A stretch of 44,273 nucleotides of DNA, taken from positions 1-44,273 of the forward strand of contig JACRGN010000086.1 in NCBI GenBank assembly GCA_016234205.1. Reading direction: 5' to 3'. Shown piece by piece: positions 1 to 44,273 of the stretch (position 1 is the stretch's first letter; each line of letters opens with the position of its first letter). The notes beneath the pieces were generated by a model that saw only the letters and a program-made list of their open reading frames with translations, was not told where the DNA came from and searched no databases. Made by a program: the position numbers and the translations under genes. This DNA comes from Nitrospinota bacterium (GTDB lineage: Bacteria > Nitrospinota > Nitrospinia > UBA9942).

Positions 1-1
1 T

Positions 2-322
2 GAAAAGGATGTTGCAAATACTATTACAACAGTCCTTGGGGAATTATCTCATGAGATAAACAAGATGTTTCATGACTTTATAAAATCTACCGAAAAGAAT
101 ATTAACAGGGTCATCTTGAGCGGCGGGTGTGCAAGGATACCGGGAATAGAAAAAATCCTGACAGAGAACTTTGATATACCAACTGAAATAATAGACCCTT
201 ATAAGAACATAAAAATAAATCCAAAGATTTTTGACCCTCAATATATACAGGATATGGCACCGCTGGCTGCTATAAGCATAGGACTTGCCATGAGGAGACT
301 CGGGGACAAGACAAAACCATAA
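2..322 (+). CDS. pilM: Type IV pilus assembly protein PilM, C-terminal fragment (5' end lies outside the window)
   Basis: The frame is open from the window edge. ...RVILSGGCARIPGIEKILTENFDIPTEIIDPY... matches the actin-like PilM C-terminus, and pilNOPQ follow directly. Confidence 0.85.
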   Translation, partial: EKDVANTITTVLGELSHEINKMFHDFIKSTEKNINRVILSGGCARIPGIEKILTENFDIPTEIIDPYKNIKINPKIFDPQYIQDMAPLAAISIGLAMRRLGDKTKP

Positions 323-323
323 T

Positions 324-408
324 CAGTGTCAGTGTAAGTGATTTAGTGTTAGTGATGTGGAAGAAATTTGTTTCTTGTTTTACTGACACTGACACTAATC
401 ACTTACAC
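324..408. repeat. Word palindrome (CAGTGT/ACACTG words) between pilM and pilN
   Basis: Left arm CAGTGTCAGTGTAAGTGATTTAGTGTTAGTGA, inner palindrome AAGAAATTTGTTTCTT, right arm ACTGACACTGACACTAATCACTTACAC, then TTTT. Confidence 0.85.
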
Positions 409-419
409 CGTTTTAAGTT

Positions 420-1304
420 ATGATAAAGATAAATCTGATATTTGACAGGAAGGCGATAGGGAGGACAAGGGTTCAGCAGGAGATGGTGCTGGCTGTTGTC
501 CTTGTGTTTATAACTGTCGGTATAAGCGGTTTTTTGTGGTATTCTCAGAACAATAGGATGGAGGAAATAAAGAAAAATATCAGCGATTCGAAAGTAAAGC
601 TTGAAAGTCTTAAGACGGTTATCGCCAAAATTGCTGATAAAGAGAAAAAGAAAAAGAGGCTTGAAGACATCATAAAGGCAATAGGAGATCTGAAAGGGGT
701 GCAGAGGGGGCCTGCCAGAATCTTCGATGAGATAAATATTACACTCCCTTCCGAGATATGGATTACCTCTCTTTCGGAAAGCGGGGGGCAGATTAAAATA
801 GACGGGTATTCGTTTTCAAATCCTGGTATAGCAACTTTTATGGAAAATATAAAAGCATCGAGATATTTTCTGGATGCGGAGCTTCTCGAGATTCAACAGA
901 CAAATATAGAGGGAGAAAAGGTTAAAAAGTTCACATTAAATACGACTATTAATTTATCCCCTAAAGACAAAATAATGGCTATCCGGCTGTCAAAAGAGGC
1001 GGGTGCGGCTGGCAGGGGAGGAGGTATGGCAGTCCCCGGGGGATTGTATGGCAGCGGTGGCCCTGTAGGGGGTATGTTCTCCCAAGAGAGTATAGACGCC
1101 TATGGACGGAAACTTGCGGAGGATTTGAGATCGGCACCGAGAAATCCTTTTGTCGAGGGTTTTAAACACGGACAATCGCCGGAAGGCATGAAGGTGCCGA
1201 ATATGGATGAGGCAATGAAAAGGGCAGAGAGGCTGAAGGGTGAATCAGAACAGAAAAAAAGGCAGATTGAAGAAAATGTAAGGCGAATGGAAGAGGGGGG
1301 TTAA
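420..1304 (+). CDS. pilN: Type IV pilus assembly protein PilN with a ~100-aa Gly-rich/charged C-terminal extension
   Basis: MIKINLI start, a single N-terminal TM helix, a coiled coil and a position between pilM and pilO. At 294 aa it is longer than typical PilN. Confidence 0.8.
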   Translation: MIKINLIFDRKAIGRTRVQQEMVLAVVLVFITVGISGFLWYSQNNRMEEIKKNISDSKVKLESLKTVIAKIADKEKKKKRLEDIIKAIGDLKGVQRGPARIFDEINITLPSEIWITSLSESGGQIKIDGYSFSNPGIATFMENIKASRYFLDAELLEIQQTNIEGEKVKKFTLNTTINLSPKDKIMAIRLSKEAGAAGRGGGMAVPGGLYGSGGPVGGMFSQESIDAYGRKLAEDLRSAPRNPFVEGFKHGQSPEGMKVPNMDEAMKRAERLKGESEQKKRQIEENVRRMEEGG

Positions 1305-1307
1305 TAA

Positions 1308-1934
1308 ATGGAGCAATTAAAAAATATTTTAGAAAAGATACCCCTTGATAAGATTGCAGGCTTCCCCTCTTACCAGAGGTGGATTGTAATCTGCGTCATT
1401 CAGATTCTTATTTTTACAGGCTATTATTTTTTGAGCTATAGCGGAAAGACAGAGGAGATTGCAAAATTGAACGGAGAATTGTCGTCGCTACAGCAGGAGA
1501 TAGCAAAAAACGAGCAGGTTGCAAAGAGGCTGCCTGCACTTGAAAAGGAGATAGAGAAACTGGAAGTAAACTTATCGGTTGCAAAAACCCAGTTGCCGGA
1601 GGAAAAGGAGATACCATCACTCCTGACGAATATTTCAAATCTTGCAATGCAGTCGGGATTAGATATTCTTACTTTTAAGCCCGGGTCGGAGAGTCCAAAG
1701 GATTTTTATGCAGAGGTTCCTGTCCAGATTAAAATTAATGGCGGCTTTCATAATACACTGGAATTCTTTGACAAAGTGAGCAAGATGCCGCGAATTGTTA
1801 CTATATCAAGTGTAAAAATAGCAAATCCTAAGGAAGATAAAGGTAAAACCATGATTGAAATGGAATGTTCTGCAACGACATTCAGATACAGCGAAAAACC
1901 CCCGGAACCGAAAAAAGAGGAAAAGAAAAAATGA
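1308..1934 (+). CDS. pilO: Type IV pilus assembly protein PilO
   Basis: TM helix plus coiled coil, then the motif ...EIPSLLTNISNLAMQSGLDILTFKPG...INGGFHNTLEFFDKVSKMPRIV. Synteny agrees. Confidence 0.85.
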   Translation: MEQLKNILEKIPLDKIAGFPSYQRWIVICVIQILIFTGYYFLSYSGKTEEIAKLNGELSSLQQEIAKNEQVAKRLPALEKEIEKLEVNLSVAKTQLPEEKEIPSLLTNISNLAMQSGLDILTFKPGSESPKDFYAEVPVQIKINGGFHNTLEFFDKVSKMPRIVTISSVKIANPKEDKGKTMIEMECSATTFRYSEKPPEPKKEEKKK

Positions 1935-2536
1935 ACTCTCTTAATAAACATAAGTCCATATATATCAAAGTTATTTATTCTTTTCCCTTTATACTTTTCA
2001 CTATACTATGGTATACTCAATCGGCATATGGGATTAATGAAAAACAGCAAGTTACTACACCTGCAAGTGAACCTGCTGATATATCAAAACAAACAGAGCC
2101 GGCAGAAGAAAAGATAAAGAGTGAAGGCATATATGTTTATAATTCAACTGGCAAAACAGACCCTTTTAGATCACTTATACTTGGCAAAAAGGAGAAGATA
2201 AAGCAGGAGGAAGAGAGAAGGAAGACTGAAGTAGCAAAAGAAGAAGAGAAATTTAAAAAAGAGTTAGAAAAGATTCCAGTAACACCATTACAACAGTTTG
2301 AGTTGGCATCTATGAAAGTGGTTGCCATAATCTGGGGTGAGATTGGTAAATATGCAATGGTTGAGGCACCTGATGGCAAGGGTTATACTATAAAGAAAGG
2401 GACATATATAGGTAAAAGCAGAGGAATAGTTAAAGATGTGACCGCCGATACTATCATAGTTGAAGAGAAATATCAGGATGTGGATAAAAAGGTAAAAACA
2501 AGAGATGTTGAGCTAAAGTTAAAGAAGGAGGAGTAA
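1931..2536 (+). CDS. pilP: Type IV pilus assembly protein PilP
   Basis: The ATG at 1931 overlaps the pilO stop (ATGA). Signal/TM segment, charged linker and a C-terminal PilP beta-domain (LASMKVVAIIWGEIGKYAMVEAPDGKGYTIKKG). The track ORF from 1865 is an upstream extension. Confidence 0.8.
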   Translation: MNSLNKHKSIYIKVIYSFPFILFTILWYTQSAYGINEKQQVTTPASEPADISKQTEPAEEKIKSEGIYVYNSTGKTDPFRSLILGKKEKIKQEEERRKTEVAKEEEKFKKELEKIPVTPLQQFELASMKVVAIIWGEIGKYAMVEAPDGKGYTIKKGTYIGKSRGIVKDVTADTIIVEEKYQDVDKKVKTRDVELKLKKEE

Positions 2537-2541
2537 TTAAA

Positions 2542-2571
2542 ATGCAGAATGCAGAATGCAGAATGCAGAAT
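2542..2571 (+). repeat. Tandem heptamer (ATGCAGA)x4 at the pilQ start
   Basis: Read directly. Each unit carries an ATG, and units 1 and 4 are in frame with pilQ. Confidence 0.95.
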
Positions 2572-4749
2572 ATAGTAAGTAGGAAGCAGTATTCGGCGAG
2601 GATGATATTTACTGTTTACTGTTTACTGTTTACTGCTTACTTTCTTTCTGGGTGTGCTGCTCCAAAGAAAATAACCGCTCTGCCTCCTGCCAAGCCGGTT
2701 GAGTCAAAGCCTGCTCAGACCAAAGCAGAAAAACCGATAAGAAAACCGTCCCTTAAAAAGGTTTATGCAGAGCCTTCAGCCGATATGGTTCAACTTACAA
2801 TTGAGACAACAGACCCTCTTCAATATACTGCATTTAAGCTGAATGACCCTTCAAGATTGCTCATTGATTTATCCAATGTGGGATTAGGTGATGTAAAAAG
2901 CCCGATTAAAGTTGAAAAAGGGGCTGTAGGAACGGTTACATTACACTATTTTGAGCAGAGCAATACTGCAAGGGTTGAGATTGGGTTAAGTGCTCCCATA
3001 TCCCATGAAATATTAAAACCTGCAGCCAACAAGATAATAGTTTCTATAAAAAATAAATCTGTTGAAGATAGTAGTATAGCAGCTGCTGCATCCGGGAAAA
3101 TAGTCACTGTAAACTCTATTGATGTTCAGAGGTTATCAGATGGTAAAACAAGGATAATTGTGAAAACTGATGGTGGGGAGCCACGGTTTACCCTAATGAA
3201 GAAAGAGGATTTAAAGAGGCTCTATGTGGATGTAGAAAATGCCCATATATCGCCTCAGGGACAGAAGGCATTAGATACGGCACAGGTATCAACCTTTGTA
3301 AAAAAGGTAAGTTCATTCCAGCATAAAGATGAACCTCTGCCAATTGTAAGGATTGTTGCAGAACTTACTGAGATTCCTTCTTATAATATCTCTCGTGATG
3401 GGGCAAATATAATATTGGATATAGAGCCGCCAGGAGTAGCTTCAAAGAAGATAGAGGCAAAGCAAGCCGCTTCAGCAGATGCGAAAATAACTGATACTCT
3501 TTTAGGAGAGGAGAAGAAGTATACCGGCAGGAAGATATCTTTGGATTTTCAGGATGCTGATATAAACAATATACTAAGGCTTATAGCTGAGGTCAGTGAA
3601 TTGAATGTAATAACTTCAGAAAATGTGAAGGGGAAGGTAACCATGAGACTAATCAATATCCCATGGGACCAGGCGATGGATGTAATATTAAAGACAAATC
3701 AACTTGATATGATAAGAGAAGGGAGTATTATAAGAATTGCACCTGCAACAAAGATAGCAGAAGAAAGAAAGGCGTTTAATGAGGCGAAAAAGGCAGCCGT
3801 AGAGAGCAAGGTGGTTGAAGAAGAGGTAGAGGAGCTAACTACCGAGATATTCTCTATAAGCTATGCAAAGGCAGGTGATTTAACAAAAAATCTTGAGAAG
3901 CTAAAAAGCAAGAGGGGTGACATCACTATAGATGAGAGGACAAATACACTCATAGTAAAAGATACGAGAAGAAAGATGGCTGAGATGAAGTCCCTCATTG
4001 ATAAGCTGGATAAAAGGACACCTCAGGTGCTTATAGAGGCGAGAATCGTAGAGGTCAGCAGAAATTTCTCGAAGCAATTGGGAATAGAGTGGGGCGGGAA
4101 ATTTAACCTTGCCTCAGATATTAATTTCCCAAATACAGTTGGTATTACAGGAAGCTCAGTAGGTACAAGTGCAGTCAGCCTCCCTGCCGCTGCCGGCTCC
4201 GGCAGTGGTGGTGCAATAAGTGCAACACTTGGAAGTGTAACAGGGGCAACACAGCTTGATGTTCGTTTATCGGCATTAGAGGCTACAGGTAAGGCAAGAA
4301 TACTATCCACACCTAAAATAACTACACTTGATAACAAGGAGGCTATCATTGAAAGCGGCAGGTCAGTTCCATATCCTACAACATCTTCAGCCGGGACAAC
4401 TGTCCAGTTTGTGGATGCCACAATAAGCCTTACAGTAAAACCGCAGATAACACCTGATAATTATGTATCTATGAAGATAGTAGCCACAAAGAATGAGGCA
4501 GATTTTGCAAACCAGGTTCAGGGGACACCAAGTATTATTAAAAAGAAGGCAACAACTGAGGTATTAATAAAGGATGGGGATACAACTGTTATAGGGGGAC
4601 TTTATAAAACAACAAAGACCGAAAATATAGCAGGGGTTCCATGGTTCATGAAGATACCTATATTGGGCTGGTTATTTAAAAAGCAAACCGATACGGATGA
4701 CGGCGAGGAACTCCTGATATTTATTACACCTAAGATAATAAGGTCATAA
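2542..4749 (+). CDS. pilQ: Type IV pilus secretin PilQ (lipobox, two AMIN-like domains, secretin C-domain)
   Basis: SD AAGGAGG lies upstream. Lipobox FLSGC, then the secretin core ...PQVLIEARIVEV...ARILSTPKITTLDNKEA...GVPWFMKIPILGWLFK. Alternative in-frame ATGs are at 2563 and 2602. Confidence 0.9.
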   Translation: MQNAECRMQNIVSRKQYSARMIFTVYCLLFTAYFLSGCAAPKKITALPPAKPVESKPAQTKAEKPIRKPSLKKVYAEPSADMVQLTIETTDPLQYTAFKLNDPSRLLIDLSNVGLGDVKSPIKVEKGAVGTVTLHYFEQSNTARVEIGLSAPISHEILKPAANKIIVSIKNKSVEDSSIAAAASGKIVTVNSIDVQRLSDGKTRIIVKTDGGEPRFTLMKKEDLKRLYVDVENAHISPQGQKALDTAQVSTFVKKVSSFQHKDEPLPIVRIVAELTEIPSYNISRDGANIILDIEPPGVASKKIEAKQAASADAKITDTLLGEEKKYTGRKISLDFQDADINNILRLIAEVSELNVITSENVKGKVTMRLINIPWDQAMDVILKTNQLDMIREGSIIRIAPATKIAEERKAFNEAKKAAVESKVVEEEVEELTTEIFSISYAKAGDLTKNLEKLKSKRGDITIDERTNTLIVKDTRRKMAEMKSLIDKLDKRTPQVLIEARIVEVSRNFSKQLGIEWGGKFNLASDINFPNTVGITGSSVGTSAVSLPAAAGSGSGGAISATLGSVTGATQLDVRLSALEATGKARILSTPKITTLDNKEAIIESGRSVPYPTTSSAGTTVQFVDATISLTVKPQITPDNYVSMKIVATKNEADFANQVQGTPSIIKKKATTEVLIKDGDTTVIGGLYKTTKTENIAGVPWFMKIPILGWLFKKQTDTDDGEELLIFITPKIIRS
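2608..2635 (+). repeat. Tandem heptamer (TTTACTG)x4 inside the pilQ signal-peptide codons
   Basis: Read directly. Encodes FTVYCLLFT; the unit length is not a multiple of 3. Confidence 0.95.
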
Positions 4750-5825
4750 TGGAGGTTGTAAATGTAGGGCTTGGGGAGAGAAGTTATTCAATTTACATGG
4801 GGAAAGGACTCCTCCCTGAATGTGGAAATAGAATAAAAAATATTAAAACAGGCAAAAAGATAGTTGTTATTACAAATCCTGCAGTAAATAAACTTTATGG
4901 TGATACATTAAAAAATTCTTTAACAGGTGCAGGTTTTATTGTTAATTTTGTTGAAATACCTGATGGTGAAGAATATAAAACTATAAATACTGCTGTTAAA
5001 ATCTATGACAGATTGATAGATATAAAGATGGAGAGGGAATCTCCATTAATTGCCTTAAGTGGCGGGGTTACAGGTGATATAACAGGGTTTGTTGCAGCGA
5101 CATACTTAAGAGGGGTTCCATACATACAGATTCCTACTACCCTGCTTGCACAGGTGGATAGCAGTATTGGTGGGAAAACGGCAGTAAATCACCCAAGAGG
5201 GAAAAACCTCATAGGGGCATTTTATCAGCCTAAGGCGGTTTTTATTGATATAGATACACTTAGGACTTTGCCAAAAGAAGAAATTCTATGCGGCATAGCT
5301 GAGATTATAAAATACGGTATTATCAGGGATAGAGATTTCTTTGAATACTTGGAAGATAACATAAAAAAACTGATTAACCTTAACGAAGATATCCTGATAC
5401 ATTCAATAAAGAGGTCATGTGAGATTAAGGCTGATGTCGTATCAAAGGATGAAAGGGAAACTGGTCTAAGGGCTATATTAAATTTTGGTCATACTATCGG
5501 ACACGCGATTGAATCACTGACAAATTATAAGAAATACAGGCATGGTGAGGCCGTAGCAATCGGCATGGTATATGCCGCAAGACTATCATTGGAATCAGGA
5601 TCTTGCAGCAATAAAGATTATGATAGGGTGGTAAATTTAATTAAGTCTGCAGGTTTGCCAACTGCAATCTCCGGTTTGAATACTAATGCTGTAATAGACT
5701 CACTTTACTTAGATAAAAAAGTAAAAGAAGAAAAGATTAGATTTATATTGATGAATGGGATTGGCTCTACAGAGATTTATAGCGACATATCTCATGAATT
5801 GATAAGAAAGGTTTTGTCACACTAA
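4749..5825 (+). CDS. aroB: 3-dehydroquinate synthase
   Basis: GGVTGDITGFVAATYLRGVPYIQIPTTLLAQVDSSIGGKTAVN and HTIGHAIE motifs. TAATG overlap with the pilQ stop. The pilQ-aroB linkage is a common arrangement. Confidence 0.9.
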   Translation: MEVVNVGLGERSYSIYMGKGLLPECGNRIKNIKTGKKIVVITNPAVNKLYGDTLKNSLTGAGFIVNFVEIPDGEEYKTINTAVKIYDRLIDIKMERESPLIALSGGVTGDITGFVAATYLRGVPYIQIPTTLLAQVDSSIGGKTAVNHPRGKNLIGAFYQPKAVFIDIDTLRTLPKEEILCGIAEIIKYGIIRDRDFFEYLEDNIKKLINLNEDILIHSIKRSCEIKADVVSKDERETGLRAILNFGHTIGHAIESLTNYKKYRHGEAVAIGMVYAARLSLESGSCSNKDYDRVVNLIKSAGLPTAISGLNTNAVIDSLYLDKKVKEEKIRFILMNGIGSTEIYSDISHELIRKVLSH

Positions 5826-5852
5826 TTTAATGTACAGGAAATTTCAATATTG

Positions 5853-5931
5853 AGATTGCTTCGCCTTCGGCTCGCAATGACAAACAAAAGCAATGGTGTC
5901 ATTGCGAGGAACGATAGTGACGAAGCAATCT
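5853..5931. repeat. CATTGCGAG-type palindromic element (intergenic aroB/lipoprotein)
   Basis: AGATTGCTTCGCCTTCGGCTCGCAATGAC ... GTCATTGCGAGGAACGATAGTGACGAAGCAATCT. Nearly the same as the copy inside rlmN. Confidence 0.9.
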
Positions 5932-5948
5932 AAGTTCTGGAGAAGGCT

Positions 5949-6425
5949 ATGAAGATAAAAATAGCATTATCACTGATTTTTCTCATTACTATAGTTATTG
6001 CTGGAATTGGCTGTGATTCAAGTAAGGTAAACAAGATTACAGGGCCTGTCAGCTCAGGCAGTCCGATAAATGAAGGCAACGCATTAGATTTATGGAGTGA
6101 TAAGAGTAAAATTGGTGTCGGTGATACTGCAACTATATCTACAAAGATTTTTAATACAAATGGTTCTGCTTTAAGTGGATATGGTGTATACGGTGTTACA
6201 GGGACAGCTGCAACTATAAATGTAGCATATTCAGCAAATACCCATGGAACCCTTTCCGCATCATCTCAGTCGGCGACATTAGCAGGCTCAACTTCAACTG
6301 CAGGCCCAGCTACTGCAGGGGCATACTTTTTTTCTATCATTCTTACAGGTGCAACGAGAGGGACCGCTGTAATTACTGCCACCCATTTTTCAATGCAAAA
6401 AACCATCTATGTTGATATAGAATAA
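5949..6425 (+). CDS. Small lipoprotein with an Ig-like (Big-type) beta domain
   Basis: Signal peptide with lipobox AGIGC. Ser/Thr/Gly-rich beta-type sequence ending GTAVITATHFSMQKTIYVDIE. Confidence 0.5.
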   Translation: MKIKIALSLIFLITIVIAGIGCDSSKVNKITGPVSSGSPINEGNALDLWSDKSKIGVGDTATISTKIFNTNGSALSGYGVYGVTGTAATINVAYSANTHGTLSASSQSATLAGSTSTAGPATAGAYFFSIILTGATRGTAVITATHFSMQKTIYVDIE

Positions 6426-6448
6426 AACACTTTCCTTTTAACTGTCCG

Positions 6449-7051
6449 ATGAAATCAACCAATAAAAATATTGCTGTATTCATAGATAGGGATGGGACTG
6501 CCACTGAGGAGGTTGGATATTTAAACAATATAGAGCGGCTTAACCTAATTAAAGGCACATCTCATGCGATTAAGCTCCTTAATAAAAAAGGATTAAAGGC
6601 AATAGTTGTTACAAATCAGGCAGGTGTGGCAAGGGGATATTTCCCTGAAGAGCTTATCCATAAAGCCAACGAAAGACTTAAAAAACTGCTCTCAAAATCA
6701 GGCGCCTATCTGGATGGAATATATTACTGTCCTCATCATCCCGATGGGAAGAATGAGAAATACAGGAAAATATGTAATTGCAGAAAGCCAAATCCGGGCA
6801 TGATAGAAATGGCGTCCGATGAATTAGATATAGACATAAGCAGGTCATATGTAGTTGGAGATAAGTTGAGTGATGTCTCGCTTGCCCACAATGTTGGGGC
6901 AAAGGGGATTCTGGTACTCACGGGCTATGGAAAAGGGGAGCTTGAATACTTAAGTGGTGAATTTAAACAGAAACCTGATTATGTTGCAGACGACCTGTAT
7001 GATGCTGTTAAGTGGATTTTGAAGGATATAAGAACAAAAGAAAAAGATTAA
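6449..7051 (+). CDS. gmhB: D-glycero-D-manno-heptose 1,7-bisphosphate phosphatase (HAD family)
   Basis: HAD motif I FIDRDGT, the CPHHP...CNCRKPNPGM zinc-loop signature of GmhB, and GDKLSDV. Confidence 0.85.
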   Translation: MKSTNKNIAVFIDRDGTATEEVGYLNNIERLNLIKGTSHAIKLLNKKGLKAIVVTNQAGVARGYFPEELIHKANERLKKLLSKSGAYLDGIYYCPHHPDGKNEKYRKICNCRKPNPGMIEMASDELDIDISRSYVVGDKLSDVSLAHNVGAKGILVLTGYGKGELEYLSGEFKQKPDYVADDLYDAVKWILKDIRTKEKD

Positions 7052-7137
7052 GGAGAATGGAGAAAAGGGAGAAAAGGAGAAAAAAGAATCTAACTTATTA
7101 TCTCTCCATTTCTCCATCTTCTTCCCCCTTTCTCCTT
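7050..7137. repeat. Word palindrome (GGAGAAA/TTTCTCC words)
   Basis: AAGGAGAATGGAGAAAAGGGAGAAAAGGAGAAAA ... TCTCTCCATTTCTCCATCTTCTTCCCCCTTTCTCCTTA. Confidence 0.9.
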
Positions 7138-7157
7138 ATATGTTTTTTATAATTTAA

Positions 7158-8150
7158 ATGGACAAAAATAGATTAAAAAATATTTTAAAGAAATTTTCAA
7201 AACAGAAGGTAATGGTAATCGGCGACATAGTGGCTGATGAATATATCCTCGGCATGACCTCACGCGTATCAAGGGAGGCACCAGTTCTTATACTTAAATA
7301 TGATTCCCAGACTGTTCTGCCGGGGTGCGGGGGGAATGCTGTAAATAATATCCACTCTCTCGGAGGGACAGTGTTCCCTGTCGGCATCGTAGGAGATGAT
7401 GATATGGGAAGAAAACTCATTGCCCTTTTAAAAGAAAAAGGAATAAATACAGAGGGGATTGTATCAGATGAGGGGCGATTAACCCCAACAAAGACAAGAA
7501 TACTTGCGGGCGGCTCTAATACGACTAAGCAGCAGGTAATAAGAATAGACAGGGAGAATAGTAATATAATAAATAAAAGGGCAGAAGAGAAGCTCTTAAA
7601 GATTTTTAATGGGATGGCCAAGATGATGGATGCCATCCTTGTTTCAGATTATGGGCTCGGGACCATTTCTGAAAAAATCTTAAATAGTATAAACAGGCTG
7701 GCAAAAAGCGATAAAAAGGTTATCACTGTTGATTCTCGCTTTGATATTCTAAAATACCGTCACATAACAGCCGCCACACCAAATACTGAGGAAGTAGAAT
7801 TTGCACTAAATACCACATTAAATGGAAATACTATCAACAAGCATGGCAGAAAGATTCTCAGCCAGATTAAGAGTGACGGTCTCCTTATAACAAGGGGTAA
7901 AGAAGGGATGACCCTCTTTGAGAAGGATGGCGGAATTACCGATATAGATATTTACGGGACTGATCAAGTGGCAGATGTGACAGGTGCAGGTGATACCGTC
8001 ATTAGTGCATTCACACTTGCACTTGCCGCAAATGCTTCAATGAAAGAGGCAGCCAGACTCGCAAATTATGCAGGGGGCATTGTTGTTATGAAGAGCGGGA
8101 CTGCCACGGTAAATACTCAAGAAATCGAGAGAGCTATTGATAATGGGTAA
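7158..8150 (+). CDS. hldA: D-glycero-beta-D-manno-heptose-7-phosphate kinase (RfaE domain I as a stand-alone gene)
   Basis: PfkB-type kinase: VMVIGDIVADEYILG..SRVSREAPVL and C-terminal DVTGAGDTVISAF. No SD precedes 7158; an alternative ATG at 7212 has a weak GAAGG. Confidence 0.85.
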   Translation: MDKNRLKNILKKFSKQKVMVIGDIVADEYILGMTSRVSREAPVLILKYDSQTVLPGCGGNAVNNIHSLGGTVFPVGIVGDDDMGRKLIALLKEKGINTEGIVSDEGRLTPTKTRILAGGSNTTKQQVIRIDRENSNIINKRAEEKLLKIFNGMAKMMDAILVSDYGLGTISEKILNSINRLAKSDKKVITVDSRFDILKYRHITAATPNTEEVEFALNTTLNGNTINKHGRKILSQIKSDGLLITRGKEGMTLFEKDGGITDIDIYGTDQVADVTGAGDTVISAFTLALAANASMKEAARLANYAGGIVVMKSGTATVNTQEIERAIDNG

Positions 8151-8679
8151 GTTAAAAAATCTTAATGAACTCAATAATATTGTTAAGAAATGGAGGGAGA
8201 AGGGGAAAAAGGTAGTATTTGCAAACGGCTGTTTTGATATCCTTCATGTGGGACATATAAGATATCTGAAGGAGGCAAAAGAACTTGGTGACCTGCTCAT
8301 AGTAGCAATAAATAGTGATTCCTCTGCAAAAAAACTCAAAGGGGATGGCAGGCCTGTAACACCTGAAAATGAAAGGGCTGAAATCGTAGCCGCTATTGAA
8401 TATGTTGACTATGTAACTCTTTTTAACGAGCCGAATGTATCCAATCTCCTTTTGACTCTAAAGCCTGATATTCACGCAAAGGGGACTGATTACACTGAAG
8501 ATAGTGTCCCTGAGGCTGATACTGTGAGGGCATACGGCGGAAGGGTGGCAATTACAGGTGATAAAAAAGAAAGGTCATCTACGGAGATAATAAAAAAACT
8601 AAATAAACCACAGACTAACACAGACTTTAAAAATCAAAAAGAACGAAGACTTAATGAAACCACAGATTACACAGATTAA
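8137..8679 (+). CDS. hldC: D-glycero-beta-D-manno-heptose-1-phosphate adenylyltransferase (RfaE domain II)
   Basis: Cytidylyltransferase motif VVFANGCFDILHVGHIRYL. Overlaps the kinase gene by 14 nt. The last ~25 codons read into a CACAGAT-type repeat. Confidence 0.85.
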   Translation: MIMGKLKNLNELNNIVKKWREKGKKVVFANGCFDILHVGHIRYLKEAKELGDLLIVAINSDSSAKKLKGDGRPVTPENERAEIVAAIEYVDYVTLFNEPNVSNLLLTLKPDIHAKGTDYTEDSVPEADTVRAYGGRVAITGDKKERSSTEIIKKLNKPQTNTDFKNQKERRLNETTDYTD

Positions 8680-8793
8680 CACAGATGACAGCATTGCTGT
8701 CATTCTGAGGACGAAGTCCGAAGAATCTCAAAGCGAGATTCCTCGCTTCGCTCGGAATGACATTTCTTTTTTTTAATCTGTGAAAATCTGTGG
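8658..8793. repeat. Nested palindrome: CACAGAT-word outer arms around a CATTCTGAGG/GAATCTC inner element
   Basis: Outer arms AACCACAGATTACACAGATTAACACAGAT / AATCTGTGAAAATCTGTGG. Inner arms TGTCATTCTGAGGACGAAGTCCGAAGAATCTC / GAGATTCCTCGCTTCGCTCGGAATGACA. Confidence 0.9.
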
Positions 8794-8804
8794 CTAAATA
8801 TATT

Positions 8805-9893
8805 ATGAATCGGATACTGATTGTCAAGCTTAGCTCTATCGGTGATGTTGTTCATGCCCTTCCGGTGCTAAGAACTATCAGGTATAACCTCCCCAATTCA
8901 TACATTGCGTGGATTGTTGAAGAGAAGACAAGGGAAATACTGGAGGGGAACAAAGATGTTGACAGGATTATTACTATAAATACTAAAAAGTGGCGCAAGG
9001 GAATGTCATTGCGAGGCGACCCTGAACTTGATTCAGGGGAAGCAATCCCAGCCATATTCAGAGAACTATTGAATGTTATAAACACACTCAGAAAAGAGAG
9101 ATTTGATACCGCAATAGACCTTCAGGGGCTTATCAAGAGCGGTGTTATTTCATATTTAAGCAGGGCAAAGACCCGAATTGGATTTGATTCAGGAAATTGC
9201 AGGGAATCTTTAAACATCCTATTTACAAATAAAAAGGTCTCTCCTGAAAAGGAAGACAGCCATGTAGTTGATAAAAATTTAAGCCTCCTTAAGCCTTTCG
9301 GTTTTAAGGAAATTAAAAGAGATTTTTTTATAAGTCCTTCACCGAAAGATGACAAATATGTAAATGATTTTCTCTTGAAAAGCAGGATAAATGGAAAGCC
9401 CATTATTGCAGTCAATTTAGGTGCAGGCTGGAAGACAAAGGAATGGGGCATAAAAAATTACGCCGGACTGTGCGACCGTATCATTTCAGAAATTGGTGCT
9501 AATATTATTCTTACATGGGGACCCGGCGAGGAGAATATGGTAAAGGGTATTATGGATTTAATGGCATATAAGCCCTTCGTCGCACCACCTACTACATTGA
9601 AACAGCTTGTTGCACTCTTAAGAAGATGTGAACTTTTTATAGGCGGGGATACAGGACCTCTCCATATAGCCGCGGCACTGAAAATACCAACTGTTGCAAT
9701 TTATGGCCCTTCTGACCCATTAAGAAATGGCCCTTATGGAGATAATCATTTTATAATACATAAGAAAATTGAGTGCAGTGGATGCTACAAGAGAAGTTGT
9801 GATACAATTGAGTGCATGAAAATAATTTCAATAGATGATGTTTTCTCGGCAGTTACTAAACAAGTATCAAGTATCAGAGTATCAAAGTATTAA
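8805..9893 (+). CDS. GT9 family LPS heptosyltransferase (WaaC/WaaF-like)
   Basis: ILIVKLSSIGDVVHALPVLRTIR and GGDTGPLHIAAAL motifs. The track ORF starts at GTG 8790; ATG 8805 is the more likely start. Carries an in-frame repeat insertion at 9005-9048. Confidence 0.8.
   Translation: MNRILIVKLSSIGDVVHALPVLRTIRYNLPNSYIAWIVEEKTREILEGNKDVDRIITINTKKWRKGMSLRGDPELDSGEAIPAIFRELLNVINTLRKERFDTAIDLQGLIKSGVISYLSRAKTRIGFDSGNCRESLNILFTNKKVSPEKEDSHVVDKNLSLLKPFGFKEIKRDFFISPSPKDDKYVNDFLLKSRINGKPIIAVNLGAGWKTKEWGIKNYAGLCDRIISEIGANIILTWGPGEENMVKGIMDLMAYKPFVAPPTTLKQLVALLRRCELFIGGDTGPLHIAAALKIPTVAIYGPSDPLRNGPYGDNHFIIHKKIECSGCYKRSCDTIECMKIISIDDVFSAVTKQVSSIRVSKY
9005..9048. repeat. Half CATTGCGAG element inside the heptosyltransferase CDS
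   Basis: GTCATTGCGAGGCGACCCTGAACTTGATTCAGGGGAAGCAATCC, translated in frame as SLRGDPELDSGEAIP. Confidence 0.8.
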
Positions 9894-9930
9894 GACTTTG
9901 ACTCTTTGATACTTTGTATCTTTGACACTT
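9862..9930. repeat. Word palindrome (GTATCAAAG words) spanning the heptosyltransferase stop codon
   Basis: AAGTATCAAGTATCAGAGTATCAAAGTAT ... CTTTGACTCTTTGATACTTTGTATCTTTGACACTT, then TTT. Confidence 0.9.
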
Positions 9931-9949
9931 TTTAAAAGGAGGAGGAATT

Positions 9950-10141
9950 ATGCCAATAGATAAGGAACTTTTGGATATCTTAGCATGCCCCAAATGTAAA
10001 GGGGATATATATCTTACCCATGATGGAAATGGGCTCATCTGTAAAGCCTGTAAGCTTATGTATGAGATTAAGGATGATATACCAATAATGCTGATTGATG
10101 AGGCAGTAAAACTTGATGAGAATCTTAATCCGATAAAGTAA
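9950..10141 (+). CDS. Trm112/UPF0434 family small zinc-ribbon protein
   Basis: 63 aa with LLDILACPKCKGDL...CKAC..YEIKDDIPIML. A strong SD (AAGGAGGAGG) lies upstream. Confidence 0.8.
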   Translation: MPIDKELLDILACPKCKGDIYLTHDGNGLICKACKLMYEIKDDIPIMLIDEAVKLDENLNPIK

Positions 10142-10154
10142 CAACAATCTAAAA

Positions 10155-10216
10155 GTGTCAGTGTCAGTGTCAGTGTCAGTATTTTTTTCTGACACTGACA
10201 CTATTCACTGACACTG
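10155..10216. repeat. Word palindrome (GTGTCA words)
   Basis: (GTGTCA)x4 + GT ... TGACACTGACACTATTCACTGACACTG. Confidence 0.9.
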
Positions 10217-10230
10217 CTTTATAATTTCCT

Positions 10231-11862
10231 ATGTCTTTTATGAAAAAAGAAAGCGGAAATATCCAATCCCTCAACTCCTTTTTTGGTGAAGGGACATTTA
10301 TGAAGGGAGTTTTAAAATTTAGCGGGGCGCTCCGTTTTGATGGCAAATTTGAGGGAGAGATAATAACTAACGATACCTTCATAATTGGGAAGACAGGGGT
10401 AATAAATGCAAACATATCAACGGGCACTCTTTTAAATTCAGGTGAAGTTACTGGAAATGTATCGGCAAATCATAAAATAGCTATTCATTTGGAGGGGAAA
10501 CTCCTCGGCAATATAAAGACACCAATATTATACATACAAGAAGGGGCGCAATTTGATGGAAACTGCGAGATGCACAGGGAAAGGAAAGAAAGAGCAGCAG
10601 CAACAGGTCAGTTACCCTTTGAGAAAAAGAGAGGTTACTTACAATCTATAAGGATAGATAAAAAACGGATAAAAATTACTGCAGGAGTTTTGGCAGGCTT
10701 ATTAATTATATTTGCCTTGTATAATCTTAGGGGTAATTTGAATATCAGAGATAAATTTAAGAGCTTGATAAAGCGAGAAGACCCTTCAGAACTTATTCAG
10801 AAGGGTCTATCACTAAAAGAGAGCGGCAGGACAGATGAGGCAATAGCAACATTTAAGAGATTGGCAGAGTTGAATTCACAGGACACTGAGATGCATCTGT
10901 CAACTGCACAGGCATTTACAGAGATGGGATTAGAAGATGAATCTATATCAGAATACGAAAAGGCTATAAATCTTAACCCTGAAAATTTAGAGCCATATCA
11001 CAAACTGCTTCAGTTATATACAAAAAAAGAGATGGATGATGGTGCAATTGCCACACTAAAAAGAATTATAGAGAGGGATAACAAAAATTTAAAGATGCAT
11101 CTTGATTTAGCGGCTCTGTATGAGAAAAAGAATATGTTGAATGATGCATATCGGGAATATAAAAGTATAATAGCCCTTGCACCTGACCACGAAGAGAGTA
11201 TTTACAATCTCGGTGTAATAAGCCTTTCTAAGGGATTGGATGCTGAGGCAGTTGAAATGTTTAAGAGGGTCATAAAAATCAATGATAAAAACATAGAAGG
11301 GCATCTGAATCTGGCCAATATTTATTACGAAAAAGGATTAGATGGTGAGGCATTAAATGAATATAAAAAAGTAGAAGAGATTGACACCCAGCATCCTGAA
11401 TCATCCAATAATAAGGGTTTTAACGCCATTAGTTTAGAGAAATTAGATACAGCGGCAGCAGAATTCAATAAAGTTATAAGAGCTGATGAAAAAAATGTGA
11501 GGGCTCACCTTGGGCTTGCCATAATATATGGACGGAAAGGGGCTAATGATAAGGCAATTCAGGAATGCAAGAAGGCAATTGAAATATCACCGCACCATGC
11601 ACCTGTCTTGAATAGACTGGCATGGTTATATGCAAAACAGAATATAAATATAGATGAGGGTATTAAATTATCAAGAGAGGCAATCCAGATAAATTCAAAC
11701 TCGCCTGAATATTTGGATACCCTGTCAGAGCTCTATTATATAAAGGGGGAGTTTGATAATGCCATTGAGACCATAAATAAGGCGATAGGTTTAAAGTCTG
11801 AAGATATTTATTACAAAAAACAGCTAAAGAAATTTACTGCAGCAAAAAGAACAAAAACCTAA
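10231..11862 (+). CDS. Bactofilin-domain / TM helix / TPR-repeat fusion protein
   Basis: The N-terminal ~110 aa match the bactofilin (DUF583/CcmA) pattern FMKGVLKFSGALRFDGKFEGEI..IGKTGVINANI..G.V.GNV. TM segment ITAGVLAGLLIIFALY, then about 9 TPR units. Confidence 0.65.
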   Translation: MSFMKKESGNIQSLNSFFGEGTFMKGVLKFSGALRFDGKFEGEIITNDTFIIGKTGVINANISTGTLLNSGEVTGNVSANHKIAIHLEGKLLGNIKTPILYIQEGAQFDGNCEMHRERKERAAATGQLPFEKKRGYLQSIRIDKKRIKITAGVLAGLLIIFALYNLRGNLNIRDKFKSLIKREDPSELIQKGLSLKESGRTDEAIATFKRLAELNSQDTEMHLSTAQAFTEMGLEDESISEYEKAINLNPENLEPYHKLLQLYTKKEMDDGAIATLKRIIERDNKNLKMHLDLAALYEKKNMLNDAYREYKSIIALAPDHEESIYNLGVISLSKGLDAEAVEMFKRVIKINDKNIEGHLNLANIYYEKGLDGEALNEYKKVEEIDTQHPESSNNKGFNAISLEKLDTAAAEFNKVIRADEKNVRAHLGLAIIYGRKGANDKAIQECKKAIEISPHHAPVLNRLAWLYAKQNINIDEGIKLSREAIQINSNSPEYLDTLSELYYIKGEFDNAIETINKAIGLKSEDIYYKKQLKKFTAAKRTKT

Positions 11863-11866
11863 CTGA

Positions 11867-11961
11867 AACCACAGATTACACAGATTAACACAGATTTTAA
11901 AATCTTATTCTTATCCATTTCTCCTCGTTATCTTGTGTCAATCTTGTGAAATCTTGTGGTT
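11867..11961. repeat. Word palindrome (CACAGATTA words), imperfect
   Basis: AACCACAGATTACACAGATTAACACAGATT ... TATCTTGTGTCAATCTTGTGAAATCTTGTGGTT. Confidence 0.8.
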
Positions 11962-12003
11962 ACTCTTATAATTCCCTACACATTGCAAAAAAATAAATCC
12001 AAA

Positions 12004-12021
12004 AAATGCATGAAAGCATTT
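12004..12021 (-). terminator. Probable terminator after the minus-strand lipoprotein gene
   Basis: Minus strand AAATGC-TTTCAT-GCATTT followed by a T-rich tract (TTTGGATTTATTTTTTT). Confidence 0.45.
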
Positions 12022-12041
12022 GTTCATTATTTGGGATAAAA

Positions 12042-12749
12042 TTATTTTATGGGGAAACTCTGAAGGGCATCCTCAATACCGATTGACAAAAGCTGATCCA
12101 CTGTCTGCCAGCTTCCACCGCCACGGAGGAAATTTTTTATATTAAGCACATTTTCAGAAAGTGCTTCCTGTGTCTTATCAAATCTGATTTTCCATAAAAT
12201 ATCGCCTGACTTTACATCTACCAAAACTGCGGTAAATGCAGCAGAGGCAGGCTTGTTTACTGCCCACGATGTACCATCTCTCTCCTCATAACGTAATACA
12301 ACACCCATCAAGACCGCATCTGCATTGATGGTATCACCAAAACTTTTCCCAAGAGAAATATTATAAGTATCTAAGAGATTTTTATCCATAGATTCATATA
12401 TAAGATTCACATCTGTTTCAGAGATTAATTTTATAGCCTTATTACTTAATAAACCATGATAAACCAATGACGCAACATTCATACCCGAATCAGGTTCTAC
12501 TTTCCCCCTTTTGAAGGTCTGGCCTGTTAAATGGCATATTACAGCACCATTTTCAGGAGGGTTGAGACTGCCGGTTCTGAAAGGGAGGACGGCAATACTT
12601 CTGATTGAAATAGTATCAGGTCGGGCAGAGTACAGAATGACTACACCCGAATGCGGTTTGAAACTCTGGCATGAACTTAAATATAAAATACAAAAAGCAA
12701 AAATTACTGAATTTAATATTATCCTTTGAAACTTATTTTCTATTTTCAT
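12042..12749 (-). CDS. Lipoprotein of unknown function (TolB-N/CsgG/LpoB-like pattern)
   Basis: Lipobox YLSSC. IAVLPFRTGS...ADAVLMGVVLRYEE pattern. Overlaps the upstream glutaredoxin-like gene by 17 nt. Confidence 0.4.
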   Translation of the reverse strand: MKIENKFQRIILNSVIFAFCILYLSSCQSFKPHSGVVILYSARPDTISIRSIAVLPFRTGSLNPPENGAVICHLTGQTFKRGKVEPDSGMNVASLVYHGLLSNKAIKLISETDVNLIYESMDKNLLDTYNISLGKSFGDTINADAVLMGVVLRYEERDGTSWAVNKPASAAFTAVLVDVKSGDILWKIRFDKTQEALSENVLNIKNFLRGGGSWQTVDQLLSIGIEDALQSFPIK

Positions 12750-13011
12750 TTGAATTTATTTGATTATTCAGTTTATCAAGTTTTTTCCTCAGGGTAATCT
12801 CATGAACCTTATAGACAAATTCCCTCTTTTTGTTTATGAAAATTACCGGTATAGACTCTTTATACTCGCTGTAAACCTTTTCGTCTTTGGTAATGTCAAT
12901 TTCAGTAATCCTTAAAGGGTAATCTCTGGCAACACTTTTCAGCACATCCTTTGCAGATTCACAAAGGTGGCAATCATCTTTTGTATATATCTCTATATCT
13001 ATTAAACTCAT
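12733..13011 (-). CDS. Glutaredoxin-like thioredoxin-fold protein
   Basis: 92 aa with an N-terminal beta-strand followed by CHLC (CxxC) and a ...IPVIFI... cis-Pro region. Confidence 0.65.
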   Translation of the reverse strand: MSLIDIEIYTKDDCHLCESAKDVLKSVARDYPLRITEIDITKDEKVYSEYKESIPVIFINKKREFVYKVHEITLRKKLDKLNNQINSNENRK

Positions 13012-13053
13012 CAGGCTATTGACAGATTCAACATCAGGTATTATATTATAGTT

Positions 13054-13211
13054 GAGCCATTAAGAGTTTGGGCAAACAAGGGAAAGGACGGATGAACCGA
13101 TCCTGTGTTAAGACCCAGATATGAGTGAGACAGTCATTAAATGGCTCAAGGCCCCGAACTTTTCGCGGTAGGTTGAGTGGTTAGGGTTTTAAAGTTCGGG
13201 GTTATTTTTTT
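13054..13211 (+). ncRNA. Candidate stand-alone small RNA (~155 nt) between convergent/divergent genes
   Basis: TTGACA 13019-13024, a 17-nt spacer and TATATT 13042-13047. Closing helix GAGCCATTAA...TTAAATGGCTC, inner helices, then hairpin CCCCGAACTTT(13152)...AAAGTTCGGGG(13201) plus a T7 run. No ORF. Confidence 0.35.
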
Positions 13212-13552
13212 AATATATTCTTACCATCAAGTTTGATAACCTTTGGCTTAATAACCCTTGCCTCGTCCTCATCCATTATTGCATAAGATGCAACGATTAT
13301 CAGATCGCCTATTGTCACAAGGCGGGCAGCAGCACCGTTTACACTTATAATTCCGCTGCCGGCTTTACCCTCTATAGCATAAGTCTCAAACCTATTCCCA
13401 TTATTTATATCATAGACCTGAACCTGTTCAAAGGGTAATATGTCTACAGCCTTGAGGAATTCACTGTCTATTTCAATACTCCCCTCATAATTTATATTGG
13501 CATCGGTAACCTGTGCCCTGTGAATTTTTGCCTTGAGCATTATTCTTTTCAT
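13202..13552 (-). CDS. panD: Aspartate 1-decarboxylase
   Basis: [25 protein letters not shown], including the self-processing G-S site. Confidence 0.92.
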
Positions 13553-13563
13553 AATATTAGCTG

Positions 13564-13613
13564 ATTACACAGATTTAATCTATGTAATCTTGTCTTTTAA
13601 TCGGTGTAATCTA
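13564..13613. repeat. CACAGAT-type palindrome between panC and panD
   Basis: GATTACACAGATT/AATCTATGTAATC with no loop, plus an extra AATCGGTGTAATC copy. Confidence 0.8.
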
Positions 13614-14465
13614 TATTTCTTTCACCTCCACTATACAATTATCTATAAGACGGGCATTCCCTATCCTGACAGCTATGGCTATCAGTGCCCTGTCGTTAAT
13701 TATTTTCACATTCTCCAGTGTGTCAGGGTCACAGATAGAGATATAATCTATGTTTATACCCTCTTCGTTCTTAATGACCCTTTCCATTTCTGTTATTATC
13801 TTTTTGGATATCCTCTCGCTGTCCTTTACCATCTCCTGAGATATCTTAAGTGCCTTATATATAGCAGCAGCGGATACTATCTCCTTTTGATTTAAATATC
13901 TATTCCTTGAACTCATCGCAATTCCATTTCCCTCTCTTATTGTTGGCATATTTATAATCTCAATATCTAAATTTAAGTCTCTTGCCATCCTTCTTATAAC
14001 CAACAACTGTTGATAGTCTTTTTCCCCAAAATACGCCTTGTGAGGTTTAATAATATTAAAGAGCTTTAATACAACTGTTGCAACCCCTTTAAAGTGACCT
14101 AATCTAAACTTACCGCATAGGAGTTCTGTAATGTCTTCTACATTTACAAAAGTCTTATACCCTTCCGGGTACATCTCATCCGTTGACGGCAAAAATAAAT
14201 AATCAATTCCACTATCAGATGCTGTTGTCTTATCTTTTTCTATATCCCTTGGATAACTGTGGTAGTCCTCTCCAGCAGTAAACTGGGTTGGATTTACAAA
14301 TATTGAGAGTATAACTACATCATTATCCTTTTTTGCCTTCTCTATAAGGGAAGTATGCCCCTTATGAAGTGCACCCATTGTCGGGACAAAACCGATACTC
14401 TTCCTCTTATTTCTTAAATCCAGAGATGCCTTGTGCATTTCTACAATTGATCCGATTACTTTCAT
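13611..14465 (-). CDS. panC: Pantoate--beta-alanine ligase
   Basis: GFVPTMGALHKGH (HxGH) motif. The true start is probably ATG 14465 (MKVIGSIVEMH...). The 40 upstream codons of the track ORF are translated repeat DNA. Confidence 0.9.
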   Translation of the reverse strand: MKVIGSIVEMHKASLDLRNKRKSIGFVPTMGALHKGHTSLIEKAKKDNDVVILSIFVNPTQFTAGEDYHSYPRDIEKDKTTASDSGIDYLFLPSTDEMYPEGYKTFVNVEDITELLCGKFRLGHFKGVATVVLKLFNIIKPHKAYFGEKDYQQLLVIRRMARDLNLDIEIINMPTIREGNGIAMSSRNRYLNQKEIVSAAAIYKALKISQEMVKDSERISKKIITEMERVIKNEEGINIDYISICDPDTLENVKIINDRALIAIAVRIGNARLIDNCIVEVKEI

Positions 14466-14473
14466 GTAATTAT

Positions 14474-14643
14474 TAGCCACAGAGTTCACAGAGAATGCAG
14501 AGGAAAACAATAAGGAGAAATGGGGAAATTTGAGAAAGGGGGAATGGGAAAAATATTTTATTTTCCCTTTTCTCCATCTCTCCATCTTCTCCCTTTCTCC
14601 TTAATCTTTTTTGTTTTTGTCTTTCTCTGTGCCTCTGTGTCTA
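14474..14643. repeat. Two-layer nested word palindrome between panB and panC
   Basis: Outer arms TAGCCACAGAGTTCACAGAGAATGCAGAGG / CTTTCTCTGTGCCTCTGTGTCTA. Inner arms AAGGAGAAATGGGGAAATTTGAGAAAGGGGGAATGGGAAAA / TTTTCCCTTTTCTCCATCTCTCCATCTTCTCCCTTTCTCCTT. Confidence 0.9.
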
Positions 14644-14644
14644 A

Positions 14645-15496
14645 TTAAGTTTTTGTTCCTTTCTGAACAGGGCGGAGATGTCTCTCTTCCATAAAATAGC
14701 TGTGGTCATCTGTAGGAAAATTCCCATCTGCCACATCCTTAATATATTCCTTTACCGCATTTTTAATAATCTCTCCTCCCTCTACATATCTCTTCACAAA
14801 TTTCGGTTTAAATTCCCCTGACAACCCAATAATGTCGTGAATAACCATAACCTGCCCGTCACAGAACTGCCCTGCACCAATCCCAATAGTGGGTATTTTT
14901 ACTTTCTGTGTTATCTCTTTAGCCAATTCAAGCGGTATCCCCTCAAGCACAATTGAAAATGCCCCTGCATCTTCCAAAGCCTTTGCATCCTCAATTATAT
15001 CCCTTGCCTGTATAGATTTTCTGCCCTGAACCTTATATCCGCCAAACTTATGTATTGACTGTGGTGTAAGCCCTATATGCCCCATGACAGGTATACCTAC
15101 CTCCGCAATAGCATTTACAATCTCCTGCATGGCAATCCCGCCCTCTAATTTTACTGCCTCTGCCCCACCCTCTTTTATCAGCCTGCCTGCGTTTTTTAGT
15201 GCATCATCAATAGAGACCTGATAGGACATGAAAGGCATATCTGCAACAAGAAGGGCACTCTTAACCCCCCTCTTCACAGCCTTTGTGTGATATATAATAT
15301 CTTCAAGAGTCACAGGGAGGGTATTTTCATAACCGAGGACAGTCATCCCGAGTGAATCACCGACCAAAATGATATCTATACCTGCCTCATCTATAAGCTT
15401 TGCAAATGGATAATCATAGGCAGTCAGGGCGGCAATCTTTTTCCCCTCAGACTTCATTTTCTGTATGTCAATAATCGTGACCTTGTTCTTTTCCAT
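14645..15496 (-). CDS. panB: 3-methyl-2-oxobutanoate hydroxymethyltransferase
   Basis: LTAYDYPFAKLIDEAGIDIILVGDSLGM motif. SD GGGAGG lies 8 nt upstream of ATG 15496; ATG 15502 is too close to the SD. Confidence 0.9.
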   Translation of the reverse strand: MEKNKVTIIDIQKMKSEGKKIAALTAYDYPFAKLIDEAGIDIILVGDSLGMTVLGYENTLPVTLEDIIYHTKAVKRGVKSALLVADMPFMSYQVSIDDALKNAGRLIKEGGAEAVKLEGGIAMQEIVNAIAEVGIPVMGHIGLTPQSIHKFGGYKVQGRKSIQARDIIEDAKALEDAGAFSIVLEGIPLELAKEITQKVKIPTIGIGAGQFCDGQVMVIHDIIGLSGEFKPKFVKRYVEGGEIIKNAVKEYIKDVADGNFPTDDHSYFMEERHLRPVQKGTKT

Positions 15497-15502
15497 TACC
15501 AT

Positions 15503-15687
15503 TACCTCCCAAAATAAAAAAGCCTTCTGAACTGGTTCAGAAGGCTTAACTTTCCATAGTAACAGTTGGGGTTAACCCCTACCACGGCATTAATAAATTA
15601 ACGGCTAACCTGTAACTTAGAGCCTTTATTAAGGTCTCCTGTTACTATCTGCTGATACAACCGAAAATACCTTCCATCCCGGTCCAG
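15503..15687 (-). promoter_or_regulatory. 185-nt structured leader upstream of panB (possible riboswitch or attenuator)
   Basis: On the minus strand: a 10-bp helix ATAGTAACAG/CTGTTACTAT encloses sub-hairpins (GGGGTTAACCCC). A terminator hairpin plus U-run follows, ending about 10 nt before the panB SD. Confidence 0.4.
15511..15546 (-). terminator. Intrinsic terminator immediately upstream of the panB SD
   Basis: Minus strand AGCCTTCTGAAC-CA-GTTCAGAAGGCT (12-nt perfect arms) followed by TTTTTTATTTT. Confidence 0.7.
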
Positions 15688-16335
15688 TTAAATGGATCCA
15701 AGTGGCGAATAATATTCTCTACCTTTTTTATGTGATAAAATCTTTTTAATTAAATCCTTTAAATCCTCTTTTCTCTCAATAAAATTAATCTCGTTAGCAT
15801 TCACAATCAAAATCGGCGATTGGGTATAATGAAAAAAATAGTTATTGAATGCCTTATTTACCCCATCAAGATACTCGTCACTGATATTTTTTTCAATAAC
15901 CCTGCCCCGCATGTTTATCCTTTTCTTCAGTGTATCAATATCAGCCTGCAGGTATATGAGCAAATCCGGCTTCGGGATTTTATGCCTCAATATGGAATAT
16001 ACATCCTCATAAAGCCTGATCTCATCATCATTAAGATTAATATACGCAAATATTCTGTTCCTGTCAAATATATAATCAGTAATTGTAACCCTGTTGAATA
16101 GGTTATACTGTGAAAGGCTCATCTGCTGCCTGTATCTGCTCAGCAGGAAAAACATCTCGGCCTGGAAGGCATATCTCTCCCGGTTTTTATAGAATCCTTC
16201 AAGGAATGGGTTGTCTTCAACAGTTTCTAACACTGTATGTGCATTGAAATATTCACCGAGCAGCTGCACAAGGCTGGTCTTCCCAACACCTATTGGGCCT
16301 TCAATAGCGATATATCGGGCTTTATCCAATTCCAT
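15688..16335 (-). CDS. Deoxynucleoside kinase (dCK/dGK family)
   Basis: P-loop IAIEGPIGVGKTSL. The ERYAFQ, DRS-like region and overall length are typical of the family. Confidence 0.75.
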   Translation of the reverse strand: MELDKARYIAIEGPIGVGKTSLVQLLGEYFNAHTVLETVEDNPFLEGFYKNRERYAFQAEMFFLLSRYRQQMSLSQYNLFNRVTITDYIFDRNRIFAYINLNDDEIRLYEDVYSILRHKIPKPDLLIYLQADIDTLKKRINMRGRVIEKNISDEYLDGVNKAFNNYFFHYTQSPILIVNANEINFIERKEDLKDLIKKILSHKKGREYYSPLGSI

Positions 16336-16820
16336 AGAGGCTCTACTTTCTGCTCTTCACCGACTTCATTTAACAGCAAACTAACACTCTTTTTTATAAC
16401 AGGATGGATGAGATTTTCATCTATCTCAGACAGAGGTTCAAGGACAAACCTCCTCTCATGCATCCTCGGATGGGGAATTTTTAATTTATCATCATCTATT
16501 ATCAAATTGTTGAATATAAGGATATCAAGGTCAATTGTCCTCGGGCCATGTCTTATATCCCTTTTTCTCCCCAATCTTTTTTCCACATCCTGCAAATCAG
16601 ACAATAGAGAATAAGGTGTCAGGTCAGTCTCAATTTTTACCACACAATTTACAAACCAGTCCTGCTTAATATGACCGATCGGCTCGGCTCTGTAAAGAGA
16701 AGAAACCGCCACTATTCTATTACCTTTTATCAATCCTATCTCTTTTACGGCTTTTATGCAATTATCTATCGCATCACCAACATTAGAACCTATACCAATA
16801 AAGACAGGATAGCCAGACAT
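16290..16820 (-). CDS. folK: 2-amino-4-hydroxy-6-hydroxymethyldihydropteridine diphosphokinase (HPPK)
   Basis: VFIGIGSNVGD...SSLYRAEPIG...DLDILIF...IPHPRMHERRFVLEPL. Confidence 0.88.
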   Translation of the reverse strand: MSGYPVFIGIGSNVGDAIDNCIKAVKEIGLIKGNRIVAVSSLYRAEPIGHIKQDWFVNCVVKIETDLTPYSLLSDLQDVEKRLGRKRDIRHGPRTIDLDILIFNNLIIDDDKLKIPHPRMHERRFVLEPLSEIDENLIHPVIKKSVSLLLNEVGEEQKVEPLWNWIKPDISLLKAQ

Positions 16821-16850
16821 AATAAAAATTCCCCATACATGGGGGGAATA

Positions 16851-17825
16851 TTACCGTTCCATGTACCTTTTATAAACGGTAATAATAAAAAGCGCTATCA
16901 TAAACTCACCGGATAATGCCTCAAAAACGGCAAACATCTTCCCTATACCCACAGGTGTATAGTCGCCGTATCCGAGGGTAACGAAATTTACCATGCTGTA
17001 ATAGAAGGAATCATACAGGACGCTGAGGTTTTCAGGTAACGATTGAGCTGCGGATAGTTTGTAATACCTTCCCGATGAGTGATGTATGCCTATAAAGCTG
17101 AAAATTACTGAAAACAGTAATACGAATATCAGCAAAAAGCTGATGATTCTATAAGGCATCTCCCCATACCCCGTTGACATATCTATCACCGCAGACCATA
17201 AACGCTCCAGCGAAAAATATGGCATCTGTTTGCGTTTGGCAACCATCTCCCTGTAATAGTATTTTCCTGCCTCATAGGAAAGCCCTCTGCTCTTGAAATT
17301 ATTCTTTATATTCCGGTATACCTCTTCCGCTTCAAAATATTTTTCCTTAGCCTTTTCTATATCCCCTTGCTTTAAATAATGGTCTCCCTCACGCTCGTTT
17401 TTTATTTTTTGGTCATCCCCCAAATTAATATCATGCAATTCAGCATCACCAAAGACAGTTCCCAAAAGGTCGGCATTATCAAGATTCGTACCCTTTAAAT
17501 TTGCCTTATCAAGATCAGCCTTGAAAAGACACGCATTGGAGAGATTCGCCTTGAATAGATGTGCGTTTCGCAGGTCTGCCTTCTTAAAATTCACATTATG
17601 CAAATCAGCCTGTATCAAATTGATGTCTTTTAGATTGGCATTTTTTAGCTGATAACCTTCAAGACGGCATCCTTTTTTATATTTTTCTTCAATCTCCTTT
17701 TTTATATCATCACCACTTTTGTCTGCGGAAGGATTATGCCAGAAACAGTAATCAGAATTACCATCTACAGACTCCTGACAAATCGTTCTGTCACGGAACT
17801 GATATTTGCAATGGACGATAGTCAA
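16851..17825 (-). CDS. Cys-rich N-terminus + pentapeptide repeats + 2-TM potassium-channel pore fusion
   Basis: ANLKDINLIQADLHNVNFKKADLRNAHLFKANLSNACLFKADL pentapeptide run. C-terminal TM-pore-TM region carrying the K+ selectivity filter TLGYGD. Confidence 0.7.
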   Translation of the reverse strand: MTIVHCKYQFRDRTICQESVDGNSDYCFWHNPSADKSGDDIKKEIEEKYKKGCRLEGYQLKNANLKDINLIQADLHNVNFKKADLRNAHLFKANLSNACLFKADLDKANLKGTNLDNADLLGTVFGDAELHDINLGDDQKIKNEREGDHYLKQGDIEKAKEKYFEAEEVYRNIKNNFKSRGLSYEAGKYYYREMVAKRKQMPYFSLERLWSAVIDMSTGYGEMPYRIISFLLIFVLLFSVIFSFIGIHHSSGRYYKLSAAQSLPENLSVLYDSFYYSMVNFVTLGYGDYTPVGIGKMFAVFEALSGEFMIALFIITVYKRYMER

Positions 17826-17837
17826 CCTATATTCCCT

Positions 17838-19070
17838 TCAAAATTCAAGTTTCATCTCCGATAACCTTTTCCGAACCTCTTCCATAACCCTCTTTTCCTC
17901 CTTCTCCCCATTTGCAATGAATGTAGCAGAGAGACGGATATAGTGTCCAACATCATCCCATGGAACTGTAGAGATTAATTTCTCTGTTATAAGATACTCG
18001 GAAAAGTCCTCAGCCAGTTCAAACCTCCTTCCGCCTTTTATACCTTTTGGCGCCCTTACATATAAATAAAAAGAGCCTCCTGGCATTTTTGCATTAAAAC
18101 CAACTGAATTTAATACATCTACCATCATCTTGAGTCTTCTCTTATATTTTTCACAGATGGCATCAGTTATTTCAGGATGCTCCAACGCATGAATACCTGT
18201 CTTTTGTATTGCTATGAACTGTCCTGAATCATAATTGTCCTTTACGAATCCAAACCCGCTTACCACAAGGGGATTGCCTGTTACAAATGCCAGTCTCCAT
18301 CCTGTCATATTAAAAGCCTTTGATAGAGAATGAACCTCCACACCAACATCTTTGGCCCCGGGAATGGAGAGAAAGCTTAAAGGCTTTCCGCTATAATTCA
18401 ATGAAGCATAAGCCGCATCCTGAACTACTACAATATTATTCTCCTTTGCAAACCTTATAACTTTTTTATAGAATTCTGCATTGGCAGTAGCACCTGTTGG
18501 ATTATTGGGATAGTTTAAATAAAGGAGCTTTGCCCTTTTTCTCATATCATTTGGTATTGAATCTAAATCAGGCATAAACCCATTTTCTTCTTTTAATGAC
18601 AGATTATAAACCTCCCCGCCATACCACTTCGTATGAGTTGCTATTACAGGATAGCCCGGCACTGTCATAAGGGTAACATCACCGGGATTTATATAAATAG
18701 CAGGAAACATCGCAAGGGCTGGTTTAGAGCCTATGGAATGGAGCACCTCATTTATAGGGTCAACTGATACCCCATATATCTTTTCCATATACTTTGAGGC
18801 TGCATCCTTGAACTCCTGTATCCCATTGTCTGCATAACCCCTGTTTTCGGGTTTTGTGCACTCAACCTGCATTGTCTTAACAACCTCAGGGAAAGCCATC
18901 TCGTCAGGCTCCCCGACTCCGAGGTCTATAAGCTCAACACGAGGGTTCTTCTCCTTTGCAGCCCTCTTTGCCCTCTTGATTTTTTCAAACTTGTATATCT
19001 TTGTATCCTTCCCAAATTTTTCCCCTCCGAGCCTTTCGGCAAAGATGGACTGTATGTAACTCTCTGCCAT
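17838..19070 (-). CDS. Class I/II PLP aminotransferase, LL-diaminopimelate aminotransferase-like
   Basis: LIDLGVGEPDEM...NNPTG...SLSKAFNMTGWR (PLP lysine), 410 aa. Assigning it to DapL rather than a generic aminotransferase is inference. Confidence 0.6.
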   Translation of the reverse strand: MAESYIQSIFAERLGGEKFGKDTKIYKFEKIKRAKRAAKEKNPRVELIDLGVGEPDEMAFPEVVKTMQVECTKPENRGYADNGIQEFKDAASKYMEKIYGVSVDPINEVLHSIGSKPALAMFPAIYINPGDVTLMTVPGYPVIATHTKWYGGEVYNLSLKEENGFMPDLDSIPNDMRKRAKLLYLNYPNNPTGATANAEFYKKVIRFAKENNIVVVQDAAYASLNYSGKPLSFLSIPGAKDVGVEVHSLSKAFNMTGWRLAFVTGNPLVVSGFGFVKDNYDSGQFIAIQKTGIHALEHPEITDAICEKYKRRLKMMVDVLNSVGFNAKMPGGSFYLYVRAPKGIKGGRRFELAEDFSEYLITEKLISTVPWDDVGHYIRLSATFIANGEKEEKRVMEEVRKRLSEMKLEF

Positions 19071-20113
19071 TAAACCTCCCTATTTATACCCTTTTTCTTT
19101 AATTTTTCTATTAATGTAGTCCTCTTTATACCAAGCAGATTAGCAGCCTTTGCCTTATTCCATTCTACCTTTTTCAATGCCTCAAGTATAAGTTTGTTTT
19201 CAAAATCTTCTACCATTTGATTTAGATTAATGCCACTTTCAGAAATATTTATAGCTGGCTGAGATGTATCTTCAATGGCTGCATTATCAGATATGACCAG
19301 CCGTTCATCTTCAGTATGAATATGGGGCTTCCCATCCCATTTCTGAACCTTTTCAGGCAGGTCTGCCGGCCTTACAATCCCTTTCCCTTTTAATATAACT
19401 GTCCGTTCAATTATATTTTCAAGTTCCCTCACATTCCCGGGCCAGTGATATTCAGATAGACATTTCATTGCCTCCTCTGAAAATCCCTCAATATTCCGGT
19501 TTTTTATGCGGTTGAACTTCAATAAAAAGTGATTTGCCAAGATTGGTATATCCGATTTTCTCTCTCTGAGCGGGGGGATTGAAATGGGGATTACATTTAA
19601 TCTGTAAAAGAGGTCTTCCCTGAATTTATTTGATTCAACCTCCTTCTCCAAATTCCTGTGGGTAGCGGCAATAACCCTGATATCAACCTTCAGGGATTTC
19701 ATTCCGCCCACCCTTTCAAACTCCTGCTCCTGAAGAACCCGTAACATTTTAACTTGAAGGGCAGGGCTCATATCACCTATCTCGTCAAGGAATATCGTGC
19801 CGCTGTCTGCAAGTTCAAACTTCCCCATCCTCATCCTTATGGCACCTGTAAATGAGCCCTTCTCGTGACCAAACAACTCGCTCTCAAGGAGCTCCTCCGG
19901 GATTGCACCGCAATTTACAGGTATAAGGGGTTTGTCTGCCCGTCTGCTGTTATAATGTATCGCCTTTGCAACCAGTTCCTTCCCTGTCCCGCTCTCGCCA
20001 AGTATCAAAATCGTACTGTCATCATCCAATATCTTTTCTACAAGGGATAAGACACCCTTTATCTTCTCGCTTTCCCCTACAATACCGCTAAAGTCAGGTT
20101 TGGTGGCAGGCAT
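19070..20113 (-). CDS. Sigma-54-dependent transcriptional activator (AAA+ plus Fis-type HTH) with no N-terminal sensory domain
   Basis: Walker A GESGTGKE begins about 40 aa from the N-terminus. GSFTGA loop, RERKSDI, and C-terminal AANLLGIKRTTLIEKLKK. Its stop overlaps the aminotransferase ATG (TAATG). Confidence 0.88.
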   Translation of the reverse strand: MPATKPDFSGIVGESEKIKGVLSLVEKILDDDSTILILGESGTGKELVAKAIHYNSRRADKPLIPVNCGAIPEELLESELFGHEKGSFTGAIRMRMGKFELADSGTIFLDEIGDMSPALQVKMLRVLQEQEFERVGGMKSLKVDIRVIAATHRNLEKEVESNKFREDLFYRLNVIPISIPPLRERKSDIPILANHFLLKFNRIKNRNIEGFSEEAMKCLSEYHWPGNVRELENIIERTVILKGKGIVRPADLPEKVQKWDGKPHIHTEDERLVISDNAAIEDTSQPAINISESGINLNQMVEDFENKLILEALKKVEWNKAKAANLLGIKRTTLIEKLKKKGINREV

Positions 20114-20188
20114 ACAAAAAAATTATTAACACATATTGATAGGAGATGTCAAAAGAAATATAGTTTGCACCCTTATTAAGAAAAAACT

Positions 20189-20216
20189 TTGACAAAATGA
20201 ATTGAATTGTTAGAAT
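20189..20216 (+). promoter_or_regulatory. Sigma-70-type promoter for the TPR/beta-barrel OMP gene
   Basis: TTGACA (20189-20194), 16-nt spacer, TAGAAT (20211-20216). Confidence 0.55.
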
Positions 20217-20253
20217 AGTGAGCCTGTTGCACAAATAGCAAAAAAACAGAAAA

Positions 20254-20277
20254 TGTCATGCTGAACTTGTTTCAGCA
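20254..20277. repeat. Small palindromic element GTCATGCTGAAC..GTTTCAGCAT
   Basis: ATGCTGAAACTTGTTTCAGCAT-type hairpin (ATGCTGAA/TTCAGCAT arms) just upstream of the OMP start. Confidence 0.6.
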
Positions 20278-20288
20278 TTTAATAAATT

Positions 20289-21554
20289 ATGCAAAGATAT
20301 TTTTTTCCTATTGCCTTTATCCTGCTATTCCTATTTTCTGCAAAGGTCTATTCTCAGCCTCTACCCTCACAGCCAGACGAACTCAAGCAGGGCATTTTCA
20401 ATCTTAAAGAAGAAAACTACGAAGAGGCAGTGGAGGATTTTAAGAAGGCGAGGGAGTTAAACCCGGACTCATCCATCACTGCATATTATCTCGGCATAGC
20501 CTATAAAAAGATTCAGAACTATCCCGAAGCAAAGACACATCTAAAAGATGCACTCACCCTATCACCAAAGGTTAAGGAGGCAGTCGTTGAACTTGCCGAT
20601 GTATTATATCAACTTGGAGAAATGAAAGAGGCATTAAAAGAGATTGAAATTGCAGATAGTCAGGGTATGAATACACCACAGACCACATTTCTGAAAGGTA
20701 TGCTCCTATTAAAACTTGGAATGGAATCAGATATAGTGATAGAAGAAAATATCATCATATACGGAGGAAAAAACTATTCCTATACCAAAAATGATGATGG
20801 GACTATAACAATAGAAGAAGGTCCACTAAGCAGCAGAAAATTTTATGTAGCCAATAAAGAGGCAAAAGAATCATTCAAGAAGGCAAAAACACTTGACGAA
20901 AAACTCACCACATCATCAGACTTTCAAATCGCAATGGCAACTATGCAGGAGGGGGATTTAAACGAGGCAAGAGATATATTCAAAGAGATTATAATAAAAG
21001 ACCCGAATGCAGACATAGCCCAATTTGCAAACCAGTATATAGATGCAATAACAAAGAGAATCAAAGAAGAAAGGCCATATAGACTCACAGCAGGCATCCA
21101 ATATCAGCATGACAGCAATGTAATATTAAAGCCGGGTGATGTAACAGCATCGGCAGGCATATCCGGAGAGTCTGACAGTGCAGGAATAATCAATCTGAGG
21201 GGAGAATATCTCCCAGGGTTAAAAGCACCATTTGGATTAAAGACACAATATTCTTTATACCAGAACCTTCATGGAAGATTAAAGAATTACGATGTCCAGA
21301 GTCATTCCATTGCAATTGTCCCCAATTACAATCTTACAAGCGGCTCAATAAGCCTTCTCACAAGCTATAACTTAACCCGTGTTGACAATCTTGACTATCT
21401 AAAAACCTTAACCCTCTCACCGACATATACCTTTTTTATTTCAAAAACGCAGTTTGCCACAGGCTCATTAAAATATCAGGATAAAAAATATGTAAAGGCG
21501 CCGACAGGTGCTGATGAGGACAGGGAGGGCAGTGATACTAATATTGGCATCTAA
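20289..21554 (+). CDS. TPR + beta-barrel outer-membrane protein (Slam/DUF560- or YaiO-like), the part upstream of an in-frame TAA
   Basis: Signal peptide, TPR units, then alternating beta-strand sequence (GIQYQHDSNV...). The frame is cut by TAA at 21552-21554. Confidence 0.6.
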   Translation: MQRYFFPIAFILLFLFSAKVYSQPLPSQPDELKQGIFNLKEENYEEAVEDFKKARELNPDSSITAYYLGIAYKKIQNYPEAKTHLKDALTLSPKVKEAVVELADVLYQLGEMKEALKEIEIADSQGMNTPQTTFLKGMLLLKLGMESDIVIEENIIIYGGKNYSYTKNDDGTITIEEGPLSSRKFYVANKEAKESFKKAKTLDEKLTTSSDFQIAMATMQEGDLNEARDIFKEIIIKDPNADIAQFANQYIDAITKRIKEERPYRLTAGIQYQHDSNVILKPGDVTASAGISGESDSAGIINLRGEYLPGLKAPFGLKTQYSLYQNLHGRLKNYDVQSHSIAIVPNYNLTSGSISLLTSYNLTRVDNLDYLKTLTLSPTYTFFISKTQFATGSLKYQDKKYVKAPTGADEDREGSDTNIGI

Positions 21555-21935
21555 TGGTTTTATCTGCTATTTGAAAACAAGGGTTTTATAAATGGACGAT
21601 ATGAATATAACAGAGAGGATGTAAAAGGGAAAAACTGGAAATACTCTGGCAATAGGTTTGGACTGAGTCTCCTTTCTCCACTAACACTGATTACTCAAAA
21701 CTTAACACTAAATTTAGGCGGGGAGGCATACTCACAGAACTTTGATAATACCCATACAGTATTTCTAAAAAAGAGAGGGGACACCACATATACCTTTAAT
21801 ACGATGCTGACATATAACATCTATGATGATGTTGATATTCAGTTGCAGTATGTGGACATCCGGGGTGTTTCAAATATATCAGTTTATGACTATAACAAGA
21901 ATATGGTAACTATTGGTTTGGAGGGGAGGTTTTAA
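21555..21935 (+). pseudogene. Same-frame continuation of the beta-barrel after the in-frame TAA (126 codons, no start codon), ending ...TIGLEGRF
   Basis: My own translation of 21555-21932 in the frame of the upstream ORF is stop-free and ends with the OMP-type terminal Phe (WFYLLFENKGFINGRYEYNREDVKGKNWKYSGNRFGLSLL...GLEGRF). Confidence 0.6.
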
Positions 21936-21956
21936 TTTATCCCGGATTATGCATTA

Positions 21957-22063
21957 ACCACAGATGAACACAGGTAAACACTGATAAAACAAAAACTTAT
22001 TATAATTCTTCTTTCTTTTAATTCATTAAATAACCTGTGTTAATCTGTGTTTACCTGTGGTTT
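21957..22063. repeat. Word palindrome (CACAG-type words) between the convergent OMP and LuxR genes
   Basis: AACCACAGATGAACACAGGTAAACAC ... CCTGTGTTAATCTGTGTTTACCTGTGGTTT, followed by a T run. Confidence 0.85.
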
Positions 22064-22085
22064 CACGCATTTTTTGGGTTTATAT

Positions 22086-22670
22086 CTATCTGGTGTGGGC
22101 TATAATCTCACCTCTTGAGGCAACATTCATCTTTCTCATAATATTTTTAATGTGGTCTTTTACTGTATATTCGCTGATGAATAGTTTTTCTGAGATAGTT
22201 TTATTTGAAAGCCCTTCACTGATGCACTCCAGCACTTCTAATTCTCTATTTGACAGCCCAAATTCTGCCCTAACTTTTTCAATGTCTGTCTGATGTCTTA
22301 AGATTATTTTTTCTAACAGCACAACAATGTGAGTTGGACTTTTGCTTTCAGGATTCCCCATAAAGGAAGCCCTCATAGAGCAAGTACCCATATCACTATG
22401 CAGCACTGCACAATTCAAATCAGTTGAAGCAGTTCCGATTTCATTTGCATTTTTTTTGAGACGATTGCAGAGACTATAAATCTCATTAAGAGTGTTCTGC
22501 CTTTTCTCTCCCTTTGCAGGCTTGCCCTCGAGTGAATCTATCGGGGGCTTCTGCAAATCAGGGAGCATATCCAATGCCTCTTTATTGGAATAGAGGAGAT
22601 TATTATCCATGTCAAAGATAAGCATACCGGGGGCTGAACGTCCTTTTATGATTTCATGCAGGTTGTCCAT
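22086..22670 (-). CDS. LuxR/FixJ-family transcriptional regulator with an N-terminal PAS-like sensor region
   Basis: C-terminal HTH LSNRELEVLECISEGLSNKTISEKLFISEYTVKDHIKNIMRKMNV. Confidence 0.8.
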   Translation of the reverse strand: MDNLHEIIKGRSAPGMLIFDMDNNLLYSNKEALDMLPDLQKPPIDSLEGKPAKGEKRQNTLNEIYSLCNRLKKNANEIGTASTDLNCAVLHSDMGTCSMRASFMGNPESKSPTHIVVLLEKIILRHQTDIEKVRAEFGLSNRELEVLECISEGLSNKTISEKLFISEYTVKDHIKNIMRKMNVASRGEIIAHTR

Positions 22671-22762
22671 AGTGCCAAACCATCTTCCCTTAATCTTTCA
22701 ATATGTTTAATATACAACAAAACGCTCATATTTTACACTATTAAAGGAACAAGAAAAAGATT

Positions 22763-22926
22763 AAGGAGAAATGGGGAAATTAGGGAAAAGGGGAAAAATA
22801 TTAAAAGTGTCAGAGTATCAGAGTATCAAAGTGTCAGAGTAAAAAAACTTTGACACTATGACACTTTGACTCTTTGATACTCTAATTTATCTCTCCATCT
22901 CTCCATCTTCTTCTCCCTTTCTCCTT
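22763..22926. repeat. Two-layer nested word palindrome in the LuxR/PilZ divergent region
   Basis: Outer arms are GGAGAAA-type (22763-22797 / 22890-22926). Inner arms are GTGTCAGAGTATCAGAGTATCAAAGTGTCAGAGT / CTTTGACACTATGACACTTTGACTCTTTGATACTCT. Confidence 0.9.
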
Positions 22927-23035
22927 ATATGTTTTTTATAATTTCCTATACATAAAAAAATCCCACTTTTGAGGGATTGACTGAAAAGCAAATAAATATT
23001 AAAGTTAGTGCAATTTAACATGAGGAGGAGGAAAT

Positions 23036-23371
23036 ATGACTACATTTAATGAAGAGAATAACCGGTTAAAATTGAGAAATCCCTTTAACCACTCATTTTC
23101 TTTTGACCTTATTGATATAGAATTGGGCTATCTGAAGAATGTCAATTGTGCAGGGGTTGGAGTTGATATAAGCGAAACAGGATTAGGGATGGCATCAAAC
23201 CATGCCTTAAAAAAGGCTCAGGTAGTAAAACTCTATTTGCCGTTCTATGAAAAGGATATGCCCTTACCTGTATTTGCAGAGGTGATGTGGTCAAAGGCTG
23301 ACAACAGTTATTTCAGGACAGGTTTAAGATTCTTATACCTGAATGTAACTAACTTCGGGCTTGACCTGTGA
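23036..23371 (+). CDS. PilZ-domain (c-di-GMP-binding) protein
   Basis: 111 aa with RLKLRNPF (RxxxR-like) and GVDISETGLGM (DxSxxG) motifs. Strong SD GAGGAGGAGG. Confidence 0.65.
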   Translation: MTTFNEENNRLKLRNPFNHSFSFDLIDIELGYLKNVNCAGVGVDISETGLGMASNHALKKAQVVKLYLPFYEKDMPLPVFAEVMWSKADNSYFRTGLRFLYLNVTNFGLDL

Positions 23372-23432
23372 TTAAGAGGGTATTTATGGAACAGGCAGAA
23401 TATAAATGTAAATGCTTTGAGTATAGGATGGT

Positions 23433-23505
23433 GTCATTGCGAGGGACTACAGTCCCGAAGCAATCTAAACGGTTAGGGATTGCTTCGTTGTCACTCGCAA
23501 TGACA
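23433..23505. repeat. CATTGCGAG-type palindromic element between the PilZ and FecR genes
   Basis: GTCATTGCGAGGGACTACAGTCCCGAAGCAATC ... GGATTGCTTCGTTGTCACTCGCAATGAC. The right arm supplies the ATG at 23500. Confidence 0.9.
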
Positions 23506-24732
23506 AGAAATATTAAAATCAGGCTCTTAATTTCTTTTATTCTTCTATTCCTTTTCCCCACTCCTTCCTTTGCTGATTCTTCGACAGGCTCAGAAGTCGG
23601 CTCATTTTCAAAAATAGAAGGCAGAGTAGATATACTTAAAGAAGGTGCTCCCACGACTGCCCCTGTAAAGGTCAATGACAATGTCTCTATGGGTGATATA
23701 GTTCGGACAAAAAGTGACGGAAAGGCAGAGATTACATTCAAAGACGACACAACAGTCCGACTTGCCCCTGAAACCCGAATGAAGATAGACGAATATGTCT
23801 TCAATCCTGACAACAGCAGGAAGACAGGGGCTTTAGGTCTATTCAGAGGTAAGGTAAGGGCGGTAGTATCAAAGACAAAGGGCGGCATAATACCTGTAGG
23901 AATAAGCACATCATCATTTAATATAAATACACCAACTGCCATAGCAGGCGTAAAAGGGACAGACTTCTTTGTATTCTACGCTCAAGGCATGACAGGGGTT
24001 ATCTTTAAAGAAGGAAGCGGTTTCGTAGCAAACCCAAACATGCCCGATAAGATTGTGAACATAAATGCAGGACAGATAACCTTTGTAGCAGCCCCTAATG
24101 CCCCGCCATTAACACCAAGACCTGCATCAAATATAGAAATGGCACAACATTCAAAAGATACAACACCGGCAGAAAAACCAAAGGAAAAGAAGGAAGAGGG
24201 GCAGAAACCAAAAGAAGAGAAATCCGAAGTAAAGGAAGCTAAGGCAGAAGATAAAGGGGATAAAGGTAAAGAAGATAAAAAAGATGAAGGTAAATCGGAA
24301 GTAAAAGAGGCAAAGGCAGAGGGGAAGCAAGATGGAGGAGAATCTGAAGGCGAAGGGGAGACATTACTTGCATCCACTTCAGAAGGCACACATGCTGAGA
24401 ACAAAGCAGGTGAAAATCAATCCGAAGGAACACCTCAATCACCAGCCACAGAACAAGCCCCATTAATGACAATGGCAGATAAACCACCTCCAGCAATGGA
24501 AGCAGTAAGTTTCTCGGCAGTTGATATGACAATGGCAGGTCCTGATTTAATGTCTCCAACTATCGGTGGAGATTTGTTTGGATTCGCACCGCCAACTGAT
24601 ATTGGTGTTATACCAGATACAATTGCAACAACAACTACAATACCTGACATATCTACATTATTACCGATTACAGAAACTCAGCCTCAGACACTGAAGAATA
24701 CGGATGTAACAGTGAATGTAGTGTTTCAATGA
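23500..24732 (+). CDS. Secreted FecR-domain protein with a Lys/Glu-rich low-complexity region
   Basis: Signal peptide MTRNIKIRLLISFILLFLFPTPSFA. FecR-type beta domain (VKVNDNVSMGDIVRTKSDGKAEITFKDDTTVRLAPETRM). KSEVKEAKAE occurs twice. Track ORF codons 23368-23499 are repeat DNA. Confidence 0.7.
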   Translation: MTRNIKIRLLISFILLFLFPTPSFADSSTGSEVGSFSKIEGRVDILKEGAPTTAPVKVNDNVSMGDIVRTKSDGKAEITFKDDTTVRLAPETRMKIDEYVFNPDNSRKTGALGLFRGKVRAVVSKTKGGIIPVGISTSSFNINTPTAIAGVKGTDFFVFYAQGMTGVIFKEGSGFVANPNMPDKIVNINAGQITFVAAPNAPPLTPRPASNIEMAQHSKDTTPAEKPKEKKEEGQKPKEEKSEVKEAKAEDKGDKGKEDKKDEGKSEVKEAKAEGKQDGGESEGEGETLLASTSEGTHAENKAGENQSEGTPQSPATEQAPLMTMADKPPPAMEAVSFSAVDMTMAGPDLMSPTIGGDLFGFAPPTDIGVIPDTIATTTTIPDISTLLPITETQPQTLKNTDVTVNVVFQ

Positions 24733-24758
24733 AAAAAACAGAACAAAAACATAATGAA

Positions 24759-24979
24759 ACCACAGAGGCACGGAGGCACAGAGAGGGCAGATAAGAATTA
24801 TGAAACAATCATGTCTATTAATGCCAGACACAAAAAGGGATGAAAATGTCATTGCGAGGGAGCGAAGCGACCGAAGCAATCTAAAAGGCGGGATTGCTTC
24901 GCCGGAGCCTGCCCTGAGCGATGAAACAAGATTGCTTCGCTTCGCTCGCAATGACACAAGCGAAGGGGCTCGCAATGAC
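24759..24979. repeat. Composite repeat cluster (CACAGAGG words plus about 2.5 CATTGCGAG-type units) upstream of the NHL lipoprotein gene
   Basis: AACCACAGAGGCACGGAGGCACAGAGAG; GTCATTGCGAGGGAGCGAAGCGACCGAAGCAATCT; GGATTGCTTCG...ATTGCTTCGCTTCGCTCGCAATGAC; GCTCGCAATGAC. Confidence 0.85.
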
Positions 24980-24994
24980 AAAGTGGGGATTCAG

Positions 24995-27712
24995 GTGAAA
25001 AGAACAATCTTAACCTTAACCTCAGCCTTAACCTGTCTTCTATTGAACTCCTGTGGTGGCGGCGGCGGGGGCTCATCATCAACAGAAGGTGGTAAATCCT
25101 TTGTAAAAATAACATTAGGTGGAAGTGGAAAACCTGTCATCAATTCCGAACAGGGGACAGGCTTTAGAGAAAATTCAATACCCTCAAATATATACAAACT
25201 CTCATTCACAATAAGTGCCTCTGACATGGCAACAGCAAATAAAGATGTTCTTGTTGCAGGACAAACTGCTGTAACAGAAACTTTTTCAATACAAAATGGC
25301 AGCAGCAGATATTTTCTTATAGAGGCAAAGGATAGTTCAGGGACTGTTCTTTATAAAGGGGATACAACAAAAGATCTTGACGGCACACCTGTAACCCTGG
25401 ATATTGTTATGGTTGACCAGAATACAACAGGTGGAGGGACAACTACTACCACCACAGGCACAACTACCACAACTACAACAGCGACAACAACAACTGCAAC
25501 CACTACAACAACCACGACAACAGATACAACAGCGCCGACAGTATCATCAGTAAGTCCCGGGAGTGGCGCAACAGGAGTTGCAATCTCTTCCACCATAACA
25601 GCTACTTTCAGTGAGGCAATGGATTCATCAACGATTACCACATCCACATTTACTGTAGGTGGTGTTTCAGGCACAGTAACCTACTCTGGCACAACAGCCA
25701 CATTTACACCATCGAGCAGTCTCTCTTACTACACCACCTATACAGCAACAATTACAACAGGAGTAAAAGATTCAGCAGGGAATGCAATGGCAAGCAGTTA
25801 CTCATGGAGCTTTACAACAGTACTCATGGGCGGGACGATACAGGGCAGTGCATTAAACCTCACAAGTTCCAATGCTGCTGTTACAACCCTTGCAGGCACT
25901 GCAGATTCTTCCGGCACAACAGACGGCACAGGAACAGCAGCAAGATTTAATAGTCCTAACAATATAACCACAGATGGGACATATCTATTCGTAGCCGAAG
26001 AGGGGAATCATATTATTCGTAAGATTGTTATATCCACAGGGGTTGTTACTACTCTTGCAGGTTCTGCCGGTTCTTCCGGTTCAACCGATGCCACAGGCAC
26101 AGCAGCAAAGTTTAATTCTCCTGCTGGTATAACCACAGATGGGACAAGTCTGTTTGTAGCTGATACTTATAATCACACAATCCGTAAGATTGTAATATCC
26201 ACAGGTGTTGTTACAACTATTGCAGGCACTGCGGGTTCAATTGCCTCAACAGATGGCACAGGCACATCTGCAAGATTTAATTATCCTGCTGGTATAACCA
26301 CAGATGGGACAAATTTGTATATAACTGATTACAATAATCATACAATCCGTAAAATCGTTATATCCACAGGTGTTGTTACAACACTTGCAGGTTCTACTAC
26401 CAGTGGCTCAACAGATGCCACAGGCACAGCAGCAAGCTTTAATAATCCTTATGGCATAACCACAGATGGGACAAATTTGTTTGTAACTGATTGGGGCGGC
26501 ACTACCATCCGCAAAATTGTCATCTCAACTGCGGTTGTTACAACTATTGCCGGTTCAACAGATGGCACAACAGACGGCATAGGCACGGCAGCGCTGTTTT
26601 CTTACCCTGAAGGCATAACCACAGATGGGACAAATTTATTTGTAGCTGATAATGGTAATAGCACTATCCGTAAGATTACACCCACCACACTTATGGGCGG
26701 CTCTATGCAGGGCAATTCGTTAAATCTTACAACTGCGGTTACCACCCTTGCAGGCACTGCACTTTCTTCTGGCACAACTGATGCCACAGGCACATCAGCA
26801 AGATTTGCCCATCCATATCACATTACCACTGATGGGACAAATCTATTTGTAGCTGACCAGACTAATCATACCATCCGTAAGATTGTTATATCCACAGGTG
26901 TTGTTACAACAATTGCAGGCACTGCAGGTTCTGCCGGTTCAACAGATGCCACAGGCACATCTGCATTGTTTAATTCTCCTGCGGGAATAACTACAGATGG
27001 GACAAATCTATTCGTAGCTGATTACTCTAATCATGAAATCCGTAAGCTCGTCATATCCACAGGTGTTGTTACTACTCTTGCAGGAAACTCGAATTCTCCT
27101 GGCTCAACAGATGCCACAGGCACGGCTGCAAGCTTTTATTTGCCTAAAGGTATCACCACAGATGGGACAAATCTATTCGTAGCTGAGGAGGGGAACCATA
27201 TTATTCGTAAGATTGTCATATCCACAGGTGTTGTTACTACAATTGCAGGCACTGCCGGCACAATCGGCTCAACCGATGCCACAGGCACATCTGCATTGTT
27301 TAATTTTCCTCGTGGCATAACAACTGATGGAACAAATCTGTTCATAGCCGATAGTGCTAATAATACAATCCGCAAGCTCGTTATATCCACAGGTGCTGTT
27401 ACAACAATTGCAGGCTCTACTACCAGTGGCTCAACTGACGGCACAGGCACAGCAGCAAGGTTTAAACTCCCCGTTGGTATAACCACAGATGGGACAAATC
27501 TATTCGTTGTTGATAATAATAATTATACAATCCGTAAGCTCGTCATATCCACAGGTGTTGTAACAACAATTGCAGGCACTGCCGGCACAAGTGGCTCAAC
27601 AGATGCCACAGGCACATCTGCATTGTTTAAATCCCCTCTTGGCATAACAACCGATGGGACAAACCTATTCATAGCTGATGGGAGTAATATGACAATCCGT
27701 AAGATTCAGTAG
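24995..27712 (+). CDS. Large lipoprotein: Gly linker, beta-sandwich, poly-Thr linker, Ig-like (Big_5/SbsA-type) domain and 11 NHL-type repeats (5+6)
   Basis: GTG 24995 gives MKRTILTLTSALTCLLLNSC (lipobox). 11 units fit the pattern VTTxAG..GS.GSTDGTGT.A.F..P.GITTDGTNLFVAD..NHTIRKIVISTG. ORF codons 24800-24994 are repeat DNA. Confidence 0.75.
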   Translation: MKRTILTLTSALTCLLLNSCGGGGGGSSSTEGGKSFVKITLGGSGKPVINSEQGTGFRENSIPSNIYKLSFTISASDMATANKDVLVAGQTAVTETFSIQNGSSRYFLIEAKDSSGTVLYKGDTTKDLDGTPVTLDIVMVDQNTTGGGTTTTTTGTTTTTTTATTTTATTTTTTTTDTTAPTVSSVSPGSGATGVAISSTITATFSEAMDSSTITTSTFTVGGVSGTVTYSGTTATFTPSSSLSYYTTYTATITTGVKDSAGNAMASSYSWSFTTVLMGGTIQGSALNLTSSNAAVTTLAGTADSSGTTDGTGTAARFNSPNNITTDGTYLFVAEEGNHIIRKIVISTGVVTTLAGSAGSSGSTDATGTAAKFNSPAGITTDGTSLFVADTYNHTIRKIVISTGVVTTIAGTAGSIASTDGTGTSARFNYPAGITTDGTNLYITDYNNHTIRKIVISTGVVTTLAGSTTSGSTDATGTAASFNNPYGITTDGTNLFVTDWGGTTIRKIVISTAVVTTIAGSTDGTTDGIGTAALFSYPEGITTDGTNLFVADNGNSTIRKITPTTLMGGSMQGNSLNLTTAVTTLAGTALSSGTTDATGTSARFAHPYHITTDGTNLFVADQTNHTIRKIVISTGVVTTIAGTAGSAGSTDATGTSALFNSPAGITTDGTNLFVADYSNHEIRKLVISTGVVTTLAGNSNSPGSTDATGTAASFYLPKGITTDGTNLFVAEEGNHIIRKIVISTGVVTTIAGTAGTIGSTDATGTSALFNFPRGITTDGTNLFIADSANNTIRKLVISTGAVTTIAGSTTSGSTDGTGTAARFKLPVGITTDGTNLFVVDNNNYTIRKLVISTGVVTTIAGTAGTSGSTDATGTSALFKSPLGITTDGTNLFIADGSNMTIRKIQ
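25845..27709 (+). repeat. 11 tandem ~130-135-nt coding repeats (NHL units) with long near-identical DNA stretches
   Basis: Recurring strings such as ATCCGTAAGATTGT(T/C)ATATCCACAGGTGTTGTTAC and ACCACAGATGGGACAAATCT. Confidence 0.9.
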
Positions 27713-27950
27713 CTCGGCAGGCTCACAAAAGTAGGGCAGGTCTTTAGACCTGTAAAAAAAACAAACCCCTAACCCCCTCCCCGATTAATACCCCCGATAG
27801 AAGCATTCGGGGGCAGGCTTTCGGGGACAGGTTTTCCCTGATAAACTTGCCCCCGCATCAAGTGCGGGGCAGACTCTGAAAGCATGTCCCTGCATGATTC
27901 AAGCAGGGACAGTAATCAGGGGAGCATTCAGGGACAGGTTAAGGGGGAAT
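27713..27950. repeat. Cluster of short GC-rich hairpin repeats
   Basis: CAGGTCTTTAGACCTG, CCCCCGATAGAAGCATTCGGGGG, GCCCCGCATCAAGTGCGGGGC and TGTCCCTGCATGATTCAAGCAGGGACA, plus degenerate GGGGACAGG/GGGCAGGC words. Confidence 0.8.
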
Positions 27951-28011
27951 TTTTCTTGTTTTACAGAAAGAGGAAAGTTCTGTTAATAATATTTTATTTT
28001 AGATTTTTCTC

Positions 28012-28039
28012 TTGACATCTTTTCCTGCCTTGATATAAT
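28012..28039 (+). promoter_or_regulatory. Near-consensus sigma-70 promoter upstream of the DUF5618-like gene
   Basis: TTGACA (28012-28017), 16-nt spacer ending in TGa, TATAAT (28034-28039). Confidence 0.65.
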
Positions 28040-28080
28040 TTGAGGCAATTTAAGAATCCCCAAAGCCCACTTAAACCCCA

Positions 28081-28458
28081 ATGAAGGAATCTATTAGATA
28101 TTTAAACAATGCAAAGGAGATACTCAAAAAAGTCCCGATAGAGGGTCGTGTCTATACAGATGTTAAGCCAGTAAGAGAGGCTTTTGGGACAGCCTATCTT
28201 GCTATTTTAGAAGCAATAAACGAGTACCTTATTACTAAACATGGCTTAATAAAAAAAGAACTTCCTAAGTCTGTAGATGCATATAGGGATGCACTGCATA
28301 AGTATATGGCTATTCGTAATGGAAAACTTATGAGAGAATTTGAAATGCTTTATGATACCCTGCACATAGCAGGATACTACAGGGGTTTGCTTTATGATGT
28401 AGATGTAGTTAAAGAGGCATTAAAGGCTGCTAAGTTATTTATTGAGAAAGTTAAGTAA
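28081..28458 (+). CDS. Small all-helical protein, DUF5618/HEPN-like (tentative)
   Basis: 125 aa. The pattern YLNNAKEILKK...AFGTAYLAILEAINEYL...HIAGYY recalls DUF5618. It has its own near-consensus promoter. Confidence 0.35.
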   Translation: MKESIRYLNNAKEILKKVPIEGRVYTDVKPVREAFGTAYLAILEAINEYLITKHGLIKKELPKSVDAYRDALHKYMAIRNGKLMREFEMLYDTLHIAGYYRGLLYDVDVVKEALKAAKLFIEKVK

Positions 28459-28472
28459 ACAGCAAAAAAACC

Positions 28473-28501
28473 TTGACAAAGTAAAGAGGGTATGATATTT
28501 A
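28473..28501 (+). promoter_or_regulatory. Sigma-70 promoter (extended -10) upstream of Cyc2-like copy A
   Basis: TTGACA (28473-28478), then TGaTATTTA with the hexamer at 28496-28501 (17-nt spacer). This implies a ~165-nt AT-rich leader. Confidence 0.5.
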
Positions 28502-28668
28502 TTCACATAATTTGAAGGTGGGTCTCCTGTTCTATTTTTATAAAAGAGATATTTTATACATAGTAAATTTTTAAATAAGAAAGGAGGTGGTGGTAAGTAG
28601 GTAGGTATTTAAGTACATAAGTAATGGAGTTTATATTTTTTTAGTTTTTAAATTTGAGGAGGTAAAAG

Positions 28669-29913
28669 ATGAAGAAGATATTAGTAATAACATTAGCAGT
28701 AGCCTTATCCTTCGTAGGTTCATTTTTTATGGTGAAGGATGCACAGGCAGTTCCAGGATTTGCAAGACAGACAGGCCATGCATGTTCAACCTGTCATTTC
28801 CAGAGTTTCCCATCCTTAAATTCCTTTGGCAGGGCATTTAAGGCAAGTGGTTATACACAGATTGGGGACCAGGGGAAAATAGAGGATGAAGGGCTCTCAA
28901 TTCCAAATGTCCTTAATATGTCTCTTATAGTTAAAGCAAGATATTCGCAGACAAATGGAGATAGTAAGGCTGGGAGAGACAGGGGTCAAATAGAGATTCC
29001 TGATGAGGCATCATTAATGGCTGGAGGTCGTGGTGGAGAGCATGTTGGGTTTTTACTTGAGAGAGGTCTTAAGACATCAGGAGGTTTTGATAATTTTAAA
29101 ATAATATTCCCATTTGATATGGGTGGGACCACTCTGGCAGCAGGTGCTTTTACAACAGATGCCCTGGGAGCAGCCTATGGGTTTGAAACTTTAAATACGG
29201 GTGCATTAAGGCTCCAGAAGCCTTTTGGTGAAGGTGTTGCTACCTCTGCACAGCAGTATACAGGTCTTAATACAGCAGCCACAGGTATCGTTCTCTATGG
29301 TGCCAGTGATATGTTCTTTGTAAATGCCTCTTTATGGGGTCCAAGTCATTCCGATGCGATTTCTTCGGGTCTTAATCTCGCACAGTATATCCGTGCAGCA
29401 GTAACACCTAATCTTGGCGGCTTTGATACAGCAATAGGTGTTCAGTATTGGGGTGGTGAGACAAAATTAGGTGAAGCAACTTCTGCAACCTATGTAGTTC
29501 AGGGAACTGCCATTGATGCACAGGCACAGGGTGAGATTGGTGGTATGCCTCTGGGAGTCTATATCACCTATGCGACAGTACCTAAGGCAGGGACTGACGG
29601 TAAGACATATGCCATCGCATCAGCTGCAGGAGACAAAAATGCAACATCTATAGCTGCAAATCTTGGTATTATCCCGAATAAGGCATCTTTAGGATTGAGT
29701 TATCTTATGGGTAAAAATGGAGCTGCAACTAAGTCTGCCGAAAATGCCATGAATATTGCGGCTATATATAAGTTAGCTCAGAATGTTAAGTTGCAGTTAG
29801 ATTATGCAACATTCAGTGGCGATGCGGATGTAAAGACAGTAGCACAATCAGGTGGAGACATGGGGAACTTGTATAGTAATAGGACAACTCTGATGATCTT
29901 CGCCGGATTCTAA
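28669..29913 (+). CDS. Monohaem CxxCH + beta-barrel outer-membrane protein (Cyc2-like fused cytochrome-porin), copy A
   Basis: Signal peptide ...KDAQA, then VPGFARQTGHACSTCHFQSFPSLNSFGRAFKASGY. The remaining ~370 aa are Gly/Ala/Tyr-rich and Cys-free, ending LMIFAGF. SD GAGGAGG. Confidence 0.55.
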   Translation: MKKILVITLAVALSFVGSFFMVKDAQAVPGFARQTGHACSTCHFQSFPSLNSFGRAFKASGYTQIGDQGKIEDEGLSIPNVLNMSLIVKARYSQTNGDSKAGRDRGQIEIPDEASLMAGGRGGEHVGFLLERGLKTSGGFDNFKIIFPFDMGGTTLAAGAFTTDALGAAYGFETLNTGALRLQKPFGEGVATSAQQYTGLNTAATGIVLYGASDMFFVNASLWGPSHSDAISSGLNLAQYIRAAVTPNLGGFDTAIGVQYWGGETKLGEATSATYVVQGTAIDAQAQGEIGGMPLGVYITYATVPKAGTDGKTYAIASAAGDKNATSIAANLGIIPNKASLGLSYLMGKNGAATKSAENAMNIAAIYKLAQNVKLQLDYATFSGDADVKTVAQSGGDMGNLYSNRTTLMIFAGF

Positions 29914-29971
29914 TTGTTCGACTTTTAGACAAGCTCAAAGCTCACCATGCTTAATGGTGAAGCAAATAAAA

Positions 29972-30003
29972 AGGGGAGGGTTTAAAACCCTCCCCTTTTT
30001 TTT
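29972..30003 (+). terminator. Intrinsic terminator after Cyc2-like copy A
   Basis: AGGGGAGGGTTT-a-AAACCCTCCCCT followed by a T8 run. Confidence 0.8.
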
Positions 30004-30006
30004 ATT

Positions 30007-30034
30007 TTGACAATAACTTACTGTATGCTATATT
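30007..30034 (+). promoter_or_regulatory. Sigma-70 promoter (extended -10) placed for a leaderless transcript of the DUF1640-like gene
   Basis: TTGACA (30007-30012), 16-nt spacer, TGcTATATT (hexamer 30029-30034). The ATG at 30042 lies 7 nt downstream and has no SD. Confidence 0.55.
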
Positions 30035-30041
30035 ATTTATC

Positions 30042-30290
30042 ATGACAACTAAAGCCATTAGAGTATACGAAATTTTTAAAGAACTCGGTTTAAAAGAAGA
30101 GAAGGCAGAGGAGATTGTCGATTTACTGACTGAGACTGCAAAAGAAGGTCTGGCTACAAAAGAAGATATCTATGCCTTAAAAGAAGACCTCTCTAATTTG
30201 AAATTTGATATGATTAAGTGGATGATTGGTCTTTTATTGGGGCAGACTGCATTAATCCTTACAATTATGAGGCTCTTCTTCTTAAAATGA
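30042..30290 (+). CDS. Small coiled-coil + C-terminal TM protein (DUF1640-like)
   Basis: 82 aa with LATKEDIYALKEDLSNLKFDMIKWMIGLLLGQTALILTIM. The ATG sits 7 nt after a -10 box and there is no SD. Confidence 0.5.
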   Translation: MTTKAIRVYEIFKELGLKEEKAEEIVDLLTETAKEGLATKEDIYALKEDLSNLKFDMIKWMIGLLLGQTALILTIMRLFFLK

Positions 30291-31171
30291 CAATAATCCG
30301 CTATTTCCTTCCTTTCATACTATTCCTATTTTTAACAGGCTGTTCTGGGGCGGTTAAGCTTAACTATAAGCCCGGACAAATCCCTGATACATCAAAAGCC
30401 ACTAAACCCCTAACCATCATCCTTAAACCATATATTGATTCAAGGGGAGATGTCGCCCCAAACTATGTTGGAAAAATTGAGTCAACTGTTACTGATATGC
30501 ATGCCGATAAAATTATTTTGGAAAAGGATGTTGCTATATCTGTTAATGAAGCTATTAAGACACATCTAACTTCTGCCGGTTTTATTGTTACCATCCCTTC
30601 ATCCCCTCCTTTAGAAGGAGGAGAGGGGGGAGGTGAGGCTGATATAATAATGAGCGGGGAGATAAAAAAGTTCAGGCTTGATATTAAGGGAAGAGACGAA
30701 ATAGAAATTGAGCTTGAAAGCAGGTTAATATCAGGTAAAACAGGGAAGGGTATATGGGAGGGTGTAATAACAGAAAAAGAAGATAGGTTTGCAGGGGTCT
30801 CTGGTAATTCCAAGAAGACAATCAATTCATATATCTCAAAGACACTTGCAAAGGTTATTAATAAAACAATTATAGAGATAAATAAAAATTTTGGAAAGGC
30901 AGGGACTACATCTATAGAGGAGATGCCGATCCCTGAAGGGGCAGGAAGGATTTCCATAAAGACAGAGCCTCCCCGCTCCAAGATATATATTGGCGACATA
31001 TACTTTGGACTATCGCCGCTGAGTGTTGATATTGAATCAGGTGTATATGATGTAACTGTAAGGCTTGAGGGCTTTAAGGAGAAAAAGGAAAAGGTATCTA
31101 TAAGGAAAGGACAAAAAACAGAACTTGAGATGAATTATGGAGAAGGAGTTTTGAAAAGTCCAATTATATGA
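30287..31171 (+). CDS. Lipoprotein with a C-terminal PEGA domain
   Basis: ATG 30287 overlaps the upstream stop (ATGA). Lipobox LFLTGC. C-terminal ISIKTEPPRSKIYIGDIYFGLSPLSVDIESGVYDVTVRLEGFKEKKEKVSI is PEGA-like. Confidence 0.6.
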   Translation: MTIIRYFLPFILFLFLTGCSGAVKLNYKPGQIPDTSKATKPLTIILKPYIDSRGDVAPNYVGKIESTVTDMHADKIILEKDVAISVNEAIKTHLTSAGFIVTIPSSPPLEGGEGGGEADIIMSGEIKKFRLDIKGRDEIEIELESRLISGKTGKGIWEGVITEKEDRFAGVSGNSKKTINSYISKTLAKVINKTIIEINKNFGKAGTTSIEEMPIPEGAGRISIKTEPPRSKIYIGDIYFGLSPLSVDIESGVYDVTVRLEGFKEKKEKVSIRKGQKTELEMNYGEGVLKSPII

Positions 31172-31238
31172 TATAATTTTTTAAAAGGCTTTCCGATGAA
31201 ATTAGATTCAAAAAACCAAGGAGGAAAATAAAAAAACA

Positions 31239-31460
31239 ATGTATTCTACCTATCGTTTAAAGGCAAATGAACTTGACAGTAAGTTTATAGAAAATTTGAA
31301 GACCCTCTTTGAAGATAAGGAAATTGAAATAGCGGTTTACGAAGTTGATGAGACGGAATATCTGCTAAAGTCTGACGCAAATAGAAGAAGACTCTTAGAG
31401 GCAATAGATAATGTAAAAAACGAGAAAAATCTTATACAAGTTGAAATGATGAAAATCTAA
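31239..31460 (+). CDS. yefM: YefM/Phd-type antitoxin (atypical N-terminus)
   Basis: C-terminal ETEYLLKSDANRRRLLEAIDNVKN parallels E. coli YefM [23 protein letters not shown]. Abuts yoeB with no gap. Confidence 0.7.
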   Translation: MYSTYRLKANELDSKFIENLKTLFEDKEIEIAVYEVDETEYLLKSDANRRRLLEAIDNVKNEKNLIQVEMMKI

Positions 31461-31718
31461 ATGCGAAAGATTATTTTTGAAGCTGGGGTATTTGAGGATT
31501 TTAATGAATGGTCAAAAACCAATAGAAAAATTTATGATAGGATAGTTCAAATAATAAAAGATATAGATAGAAGCCCATTTCATGGAATAGGAAAACCTGA
31601 ACCTTTGAGATTTGAATTAAGCGGTTATTGGTCAAGACGTATAAATGATGAGCATAGGCTGGTTTATAAAGTTACTGACGATGCAATAATTATTGTATCC
31701 TGCAAATATCATTATTGA
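31461..31718 (+). CDS. yoeB: YoeB/Txe family mRNA-interferase toxin
   Basis: F..W...N.KI..RI..IIKDI.RSPF.GIGKPEPLRFELSGYWSRRINDEHRLVYKVTDD.IIIVSCKYHY is colinear with E. coli YoeB along the full length. Confidence 0.92.
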   Translation: MRKIIFEAGVFEDFNEWSKTNRKIYDRIVQIIKDIDRSPFHGIGKPEPLRFELSGYWSRRINDEHRLVYKVTDDAIIIVSCKYHY

Positions 31719-31727
31719 TATTTAATT

Positions 31728-31764
31728 AGGCTCCTCATCGAGAGGTGGGGAGCTTAATTTTTTT
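31728..31764 (+). terminator. Intrinsic terminator after yoeB
   Basis: AGGCTCC...GGAGCTT stem (one G-U pair) followed by AATTTTTTT, ending 3 nt before ATG 31768. Confidence 0.55.
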
Positions 31765-31767
31765 ATT

Positions 31768-33060
31768 ATGAATAGTAGAATAACTGGAATTATTATATTT
31801 TATTTTTTTATCTGGATGTTATTTGTAATACTGACATTCAAATCTGCAGATGCGCAACCGGGGTTTGCAAGAAAGCATGAGATAGCCTGTATGCTCTGCC
31901 ATTCCACCTGGCCAAGGCTGAATGAGTTCGGATTTAATTATATGCTCAATGGCTATCAACTGCCGGATACTGAAGGCGGAGGAGAGGCAGGCAAGATAAA
32001 AATTGCAGAAGACCTCCCGTTGGATAATCCAGCTACATTCCCGCCGTTTAGCCTGAGATTAGAGGGCAGAACCTATTTAAGCAGGACAACACATACAACT
32101 GCTGGTGAGAATGAACAGGCGGGGGGGCTGCTTTCATCTGGTGAAATGGCTGGCAATATTATTGGAGGGGGGACACTTACAAAAAATGTTTCTTACTGGT
32201 TTGAGCTTCCTCAAGGGTCATCTCAGGATAAGATTACGGGTCGCATAACCGAATCAATGTTTTTAGGTTTTCATAATATAGGCGGAACCGGTAATTTTAA
32301 TATCAGATTTGGCTCGCTTATGAGTTCTGACCTTGATGCTGTCCACAGCACAAGGCGGGTTATAAGCGGCAAGTCCCTTATCCCGATGCCTATGAACTGG
32401 AGCAGCGGAAACAGTACAGGCAGGGCAGGCAGTAATGACCTTGGAATTAGTCTTTACGGACGTCCCGGGTTTGGTTATTTTACCTATGAGCTCGCCGTAA
32501 ATCAGGGTAATGGAGGAAGTGCCGATAATGATAATGACCCAAACACCGCCTATACAGGGATGTTGAGGGGGGATTTTGGGGCAGTTGCTGCCTCTGTCAG
32601 ATACTTCGCCAATCCTCAGGGATTTGGAGGGACAGCAGGTAATAGAAAATACAGGAATGATGTGGGAGAATGGGTGGCGGGTATCAGGTATGCATCACAG
32701 AGATTTGACTTAGATTTTCTTTATGACACCGTATCCCAGAGCGATGTTTCATCAACAGGAATCGGGACAAAAAGGGAATCAACTGGCTTTATGATTGAGG
32801 GGCTTTTACGCCTTAGTGAATCTTTTCAATTCGGTGCAATTTATGAGACACTCACAGAAAAAGATGGCGGGACAGATTCAAATAAAAACGCTGATTTTGC
32901 AGTTGAGGGCGCATGGTATGTCACCCAGAATGCACGGATAACTTTTAAATCCCTGTGGGATTTTCAGGATGATAAATATAAAGACAAATACACCGTCGGC
33001 GGTGAACAGAAGAGTATAGATGGGAGTAAGATTACAGTCGGGTTTGATGTAGCATTATAA
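31768..33060 (+). CDS. Monohaem CxxCH + beta-barrel outer-membrane protein (Cyc2-like), copy B
   Basis: Signal peptide ...KSADA, then QPGFARKHEIACMLCHSTWPRLNEFGFNYMLNGY, the same N-terminal motif as copy A. The rest is a Gly/Tyr/Asp-rich beta-type sequence. Confidence 0.5.
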   Translation: MNSRITGIIIFYFFIWMLFVILTFKSADAQPGFARKHEIACMLCHSTWPRLNEFGFNYMLNGYQLPDTEGGGEAGKIKIAEDLPLDNPATFPPFSLRLEGRTYLSRTTHTTAGENEQAGGLLSSGEMAGNIIGGGTLTKNVSYWFELPQGSSQDKITGRITESMFLGFHNIGGTGNFNIRFGSLMSSDLDAVHSTRRVISGKSLIPMPMNWSSGNSTGRAGSNDLGISLYGRPGFGYFTYELAVNQGNGGSADNDNDPNTAYTGMLRGDFGAVAASVRYFANPQGFGGTAGNRKYRNDVGEWVAGIRYASQRFDLDFLYDTVSQSDVSSTGIGTKRESTGFMIEGLLRLSESFQFGAIYETLTEKDGGTDSNKNADFAVEGAWYVTQNARITFKSLWDFQDDKYKDKYTVGGEQKSIDGSKITVGFDVAL

Positions 33061-33079
33061 GTCAAAACAGAAACTTATT

Positions 33080-33163
33080 AGCCACGAATTTACACGAATT
33101 TACACGAATCAGATACGATGATTTACCATATAATTTAGTGTTAATTCGTATTCATTCGTGGCT
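33080..33163. repeat. Word palindrome (CACGAATT words) between Cyc2-like B and ppiD; acts as a terminator
   Basis: AGCCACGAATTTACACGAATTTACACGAAT ... ATTCGTATTCATTCGTGGCT followed by a T8 run, then the ppiD SD. Confidence 0.85.
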
Positions 33164-33186
33164 GAATTTTTTTTGGAGGTTAATAG

Positions 33187-35073
33187 ATGCTTCAGTTCAT
33201 GAGAGATTATGCAAAATCGTGGTTTATAAAAATTATGCTGTGGACAGTGGTTGCATCGTTTGTCGGCACGATGTTTTTAGTGTGGGGTATGGGAAAAGAG
33301 ACATCGGCAGGCGTTGTTGCCACAGTTGACGGCAAGAAAATAATATACACTGAATATCAGGAATTTTATAAGAGGATATTAGATTTTTATAAGAAACAGC
33401 AGGGGAATTTGAATGAAGAACTGTTCGCCCCTATTGTAAAAAAGGCTGCAATAGATTCTCTTATAACAAGAAAGCTGCAGTTATCCATTGCTAAAAAGGA
33501 GGGTCTGGTTGTAATAGATGAAGAGGTTATTGATGAGATTCAGGGGATGGATGTATTTAAAAAGGATGGCAGGTTTGATAAGGATTTATATATAAGAATA
33601 CTTCAGGCAAACAGGATGAACCCCGGTGGTTTTGAAGATGCGGTGAGGGAAGACCTCCTTGTAAAAAAGGTAGAAAATCTGATTAAGGACGGCGTGAAGA
33701 TTTCAAAAAAAGAGGTGAAGGATGCCTATGCCCGTGCAAATGAAAAGGTGGATGTTGACTATCTTATATTGAGTCCTTCCAATTTTATAAACAGGGTAAC
33801 ATTCGCTCCAGACAAAATAGAAGAATTTTATAATAATAATAAATCCCTTTTTCAAAGAGGGGAGGAGATGGTTGTTGAATATATCGCAGCAGACTCAAAA
33901 GGTTTTGAGGCGAATGTTAAAATTGAGGACAACAGGGTAAATGAATATTATAACGGGCATATAAATGAATATAAACTTGCTAAAAGGGTAAAGGCAGGGC
34001 ATATACTCATTGCTGTTTCACCTGAGGCAGATGAGAAGGCGGAAGTTGAGGGGCGGGCAAAGGCAGTAAAGGTTTTACAGGAATTGAAGGGGGGCGGGGA
34101 TTTTGCTGAGCTGGCAAAGAAATATTCTGATGACCCTAATAAGGGTAAAGGCGGTGACCTTGGCTTTTTTTCAAAGGGACAGATGGTAAAACAATTTGAG
34201 GACGCCGCATTCGCCTTAAAAGAGGGGGAACCGAGCGAGCCTGTCAGAACACCATTCGGTTACCACATAATAAAGGTTGAGAAGATTGAAGATGAGAGGA
34301 CAAAAGGACTGTCAGAGGTAAGAGATGATATTGTAAAGATTTTGAAAGATGGTGATGCAAAAAATATTGCAAAGACTGAACTTGACGGCATAAGAAAGGG
34401 TGCAGATTTAAAGAGTGCTGATTTTAATACTGTTGTAAAAGGAAAGCAGCATTTTACTGCCTCCGGGGGCGGTTTTAAAAAAGATGATAGAGAACACCCT
34501 GTCTTAAGTAAGGCTGCGTTTGCATTAAAGAGGGGAGATGTAAGTGAGATTTTAGAGGATGGCGGAAAATTTTATATATTAAAATATAAAGAGAAAAAGG
34601 ATGCATTCATACCTAAATTTGAAGAGATAAAGGGAGAGGTGGAGAAGGCATACAGGGATGAGGAGGCAAAAAAAATAGTTGACCTTGAGGCAGGCAAGAT
34701 TCTTGAAGATTTGAAAAAGGGGAAGGAGTTTAAGAAGGCAGCTGACGAACTAAAGGCTATGAAGGGGACTACAGGATATGTTACAAGGAATACGATAGCA
34801 TCAAGCATCGGGAGAGATGAAAATCTGGTGCAGACAGTATTTAATACAAAAAAGGGTGATTATAATAAGGTTAAGCTGAACGATAATTATTTTCTGGTAT
34901 ATATCAAGGATAGATTGGGAATTGATGAAAAGAAATTTCAGGAAGAGGAAAAGGAATTTACAAACAGACTGCTGACAGAAAAACAAAATTATACTTACCA
35001 GCAGTGGATTGAAAATACAAAAAAGACGGCTGAGGAGACAGGGAGGATAAAGATAACAAAAGGGTTCATTTAA
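33187..35073 (+). CDS. ppiD: Periplasmic chaperone / peptidyl-prolyl isomerase PpiD
   Basis: MLQFMRDYAKSWFIKIMLW N-terminal anchor, SurA_N-like region and parvulin domain GHILIAV...GGDLGFFSKGQMVKQFEDAAF...TPFGYHIIKV. Confidence 0.85.
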   Translation: MLQFMRDYAKSWFIKIMLWTVVASFVGTMFLVWGMGKETSAGVVATVDGKKIIYTEYQEFYKRILDFYKKQQGNLNEELFAPIVKKAAIDSLITRKLQLSIAKKEGLVVIDEEVIDEIQGMDVFKKDGRFDKDLYIRILQANRMNPGGFEDAVREDLLVKKVENLIKDGVKISKKEVKDAYARANEKVDVDYLILSPSNFINRVTFAPDKIEEFYNNNKSLFQRGEEMVVEYIAADSKGFEANVKIEDNRVNEYYNGHINEYKLAKRVKAGHILIAVSPEADEKAEVEGRAKAVKVLQELKGGGDFAELAKKYSDDPNKGKGGDLGFFSKGQMVKQFEDAAFALKEGEPSEPVRTPFGYHIIKVEKIEDERTKGLSEVRDDIVKILKDGDAKNIAKTELDGIRKGADLKSADFNTVVKGKQHFTASGGGFKKDDREHPVLSKAAFALKRGDVSEILEDGGKFYILKYKEKKDAFIPKFEEIKGEVEKAYRDEEAKKIVDLEAGKILEDLKKGKEFKKAADELKAMKGTTGYVTRNTIASSIGRDENLVQTVFNTKKGDYNKVKLNDNYFLVYIKDRLGIDEKKFQEEEKEFTNRLLTEKQNYTYQQWIENTKKTAEETGRIKITKGFI

Positions 35074-37291
35074 TCAACTTAAAATCAATCTGTCTTTTCT
35101 CTAAACTGACATTTTCAACCTTTACCTTTACCCTATCTCCCATCTTGAATCTTTTCTTTGTCCGTCTTCCTGTCAGTGAATGGTCTCTCTCATTTAAGGC
35201 ATAGTAATCATCAGCCATACCCGATACATGGATAAGCCCTTCAACAAATATCTCCTCCAGTTCCACAAACAATCCAAAAGAGGTTACGCCTGATATAATC
35301 CCTTCATACTCTTCACCAATCTTATCCACCATGAACTGGACCCTCTTTAATTCAACAATATCATTTTCTGCCGCATCTGCCGTCCTTTCTCTCTCTGAAG
35401 AGTGTCGGGCAATCTCAGGGAGTTTCTCCTTCCATAAGTCTAATCTCTTTTTTGGAATATGTTTCTTTTTTATTATTTCTTTTAAAAGTCTGTGGACGAT
35501 TAAGTCAGGGTATCTCCTTATTGGAGATGTAAAGTGGGTGTAGTTCTCAAAGGCAAGACCAAAGTGACCGATATTTTCAGGTGAATACCTTGCCTGTTTC
35601 ATGTGCCTTAAGGTTATTGTAGATATAAGCAGCTCTTCAGGTTTCCCCCTGATACTATTTAGCAGTTCCTGAAATCTCTTTGGATGAAACTTGTTCCCGC
35701 GAAGGCGGGAATCTATTTTTAAATGATAACCAAAATTTGATACAAATTCACTCAGTTCTATTATTTTTGCCGGGTCAGGTTCATCATGCACCCTGTAAAG
35801 GGCAGGTATTTCAAGTTTTGTAAAGTGTGTTGCTACAGTTTCATTCGCCACAAGCATAAATTCCTCAATGATTTTATGGGCAATATTCCTTTCTGCCTTT
35901 ATTATATTTTCAGGTTTGCCCATCAGGTCAAGGATTATATCAGGCTCAGGGAGGTCAAAATCTATACTCCCCTTTTTTATTCTTCTTTCTCTCAAAACCT
36001 CGCACAATTCCCTCATTAAATAAAAATCATTTAACAGATAGGAGTATCTCTCTTTAAGTTCCATATTTAGATTCTTCGCTTCGCTCAGAATGACATTACT
36101 TGAAACTTTGAACTTCGAACTTTGAGCTTCATTTAGTATCTCTGCCACATCTGTATAAGTCATCCTCTCTTTACTGTTTATAACTGTCTCTGCAAAACTA
36201 TAATTTATCAGTTCCCCCTGTATATCAAACTCCATAAATGCACTCAGAGTCAGCCTGTCTACATTTGGTTTTAGACTGCATATCTCATTGGAGAGTTGAA
36301 AGGGGAGCATAGGGATTACCCTGTCAGGGAAATATACACTCGTTCCTCTCTTGAATGCCTCATTATCAAGGTTATTTTCCTCTTTTACATAATGACTCAC
36401 ATCGGCAATATGAACCCCTAACATATAATTGCCATTATTAAGCCTCTCAACATATACAGCATCATCAAAATCCTTTGCCTTCTCTCCGTCTATGGTAACT
36501 ATATTTTTATCTCTTAAATCCAGTCTTCCTATGATTTCATCATCTGTAACCTCTTTTTGAACGGCATCCGCCTCTTTTAAAACATCTATTGGAAATTTTG
36601 AGGATATATCATATTTTCTCAGAACAATATCTATCTCTACATCGGGGTTATCGGGATAACCTATAATCTCTATTATCCTGCCTTCAGGGTTTCTGTTTTT
36701 TATTGGATAGGCTGTAATCTCTGTTATAACTGCATGCCCCCTCTTAGCCTTTCCGCTGTATTTAAGCGGTATATAAATATCATGGCTTATCCTCCTGTCA
36801 TCAGGTATCACAAAGCCAAAGTGGCCGCTCGGTTCGTATATACCGACTAATGTCTTATGCCCTCTCTCTAATATTCTTACAACCCTCCCCTCTCTCTTCC
36901 CGCCTTTTTGGGCTGGTTCAGCCCTGCAGATGACCCTGTCTCCGTGCATTACCTCTCTCATATTTCTTGGATTTATAAATAGGTCTTCTCCTCTGTTAGA
37001 TTCCCCTTCGCTCCGCTCAGGGTCACTACAGGCTTCAGGGATAACAAATCCATAACCGTCAGGATGCCCCTGAACAACACCTGTAACAAGATTCATTTTT
37101 TCGGGGAGCCCGAATCTATCTCCCTTTATCTTTATAATCTCTCCATCACCTGTCAGCCCTCTGATTAATCTCCTGAAAGAACTTCTTTCTTCCAAAGGGA
37201 TATTAAAACTCTTTATCAGTTCCTTCATTGTAAGGGGACGATAAACAGACTCCCGCATAAATTTTAGTATTTCCTGATTTGTAATTTTCAT
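35066..37291 (-). CDS. rnr: Ribonuclease R
   Basis: N-terminal HTH/CSD, RNB domain (DFDDAV..., HFGL...YTHFTSPIRRYPDL) and C-terminal S1 domain. Two in-frame repeat-derived insertions. Confidence 0.92.
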   Translation of the reverse strand: MKITNQEILKFMRESVYRPLTMKELIKSFNIPLEERSSFRRLIRGLTGDGEIIKIKGDRFGLPEKMNLVTGVVQGHPDGYGFVIPEACSDPERSEGESNRGEDLFINPRNMREVMHGDRVICRAEPAQKGGKREGRVVRILERGHKTLVGIYEPSGHFGFVIPDDRRISHDIYIPLKYSGKAKRGHAVITEITAYPIKNRNPEGRIIEIIGYPDNPDVEIDIVLRKYDISSKFPIDVLKEADAVQKEVTDDEIIGRLDLRDKNIVTIDGEKAKDFDDAVYVERLNNGNYMLGVHIADVSHYVKEENNLDNEAFKRGTSVYFPDRVIPMLPFQLSNEICSLKPNVDRLTLSAFMEFDIQGELINYSFAETVINSKERMTYTDVAEILNEAQSSKFKVSSNVILSEAKNLNMELKERYSYLLNDFYLMRELCEVLRERRIKKGSIDFDLPEPDIILDLMGKPENIIKAERNIAHKIIEEFMLVANETVATHFTKLEIPALYRVHDEPDPAKIIELSEFVSNFGYHLKIDSRLRGNKFHPKRFQELLNSIRGKPEELLISTITLRHMKQARYSPENIGHFGLAFENYTHFTSPIRRYPDLIVHRLLKEIIKKKHIPKKRLDLWKEKLPEIARHSSERERTADAAENDIVELKRVQFMVDKIGEEYEGIISGVTSFGLFVELEEIFVEGLIHVSGMADDYYALNERDHSLTGRRTKKRFKMGDRVKVKVENVSLEKRQIDFKLIK
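36070..36130. repeat. Half CATTCTGAG element plus CAAAGTT words inside the rnr CDS
   Basis: AGATTCTTCGCTTCGCTCAGAATGAC + TTGAAACTTTGAACTTCGAACTTTGAGCTTC, translated (minus strand) as QSSKFKVSSNVILSEAKNLN. Confidence 0.8.
36997..37025. repeat. Half element inside the rnr CDS (second site)
   Basis: AGATTCCCCTTCGCTCCGCTCAGGGTCAC, translated (minus strand) as SDPERSEGESN. Confidence 0.7.
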
Positions 37292-37300
37292 AAATAATTT

Positions 37301-37388
37301 AAGGGGACGAGGGTTAAAGAGTTCGAGGGTTCAAGTGATTGAAGCCTTTTTCACTCGACTCCTTGACCCCTTGAATCCTTGAATCCTT
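37301..37388. repeat. Word palindrome (GAGGGTTCAAG words) between rnr and rsmI
   Basis: AAGGGGACGAGGGTTAAAGAGTTCGAGGGTTCAAGTG ... CACTCGACTCCTTGACCCCTTGAATCCTTGAATCCTT. The right arm encodes the rsmI C-terminus. Confidence 0.85.
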
Positions 37389-38076
37389 TGATTATCAACA
37401 CAAACTCCCTCTTCTTCTCCCTGTTCCCGTTTAAAGACATAACGGGACAGGCTTTAATTTTTGCCAATACCTCATCTATCCTGCCTCTTAAGATTTCTTC
37501 AGTATCAGTTGTGAGGTCCATGCACAGGATAACATAAGTTTCCCTCCCCAATATATCCATAATATCTTTTAAGAGGGGAAGAAGCCTGTAAGGTGTATCC
37601 ATAAGGATAACAGGCATCTCTCTTTTAATGCTTAAAAGCTCCTTTTTCCGTATATCACTCTTGGGAGATAAAAAACCGTAATAGCTAAACTTATCAATAG
37701 GGATTCCTGCTGTAACAAGTGCAGACATGATTGATGAGGCACCTGGAACAGGGACTAATTTTATTTTTGATGAGATTGCCTCTTTTATAAGATAGTTTCC
37801 CGTATCAGCAAAGACAGGTGTTCCGCAATCTGTAATAAGGGCAAAATTTTTTCCCTCTTTTAGTTCTTTTATAATCTGCGGCGAATCCTTCTTTTCATTA
37901 TGCTCATTAAGTCTTCTTAAGGGCTTGTCAACCCCATATTGTTTTAAAAGCCTTCTCCCCTCTTTAAATTCCTCACATATCACTTCATCAACACCTTTAA
38001 GCACATTGAGTGCCCTGAGTGTTATATCTCCATAATTACCGATTGGTGTTGAGACTATGTATAGTATTCCGCTCAT
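37351..38076 (-). CDS. rsmI: 16S rRNA (cytidine1402-2'-O)-methyltransferase
   Basis: GILYIVSTPIGNYGDITLRALNVLKGVDEVICE, tetrapyrrole-methylase fold. The last ~12 codons read into a repeat arm. Confidence 0.88.
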   Translation of the reverse strand: MSGILYIVSTPIGNYGDITLRALNVLKGVDEVICEEFKEGRRLLKQYGVDKPLRRLNEHNEKKDSPQIIKELKEGKNFALITDCGTPVFADTGNYLIKEAISSKIKLVPVPGASSIMSALVTAGIPIDKFSYYGFLSPKSDIRKKELLSIKREMPVILMDTPYRLLPLLKDIMDILGRETYVILCMDLTTDTEEILRGRIDEVLAKIKACPVMSLNGNREKKREFVLIIKGFKDSRGQGVE

Positions 38077-38086
38077 AACAAAAGCC

Positions 38087-39226
38087 TCAACCTTCTAATC
38101 TCTTGCCCCTCAACTGTCCGCAGGCAGCACATATATCTGCCCCCTTACTTTTTCTTATAATAGCAGTGTAATGTCTTGAAATAAGAAGATTTTGAAACTC
38201 CTCAACATTTTTATAGTCAGGGGTCTCATAATCTGACCCTTCAAAACTGTTAAATGGAATGAGGTTAATCTTACATTTTATATTCTTAAGTATATTTGAA
38301 AGCCTTTTTGCATCCTCAATGGAATCATTTAACCCCTTTATCATAACATACTCAAAGGTAATCCTTCTATTAGGCGGAAGGGGATATTCTTTTAAAGCCT
38401 TAAGCAATTCTTCAATTGGATATTTTTTATTTACAGGCATGATTTTATCTCTCACCTCATTATCTGATGCAGCCAGAGAGATAGCCAGATTTATTTTAAG
38501 ATTCTCCTTCGCAAGCCGTTTGATTTCAGGGATAAGTCCTGATGTAGAGAGTGTTATTCTTCTTGCAGGTATCTTTAATCCATGAGGAGATATCATGGTT
38601 TTTATGGACTTGATGACATTTTCATAATTATCAAGAGGCTCCCCCATACCCATGAGGACTACATTTGTTATTTTCTTATCTTCATAATACTCAGGAATTC
38701 TGCTGAGATTGCTTCGCCTTTGGCTCGCAATGACTGTTGAAGCAGTAGTGTCATTGCGAGGAACGAAGTGACAAAGCAATCTATATTCAATTTCTCGTTG
38801 GACAGCAAGTATCTGCTCTATTATCTCAAGGTGGTTTAAGTTCCTAATAAATCCACCCTTCCCTGTAAGACAGAATGCACAGCATAATTTACATCCAACC
38901 TGTGTGGATATACATAATGTGAGCCTATCTTCATCAGGAATGAGGACACTCTCTATACTATTACCATCCTCCAATAAAAAAAGATATTTTGATGTGCTGT
39001 CAGATGAAGTTCTTTTATCGGCAATAGAGAGGCGGGATATATAGGCTGATTTGCTTAACTGCTCTCTAAGATTTAGGGAGAGATTTGTCATCTCTCCAAT
39101 ATCACTCACATCCTTCTGAAATACCCATTCATATATTTGGCGGGCTCTGTATGGTTTCTCTCCGAGAGATTCTACGAGACCTTCCATCTCCTGAAGGGAG
39201 AGATTTTTTAAATTAATCTTTTGCAT
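38087..39226 (-). CDS. rlmN: 23S rRNA/tRNA (adenine-C2)-methyltransferase, radical SAM
   Basis: YRARQIYEWV, radical-SAM cluster GCKLCCAFCLTG, MGMGEPLDN, and C-terminal ACGQL. Contains an in-frame palindromic element at 38705-38781. Confidence 0.9.
   Translation of the reverse strand: MQKINLKNLSLQEMEGLVESLGEKPYRARQIYEWVFQKDVSDIGEMTNLSLNLREQLSKSAYISRLSIADKRTSSDSTSKYLFLLEDGNSIESVLIPDEDRLTLCISTQVGCKLCCAFCLTGKGGFIRNLNHLEIIEQILAVQREIEYRLLCHFVPRNDTTASTVIASQRRSNLSRIPEYYEDKKITNVVLMGMGEPLDNYENVIKSIKTMISPHGLKIPARRITLSTSGLIPEIKRLAKENLKINLAISLAASDNEVRDKIMPVNKKYPIEELLKALKEYPLPPNRRITFEYVMIKGLNDSIEDAKRLSNILKNIKCKINLIPFNSFEGSDYETPDYKNVEEFQNLLISRHYTAIIRKSKGADICAACGQLRGKRLEG
38705..38781. repeat. Complete CATTGCGAG-type palindromic element inside the rlmN CDS
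   Basis: GAGATTGCTTCGCCTTTGGCTCGCAATGAC ... GTCATTGCGAGGAACGAAGTGACAAAGCAATCT. Same family as the intergenic copy at 5853-5931. Confidence 0.9.
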
Positions 39227-39286
39227 TTATTAAAAATAACACGGATATTTGATTGGGTCAACAAAGGCAAGACTTTAAGAATGGTA

Positions 39287-39817
39287 TTATTTCTTTTTCA
39301 GATATGGAATAAGATATCTCATCAACTCATTTAATTCTTTATCAGTCATTTCAGGAAATGAAGGCATATCCTCCCCTCCACCTTCTTTGATTATCCTTTT
39401 TACACTATCTTCTGAGACAGGGAGAGTACTTTCTTTGAATTTATCACTATATAAAAGTCCAACCAATTGTGTAGCAGAGTCATCTTGATTTTTACCGCTT
39501 AGCGAGTGGCACTTCGTACACTTTTCATTAAATGCTTTTTCACCGTCAGAAATGGCTTTTCTCTCTTCATTTACAGATTTTTTAATAAGTAATTCTGCAG
39601 CTATTCCCTCCATCTTTTTTTCAGATGTCTCTTCCATCTTTTGAATTTTTATCTGATGACGGTATTCATGAGGAATGGATAGATAATTATCTGTAAAATG
39701 AACTGTTCCTTTTTTGTCTGTCCACTTATAAAACTCTCCTGCAATCAAAGTTACAGGAGAGGATATGAGATAGATTGTAACAAATAAAAGTAAAATAAAT
39801 TTGTACCTATTTATCAT
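39287..39817 (-). CDS. DUF4124 + class-I cytochrome c domain protein (secreted or membrane-anchored)
   Basis: N-terminal hydrophobic segment, FYKWTDKKGTVHFTDN (DUF4124), haem site CTKCHS, and distal GGEDMPSF with a Met ligand. Confidence 0.7.
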   Translation of the reverse strand: MINRYKFILLLFVTIYLISSPVTLIAGEFYKWTDKKGTVHFTDNYLSIPHEYRHQIKIQKMEETSEKKMEGIAAELLIKKSVNEERKAISDGEKAFNEKCTKCHSLSGKNQDDSATQLVGLLYSDKFKESTLPVSEDSVKRIIKEGGGEDMPSFPEMTDKELNELMRYLIPYLKKK

Positions 39818-39839
39818 ACTACCTCACTAAAGGACATTA

Positions 39840-41024
39840 TTATAGCCTTCGCCATGCTAATCTCTTAATTGCACCAAGGGATGGGGTAACATTAAGAGAG
39901 TCAACAACATCAGGGTCAAAGATAATGCCAATCCCCCCGCCACAACTATCGGACTCAAGAAAAATACCGTTTCCTGATACGATAGCCCCATTTATATACT
40001 GGGTTTTATCTGCCGTATACGGCTGTTTCTGCTCTATCTCAACAAACCCTGGTGTATAAACAACCCCTGAGATATTTGCAGTATTATGAATATCAACAGT
40101 CCCCCCTGTATACATCAATGCCGGCATATCCTCGTTTTGCCTGAAAGAGGCATAACTGCCGTAGGCACTTAAATCCTTTCCCCTCGGGTCTTTTGTTCCA
40201 GTTACACCACCTACACTATAATTTTTAACATCACTCCATGCATTGTTATACCCACTGGGCCATGGTGAAGGGGCAGAAGTACTTGTTCTGTTTGCCGATT
40301 GGCTTGTCAGTGTATTTAAGTCTGATGAGTTCGGAACTGTAGTTGTAGTGCCATCCCCTCTTGAAAAAGTAGCTGGATTTACATTCATCGGGACTCCAAC
40401 TTTAAGCTTTTTGTTATTTGGATTATTTATCACATTTACAACCAGAGTTCCTTTAATATTGATATTTGCAGTAGAACCCACAGTTGTCTCATCAAGTGCA
40501 ATATCGCTGCTGCCATTGTTAAAATCTACTGTAACAGATACAATACCATATAGCTGAGTGCCATTTCTTACAGCGTTCTGAAAGTCAGTCCAAGAAAGGT
40601 TATTGCCAGTCTCCGTAGCAGCAGCATTATAACGGCCAAAATCAAAAAGCTGTTGTGACTGGTCAAAGTATGAAAGAGGGGGAAGCCCTGCACTTTGGTC
40701 CAGATTTGTAAATATACCTGCAGTATCATTAAACTCTCCGCCTACTCCAGGGCCAATAGATTGTCCAAGCAATCCATCACTACCTGCTGTATTTGTAATA
40801 GCAGTGCCTTCTCCTTTTAGAGATACGCCGCCAGTTTTAGATGCGCTCTGACCATGGTTTAGCTGGTTATTTGACCAGACTGTCCCTGCACCATCTATTG
40901 ATGATTTTGATGCATCCAATGTTATCTTGCCCTGACCACTATTGCAGCCTGCTGCCCATACCTGTGATAATCCTAAAAAGATAAAAAAGAAACAAGCCAT
41001 TGTTATATAAAATAACTTTTTCAT
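39840..41024 (-). CDS. Secreted protein of unknown function in the PilY1 slot of the minor-pilin operon
   Basis: SD AAGGAGG lies 8 nt upstream of ATG 41024. Signal peptide ...SQVWAAGC. Asn/Gly/Thr-rich beta-type sequence with no motif I recognise. The track start at 41033 is a GTG inside the SD. Confidence 0.5.
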   Translation of the reverse strand: MKKLFYITMACFFFIFLGLSQVWAAGCNSGQGKITLDASKSSIDGAGTVWSNNQLNHGQSASKTGGVSLKGEGTAITNTAGSDGLLGQSIGPGVGGEFNDTAGIFTNLDQSAGLPPLSYFDQSQQLFDFGRYNAAATETGNNLSWTDFQNAVRNGTQLYGIVSVTVDFNNGSSDIALDETTVGSTANINIKGTLVVNVINNPNNKKLKVGVPMNVNPATFSRGDGTTTTVPNSSDLNTLTSQSANRTSTSAPSPWPSGYNNAWSDVKNYSVGGVTGTKDPRGKDLSAYGSYASFRQNEDMPALMYTGGTVDIHNTANISGVVYTPGFVEIEQKQPYTADKTQYINGAIVSGNGIFLESDSCGGGIGIIFDPDVVDSLNVTPSLGAIKRLAWRRL

Positions 41025-41048
41025 TTTAAGCACCTCCTTAAATATAGT

Positions 41049-41636
41049 TTAATAACACCCATTATTCATCTTTTGTTTTGGAGGACTACAGGGAGTTGAA
41101 TTATTGAGTGCACCGTTGATAATATTTTCCCCTGATGTGGTAAGTGTTAGCGCCACCTCCTTCTGGTTATTTGTCCCTTCCGGAATTCCTCTTGACCATA
41201 TTGTTATTAGTGCAGGAGACTGGGAAGCATCAATCCATACCTCTGCACGTGTATCACCACTATTTACAGTAATTCTATTAGCACTTGAGCCAATATTTGC
41301 CTTGTTTGTAAAAACCTGTGTGAAATCAATTATTCCATTATTATCAAGGTCATTTGCACTATTTGGAGAATCACCGGCACCAACAATGCCATCTCCACTT
41401 GTATCCCCCTGCATAAATGCATCATATACCTTTTCAGCCCCTGCCTCTGCAGCATAAAGTGCCTGGACATTACCCTCATAAATTTTAGTTGTCATCATTT
41501 CTCTATTTGTAAAGAAAAGGGCAAAGCCGCCCATTATGGTAAGGACAATCATTATTAAAAGACCTGCTATCAGGACTATACCCTTTTCGTCAGATAGATG
41601 GAGAAAGAACCTATTTCGTAAATATTTTGTTATCAT
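41049..41636 (-). CDS. pilX: PilX-like minor pilin (PilX_N-type N-terminus)
   Basis: Start ATG 41636 with SD GTGAGG. GIVLIAGLLIMIVLTIMGGFALFFTNREMMTT...QALYAAEAGAE is PilX_N-like. Contains DLDNNGIID and DTSGDGIVG loops. Confidence 0.65.
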   Translation of the reverse strand: MITKYLRNRFFLHLSDEKGIVLIAGLLIMIVLTIMGGFALFFTNREMMTTKIYEGNVQALYAAEAGAEKVYDAFMQGDTSGDGIVGAGDSPNSANDLDNNGIIDFTQVFTNKANIGSSANRITVNSGDTRAEVWIDASQSPALITIWSRGIPEGTNNQKEVALTLTTSGENIINGALNNSTPCSPPKQKMNNGCY

Positions 41637-41643
41637 ATATGCC

Positions 41644-42345
41644 TCACTTAAAGTCAGAGATTCCAAGATTTCTCGGTGTTATTTCAGATTTCAGTGTCAT
41701 CCTTCTATAATTGTCACCCTTTATTGGGTCTATATATTTTGGGTCTGTTTTGCTTGTCCTTGCCGTCAAAAAAACTGTTACAACCCTTACATCATTAAAA
41801 TTTTTTCCTGAAACTCCATTATTTGGCAAATCTGTAGTCCCGCTGCTACTGCTTCCATTAGCATATGTATAGGCTGCTGTCATACTTTCTATATTCTCTG
41901 CAATATTTCTCCATGAACTTATACTTCCATCTACAGTTGAAATATTTGCTATCTTCAGGGTATTTGCTTCAATCTTAAAACCAAATCGTTCATCTCCTGT
42001 ATTATCAATTACACCGTCTCCATCAAGATTATCTGTGGTAAAATACAACTCCGCATCAGTAGTAATTGAAAGTCCCACCGTATTACTATCTAAAAATTGG
42101 GAATCTGTAATTCCAAATTTTTTTGTTTCCTGAGGGTCATACCCTGCCATCTGAAGTTTTTTTGTAATAATATCCATTGAGCTCCTGACACTTTGCTGCA
42201 TCTCTATCATCTGGTCCTGAAGCGAATACATTTTTTGCTCGGATATAAATAATCCATATATACTACCAATCACAATTAGACCGATTGCCATTGCTGCTAT
42301 CAACTCTATTAGTGTAAAACCTGACTCAAAAGTATTTTTATCCAT
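41644..42345 (-). CDS. pilW: Minor pilin PilW-like (prepilin N-terminal methylation motif)
   Basis: ESGFTLIELIAAMAIGLIVIGSIYGLF. Position between the pilV-like and pilX-like genes. Confidence 0.7.
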   Translation of the reverse strand: MDKNTFESGFTLIELIAAMAIGLIVIGSIYGLFISEQKMYSLQDQMIEMQQSVRSSMDIITKKLQMAGYDPQETKKFGITDSQFLDSNTVGLSITTDAELYFTTDNLDGDGVIDNTGDERFGFKIEANTLKIANISTVDGSISSWRNIAENIESMTAAYTYANGSSSSGTTDLPNNGVSGKNFNDVRVVTVFLTARTSKTDPKYIDPIKGDNYRRMTLKSEITPRNLGISDFK

Positions 42346-42347
42346 AA

Positions 42348-42776
42348 TTATGATTGCCTTATCATTGTAGTTAATGTTACTGTGTGCAAACTATAATCTC
42401 TCCATGTAATGGTTACAGCTAATGTGGTTAGCTGTGCTGCTCCACCTGTAATAGTCACACTCCTTGTAAATATCCCACTTCCAGCCTCTCCTTTTTCATT
42501 GATATTATTTTCAACCGCATTGTTTGCACTTGTGAGTGTCGTTGTTGGAATAATTCTCTTTAATTCTTCCATTTTATCCTGCCCAAGTGCAATGGCTGTA
42601 GTTTTATTCTTGCTAAAGGTATTAAATTTTGATGCAGTTGTTGACATAGTTGCAAGACCAAGCAAGCCGATAGATAATATAGCAATAGCAATAAGAACCT
42701 CTATAAAAGTAAAACCCTTTCTGTTTTTATATGCGATTTTAATAAATTTATTTTTTTTAAAGTATCTGTTATTCAT
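42348..42776 (-). CDS. pilV: Minor pilin PilV-like (prepilin N-terminal methylation motif)
   Basis: RKGFTFIEVLIAIAILSIGLLGLATM, 142 aa, first gene of the operon. SD AGGAG. Confidence 0.7.
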   Translation of the reverse strand: MNNRYFKKNKFIKIAYKNRKGFTFIEVLIAIAILSIGLLGLATMSTTASKFNTFSKNKTTAIALGQDKMEELKRIIPTTTLTSANNAVENNINEKGEAGSGIFTRSVTITGGAAQLTTLAVTITWRDYSLHTVTLTTMIRQS

Positions 42777-42800
42777 AATTAACTCCTGACTAAATATATA

Positions 42801-42814
42801 GCAATATATATGCC
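42801..42814 (-). promoter_or_regulatory. Sigma-54-type (-24/-12) promoter for the pilV-pilW-pilX operon
   Basis: The minus strand reads aGGCATatataTTGCt (GG-N10-GC spacing as in TGGCAC-N5-TTGC), about 12 nt upstream of SD AGGAG and ATG 42776. Confidence 0.5.
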
Positions 42815-42975
42815 TTATTTATAATATTGCCCTTATTTAAAAAAAACGATAAAATTCAAGATATTACAACAGTAAAAAATTTCTTAATGAAAATAATTAA
42901 TAAGAACATCTAAAAAATGTATTTTATTTCTTACATGTGTATTAAAATTTATACTATTTTTATATATTAAATCAG

Positions 42976-43635
42976 ATGAAAAATTTTTTGTATAAACGCA
43001 TTATTCCACTTCTTGCCTTTATTGCTTTATTTCTTATTGGCATTACATGCAGGAAGATATTAATCAATAGGGAGAAAGAAAAAACTCTTCTTGATAAAGG
43101 GATAAATCCGATTTATACATTTTGGCACGGAAGGGAGCTATATTTCCCATATTTATATCGCTTTCAGAATAAACACCATACGCTTGTAAGTCCGAGCAGG
43201 GATGGTGAGATTAGCGGGAATTTGCTTAGATTATTTGGGTTTCATATTGTCTGGGGCTCTACATTTAAGAAGGGTGCAATGGCACTCTTAAGCATCGTTC
43301 GGATTGTAAAGAACGGAGGGAGTGTGGCTTTGGCAGCGGATGGTTCAAGGGGGCCGGCCTTTAAAGCTCAGGATGGCACTATAAAGATTGCAAAGGTTAC
43401 AGGTGTTCCGATACTTCCTATTACATACAATGCAAGCAGGAAAAGGGTTTTAAGTTCATGGGATAAGTTTATAATACCCTATCCATTTTCTAAAATCGTA
43501 GTAATGTATGGCGAGCCTATCAATGTCCCTGCTAATGCAGATGATGAGACTATGGAGCTAAAGAGACAGGAATTGGAAAAGAGACTTAATGAGATTACTG
43601 AATATGTGGATAAATATTTTATTGGACGCAGATAA
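42976..43635 (+). CDS. DUF374 / lysophospholipid-acyltransferase-like protein
   Basis: FWHGRELYFPYL...SPSRDGEISG...VALAADGSRGPAFKAQDG pattern is typical of DUF374. Confidence 0.7.
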   Translation: MKNFLYKRIIPLLAFIALFLIGITCRKILINREKEKTLLDKGINPIYTFWHGRELYFPYLYRFQNKHHTLVSPSRDGEISGNLLRLFGFHIVWGSTFKKGAMALLSIVRIVKNGGSVALAADGSRGPAFKAQDGTIKIAKVTGVPILPITYNASRKRVLSSWDKFIIPYPFSKIVVMYGEPINVPANADDETMELKRQELEKRLNEITEYVDKYFIGRR

Positions 43636-43741
43636 ACGCAAAAATGTCATTCCGAGTGAAACGAGGAATCTCAGTTTTGAGATTCTTCGGGCTTTGCCCT
43701 CAGAATGACCGCATCGCTGTCATCTGCGAAAATCTGCGTCC
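43624..43741. repeat. Nested palindrome: GCAGAT-word outer arms around a CATTCCGAG/GAATCTC inner element
   Basis: Outer arms GGACGCAGATAAACGCAAAA / TCTGCGAAAATCTGCGTCC. Inner arms TGTCATTCCGAGTGAAACGAGGAATCTC / GAGATTCTTCGGGCTTTGCCCTCAGAATGAC. Confidence 0.9.
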
Positions 43742-43747
43742 TAATTT

Positions 43748-44056
43748 TTATGTTTTCAATTTCCTGTGTAATTTTTTCTCTACACTATTAATCTTTTTCT
43801 GCATCCTACTCTCCTTGCCTTTCCTGTAATCTACCTTTATCGTAACAGATATGCGATGACAGTCCTTCTTCATCATCTCATAGCATCTTTTGACAATATT
43901 AAATACCTCATCCCACTCACCCTCTATAACTGTCCCCATAGGATTTAATCGGTATTTCAAGTCGCTTTTATCAATTATGTCAAGAGACCTTGCTACATAT
44001 TTACTTACACTCTCCCCTTTTCCCAGTGGAGACATACTAAACTCCAATAAAACCAT
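43748..44056 (-). CDS. MTH1187/YkoF-like (UPF0045) small protein
   Basis: SD GGAGG lies 8 nt upstream of ATG 44056. MVLLEFSMSPLGKGESVSKYVARSLDIIDKSDLKYRLNPMGTVIEGEWDEV. Confidence 0.75.
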   Translation of the reverse strand: MVLLEFSMSPLGKGESVSKYVARSLDIIDKSDLKYRLNPMGTVIEGEWDEVFNIVKRCYEMMKKDCHRISVTIKVDYRKGKESRMQKKINSVEKKLHRKLKT

Positions 44057-44147
44057 AAAAATCACCTCCTCAAAGATGGGGAAATTATATCATAGGCAGA
44101 TATTGGGTTTTAAAATATTTGACTAATAATTTAAAAAGGATTATATT

Positions 44148-44273
44148 TTGCGTGTGAAAAGGATAGCAACAGATAATGATGGTTTTACACTTATGGAGTT
44201 AATAGTTGTAGTTGCAATTATAGGGATTGCGGCTGCCGTTGCAATACCGACTCTTATGTCAGAACTTCCCAAA
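44148..44273 (+). CDS. Type IV pilin/pseudopilin, N-terminal fragment (runs off the window)
   Basis: ...DNDG/FTLMELIVVVAIIGIAAAVAIP prepilin cleavage/methylation motif. The start is TTG 44148 or GTG 44154 after AAAAAGGA. Confidence 0.75.
   Translation, partial: MRVKRIATDNDGFTLMELIVVVAIIGIAAAVAIPTLMSELPK

Follow-up and report, generated by a model that had tools for sequence, protein, structure and literature searches.

The 44,273-nucleotide contig JACRGN010000086.1 of a Nitrospinota bacterium (assembly GCA_016234205.1; hereafter the window) carries long hairpins built from short tandem words between its genes, and the question is what these hairpins are and how they came to be there. We consider it probable that the spacers of this groundwater Nitrospinota genome contain small mobile DNA palindromes with arms of short repeated words, which vary between close strains, nest in one another and rewrite gene ends.

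Word-hairpins in intergenic spacers

Direct reading of the sequence agrees with the original prediction at all 13 of the intervals it listed: every one is a long, imperfect palindrome with arms made of degenerate tandem word arrays. Each folds by MFE into one long imperfect hairpin, with z scores against 100 dinucleotide shuffles from −2.35 (13560–13615, the weakest) to −10.55 (14472–14646); the mean z of 120-nt coding controls is −0.24, with z < −3 in 3%. Both levels of repetition, words in tandem and arms in inverted orientation, were recovered by TRF and a repeat finder. The arms are indeed arrays of short words, but the proposed range of 6–9 nt does not hold, measured periods being 6–11 nt. 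Two-layer architecture is present at 8658–8793, 14474–14643, 22763–22926 and 43624–43741 as proposed, Pfam annotation confirms the placement of hairpins inside the apparent operons pilM/pilN and panB/panC/panD, and the GGAGAAA/TTTCTCC family is, as sequence, SD-like on one arm and anti-SD-like on the other.

Word-hairpins occupy about 16 of the roughly 27 spacers of at least 30 nt in the window (Table 1). A conservative detector, which calls a TRF array only where its reverse complement is matched within 300 nt, finds eight in the window; in related Nitrospinota DNA it finds 71 over 286 kb (2.5 per 10 kb), and in unrelated control DNA two over 99 kb. The loci used in counting had been ascertained by exact matches to element sequences. 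Beyond the 13 intervals there are further sites at 5850–5940, 23430–23507 and 24741–24990, and in-frame sites within genes at 2541–2641, 25009–25034, 36070–36130, 36995–37030 and 38707–38785. A companion GTCATTGCGAG-type palindrome family and some word arrays also lie in frame inside RlmN and RNase R.

Table 1. Word-hairpins, palindromes and arrays in the window (window coordinates; L numbers denote related loci).
Position	Strand	Feature	Basis	Gene context and relatives
322..410	.	GTGTCAG/GTGTTAG word hairpin, pilM (3' end)/pilN	MFE −34.6, z −6.4; Pfam PilN	
2541..2641	+	Decayed arrays, AATGCAG x4.4 then TTTACTG x4.9	TRF, sequence	Encodes PilQ N-terminus; related GCAGTAA/TACTGC hairpins in L001, L033, L068
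5850..5940	.	Double GTCATTGCGAG-type palindrome without word structure, aroB/hyp158 spacer	z −5.6	Identical in JACQBS strain L068; absent in L001, L003
7030..7153	+	Family 1 GGAGAAA element, HAD/pfkB: GAAC + AAAAGAAAAAGATTAA left end, purine-word arm, loop, pyrimidine-word arm, TTTTTTATAATTT right end	Folding, sequence, copies elsewhere	Left end supplies HAD stop codon, right end directly before pfkB ATG; genes overlap without spacer in L001; other hairpin (ACAGGATA) in same-species strain L068
8640..8795	+	Two-layer: left module GAACGAAGACTTAATGA, outer CACAGAT-word arms, inner GTCATTCTGAG...GAATGAC palindrome (8699-8762)	z −7.6	CTP-transferase ORF ends within left arm; GCAGTAA hairpin instead in L001 and L068
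9862..9932	.	GTATCAG/GTATCAAAG word hairpin, hepT/Trm112	z −4.3	Left arm encodes last ~12 residues and stop of heptosyltransferase; one terminal word only in L003; same-family variant in L068
10142..10230	+	GTGTCA word hairpin, then right module CTTTATAATTTCCT, then bactofilin-TPR gene start	z −9.3	CACGAATTTA hairpin in L068, GCAGATAAAC hairpin in L003, no hairpin in L001
11850..11975	+	Left module GAACAAAAACCTAACTGA, CACAGATTA word hairpin, TATAATTCCC	z −4.6	Convergent genes; identical in L068; 2-nt spacer in L001, L009
13553..13610	.	ATTACACAGATT hairpin, panC/panD insertion	Presence/absence across contigs	
14472..14646	.	Family 2 composite, panB/panC: CACAGAG-word outer arms (14474-14500, 14620-14643), inner GGAGAAA-type hairpin (14504-14610)	z −10.6	
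21955..22064	.	CACAGRT word hairpin, A/T-rich 55-nt loop	z −6.0	Convergent genes; near-identical copies in L025, L027
22745..22947	+	Family 1-type outer element GAACAAGAAAAAGATTAAGGAG ... CTCCTTATATGTTTTTTATAATTTCCT, GTATCAG word hairpin (22806-22883) nested in its loop	z −9.5	Divergent genes
23430..23507	.	GTCATTGCGAG...CTCGCAATGAC palindrome, true PilZ/FecR spacer	z −6.7	Listed 454-aa ORF over-extended; 310 aa in relatives
24741..24990	+	Left module GAACAAAAACATAATGA, CACAGAGG left arm (24761-24783), three GTCATTGCGAG-type units	TRF, sequence	Matching right arm absent
25009..25034	+	CTTAAC/ACCTTA array	TRF, sequence	Encodes hydrophobic core of NHL lipoprotein signal peptide; family forms hairpins in L003, L031, L052
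33066..33165	+	Left-module-like AACAGAAACTTATTAG, CACGAATTTA word hairpin, T8, SurA-like gene SD	z −7.2	Family copies in L033, L068
36070..36130	-	In-frame insertion in RNase R: half GTCATTCTGAG unit and AACTTTG array, encoding SSKFKVSSNVILSEAKNLN	Alignment, TRF, sequence	Faces 19-residue gap vs B. subtilis RNase R 8cdu
36995..37030	-	Second in-frame insertion in RNase R (SDPERSEGESN), from CCTGAGCGGAGCGAAGGG-type palindrome fragment	Sequence, alignment	11-residue gap vs 8cdu
37299..37390	.	GAGGGTTCAAG word hairpin, methylase gene/RNase R	z −3.0	Upstream ORF extends into arm; family copy in L021
38707..38785	-	GTCATTGCGAG-type double palindrome in frame in RlmN, encoding RLLCHFVPRNDTTASTVIASQRRSNLS	Alignment, sequence	Query residues 142-183 opposite 13 residues of E. 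coli RlmN 3rf9
43622..43743	.	Two-layer: outer GCAGATAAAC-word arms, inner GTCATTCCGAG...CAGAATGAC palindrome (43646-43712)	z −8.0	Convergent genes; GCAGATAAAC family in three other spacers of L003

Copies at unrelated loci share arms, loops and ends

Family 1 recurs as the same ~125 nt at no fewer than 15 unrelated loci across three species-level MAGs. A typical copy is near-identical to the others, and several look identical or nearly so when read by eye; mean identity is 91–93% overall and 0.93 between species, as against 81–87% for the orthologous genes of those species pairs. A 20-mer from the pyrimidine arm of Families 1 and 2 has 49 matches among 185,579 species genomes, 35 of them in five MAGs labelled Nitrospinota or Nitrospinae and one in L050, which is labelled Nitrospirae, carries the same composite and is itself 91–97% identical to a JACQEW contig; the other 13 are chance matches in coding sequence where the element is absent. 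Two-layer composites also recur as units, that of Family 2 at at least 10 other loci and that at 22745..22947 at other loci in L034 and L049.

Different word families have asymmetric end modules in common. The left module is A-rich, (GAAC)AAAARMCTRAT..TAG, with stop codons in two frames; the right module is a T-run followed by TATAATTTCCTATAC(ATGAAC), also in the form TTTTATAATTTCCTATAC, and places what looks like an outward-facing −10 box just before a start codon. We found 31 occurrences of TATAATTTCC in 334 kb, joined to at least five word families, where a rough estimate made without a computational tool gives about one or two by chance. Of 18 Family 1 copies, 16 have GAAC ahead of their left end, and by manual count about 19 of 25 matches to ATGAACAAA adjoin an element. 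A 21-mer from the right end is present at at least 81 metagenome loci; among the matches listed, more than half (counted manually) run directly into the left end of another element, and many lie at contig starts. At the junctions examined there is no clean target duplication, only imperfect repeats of 8–12 nt, and the junctions vary: one insertion follows CATGAAC, another follows CCTCC, and a third (L031 compared with L145) has neither end module.

Strains differ by whole elements

The presence/absence polymorphism sought at syntenic loci of relatives proved abundant. Between strains with 97–100% identical genes, elements are present, absent, replaced or nested with an extra layer. The panC/panD insert is absent in seven contigs that encode an identical PanD protein (panD DNA 97–98% identical) and have an ATGA gene overlap instead; it is present in one other contig, the 100%-identical L066 from Logan, and is absent from all more distant relatives examined (L001, L003 and L009) and from the same-species MAG L068. 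This insertion is very recent. Compared with L068, whose coding identity to the window is 91–100%, three spacers are identical, HAD/pfkB, CTPt/hepT and Trm112/bacTPR hold different elements, and pfkB/CTPt and panC/panD differ by insertion; a 184-nt two-layer insert upstream of panB is present in L068 only. Part of this difference, in the segment of lower identity (hepT, 91%), may reflect allelic recombination and not local turnover. L055 and L050 form one clean filled/empty pair.

The layers arise by successive insertion, as had been suggested, since orthologous copies in L020 and L051 (un-nested) and L034 differ by one nested hairpin. At panB/panC the window has two layers, a 97%-identical strain has three, and in an 87% relative the inner layer is a different one.

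Growth of these structures in place, without transposition, is a possible but rather doubtful alternative; the templated process for making word arrays that the original prediction offered beside insertion is possible as well. For growth in place, a short seed word beside a small inverted repeat would be multiplied by replication slippage, and intrastrand template switching or fold-back synthesis would copy the array in mirror image into the opposite arm; layers would come from palindrome tips that broke and were healed with new arrays, and identical copies elsewhere would arise only by recombination or gene conversion. More than 50 distinct words are present in the 286 kb of related DNA, with periods of 6–11 nt and most of them seen once or twice, which sits uneasily with a separate transposon family for each word and agrees with an origin in place. 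The arms also behave as word arrays and not as exact mirrors (complementarity 0.73 in register and 0.64 when shifted by one word), word number differs between copies of one element (window 22806 and L049), tandem arrays without a partner arm exist (24761–24783), and L003 has a single-word 'seed' where the window has the full hepT/Trm112 hairpin. The Family 1 loop already contains TCTGAC, the word of the GTATCAG hairpin later nested there and its possible origin, and the imperfect similarity of insert junctions to their targets is likewise consistent with local growth. Against this, Families 1 and 2 have asymmetric arms, loops and non-repetitive ends common to 10–15 unrelated loci in several species, which makes independent growth impossible for them, and whole units of 140–190 nt are gained in one step between strains with 97–100% identical flanks, with no intermediates.

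The elements are DNA-level repeats

We give considerably less weight to the proposition that host selection retains the hairpins as RNA elements, each regulating the genes beside it, for example as bidirectional intrinsic terminators, mRNA stabilisers, RNase III sites or translational couplers. Their positions are indeed at the ends of genes and their orientation follows that of operons, in the GGAGAAA families the stem is preceded by an A-run and followed by a T-run, and the panC/panD hairpin might bring a displaced GGAGG near the panD start; REP, ERIC and Correia elements have known side effects of this kind. The intrinsic-terminator reading of the original prediction fared poorly, as a T-run of at least four lies within 12 nt of the stem in only 7 of 15 elements. 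A consensus terminator scan of positions 1–20000 flagged a classical terminator at 15520–15547 and, among word-hairpin stems, only a small inner stem-loop at 14546–14567, although it requires a loop of 3–8 nt and at least three G-C pairs, so that long A/T-rich stems with larger loops are unflaggable anyway. Sense-strand stem mismatches show no bias towards G:U over A:C (85 and 93; p = 0.6), transversions are as common as transitions, and complementarity falls little on a one-word shift of the arms (0.73 to 0.64). Moreover, orthologous spacers are not conserved, relatives having another element or overlapping genes, copies lie inside coding regions, and the contexts comprise ten divergent gene pairs beside 42 co-directional and 14 convergent ones. 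The elements are DNA-level repeats rather than conserved RNA structures.

Relation to known repeats

Ordinary REP/REPIN-type elements spread by a RAYT are also hairpin-forming, extragenic, high-copy and lineage-specific, and asymmetric ends with no clean target duplication are what HUH enzymes working on single-stranded DNA would leave (REPIN description, PMC3116915). Nevertheless, we regard this identification as quite improbable. The elements are neither REP/BIME nor CRISPR, as originally stated: they are without the GTAG/CGTC head that defines REP (PMC3733652), and their units are 50–200 nt with tandem-word arms, compared with 20–40-nt palindromes or doublets of one REP. Families number in the dozens, where a RAYT has one to three. 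No transposase (including Y1), RAYT or recombinase domain was found among the 40 proteins of the window, and no multi-copy ORF cluster in 830 kb of related loci, a biased sample of about a tenth of any one genome. Cyanobacterial STRR/SDR repeats, which include heptamer-repeat hairpins, are a close published precedent, and Correia-type MITEs, REPINs and Drosophila foldback elements are among the closest others.

It is scarcely credible that short-read metagenome assembly produced the hairpins as artefacts or chimeras: many related contigs do start or end at the shared right-end module, so that repeats evidently break assemblies, but the elements lie within contigs between intact syntenic genes and are base-for-base identical, contexts included, in independent NCBI, ENA, JGI and Logan assemblies from different samples and pipelines (L003–L008; L066, Logan; L053 and L068, NCBI MAG).

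Probable foldback-type mobile elements

The explanation that we favour, and think likely, is that these are families of 50–200-nt non-coding, non-autonomous foldback-type mobile DNA elements specific to a groundwater Nitrospinota clade. They spread as DNA, and their landing places are gene boundaries, positions behind one another and the loops of resident elements, which gives rise to the layers. Their turnover by gain, loss and replacement outpaces the divergence of the genes on either side, and they rewrite a few codons at the end or start of adjacent genes. Insertion would occur in trans through an enzyme encoded elsewhere in the genome, which probably acts on single-stranded or hairpin DNA and may be HUH-like (IS200/IS605, RAYT or IS91 type); a microhomology-guided copy mechanism could serve instead. 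Either is suggested by the asymmetric ends, the lack of a clean target-site duplication and the near-copy of 8–12 nt of the target in which the insert ends. Once inserted, the word arrays would grow, shrink and diverge where they are through slippage.

Terminator or promoter activity, if any, would be a by-product and not the reason for the elements' existence. With its own stop codons, long A-run/hairpin/T-run and −10-like box, an element may sit in an operon without killing downstream expression, and this would explain why such elements are tolerated.

Tandem-word hairpins in intergenic spacers

The window is an ordinary bacterial chromosome segment (44,273 bp, 38.9% G+C) carrying pilNOPQ-aroB, an LPS-core heptose cluster (HAD phosphatase, PfkB kinase, cytidylyltransferase, heptosyltransferase and a Trm112-like protein), a bactofilin-TPR gene, panDCB with dNK, HPPK, aminotransferase and sigma-54 activator genes, and LuxR, PilZ and FecR genes together with those for an NHL-repeat lipoprotein, a SurA-like chaperone, RNase R, RlmN and pilins. 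A tRNA scan of the window found none, and the elements are therefore not tRNA-linked. The nearest named homologues of PanB, whose listed ORF begins two codons upstream of the called gene, are from metagenome-assembled genomes (MAGs) of Nitrospinae/Nitrospinota. Two contigs of one such assembly, MAG JACQBS (GCA_016194325.1, 'NC_groundwater_948'), are 91–100% identical to the window gene by gene, and a Logan contig from SRR12113407 matches it over 964 nt at 100% identity; the window thus represents a strain of the JACQBS groundwater species.

Every interval in which the original prediction placed a hairpin contains a long imperfect one, with degenerate tandem words in the left arm and their reverse complement in the right, and the four elements described as two-layered do have two layers. 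The arms are built of short tandem words as proposed, but the proposed word length of 6–9 nt is too narrow. Periods of 6, 7, 8, 9, 10 and 11 nt are all present, for example GTGTCA (6), AGTATCAG, AAGGAGAA and CACAGAGG (8), CACAGATTA(A) and CACGAATTTA (9–10), and GAGGGTTCAAG (11), and in 79 detected cases a tandem array has an inverted partner. Folded alone, the elements have minimum free energy z-scores of -2.35 to -10.55 relative to dinucleotide shuffles, compared with a mean of -0.24 for 120-nt coding controls. By manual count, with gene starts corrected, approximately 16 of about 27 spacers of at least 30 nt are occupied. With a conservative detector, the density of hairpins is 2.5 per 10 kb across 286 kb of related Nitrospinota DNA, against 0.2 per 10 kb across 99 kb from unrelated genomes. 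Those 286 kb contain more than 50 distinct words, the majority seen just once or twice. Copies identical in sequence and context are present in independent NCBI, ENA, JGI and Logan assemblies, and the elements are not assembly artefacts.

Positions of elements and other features in the window
Feature	Position	Strand
PilQ N-terminus encoded by AATGCAG and TTTACTG arrays	2541–2641	
Family 1 copy, HAD–pfkB spacer	7030–7153	
Family 2 copy, panB–panC spacer	14472–14646	
Companion family as inner layer	8699–8762, 43646–43712	
Companion family standing alone	5850–5940, 23430–23507, 24848–24990	
GTCATT[CG][CT]GAG matches	5881/5898, 8699/8761, 9005, 23433/23504, 24848, 24955, 24979, 36094, 38734/38750, 43646/43709	
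Small inner stem, flagged by terminator scan	14546–14567	
Classical terminator/attenuator hairpin after dNK, flagged by terminator scan	15520–15547	
dNK–panB leader, pan-motif-like	15670–15758	-
Pentapeptide-repeat/potassium-channel-domain gene	16851–17825	
TPR/DUF2860-type gene	20289–21943	
CTTAAC word array in NHL lipoprotein gene	within 24800–25060	
Terminator-like palindrome after 414-aa gene	29954–30014	
RNase R, AACTTTG array and half companion palindrome	36070–36130	-
RNase R, CCTGAGCGGAGCGAAGGG fragment	36995–37030	-
RlmN, double palindrome	38707–38785	-

Dispersal as near-identical units

Three GGAGAAA copies in the window have two different arms in common, and two of the three also share non-repetitive flanks. 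A 20-mer of the pyrimidine arm, scanned against one genome per species (185,579 species), gave 49 loci, 35 of them in five MAGs labelled Nitrospinota or Nitrospinae. L050, a locus in a sixth MAG labelled Nitrospirae, carries the composite element too and has its orthologue in one of these five; the remaining 13 non-Nitrospinota loci are chance coding matches without the element. Family 1, the GGAGAAA element, is about 125 nt long (GAACAAAAGAAAAAGATTAAGGAG...loop...CTCCTTATATGTTTTTTATAATTTCCT, with inverted arms beginning AAAAAGATTAAGGAG / CTCCTTATATGTTTTTT) and is present at at least 15 unrelated loci in three species. Its copies are on average 93% identical between species, several of them identical or nearly so by eye, compared with 81–87% for orthologous genes of the same species, a difference to be read with the bias towards young copies that comes from finding them by an exact 20-mer. 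Family 2 (about 190 nt) has an inner GGAGAAA-type hairpin inside outer arms of CACAGAG words and occurs at at least 10 loci, which indicates that the two-layer composite moves as one unit.

Different word families also have their ends in common. The left module is (GAAC)AAA[A/G]A[A/C]CT[A/G]AT..TAG, with stop codons in two frames, as in GAACAAAAACCTAATGA-AACCACAGAT, GAACAAAGACTTGA-ACACGAAT and GAACAAAAACCTGATTTTAG-ACAGGAT, and the right end is T-run-TATAATTTCCT(ATAC ATGAAC). There are 31 occurrences of TATAATTTCC in 334 kb, against roughly 1–2 expected by chance on our own estimate. In five families or more this sequence comes after the arms, and in 13 cases an ORF of at least 80 aa begins 5–23 nt downstream. 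ATGAACAAA adjoins an element in about 19 of its 25 matches (manual count), and the left end of Family 1 is preceded by GAAC in 16 of 18 copies. The 21-mer TATAATTTCCTATACATGAAC is found in at least 81 metagenome contigs and, in more than half of the contigs listed (manual count), is followed immediately by the left module of another element, showing that elements form tandem arrays. About 19 of the listed contigs carry one 211-nt element (marker test), and many of the listed matches lie at contig starts, an effect of a high-copy repeat on short-read assembly.

This 211-nt high-copy element was seen at loci L072 (4210–4440), L076, L081 and L117 and at some 15–20 other metagenome loci, often at contig starts. 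It consists of a left module, a CACAGAT-word arm, a G+C-rich hairpin CCCCTCCTTTGTAAGGAGGGG, a degenerate right arm and a right module; the small G+C hairpin is also inserted by itself (L110 compared with L106).

Turnover between relatives

We compared the window with syntenic loci whose PanB is 93% (L001/2), 87% (L003–8) or 80% (L009) identical, with loci encoding an identical PanD protein (L059–66), and with loci of the same-species MAG (L053 and L068). Orthologous spacers differ wholesale between the window and its syntenic relatives, strains and the same-species MAG, and the presence/absence polymorphism that a mobile element predicts was found even between near-identical strains. At the pfkB–CTPt spacer, the hairpin present in the MAG provides a new PfkB C-terminus (KQKT*) and a new start for the next gene (MNKI), and at Trm112–bacTPR a right-hand TTTATAAT..CCT-ATG-KCTTTT is common to all three occupied sites.

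Occupancy of orthologous spacers
Spacer	Window	Relatives
panC–panD	57-nt hairpin, also in a single 100%-identical contig	ATGA overlap in all relatives and in seven contigs with panD 97–98% identical
HAD–pfkB	Family 1	Same-species MAG, ACAGGATA hairpin; L003, another two-layer element; L001, no spacer
pfkB–CTPt	genes overlap	Same-species MAG, CACAGAT hairpin
CTPt–hepT	CACAGAT and GTCATTCTGAG	L001 and MAG, GCAGTAA hairpin
Trm112–bacTPR	GTGTCA	MAG, CACGAATTTA; L003, GCAGATAAAC; L001, no hairpin
bacTPR–hyp235	CACAGATTA	MAG, identical; L001 and L009, 2-nt spacer; L003, two other hairpins
dNK–panB	empty	MAG, 184-nt two-layer insert; L003–8, 260-nt nested insert

Layering by successive insertion, as had been suggested from the nested structures, can be followed at orthologous sites: the Family 1 copy at L020/L051 is simple, and its orthologue in L034 has a nested GTATCAG hairpin. 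In the panB–panC spacer the window has two layers and L059 three; L005 and L008 have the outer arms of the window around a GGTTTAAAC array, and in L001 the right arm stands alone.

Across 3918–14477, identity between the window and L068 is mosaic (pilQ 100%, aroB 99%, HAD 97%, pfkB 95%, hepT 91%, others about 98%), as would be expected had diverged strains recombined homologously around the LPS-core genes. The differences from the same-species MAG fall partly within the lower-identity tract (pfkB and hepT), so some apparent replacements relative to this MAG may be imported alleles.

Three further differences between relatives were noted. The ORF of the TPR/DUF2860-type gene has 421 aa and stops at 21554. 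Its orthologue in L003–L007 has 516 aa, and at 88% identity the DNA homology extends as far as about 21943; truncation or a frameshift of the gene is probable in the window strain. The pentapeptide-repeat/potassium-channel-domain gene lies between the aminotransferase and HPPK genes, which are adjacent in L001, L003–L008 and L059, where it is absent; L009 has only a 70-nt gap, and at least part of the gene is present in the same-species MAG (L053). Finally, a 186–189-nt insertion without word arrays separates the closely related metagenome contigs L131 and L070/L140, and may be another small mobile element of the same community.

Insertion junctions

The cleanest filled/empty pair is L055/L050, with flanks 97% identical. 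The empty site has ...TTTTGGTTCATG joined directly to AAAAGATT, and in the filled site 139 nt ending CTTTTGTTCATG lie between the same two sequences. In the orientation of the element, insertion is 3' of CATGAAC and the element's own end is CATGAAC; the fullest Family 1 copies, of which the one filling L055 is an example, have GAAC as their end. A true 7–12-bp target duplication is ruled out, since every Family 1 copy has the apparent duplicate GAACAAAAG unchanged, and the flanks of 15 Family 1 copies have no target duplication in common. The panC–panD junction has imperfect repeats, TGAAAGAAATA / TGAAAAGAATA, around the target TGAAGAGAATA, the dNK–panB junction has the imperfect repeats TTATTTTG / TTATTTTTTG, and L031/L145 has no repeat whatever. 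The four filled/empty pairs therefore display imperfect 8–12-nt repeats or none, and not a perfect target-site duplication of fixed length.

The asymmetric ends, the absence of duplication and an insert end that nearly copies the target disfavour DDE cut-and-paste transposition and would suggest an HUH-type single-strand or microhomology-guided copy mechanism. IS91/IS200-IS605-like single-strand mobilisation places an element 3' of a fixed tetra- to heptanucleotide, with no duplication and with asymmetric, hairpin-bearing ends. Family 1, including the L050/L055 pair, agrees with this pattern. The 184-nt two-layer insert upstream of panB does not, being flanked by CCTCC, and we do not regard IS91-like insertion 3' of GAAC as general to the elements; it is a lead only.

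Companion palindromes and in-frame insertions

A companion family without words, GTCATT[G/C][C/T]GAG ... GAAG[C/A]AATC ... and its inverse, occurs both as the inner layer of word hairpins and by itself, with 15 matches to GTCATT[CG][CT]GAG at ten places in the window. The GTCATTGCGAG-type motif has a density of 3.6 per 10 kb in the window, 0.1–0.35 in the two closest MAGs (207 kb) and none in the 80–93% relatives; depending on which motif is counted, the density of the family in the window exceeds that in the two MAGs some ten- to fortyfold. This reflects either a strain-specific burst or a local hotspot. A literature search on the GTCATTGCGAG motif returned only unrelated primer and plasmid matches, and no published family name.

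Elements also lie within reading frames. In RlmN, an in-frame GTCATTGCGAG-type double palindrome adds about 29 residues (RLLCHFVPRNDTTASTVIASQRRSNLS) relative to the E. coli protein (3rf9), placed after the radical-SAM cysteine motif and before the conserved block that follows it. RNase R has two in-frame additions relative to the B. subtilis protein (8cdu), one of 19 residues from a word array with half a companion palindrome and one of 11 residues. Word arrays encode the N-terminus of PilQ and the hydrophobic core of the NHL lipoprotein signal peptide; the listed NHL ORF start is probably wrong, and the real start is likely to be a GTG near 24995, giving a lipoprotein signal peptide.

Terminator and RNA roles

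The proposal that many of the hairpins act as intrinsic terminators was not supported. Such a terminator has a short G+C-rich stem and a small loop with a U-tract directly after it. Only seven of 15 elements have a run of four or more T within 12 nt, and their stems are 25–50 bp long, A/T-rich and mismatched. A consensus terminator scan of 1–20000 flagged the classical hairpin after dNK and one small inner stem and left the word-hairpin stems unflagged, although it requires a loop of 3–8 nt and at least three G-C pairs, and long A/T-rich stems with larger loops are beyond its reach. An ordinary G+C-rich palindrome with a T-run, GGGGAGGGTTT/AAACCCTCCCC, follows the 414-aa gene, and the genome thus uses classical terminators as well.

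Selection at the RNA level gave no signal when mismatches in stems between co-directional genes were compared (85 G:U in mRNA and 93 A:C, p = 0.6), and transversions are as common as transitions. Element-bearing spacers are co-directional in 42 cases, convergent in 14 and divergent in 10. Moving one arm out of register by a single word lowers arm complementarity only slightly, from 0.73 to 0.64. The arms therefore change as arrays do, through slippage or unequal exchange, and are not fixed mirror images of one another; the mirror-register signal for one-shot fold-back copying is weak. No Rfam model matches the window at gathering score; with the cut-off relaxed to E <= 1, the only matches to the elements are plant miRNA-precursor models that fall far short of threshold, a reflection of generic long hairpins. 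The elements are DNA-level rather than RNA-level.

The dNK–panB leader is a separate case. It is kept in relatives down to 80% PanB identity, scores 32.2 bits against the Rfam 'pan motif' (RF01749, gathering score 36.2), and has the classical G+C-rich terminator/attenuator hairpin and the panB SD on its 3' side; it is probably a genuine pan cis-regulatory RNA.

Relationship to known repeats

The elements fall outside the definitions of CRISPR, REP, classical MITEs (having no target duplication) and intrinsic terminators. Integron attC sites can be set aside by reasoning, since the elements lie between housekeeping genes in syntenic order and the core sites are not those of attC. The exclusion of CRISPR stands: the words are contiguous, of 6–11 nt, with the second arm inverted, whereas CRISPR direct repeats are of 24–48 nt with unique spacers. 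So does that of REP/BIME, as REPs are 20–40-nt imperfect palindromes with a GTAG or CGTC head (PMC3733652) and the present units, of 50–200 nt, have the end sequences GAACAAAAG..., AACCACAGAT..., GGACGCAGAT... and ...TATAATTTCCT, with no such head.

Two systems resemble the elements in part, with no homology implied for the first. Drosophila foldback (FB) elements, which are eukaryotic, kilobase-sized and have a DDE-type partner, likewise have long inverted arms of tandem sub-repeats with variable loop and arm length. Rickettsia palindromic elements (RPEs) are one main family of about 100–150 nt in an obligate intracellular lineage; they lie in frame in conserved genes and add a short peptide in a tolerant loop, as do the RlmN and RNase R inserts, but have neither word arrays nor nesting.

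IS91-type rolling-circle elements insert next to GAAC/CAAG, and Family 1 lies 3' of GAAC in the great majority of its copies (16 of 18). Like REPIN, IS200/IS605 and IS91 elements, those described here form hairpins, are extragenic, lack target duplication and have asymmetric ends. Unlike REPINs with their RAYT and the IS200/IS605-derived palindrome-associated elements (PMC3116915, PMC3733652, PMC6006769), they have much longer, word-built arms and many families, and no HUH gene was seen in the DNA sampled.

Family 1 is short, non-coding and multi-copy with terminal inverted repeats, as in the general definition of a MITE (PMC4853749). The elements as a whole resemble Correia-type MITEs in being non-coding, of 100–200 nt and high copy, with inverted arms that form a long hairpin, in lying co-transcribed at gene boundaries with promoter-like outward ends, and in strain presence/absence. 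Correia elements of Neisseria are MITEs with regulatory side effects and a TA target duplication; ours have no clean target-site duplication, asymmetric ends, arms of tandem words, dozens of families with common end modules, and no parent IS in the part of the genome sampled.

The nearest description is that of the STRR heptamers and small dispersed repeats (SDRs) of cyanobacteria. STRR heptamers are intergenic in Nostoc/Anabaena, and we know of no enzyme for STRR/SDR repeats. The heptamer arrays were reportedly described by Mazel in 1990, and SDRs nested inside them are said to have been documented by Elhai et al. in 2008 (Genome Res 18:1484). In both systems, intergenic arrays of short words often lie directly 3' of the upstream ORF, opposed arrays occur within one spacer, a genome has many word types, the same spacer can lack the array in close relatives, and small mobile repeats are nested; the hupS-asr0689 spacer of Nostoc, for example, has ttgtcagttgtcag... 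and ...ctgactactgac (PMC2408588). The differences are the period (6–11 nt here, fixed at 7 in STRR), the movement here of complete hairpins of up to three layers with conserved non-repetitive end modules, and the phylum, Nitrospinota. Intergenic heptamers are also present in Beggiatoaceae, Cyanobacteria and Bacteroidetes (PMC4679880) and in Xanthomonas and Nostoc (PMC4692102). MacGregor recorded one inverted set among 170 heptamer sets; the heptamers of all these groups are almost always direct, whereas inverted pairing is the rule here.

Mobilisation and consequences

The elements are real, dense and lineage-specific, dispersed as near-identical units, nested by insertion, polymorphic between near-identical strains and able to rewrite gene termini, and we file them as miniature palindromic mobile repeats. 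No RAYT (Y1 HUH), a gene that in REP systems usually has REPs on its flanks, and no transposase-like gene is present among the 40 window proteins, and in 830 kb of related loci, which only sample the genome, no ORF recurs that might encode a transposase; when a parent IS with the same ends was sought, the arm-to-arm distance was below 230 nt in every copy examined. We propose that the elements would be mobilised in trans by an enzyme acting on single-stranded or hairpin DNA, that insertions would be tolerated through the stop codons, the A-run, hairpin and T-run, and the outward -10-like box that each unit brings, and that the word arrays would drift by slippage.

The diversity of words could represent either many families or the products of one generative process. 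We think it unlikely, though worth stating, that this clade has a structure-guided system that both creates and moves word-palindromes, through recognition of a frame or hairpin, cassette swapping and nesting in loops. Such a system could be a hairpin/ssDNA enzyme or the repair of breaks at palindrome tips, adding word arrays symmetrically to both ends, and what it recognises would be either the hairpin or the conserved frame GAAC-AAAA... / ...TATAATTTCCTATAC. The outcome would be continuous rewriting of stop codons, spacers and promoters, and of the termini of housekeeping proteins as well, and the dozens of word families would be the output of one generative mechanism and not separate transposon families.

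In practical terms, the repeats fragment short-read assemblies of these groundwater bacteria and mislead gene callers into over-extended ORFs (panC, FecR and the NHL protein). Considered as miniature mobile repeats, the elements offer a natural system for studying how operons tolerate insertions, how non-coding short repeats are mobilised and how tandem-word palindromes originate, a question that dates from the cyanobacterial STRR/SDR descriptions. They part genes that overlap in relatives (panC/panD and pfkB/CTP-transferase), supply housekeeping proteins with stop codons, start codons and terminal residues, insert peptides in RlmN and RNase R, and may carry a promoter-like box of their own. 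If they are mobile as we propose, gene boundaries in this lineage would be a fast-evolving layer written by selfish palindromes rather than passive spacers.

What the first reader, a model, noticed from the sequence alone, without database searches (positions are those of the whole stretch)
28669..33060. Two highly diverged monohaem CxxCH + beta-barrel (Cyc2-like cytochrome-porin) paralogues bracket a four-gene accessory module
Seen directly: the ORFs at 28669-29913 (414 aa) and 31768-33060 (430 aa) each have a Sec signal peptide. Right after the predicted cleavage site both carry the same motif, PGFAR(Q/K)-x(3-4)-C-x2-CH-x(4)-P-x-LN-x-FG-x(5-6)-GY. Each has exactly one CxxCH, and the following ~370 residues are Cys-free, Gly/Tyr/Ala/Thr-rich beta-type sequence. 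Copy A ends ...LMIFAGF, an OMP-style terminal aromatic. Outside the N-terminal motif the two copies are barely alignable by eye, so this is an old duplication or two separate acquisitions. Established knowledge: Cyc2 of acidophilic and neutrophilic Fe(II) oxidisers has this architecture, an N-terminal monohaem cytochrome fused to a porin. Inference: these are Cyc2-like outer-membrane redox proteins. Between them lie a leaderless DUF1640-like membrane protein translationally coupled (ATGA) to a PEGA-domain lipoprotein, and a yefM/yoeB module. Each unit has its own promoter and terminator, which fits an accessory outer-membrane electron-transfer locus. I know of no characterisation of such a locus in this kind of genome. 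A third c-type haem protein sits at 39287-39817.
Basis: partly seen in the sequence, partly recalled or inferred. Interest (0 to 1): 0.78.

Follow-up and report, generated by a model that had tools for sequence, protein, structure and literature searches.

The report
Two Cyc2 cytochrome-porins with lipoprotein partner
The two genes are real members of the known Cyc2 family of outer-membrane haem-porin iron oxidases, already reported in this bacterial phylum, but the first copy turns out to have a conserved, previously unremarked lipoprotein partner gene, while the rest of the supposed accessory module is incidental.

Summary
ORFs 28669-29913 (A, 414 aa) and 31768-33060 (B, 430 aa) each have one CxxCH just after a signal peptide, preceded by the published Cyc2 signature PxFAR[Q/K]. 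CxxCH occurs exactly once in all 135 homologues examined. A models confidently as a 16-strand porin with an N-terminal haem region, and B's wider family aligns to A's profile over 369 columns. A is Cluster-1-type: 37-47% identical to Gallionellaceae and Chlorobi Cyc2. B lies outside that cluster (19-25% identical) and is under strong purifying selection.

The "four-gene accessory module" is not one unit. Only the PEGA-domain lipoprotein is conserved. It follows A-type cyc2 in 12 of 13 Nitrospinota/Desulfobacterota/Nitrospirota species loci, and in 7 of 8 Burkholderiales-type loci as cyc2 - cytochrome c - PEGA. Starting from the lipoprotein, 25 of 25 informative metagenome loci have cyc2 upstream. 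YefM/YoeB and the DUF1640-like ORF are lineage-specific inserts, and the third cytochrome shows no link.

Cyc2 in Nitrospinota is already reported, so the cytochrome-porins are new members of a known kind. The lipoprotein partnership seems unreported. Function is inferred, not shown.

The parts
28669..29913 (+). cyc2-A: Cluster-1-type Cyc2 fused cytochrome-porin (414 aa). Signal peptide residues 1-27, haem motif A27-L50, 16-strand barrel about residues 84-413.
   Evidence: ORF. At least 668 homologues, every one that carries a name called hypothetical. AF2 pLDDT 85.9, pTM 0.83, 16 long strands. Foldseek hits to 16-strand porins including OprP 2o4v and OprO 4rjx. 37-47% global identity to Gallionellaceae/Chlorobi Cyc2. 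dN/dS 0.30-0.35.
28747..28818 (+). Haem-binding signature of A: A-V-P-G-F-A-R-Q-T-GHA-CSTCH-FQSF-PSL
   Evidence: Matches AXPXFAR[Q/K][T/Y]...CXXCH...PXL of PMC8406198. A27, F31, R33, C39, C42, H43, P48 and N51 are invariant in 48 aligned homologues.
29968..30000 (+). Intrinsic-terminator-like hairpin after cyc2-A (15-bp stem, T runs on both sides)
   Evidence: also present in L002.
30007..30034 (+). Promoter-like site TTGACA-16-TATATT with TG, ending 7 nt before ATG 30042, which implies a leaderless or near-leaderless small ORF
   Evidence: Consensus match only, not evidence of function.
30042..30290 (+). 82-aa DUF1640/CCDC90-like protein with a C-terminal TM helix; a variable cassette, not a conserved part of the module
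   Evidence: Pfam 31.9 bits, below the 33.5 cut-off. Present in L001, replaced by DUF5618 in L002, absent from most cyc2-PEGA loci.
30287..31171 (+). Conserved non-haem outer-membrane lipoprotein (294 aa): lipobox LTGC, N-terminal domain of ~200 aa of unknown fold, linker, C-terminal PEGA domain. Proposed Cyc2 partner.
   Evidence: PEGA 47.5 bits. Full-length alignment of 23 orthologues, all with a lipobox and no CxxCH. Downstream of A-type cyc2 in 12/13 and 7/8 loci of two clades. Reciprocal test 25/25. dN/dS 0.23-0.38.
31239..31460 (+). YefM-like antitoxin (weak assignment); lineage-specific insert
   Evidence: NCBIfam YefM 25 bits against a 121-bit cut-off. Position upstream of yoeB. Absent in L001 and L002.
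31461..31718 (+). YoeB toxin; lineage-specific insert
   Evidence: Pfam YoeB_toxin 121 bits, TIGR02116 113 bits. Absent at this site in L001 and L002; L002 has a GIY-YIG gene there.
31724..31759 (+). Terminator-like hairpin after yoeB; its T-tail overlaps the start codon of cyc2-B
31768..33060 (+). cyc2-B: divergent Cyc2-family cytochrome-porin (430 aa) outside Cluster 1. Start codon and signal-peptide N-region uncertain; mature protein from Q30.
   Evidence: ORF. Nine close homologues plus a superfamily of 4302 representatives. hhalign of its family against A's family: 99.7%, 369 columns. dN/dS 0.06-0.10. AF2 model unusable, pLDDT 32.7.
31852..31920 (+). Haem-binding signature of B: A-Q-P-G-F-A-R-K-H-EIA-CMLCH-STW-PRL
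   Evidence: A29, P31, F33, A34, R35, K36, C41, C44, H45, P49 and L51 are invariant in 16 aligned sequences. H replaces the usual T/Y, and the spacer to PxL is one residue shorter than in A.

Best explanation
The locus encodes two anciently diverged members of the Cyc2 family: outer-membrane proteins in which an N-terminal monohaem c-type cytochrome module is fused to a 16-strand porin.

Copy A is a Cluster-1-type Cyc2, the type found in neutrophilic iron oxidisers. In this lineage it forms a conserved gene pair with a non-haem outer-membrane lipoprotein that has an N-terminal domain of unknown fold and a C-terminal PEGA domain. Copy B belongs to the separate, very large FAR[K/R][Y/H] branch of the family. 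It is kept directly downstream, before ppiD, in the Nitrospinota relatives and is strongly constrained.

Proposed mechanism, by analogy with Cyc2 of Mariprofundus PV-1 and A. ferrooxidans (inferred, not shown): dissolved Fe(II), or another soluble one-electron donor, enters the pore. The haem at the periplasmic mouth takes an electron and passes it to a soluble periplasmic carrier encoded elsewhere in the genome. The lipoprotein is proposed to be a structural or assembly partner of the A-type barrel, not a redox component.

Shown here: family membership by sequence, the barrel fold of A, full-length profile homology of B to A, purifying selection on all three genes, and conserved gene linkage. 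Inferred: haem attachment, outer-membrane location, direction of electron flow, substrate, and any physical contact between lipoprotein and barrel. The DUF1640-like ORF, YefM/YoeB and DUF5618 are small cassettes that have landed in the intergenic spacers.
For: - Family signature: both proteins have a signal peptide, one CxxCH, PxFAR[Q/K] five residues upstream, PxL downstream and a length of at least 365 aa, as defined in PMC8406198.
- CxxCH is present once in 135/135 homologues.
- AF2 model of A: pLDDT 85.9, pTM 0.83, 16 long strands. Foldseek gives 16-strand porins, including the OprP/OprO templates reported for Cyc2.
- hhalign of B's family against A's: 99.7%, E = 1.3e-25, 369 columns.
- A is 39.7% identical to a Cyc2 of Ca. 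Ferrigenium straubiae KS, 37-39% to Chlorobi and 38-47% to Gallionella/Sideroxydans. The published ranges are 26-53% within Cluster 1 and 15-23% between clusters.
- A nests among those clades in an NJ tree.
- An independent paper puts Nitrospinota and Desulfobacterota Cyc2 in Cluster I.
- Synteny A - (small ORF) - PEGA - B - ppiD is kept in L001 and L002.
- The PEGA lipoprotein is adjacent in 12/13 loci of one clade and follows cyc2 - cyt c in 7/8 of another, in unrelated flanking contexts.
- Reciprocal scan from the lipoprotein: 25/25 informative loci have A-type cyc2 upstream.
- dN/dS: A 0.30-0.35, PEGA 0.23-0.38, B 0.06-0.10, ppiD 0.11-0.12.
Against: - There are no functional data for any member of this clade.
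- No periplasmic cytochrome, cupredoxin or terminal oxidase is encoded next to the locus or elsewhere in the 44-kb window, unlike cyc2-cyc1 arrangements. The 176-aa cytochrome 6 kb away has no conserved link.
- Many carriers of A-type cyc2 plus the lipoprotein are Desulfobacterota/Thermodesulfobacteriota MAGs, lineages not known as aerobic iron oxidisers (my own knowledge), so substrate and direction of electron flow may differ.
- In this window A is followed by a strong terminator, and the PEGA gene has its own promoter-like site, so here the pair is probably not co-transcribed.
- B has no recognisable promoter or Shine-Dalgarno, and its 5' end varies among relatives. Its structure model failed.
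- The Cluster 1 placement rests on an NJ tree without bootstrap and without Zetaproteobacteria references.
- Gallionellaceae (0/31), Chlorobi (0/4) and most Gammaproteobacteria lack the lipoprotein, so Cyc2 does not need it in general.
Confidence: 0.72

Rival explanations
1. The proteins are Cyc2-family members but do not oxidise Fe(II). They might mediate another extracellular redox exchange: Mn(II) oxidation as proposed for Ca. Manganitrophus, electron uptake from minerals or partner cells, or outward electron transfer in anaerobes.
For: Keffer et al. state that function outside well-supported FeOB clades is uncertain. Cyc2 is proposed for Mn oxidation in Nitrospirota. The closest A-type relatives are in Desulfuromonadales, Thermodesulfobacteriota and Nitrospirae MAGs from groundwater. 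No oxidase or cyc1 lies nearby.
Against: A lies inside the identity range and tree span of Cluster 1, the cluster with the best functional support for Fe(II) oxidation. A monohaem in a narrow 16-strand pore is thought to handle only dissolved ions.
Confidence: 0.2
2. The lipoprotein adjacency is inherited gene order with no functional coupling. The PEGA lipoprotein would be a general envelope protein that happens to sit next to cyc2.
For: Distant homologues of the lipoprotein (28-33% identity) occur without cyc2 in a fixed housekeeping context. In the window the two genes are separated by a terminator, a promoter and an extra ORF. Gallionellaceae and Chlorobi Cyc2 have no such neighbour.
Against: The pair recurs in several phyla with completely different flanking genes. 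It persists when a cytochrome c gene is inserted between the two (7/8 Burkholderiales-type loci). The reciprocal test gives 25/25 for the close subfamily. A different, shorter PEGA lipoprotein lies next to cyc2 - cyt c in six gammaproteobacterial loci.
Confidence: 0.25
3. All four genes between the two cyc2 copies form one functional accessory module for outer-membrane electron transfer.
For: The genes are co-directional and compact. The small ORF and the PEGA gene overlap by ATGA.
Against: YefM/YoeB is absent in L001 and L002, and L002 has a GIY-YIG gene at that site. The DUF1640-like ORF is replaced by DUF5618 in L002 and is missing in most cyc2-PEGA pairs, where the spacer is only 0-163 nt. 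YoeB is a known mRNA-interferase toxin family with no link to electron transfer (established knowledge).
Confidence: 0.04
4. Copy B is a decaying or silent paralogue cut off from its promoter by the toxin-antitoxin insertion.
For: There is no promoter-like site or Shine-Dalgarno before ATG 31768, which lies in the terminator's T-tail. The signal-peptide N-region differs in every relative.
Against: B has an intact ORF and the lowest dN/dS of the locus (0.06-0.10, like ppiD). It is 89-98% identical at protein level to the copies in L001 and L002, and all motif residues are intact.
Confidence: 0.1

Closest known systems
Cluster 1 Cyc2 of neutrophilic Fe(II) oxidisers (Cyc2 of Mariprofundus ferrooxydans PV-1; Gallionellaceae, Chlorobi; McAllister 2020, Keffer 2021)
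   Same: Copy A has the same architecture and the same signature as the Gallionellaceae/Chlorobi proteins retrieved here (PAFARQTG.AC..CH-4 aa-P.LN.FGR.FK..GYT). It is 37-47% identical over its full length, has a 16-strand porin model, and ends in a C-terminal aromatic.
   Different: The host is a Nitrospinota-type groundwater lineage that is not an established iron oxidiser. There are no tandem cyc2 copies and no adjacent cyc1-type cytochrome. Instead there is a conserved PEGA lipoprotein gene downstream, which Gallionellaceae (0/31) and Chlorobi (0/4) lack. No Zetaproteobacteria reference sequence was available for direct comparison.
Cyc2 of Acidithiobacillus ferrooxidans (rus operon cyc2-cyc1-cup-coxBACD-rus) and Cyt572 of Leptospirillum (Clusters 2 and 3)
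   Same: Copy B shares the family architecture and, like the large non-Cluster-1 branch recovered here, has FAR[K/R] with a 3-residue spacer before PxL. Zetaproteobacteria also often carry one Cluster 1 and one Cluster 3 gene in the same genome.
   Different: B could not be assigned to Cluster 2 or 3 because no reference sequences were to hand. It has H where T/Y is usual. Its tight clade has only nine close relatives, and its nearest outside relative is 32% identical. There is no rus-type operon.
Porin-cytochrome complexes with a lipoprotein component (MtrCAB of Shewanella; PioAB/MtoAB)
   Same: An outer-membrane barrel for electron transfer is encoded next to an outer-membrane lipoprotein gene.
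   Different: MtrC is a decahaem lipoprotein and MtrB is a 26-strand barrel. Here the lipoprotein has no haem motif at all, the barrel has 16 strands, and the barrel itself carries the single haem.
OprP/OprO phosphate-selective porins (PDB 2o4v, 4rjw/4rjx)
   Same: Among the structural matches to the barrel of copy A (TM 0.51-0.52). They are the same templates found for Cyc2 by Keffer et al..
   Different: They have no cytochrome module, and sequence identity is only about 12%.

Membership tests
Cyc2 fused cytochrome-porin family (definition of Keffer et al. 2021, PMC8406198) | N-terminal Sec signal peptide | tested here: met
   A: MKK + hydrophobic stretch + AQA|V. B: MNSR + hydrophobic stretch + ADA|Q. 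Read by eye; no predictor was available. B's start codon is uncertain.
Cyc2 fused cytochrome-porin family (definition of Keffer et al. 2021, PMC8406198) | Exactly one CXXCH, near the N-terminus, and length of at least 365 aa | tested here: met
   A: C39-H43, 414 aa. B: C41-H45, 430 aa. One CxxCH in 135/135 homologues.
Cyc2 fused cytochrome-porin family (definition of Keffer et al. 2021, PMC8406198) | AXPXFAR[Q/K][T/Y] motif upstream of CXXCH | tested here: met
   A: AVPGFARQT, an exact match. B: AQPGFARKH, with H instead of T/Y in the last position. B's sister sequences P0128 and P0129 have KY.
Cyc2 fused cytochrome-porin family (definition of Keffer et al. 2021, PMC8406198) | PXL motif about 4 residues after CXXCH | tested here: met
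   A: CH-FQSF-PSL (4 residues between). B: CH-STW-PRL (3 residues between, so P is the 4th residue).
Cyc2 fused cytochrome-porin family (definition of Keffer et al. 2021, PMC8406198) | 16-strand beta-barrel porin following the cytochrome region | tested here: met
   A: AF2 pLDDT 85.9 with 16 long strands, and Foldseek matches to 16-strand porins including OprP/OprO. B: the direct model failed (pLDDT 32.7), but its family profile aligns to A's over 369 columns at 99.7%, so for B this is met only indirectly.
Cyc2 fused cytochrome-porin family (definition of Keffer et al. 2021, PMC8406198) | Covalently bound haem, outer-membrane location, Fe(II) oxidase activity | not testable with these tools
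   Needs haem staining, fractionation and Fe(II) oxidation assays.
Cyc2 Cluster 1 (clade containing Zetaproteobacteria, Gallionellaceae and Chlorobi Cyc2) | Falls within the clade spanned by the reference FeOB sequences, with identity in the within-cluster range | tested here: met
   Copy A: 37-47% identity to Gallionellaceae (including strain KS) and Chlorobi, against published 26-53% within and 15-23% between clusters. It nests among them in an NJ tree. PMC9769843 independently places Nitrospinota/Desulfobacterota Cyc2 in Cluster I. Caveats: no bootstrap, no Zetaproteobacteria sequence, FeGenie HMMs not available. Copy B does not meet this (19-25%).
Cyc2 Cluster 2 or Cluster 3 | Groups with A. 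ferrooxidans Cyc2 (Cluster 2) or Leptospirillum Cyt572 / Zetaproteobacteria Cluster 3 | tested here: inconclusive
   Copy B falls in the large FAR[K/R]Y branch, but no named reference sequence for either cluster could be obtained.
PEGA domain proteins (PF08308) | Match to the Pfam model above the gathering score | tested here: met
   47.5 bits against 20.8, residues 243-305 of the long ORF. Orthologues score 41-49 bits.
YoeB/YefM type II toxin-antitoxin | Toxin matches YoeB models, with the antitoxin gene immediately upstream | tested here: met
   YoeB_toxin 121 bits, TIGR02116 113 bits. The upstream 73-aa ORF matches YefM only weakly (25 bits against a 121-bit cut-off), so the antitoxin family is inconclusive.
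DUF1640 / CCDC90-like (PF07798) | Match above the gathering score | tested here: not met
   31.9 bits against a 33.5-bit cut-off, and only the C-terminal 39 residues align. A resemblance, not membership.

The most novel reading that the evidence does not exclude
A large branch of Cluster-1-type Cyc2 (Nitrospinota, Desulfobacterota, Nitrospirota and a Burkholderiales-type group) works as a two-component outer-membrane device. The cytochrome-porin would need a dedicated non-haem PEGA lipoprotein, either for assembly or gating of the pore, or to keep Fe(III) product off the pore mouth. In this Nitrospinota lineage the lipoprotein would serve two non-redundant Cyc2 channels, A and B, with different substrates or redox windows.
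Probability: 0.3. Interest if true: 0.7.

Novelty: new variant of a known kind. Interest (0 to 1): 0.45.

Why it matters
Cyc2 is the main genetic marker used to infer microbial iron oxidation from metagenomes, but its function outside a few cultured iron oxidisers is uncertain. This locus shows that a large, mostly uncultured set of Cluster-1-type cyc2 genes comes with a conserved lipoprotein gene that the model iron oxidisers lack. That gives a concrete co-marker for splitting Cyc2 into subtypes. It also suggests a candidate missing component to co-express when Cyc2 is produced heterologously. And it raises a testable hypothesis about how a 16-strand haem-porin is assembled or protected. The stable pairing of a fast-evolving Cluster-1-type copy with a strongly constrained divergent copy offers a natural system for asking whether Cyc2 clusters differ in function. 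The Cyc2 identification itself is not new for this phylum.

Tried and rejected
- Pfam and NCBIfam give nothing above threshold for A or B; these libraries hold no Cyc2 model.
- Sequence searches of the PDB with A, with B's family profile and with the lipoprotein profile found no meaningful relatives.
- The AF2 model of B from a 16-sequence alignment was unusable (pLDDT 32.7).
- Attempts to get named reference sequences (PV-1, A. ferrooxidans, Leptospirillum) from paper supplements, cluster names or older literature failed. B therefore could not be assigned to published Cluster 2 or 3, and FeGenie HMMs could not be run.
- The window's own contig is not indexed in the gene-position collection, so the window was annotated by Pfam instead.
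- Considered and rejected: recent duplication of A and B (24% identity, different branches); the TA pair and the DUF1640-like ORF as functional parts (synteny); the 176-aa cytochrome as a dedicated partner (its L001 homologue lacks haem, and it sits in a pilin-gene context).
- My own recollection that the FARKY-type motif was the Cluster 1 (PV-1) type could not be verified. It was set aside in favour of the Gallionellaceae/Chlorobi sequences actually retrieved.

Full report
**Observation.** Each has a hydrophobic N-terminal leader ending in A-x-A and a single CxxCH a few residues later. Neither has any Cys other than the two in its CxxCH. BLASTP aligns only the first ~85 residues of the two (36% identity, E = 3e-9). 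Pfam and NCBIfam give no hit above threshold for either, only a sub-threshold Porin_4 hit for A.

**Is it Cyc2?** Keffer et al. 2021 (PMC8406198) define the family by these features:
- a signal peptide;
- at least 365 aa;
- one CXXCH;
- an AXPXFAR[Q/K][T/Y] motif upstream of the CXXCH, which they call unique to Cyc2;
- a PXL motif downstream of it;
- a 16-strand porin resembling OprO/OprP.

A reads AVPGFARQT-GHA-CSTCH-FQSF-PSL, an exact match. B reads AQPGFARKH-EIA-CMLCH-STW-PRL, which differs by H in place of T/Y and a spacer one residue shorter. Across 135 homologues, CxxCH is present exactly once in every sequence, and PxFAR or a near variant (FSR, YSR) in almost all.

The AlphaFold2 model of A, built from 48 diverse homologues, is confident (pLDDT 85.9, pTM 0.83). 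It has short helices around the haem motif and 16 long beta-strands. Foldseek against the PDB returns 16-strand porins, among them OprP 2o4v and OprO 4rjx.

B's model, from only 16 sequences, was unusable (pLDDT 32.7). However, a 48-sequence alignment of B's wider family aligns to A's family profile at 99.7% probability (E = 1.3e-25) over 369 columns, which is nearly the whole protein. Both are therefore Cyc2-family cytochrome-porins. For B the barrel is supported only indirectly.

**Which kind of Cyc2?** A has at least 668 homologues, and every one that carries a name is labelled hypothetical. A scan of GTDB species representatives found at least 565 loci. The best 80 include Nitrospinota, Desulfuromonadales, Thermodesulfobacteriota and Nitrospirae. 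They also include Gallionella, Sideroxydans, Ca. Ferrigenium straubiae KS, Chlorobium, and sulfur-oxidising symbionts. All carry the same motif, PAFARQTG.AC..CH-4 aa-P.LN.

Keffer's Fig. S7 gives 26-53% identity within Cluster 1 and 15-23% between clusters. A is 39.7% identical to the KS protein, 37-39% to Chlorobi and 38-47% to Gallionella/Sideroxydans. It nests among these clades in an NJ tree (no bootstrap, no Zetaproteobacteria). PMC9769843 independently places Nitrospinota and Desulfobacterota homologues in Cluster I.

B is 19-25% identical to all of these. An exhaustive profile search places it in a very large FAR[K/R]Y branch with a 3-residue spacer: 4302 representatives at E <= 1e-3. 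Its own tight clade has nine members, and the nearest outside relative, P0200 from Nitrospinae MAGs, is 32% identical. I could not map B to published Cluster 2 or 3 because I had no reference sequences. A Cluster 1 gene plus a second-cluster gene in one genome has a precedent in Zetaproteobacteria.

**Are the genes alive?** I compared the window with L002 (Nitrospinae MAG GCA_016194325.1; 88-97% nucleotide identity) and with L001:

| Gene | dN/dS vs L002 | dN/dS vs L001 |
|---|---|---|
| cyc2-A | 0.35 | 0.30 |
| PEGA lipoprotein | 0.38 | 0.23 |
| cyc2-B | 0.10 | 0.06 |
| ppiD | 0.12 | 0.11 |

All are under purifying selection. B is as constrained as a housekeeping gene. A evolves faster and has a higher dS than its neighbours (0.28 against 0.08-0.125 versus L002).

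**The genes in between.** L001 and L002 keep the order aspS - A - small ORF - PEGA lipoprotein - B - ppiD - rnr - rsmI - rlmN.
- YefM/YoeB is absent from both. L002 has a GIY-YIG gene at that site, and L001 has repeat elements.
- The DUF1640-like ORF is present in L001 but replaced by a DUF5618 gene in L002.
- Only the PEGA lipoprotein is constant.

Its true start is ATG 30287, with lipobox LTGC. Twenty-two distinct orthologues all have a lipobox and no CxxCH. The family aligns over its full length: a conserved N-terminal domain of ~200 aa, a variable linker, and the PEGA domain. No solved structure is related by sequence.

**Linkage of the lipoprotein to cyc2.** Among species-representative loci with at least 1.2 kb of downstream sequence:

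| Clade | Loci with the lipoprotein downstream | Arrangement |
|---|---|---|
| Nitrospinota/Desulfobacterota/Nitrospirota | 12 of 13 | directly after A-type cyc2 |
| Burkholderiales-type | 7 of 8 | after cyc2 and a dihaem cytochrome c |
| Gallionellaceae | 0 of 31 | often tandem cyc2 copies |
| Chlorobi | 0 of 4 | none |
| Gammaproteobacteria and others | 0 of 17 | 10 have an adjacent cytochrome c; 6 have a different, short PEGA lipoprotein on the opposite strand |

The flanking genes differ completely between lineages. For the reciprocal test I started from the lipoprotein in metagenomes. All 25 close homologues that have any informative upstream sequence have A-type cyc2 upstream. The gap is at most 163 nt in all but L111 (848 nt), and the ORF calls overlap in L097. 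More distant homologues (28-33% identity) sit in a fixed housekeeping context without cyc2. No paper in the searched library links a PEGA protein or a lipoprotein to Cyc2.

**Transcription signals.** A has a Shine-Dalgarno (GAGGAGG) and a TTGACA box upstream. It is followed by a 15-bp-stem terminator at 29968-30000. A TTGACA-16-TATATT site ends 7 nt before the small ORF's ATG, which fits a leaderless start. A second strong terminator follows yoeB, and its T-tail overlaps B's ATG; no promoter or Shine-Dalgarno is visible for B. Promoter-like sites as a class are no more frequent than in shuffled sequence.

**Context.** The rest of the window is ordinary chromosome: pilNOPQ, aroB, LPS-core heptose genes, panBCD, folK, regulators, a large NHL/Big_5 protein, ppiD, rnr, rsmI, rlmN and minor pilins. 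It holds no respiratory genes. The 176-aa DUF4124-cytochrome c at 39287-39817 lies among minor-pilin genes, and its syntenic homologue in L001 has no CxxCH. I see no specific link to the Cyc2 genes.

**Mechanism and confidence.**
- Shown: family membership, the fold of A, full-length profile homology of B to A, selection, and gene linkage.
- Inferred from the characterised Cyc2 proteins: haem attachment, outer-membrane location, and oxidation of a dissolved donor (most likely Fe(II)) in the pore, with the electron handed to a periplasmic carrier encoded elsewhere.
- The lipoprotein has no redox motif, so I propose a structural, assembly or protective role.
- The main rival is a different substrate or direction of electron flow, given how many carriers belong to lineages not known as aerobic iron oxidisers.

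**Novelty.** The Cyc2 identification is right but not new for this phylum. The conserved A - lipoprotein (- B) arrangement differs from the described cyc2 neighbourhoods (cyc2-cyc1-cox-rus, tandem cyc2) and seems not to have been reported. I rate it a new variant of a known kind, of moderate interest.

Noticed in passing
window 5851-5881 and 38704-38734; 5893-5933 and 23428-23468; 8730-8765 and 43642-43677 (inverted); 7098-7155 and 22887-22944: Families of short dispersed repeats (REP/MITE-like, 88-97% identical). One copy lies in frame inside rlmN (38087-39226, minus strand), which is 379 aa here against 349-358 aa in L001 and L002. Similar elements fill the PEGA-to-cyc2-B spacer in L001 and L002 and translate to strings such as RFARNDT and SAQNDM.
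   Followed up: partly
window 28669-29913 compared with L002: cyc2-A has dS 0.28 against the close relative L002, whereas the adjacent PEGA, cyc2-B and ppiD genes have dS 0.08-0.125. This suggests allelic replacement of A by recombination, or unusually fast change in this surface protein.
   Followed up: partly
window 28012-28458: The DUF5618 gene (128 bits) has a perfect 12/12 sigma-70 consensus promoter with an extended -10. In L002, DUF5618 copies flank cyc2-A on both sides, and one of them takes the place of the DUF1640-like ORF, again overlapping the PEGA start by 4 nt. It behaves like a small mobile cassette.
   Followed up: partly
window 30007-30044: The -10 element ends 7 nt before the ATG of the 82-aa ORF, so this small membrane protein may be translated from a leaderless mRNA.
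   Followed up: no
window 39287-39817 (minus strand); L001 18557-19327: The 176-aa protein combines DUF4124 with a class I cytochrome c domain and sits among minor-pilin (N_methyl) genes. The syntenic DUF4124 protein in L001 has a different C-terminal half with no haem motif.
   Followed up: partly
window 24800-27712: The 970-aa Big_5 + NHL-repeat protein is built from 11 tandem 165-nt units and has a Thr-rich linker. Its N-terminal ~60 residues look like translated repeat element, so the real start is probably further downstream.
   Followed up: no
L019, L022, L049, L058, L083, L088 (gammaproteobacterial cyc2 loci, including tubeworm and lucinid symbionts): cyc2 is followed by a dihaem cytochrome c and then, on the opposite strand, by a short (183 aa) lipoprotein with a PEGA domain and a SHOCT tail. 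This is a second, independent association of a PEGA lipoprotein with cyc2.
   Followed up: partly
L117-L168 (metagenome loci): Distant homologues of the PEGA lipoprotein (28-33% identity) occur without cyc2 in a fixed context that, judging from the translations, includes an RppH-like NUDIX gene, a class II aminoacyl-tRNA synthetase gene and a CoaBC-like gene. The lipoprotein family is therefore wider than the cyc2-linked subfamily.
   Followed up: partly
A-family alignment A1, position M409 of copy A: A Met in the last beta-strand (TLM-x-F-x-x-F) is conserved in at least 90% of 48 sequences. No conserved Met or second His is evident near the haem motif, so the sixth haem ligand is unidentified.
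   Followed up: no

Follow-up and report, generated by a model that had tools for sequence, protein, structure and literature searches.

The rlmN gene in a 44,273-nt stretch of DNA from a Nitrospinae-like genome (the whole stretch that was analysed, hereafter the window) carries a 78-nt palindromic repeat that was inserted in frame, is heritable, and belongs to a family that is dispersed across phyla and has other in-frame copies; the fold of RlmN is predicted to be intact around it. We consider it probable, at about 85%, that this repeat is a non-autonomous REP-type dimer that inserted in frame and persists as a passenger in a tolerant loop of RlmN. The core idea of an initial annotation of this DNA, namely that rlmN is intact apart from a selfish palindrome lodged in frame in a surface loop that tolerates it, much as Rickettsia palindromic elements (RPEs) are lodged in Rickettsia genes, holds up well.

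The host gene and the inserted palindrome

The ORF at 38087–39226 scores 430.2 bits against TIGR00048, for which the curated equivalog cut-off is 290, and is therefore RlmN, in agreement with the assignment of the element to a radical-SAM methyltransferase gene. The CX3CX2C cluster motif is present (C112, C116 and C119) and is invariant in alignments A1 and A2; C105 and C369 are likewise conserved and aligned to the Escherichia coli protein, in which the mechanistic cysteines are C118 and C355. The features of the locus are as follows.

38087–39226, minus strand: rlmN, encoding a 23S rRNA/tRNA A-C2 radical-SAM methyltransferase of 379 aa
38705–38782, no strand assigned: head-to-head REP dimer within rlmN, 78 nt or 26 codons, corresponding to aa 149–174, RLLCHFVPRNDTTASTVIASQRRSNL
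38705–38734, minus strand: left arm of the dimer, 30 nt, with the unit GTCATTGCGAGCCAAAGGCGAAGCAATCT(C) on the minus strand
38735–38749, no strand assigned: spacer or loop of 15 nt between the two tagged heads
38750–38782, plus strand: right arm of the dimer, 33 nt, with the unit GTCATTGCGAGGAACGAAGTGACAAAGCAATCT preceded by T (TGTC tag)
38672–38704, minus strand: adjoining extra segment of about 30 nt (SRIPEYYEDKK), missing in empty-site orthologues and also present in the protein fragments P0049 and P0121

The element had been described as a complete 77-nt palindromic repeat at 38705–38781 with a loop of 14 nt. The palindrome and its repeated nature are confirmed, but the element measures 78 nt (38705–38782) with a loop of 15, and it is composed of two head-to-head copies of a REP-type unit of 29–33 nt. 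The right arm, which carries a TGTC tag, matches a unit from an unrelated metagenome-assembled genome (L080) at 97% identity across 34 nt, and the left arm, which carries an AGTC tag, contains an inner hairpin (GCC-AAA-GGC). The spacer is poorly conserved relative to that of a twin element at 5852–5931. The 11-mer core GTCATTGCGAG occurs 12 times in the window with at most one mismatch, against 0.37 occurrences expected, indicating that the repeat goes beyond chance.

Two of the six frames of this copy are free of stops, and the frame of the gene itself stays open throughout, as had been noted from the ORF. Peptides encoded across the insert region include LLCHFVPR, NDTTASTVIASQR and IPEYYEDK. 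The strong mRNA hairpin anticipated by the initial annotation was recovered by computation: the RNA fold of the insert has an energy of -32.1 kcal/mol (z = -4.7), which none of 200 shuffled sequences equalled, and the DNA fold has an energy of -17.9 kcal/mol (z = -4.4).

The palindrome does not account for the SRIPEYYEDKK tail, which is about 30 nt of additional sequence when compared with empty orthologues. When the tail was compared by BLAST, as a candidate repeat, with the window and 204 loci, nothing beyond chance matches emerged, and a weak resemblance to an NPVNPV-type insert in locus L004 (about 50% identity, in AT-rich DNA) was judged too unconvincing to keep. A GAATAT/GAGTAT pair is a possible target-site duplication only when the element is taken to include the tail.

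The RlmN loop in orthologues and in structural models

Among 48 close RlmN orthologues, 34 have a linker of only 3–4 aa at the insert site (KKD, GHN, NKN or IQEN), and the linker measured from Q to N is 12–17 aa long in 100 of 132 homologues versus 49 aa in the window protein. At the DNA level, rlmN is 84–90% identical to its counterparts in loci L001, L003 and L004 outside the site and cannot be aligned to them inside it. The short linker in most close orthologues, together with an unalignable site in otherwise highly similar DNA, indicates a true insertion, as the initial annotation had supposed. Alignment to E. coli RlmN (3rf9/3rfa) splits at the same place, with residues 3–141 and 184–375 of the window protein matching residues 17–154 and 168–361 of the E. 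coli chain; approximately 42 residues lie between the aligned blocks in the former versus approximately 13 in the latter, consistent with the earlier remark that the E. coli linker is short.

The same insert, with five variable positions, is carried by two database protein fragments from SRR3989338 (P0049 and P0121) that are approximately 89% identical to the window protein over the aligned residues and that have a second insert absent from the window rlmN. As DNA, the insert-bearing allele is represented only by the window, P0049 and P0121 being protein-only records. The occurrence of one insert in two diverged fragments indicates that it is heritable and is no artefact of assembly. Another locus, L132, was considered as a contig broken at the repeat, and this was rejected; it is an empty-site allele that begins within the gene.

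The same loop is filled in other ways in relatives of this RlmN. It holds at least three further palindromic repeat families that can be identified, and the fillings PPLS..KEGNGVV, LIRQDIQD..NPVNPV and RDEGRG..SSFVFR are unrelated in sequence. Nested elements are present in P0041, P0034 and P0038.

An AF2 model of the window RlmN has a mean pLDDT of 87.4 and a pTM of 0.87, and its only low-confidence segments are the insert (residues 160–179 have a pLDDT below 50) and the last six residues. The insert falls between a helix (residues 132–153) and a strand (residues 188–191), and Foldseek aligns the model to E. coli RlmN with TM scores of 0.85 (5hr7) and 0.90 (3rfa). The model thus predicts an intact RlmN fold in which only the insert is disordered, in keeping with the surface loop envisaged at the outset. 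The loop lies between helix α1 and strand β2 of the radical-SAM core and, as argued from the topology of the barrel, would be opposite the Fe-S/SAM site. A disordered excursion at that position suggests that RlmN with the insert still folds and presumably still works, and we infer that the insert is neutral for the enzyme.

It is conceivable that the insert has instead been kept for a function, either as an mRNA hairpin that tunes the translation or decay of rlmN or as a loop with a new interaction. Although the strength of the RNA hairpin, the persistence of the insert in at least three diverged alleles and the filling of the same loop in many relatives are all consistent with this possibility, the occupants of the loop are unrelated to one another and most close orthologues have none, which argues against a sequence-specific function of the peptide. 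The peptide is, moreover, predicted to be disordered, and the same unit is found in frame within unrelated enzymes. We therefore regard retention for function as improbable.

We attach still less weight to the idea that the insertion inactivated rlmN, and that the gene is now a pseudogene which still looks intact but is heading for decay. The gene is dispensable in E. coli, which would allow for such a loss, but the window copy is a full-length ORF with all catalytic cysteines and invariant motifs, scores well over the TIGR00048 cut-off, is predicted to fold normally and retains conserved synteny, and the inserted allele has persisted with its frame open in diverged lineages. The suggestion that an assembler threaded the repeat into rlmN wrongly is nearly refuted: misassembly is known to arise at short dispersed repeats and the exact DNA is found in one contig only, but rlmN is collinear on both flanks of an open-frame insert of exactly 26 codons, the same insert is present in two independent and non-identical protein records from another run, and in-frame units in the RNase R gene are common to independent assemblies (the window and L003). 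Finally, although insert-bearing alleles share a flank (VQREI) unlike that of empty alleles (REKK or REGH), the notion that the segment is ancestral and was lost from other orthologues is refuted by its identity with an intergenic repeat that is dispersed in this genome and whose units also occur in other phyla, and the segment is missing from the RlmN proteins of E. coli, Nitrospirota and most Nitrospinota.

The repeat unit in the window and in other genomes

The dimer in rlmN is one of approximately nine loci of its family in the window, four of which are in frame within genes (four copies in three genes). The remaining loci are as follows.

5852–5931, no strand assigned: intergenic twin located 17 nt upstream of ORF 5949; a head-to-head dimer of 80 nt in which both arm types of the rlmN copy recur
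8699–8761, no strand assigned: intergenic tail-to-tail dimer with ATTCT/ATTCC stem variants
9005–9048, plus strand: single unit in frame in a GT9 heptosyltransferase gene, MSLRGDPELDSGEAIP
23433–23504, no strand assigned: tail-to-tail dimer at the 5′ end of a FecR-domain ORF
24848–24979, no strand assigned: three units clustered at the 5′ end of an NHL/Big_5 ORF
36070–36095, minus strand: single unit GTCATTCTGAGCGAAGCGAAGAATCT in frame in the RNase R gene, encoding the peptide VILSEAKNL
36998–37026, minus strand: variant unit GTGACCCTGAGCGGAGCGAAGGGGAATCT, read in frame within the OB-domain part of the RNase R gene, encoding the peptide SDPERSEGES
43646–43709, no strand assigned: intergenic tail-to-tail dimer, ATTCC/ATTCT, between the DUF374 and thiamine-binding-protein genes

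The twin had been placed at 5853–5931 and called nearly identical to the rlmN element. This is correct for the arms, of which the left matches at 29 of 30 positions and the right differs by two substitutions and one indel (approximately 31 of 33), but the limits are 5852–5931 and the loops have diverged, such that blastn aligns the two elements at 86.6% over 82 nt. The other in-frame copies also lie where homologues have gaps: the VILSEAKNL unit is part of a 19-aa segment of RNase R that is missing in the Bacillus subtilis enzyme, the SDPERSEGES unit falls in an 11-aa gap relative to that same enzyme, and the site of the GT9 unit is gapped in the alignment to E. coli WaaC. The 23433–23504 dimer and the 24848–24979 cluster are ambiguous; each is probably upstream of the true start codon, that of the FecR-domain gene and that of the NHL/Big_5 gene, respectively.

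The unit itself is 29–33 nt long, bears a [T/C]GTC tag, and is arranged as singlets, head-to-head or tail-to-tail dimers, and clusters. Its stem comprises five canonical pairs followed by a GA/GA(A) interruption and a variable inner hairpin of 2–5 bp, with loops of at least 3 nt. There are four stem variants, all of them paired at five of five positions; ATTGC/GCAAT, ATTCT/AGAAT and ATTCC/GGAAT start with A-T and T-A, and ACCCT/AGGGT starts with A-T and then C-G. With nearest-neighbour energies, single units fold no better than shuffled sequence (z from -1.9 to +1.5), so that the evidence for a hairpin within the unit is covariation. A pyrimidine (T or C) precedes the unit in 167 of 195 copies. 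Directly before GTCATT.. the base is T in nine of the ten window copies, and among the matches listed, which cover 120 loci, it is T in 94, C in 64, A in 16 and G in 11. After ..AATC, 108 of 185 copies among the matches listed continue with the tail TC, giving a unit that ends in ..AATCTC. A strict pattern applied to the same 120 loci gives, among the matches listed, 27 tail-to-tail, 3 head-to-head and 12 tandem pairs together with 108 singlets.

The initial annotation took the family to be one belonging to this genome. The unit is, however, present in at least 120 contigs of many phyla, with hosts that include Nitrospinota, Chloroflexota, Patescibacteria and Omnitrophota, and it is also found on plasmids of cultured Methylosinus, Halomonas and cyanobacteria; copies from unrelated phyla are 91–97% identical. 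Enzymes from Patescibacteria, Omnitrophota and further lineages also contain the unit in frame; the genes concerned in other phyla include those for GMP synthase, ATP-dependent DNA ligase, PfkB and HsdS. A scan of the whole window against Rfam gave no family match, and literature searches with the DNA motif of the unit and with the encoded peptides returned chance primer matches or nothing.

Relation to known repeats, and how the element may spread

Among the published repeat families that come closest is the CGTC/TGTC-tagged REP superfamily, which includes Rickettsia RPE-4 (CGTC-4) and RPE-6 (CGTC-1) as well as Neisseria dRS3 (PMC3733652). Like the unit, these REPs are short hairpins whose [C/T]GTC head is unpaired and whose stem starts A-T, T-A; they frequently form inverted dimers, have no dedicated transposase and are found in several phyla. 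Intragenic in-frame CGTC/GTAG REP dimers encoding 20–30 aa have already been reported (PMC3733652), and the rlmN element shares this property with the CGTC/TGTC REPs. The differences lie in the stem and loop, which in CGTC REPs are 8–9 bp and 4–5 nt as opposed to five pairs, an interruption and a variable inner hairpin in the unit, and in the short unpaired tail, for which the consensus is CCA in CGTC REPs and which is CT(C) here. CGTC REPs are mostly arranged head to head, the arrangement of both the rlmN dimer and its twin, whereas tail-to-tail pairs of the unit prevail among the matches listed. Neither the text nor the supplements of Di Nocera et al. 2013 (PMC3733652) contain the motif strings of the unit. 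Judged by its sequence, the unit fits several of the published features of the superfamily while departing in stem/loop geometry and tail. The claim that the family is unrelated to RPEs is probably wrong, since the [T/C]GTC tag and the A-T/T-A start of the stem are those of the superfamily to which RPE-4 and RPE-6 belong. A Rickettsiaceae genome (L060) in which canonical CGTC-1-like units, with 8 bp and 4 nt, adjoin units of the present type provides a second link to RPEs, which like the first is indirect.

RPE-1 to RPE-10 (Ogata et al. 2000, 2002) resemble the element in being palindromes that lie in frame in housekeeping genes, at positions compatible with the fold, and in having a high in-frame share. 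The classic RPE-1 differs in being a single element of approximately 100–150 bp with a conserved peptide, as opposed to a dimer of a short unit, and the hosts of RPEs are Rickettsia, whereas the host here is a free-living-type Nitrospinae-like genome with many other repeat families.

The element also shares with REPINs (PMC3116915) an inverted REP doublet, a less conserved spacer, a long hairpin and the lack of a target-site duplication. Both head-to-head dimers in the window combine the same two dissimilar arms, which is what copying of the doublet as one unit would be expected to produce. REPINs are nevertheless GTAG-tagged, a tag that the [T/C]GTC head of the unit lacks; they are extragenic, whereas many copies of the unit are genic; they are lineage-specific and vertically inherited, whereas the unit is near-identical across phyla; and they have a flanking RAYT, none of which is seen in the window. 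Bacterial MITEs such as ERIC, BOX, Coxiella QMITE1 and the Anabaena MITEs (PMC10969869) are similarly small and non-autonomous and can form in-frame fusions, but they have IS-derived terminal inverted repeats and target-site duplications, and the present searches turned up no parent IS and no such duplications. Specifically, no direct repeat flanks any dimer in the window, so that the target-site duplication contemplated in the initial annotation is not seen.

Searches of the window with Pfam, including 36 further ORFs, revealed no transposase, RAYT or IS. Transposases were also lacking among the 25 most frequent families in each scan of ORFs beside units in the 120 loci (123 small and 99 larger ORFs), and no transposase or IS was seen near the unit on the annotated Methylosinus plasmid. 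With no transposase in the window or among the families listed for these 222 ORFs, the mobilisation step is purely one that we infer. We suggest that the element is a non-autonomous REP-type mobile repeat made up of two head-to-head inverted copies of the [T/C]GTC hairpin unit, that it was mobilised in trans, perhaps through a single-strand hairpin intermediate that leaves no target duplication, and that the dimer was copied whole into the DNA encoding the α1–β2 loop of the RlmN radical-SAM core. The copy probably survives there as passenger DNA because it adds exactly 26 codons, lies in one of its two stop-free frames, and would emerge as a disordered excursion on the side opposite the Fe-S/SAM site. 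The repeated filling of the same loop by other families might reflect the tolerance of the loop, a preference of such repeats for pre-existing palindromes, or both.

The phenomenon has already been described for Rickettsia and a few other bacteria, and the rlmN insert is a new example of it. Palindromes that code for protein in frame have been regarded as all but peculiar to Rickettsia (2024 MITE review, PMC10969869), to which a few other species were added in 2013 (PMC3733652); a Nitrospinae-like genome here displays the same behaviour at a density that is comparable, 44 kb holding four in-frame copies of one family spread over three genes. The series of RlmN orthologues, with empty sites, at least four different fillings, nested elements and three sites in all, amounts to a natural map of insertion tolerance in a radical-SAM enzyme and to a clean system for studying how repeats choose their targets and what moves them. 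In metagenome annotation, such inserts also lead to inflated and fragmented gene calls and profile-HMM matches.

More tentatively, coding loops that have accepted one palindrome could become permanent landing pads at which unrelated families cycle by insertion into or beside a hairpin already there, by nesting and by replacement, with the [T/C]GTC-ATTGCGAG unit being a horizontally spreading, coding-compatible hairpin found in more than 10 phyla and moved by a trans-acting enzyme. We regard this broader proposal as possible but doubtful; were it true, landing pads would leave the conserved enzymes of uncultivated, repeat-rich lineages with hypervariable peptide loops. In genomes that are 85–99% identical elsewhere, differing repeat families are held by each of three loops of RlmN, by one loop of RNase R and by the spacer between rsmI and rnr, and two unrelated palindromes of equal length have taken the same place in RNase R.

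The rlmN palindrome and its intergenic twin

The palindrome that lies in frame in rlmN at 38705-38782 is 78 nt long, one base more than the initial annotation allowed (~77 nt, 38705-38781), and is not the single complete element described there, since a 29-33-nt unit, GTCATTGCGAG-(variable)-GAAGCAATCT, is present twice in it, in inverted orientation and with the GTCA ends (heads) towards one another. Units occur in the window in four arrangements: head-to-head dimers, tail-to-tail dimers, a cluster and singlets.

38087..39226, minus strand: rlmN ORF, 379 aa, enclosing the palindrome
38705-38782: head-to-head dimer in rlmN, 78 nt (30-nt left arm, 15-nt loop, 33-nt right arm)
5852-5931: intergenic head-to-head dimer (the twin), 80 nt
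8699-8761, 23433-23504, 43646-43709: tail-to-tail dimers
24848-24979: cluster of units
9005-9048, 36070-36095, 36998-37026: single units

The rlmN copy, of whose six frames only two are stop-free, encodes amino acids 149-174 (RLLCHFVPRNDTTASTVIASQRRSNL), and the ORF does stay open through it, as first read. The near-identity to an intergenic element, placed earlier at 5853-5931, holds for the arms (29/30 positions on the left; two substitutions and one indel on the right) but not for the loop, which has diverged; at 80 nt, the twin would not keep frame. Chance is excluded as the source of the palindrome, open frame and twin match, because an 11-mer core occurs 12 times in the window against 0.37 expected and the insert as RNA folds at a predicted -32.1 kcal/mol (z = -4.7), the strong mRNA hairpin anticipated from the sequence.

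Both head-to-head dimers pair the same two unlike arms, one of inner GCC-AAA-GGC type and one of GAACGAAGTGAC type, which fits the dimer having been copied as one unit. Each of the two dimers has, 4-6 nt beyond the equivalent end, a GAAWTTYCCTG motif, and what is copied may therefore extend somewhat past the palindrome. The ~30 nt adjoining the rlmN dimer (encoding SRIPEYYEDKK) are also extra; a BLAST search of the window and 204 loci found no repeat copy of them.

Insertion into a loop of RlmN

The ORF encodes RlmN (TIGR00048, 430 bits against a cut-off of 290) in a window of 38.9% G+C; its nearest relatives are proteins of Nitrospinae/Nitrospinota MAGs, and the solved structures that match it best are those of E. 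coli RlmN (3rf9/3rfa). Among this protein and its 47 closest homologues, 34 of 48 have no insert and just 3-4 residues (KKD, GHN, NKN, IQEN) at the position, 12 carry other inserts, and the 38705-38782 type is found in the window only. Measured between a conserved Q and N[IV]V.MGMGEP, the linker has 12-17 aa in 100 of 132 homologues versus 49 aa here, and the alignment to E. coli RlmN, whose linker at this point was correctly described as short, is interrupted exactly at the insert (query 141/184 versus chain 154/168). In three orthologues with the same gene order (rlmN, rsmI, rnr; L001, L003 and L004), rlmN DNA is 84-90% identical to that of the window outside the site and unalignable inside it. 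Judged from these alignments, 38705-38782 is a true insertion, as the initial annotation held.

The reading we favour, with a probability of about 0.85, is that a selfish REP dimer was copied into a permissive loop of RlmN and filtered by selection, which would keep a multiple-of-three length and a stop-free frame, the insert having no function of its own. This is in essence the earlier interpretation of a selfish palindrome in frame in a tolerant loop, as for the Rickettsia palindromic elements (RPEs). Mobilisation would be by a trans-acting enzyme via a single-strand hairpin intermediate, consistent with the finding that no dimer is flanked by a target-site duplication, a feature the initial annotation had thought worth delimiting. 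The window contains no transposase, and none lies beside units elsewhere among the 25 most frequent families per scan, all of them housekeeping (222 ORFs).

Retention of the insert for a function is improbable, given that most RlmN orthologues have no insert and that the same loop is filled by unrelated sequences: PPLS..KEGNGVV (7), LIRQDIQD..NPVNPV (3), RDEGRG..SSFVFR (1) and one of unknown type. Two of these alternatives, when folded, were both palindromes (-28.1 and -22.1 kcal/mol).

It is somewhat less likely still that rlmN is a pseudogene, because its motifs and predicted fold are intact and the allele persists. The CX3CX2C cysteines (112, 116, 119) and the mechanistic cysteines (105, 369) are retained, and an AlphaFold2 model built with a 64-sequence alignment (mean pLDDT 87.4, pTM 0.87) matches E. 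coli RlmN 5hr7 and 3rfa with TM scores of 0.85/0.90. Its only low-confidence segments are the last six residues and the insert, which is located between helix 132-153 and strand 188-191 (mean pLDDT 59, 42 and 45 in ten-residue blocks over 151-180; residues 160-179 below 50). The proposed placement in a tolerant surface loop is thus borne out as a predicted low-pLDDT loop on a preserved fold, and a position away from the active site is argued from topology: in a radical-SAM partial barrel, helix-to-next-strand loops are found where the strands have their N-terminal ends, on the side facing away from the cluster and SAM, and because the insert occupies such a loop it would lie there too.

Run SRR3989338 contains two protein fragments, P0049 and P0121 (97% identical to each other, ~89% to the window protein over aligned residues), that share the insert with five variable positions, YRLLRHFVPRND(T/I)TASTVIASQKRSNLS(R/G)MPEYYEDKK, and carry a second insert elsewhere that has no counterpart in the window RlmN. 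Because both hold diverged versions, the insert-bearing allele is heritable, and an assembly artefact, raised initially as a possible refutation, is nearly excluded. That the segment is ancestral and was lost from other orthologues is excluded by its identity to the repeat.

The unit, its relatives and its spread

T or C precedes the unit in 167 of 195 copies (among the matches listed plus the window). Counted in DNA not selected by motif, a 5-nt stem inside the head covaries and is always fully paired: ATTGC/GCAAT (9), ATTCT/AGAAT (3), ATTCC/GGAAT (2) and ACCCT/AGGGT (1). Interiors are variable small hairpins, often of GCGAAGC type. Because nearest-neighbour energies give single units no folding advantage over shuffles, it is the covariation that argues for the inner hairpin.

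Rfam assigned no family in the window, and the DNA motif and encoded peptides are absent from the searchable literature. In-frame insertion of palindromic repeats is itself a known kind of event, described for RPEs in Rickettsia genes (Ogata et al., as summarised in PMC10969869). The CGTC/TGTC superfamily, as set out by Di Nocera et al. (PMC3733652), consists mostly of head-to-head dimers without a dedicated transposase and counts Rickettsia RPE-6 and RPE-4 and also Neisseria dRS3 among its members. Our unit has its tag and stem start, and the rlmN copy is head-to-head, but the unit departs from its geometry (8-9 bp stem, 4-5-nt loop) and lacks its CCA tail. A dense [C/T]GTC-tagged cluster in a Candidatus Tisiphia endosymbiont of the Rickettsiaceae (L060, 2100-2850 and 4790-5090) mixes two kinds of unit: some are canonical, their stem being 8 bp and their loop 4 nt (TGTCATTCCCGCGTAGGCGGGAATCTAG; ATTCCCGC-GTAG-GCGGGAAT), and next to them are ATTGCGAG..GAAGCAAT units with the same tag, which links the window family to RPE-6/dRS3-like REPs. 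On the shared tag and stem start together with this locus, we file the element as a putative new family or variant within the superfamily; for RPE-4 and RPE-6, the earlier view of a family without relation to RPEs probably does not hold. The element works like a REPIN, but it lacks the GTAG head and the lineage specificity of REPIN/RAYT systems.

Nor is the family this genome's own, as had been supposed. A scan of GTDB species genomes by exact unit pattern gave at least 120 loci, and the matches listed include Chloroflexota, Patescibacteria, Omnitrophota, Planctomycetota, Desulfobacterota, Atribacterota, Nitrospirae, Bacteroidota isolates (Pedobacter, Flavobacterium, Chryseobacterium) and the Rickettsiaceae endosymbiont. 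Plasmids of cultured Methylosinus, Methylocystis, Halomonas, Calothrix and Aulosira also carry the unit, in Methylosinus as a tail-to-tail dimer between convergent genes. Over 33-34 nt, the rlmN arms share 91-97% identity with units of unrelated phyla.

The comparison of in-gene and intergenic copies, proposed genome-wide, was made for the window, where four of ~9 loci are in frame in genes, three intergenic and two ambiguous. RNase R has two in-frame copies, and its alignment to B. subtilis RNase R (8cdu) has only two gaps, of 11 and 19 aa, exactly at SDPERSEGES and AQSSKFKVSSNVILSEAKN; a GT9 heptosyltransferase has one, where the alignment to E. coli WaaC gaps. Of the 196 units in the window and the 120 foreign loci among the matches listed, 23 are embedded in long open frames by 60 codons or more. 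Pfam confirmed genuine interrupted genes, namely a GMP synthase (GATase domain spanning a dimer), a PfkB kinase, an HsdS and an ATP-dependent DNA ligase (adenylation domain split). The GMP synthase, from a MAG labelled Gammaproteobacteria (L029, 4073-5743), is the clearest cross-phylum counterpart of rlmN: its glutamine amidotransferase domain contains a tail-to-tail dimer, VIARPRSGAAISKNSEIASEGAPRNDD, in frame. Units also stand in same-strand tandem arrays at ~50 nt spacing (L007 1372-1870; L069 1627-2273, Chloroflexus sp.; L048 555-2200, Ca. Caldatribacterium), which give rise to spurious open frames of great length (VIASRRRRRSNL...) and could be mistaken for genes or CRISPR-like arrays.

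Re-use of loops and other repeats in the window

The interest of these data lies mainly in the re-use of the same protein loops by several repeat families, and also in the spread across phyla of a ~30-nt unit whose mobilising enzyme is not known. Further RlmN loops are colonised after KYLFxL (7/47 homologues) and NLIPxN (9/47). In the loop that holds the 38705-38782 insert, Nitrospirota have PPL..KGG-type inserts. Repeats are nested within loop repeats in P0041, P0034, P0038, P0049 and the metagenomic homologue L141, whose composite linker is 82 aa; examples are LIRQDIQD..[PLNPPFLRGNKK]..NPVNPV, one of the three inserts of that type, and PPLHPPL[EPVLSEAEG]KGGSGG, a relative of the unit inside a PPL..KGG palindrome. 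Orthologues show almost every combination of insert states at the three RlmN sites, a pattern suggestive of recombination or of recurrent gain and loss.

At 36032-36160, RNase R (ORF 35066..37291, minus strand) is 97-99% identical across three genomes save one 23-aa segment, at the 19-aa B. subtilis gap. In the window and L003 this segment holds SSKFKVSS and a VILSEAKNL unit; in L001 a G-rich palindrome unrelated to these, GQGASLPLQVVSRGGKGQGEN, stands in the same position and is exactly as long. The RsmI C-terminal tail and pre-rnr spacer (37292-37380 in the window) are made up of palindromic repeats whose type differs from genome to genome among four relatives, the window, L001, L003 and L004 (TTCAAGGGGTCAAGG, CACGAAT, CACAGAT/ACAGACTTT and CTGACA), each crossing the stop codon and altering the last RsmI residues. 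At 37405-37450, RsmI (ORF 37351..38076, minus strand) also has an insert of its own, 27 nt or 9 aa long (ACPVMSLNG), which three orthologues lack; its DNA pairs with adjacent native ACAGG in a hairpin (-12.5 kcal/mol) and looks like a snap-back or quasi-palindrome duplication, not a family repeat.

Short repeats are unusually abundant in this genome: at least five further families, mostly palindromic (including types CACAGAT, TCTCCATCT..CTCCTTA with an inverted partner, AGTATCAGAG, CTGACAC and CACGAATTTACACGAA), occupy spacers of the window.

378-415, 7036-7155, 8589-8686, 9869-9932, 10184-10221, 11845-11909: further repeats, intergenic
14501-14623, 22029-22083, 22752-22944, 24736-24766, 33080-33163: further repeats, intergenic

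In its longest form, the panC ORF (13611-14585, minus strand) has 42 aa ahead of the Pantoate_ligase domain that reach into a repeat (14566-14623), so translation probably begins further downstream; the starts of ORFs 23368..24732 and 24800..27712 call for like care, as repeat units lie across their 5' ends. At 25875-27741, in a 970-aa NHL/Big_5 surface-protein ORF, a 165-nt (55-aa) unit is repeated eleven times in tandem; this is a repeat-domain protein of an ordinary kind and has no relation to the palindromes.
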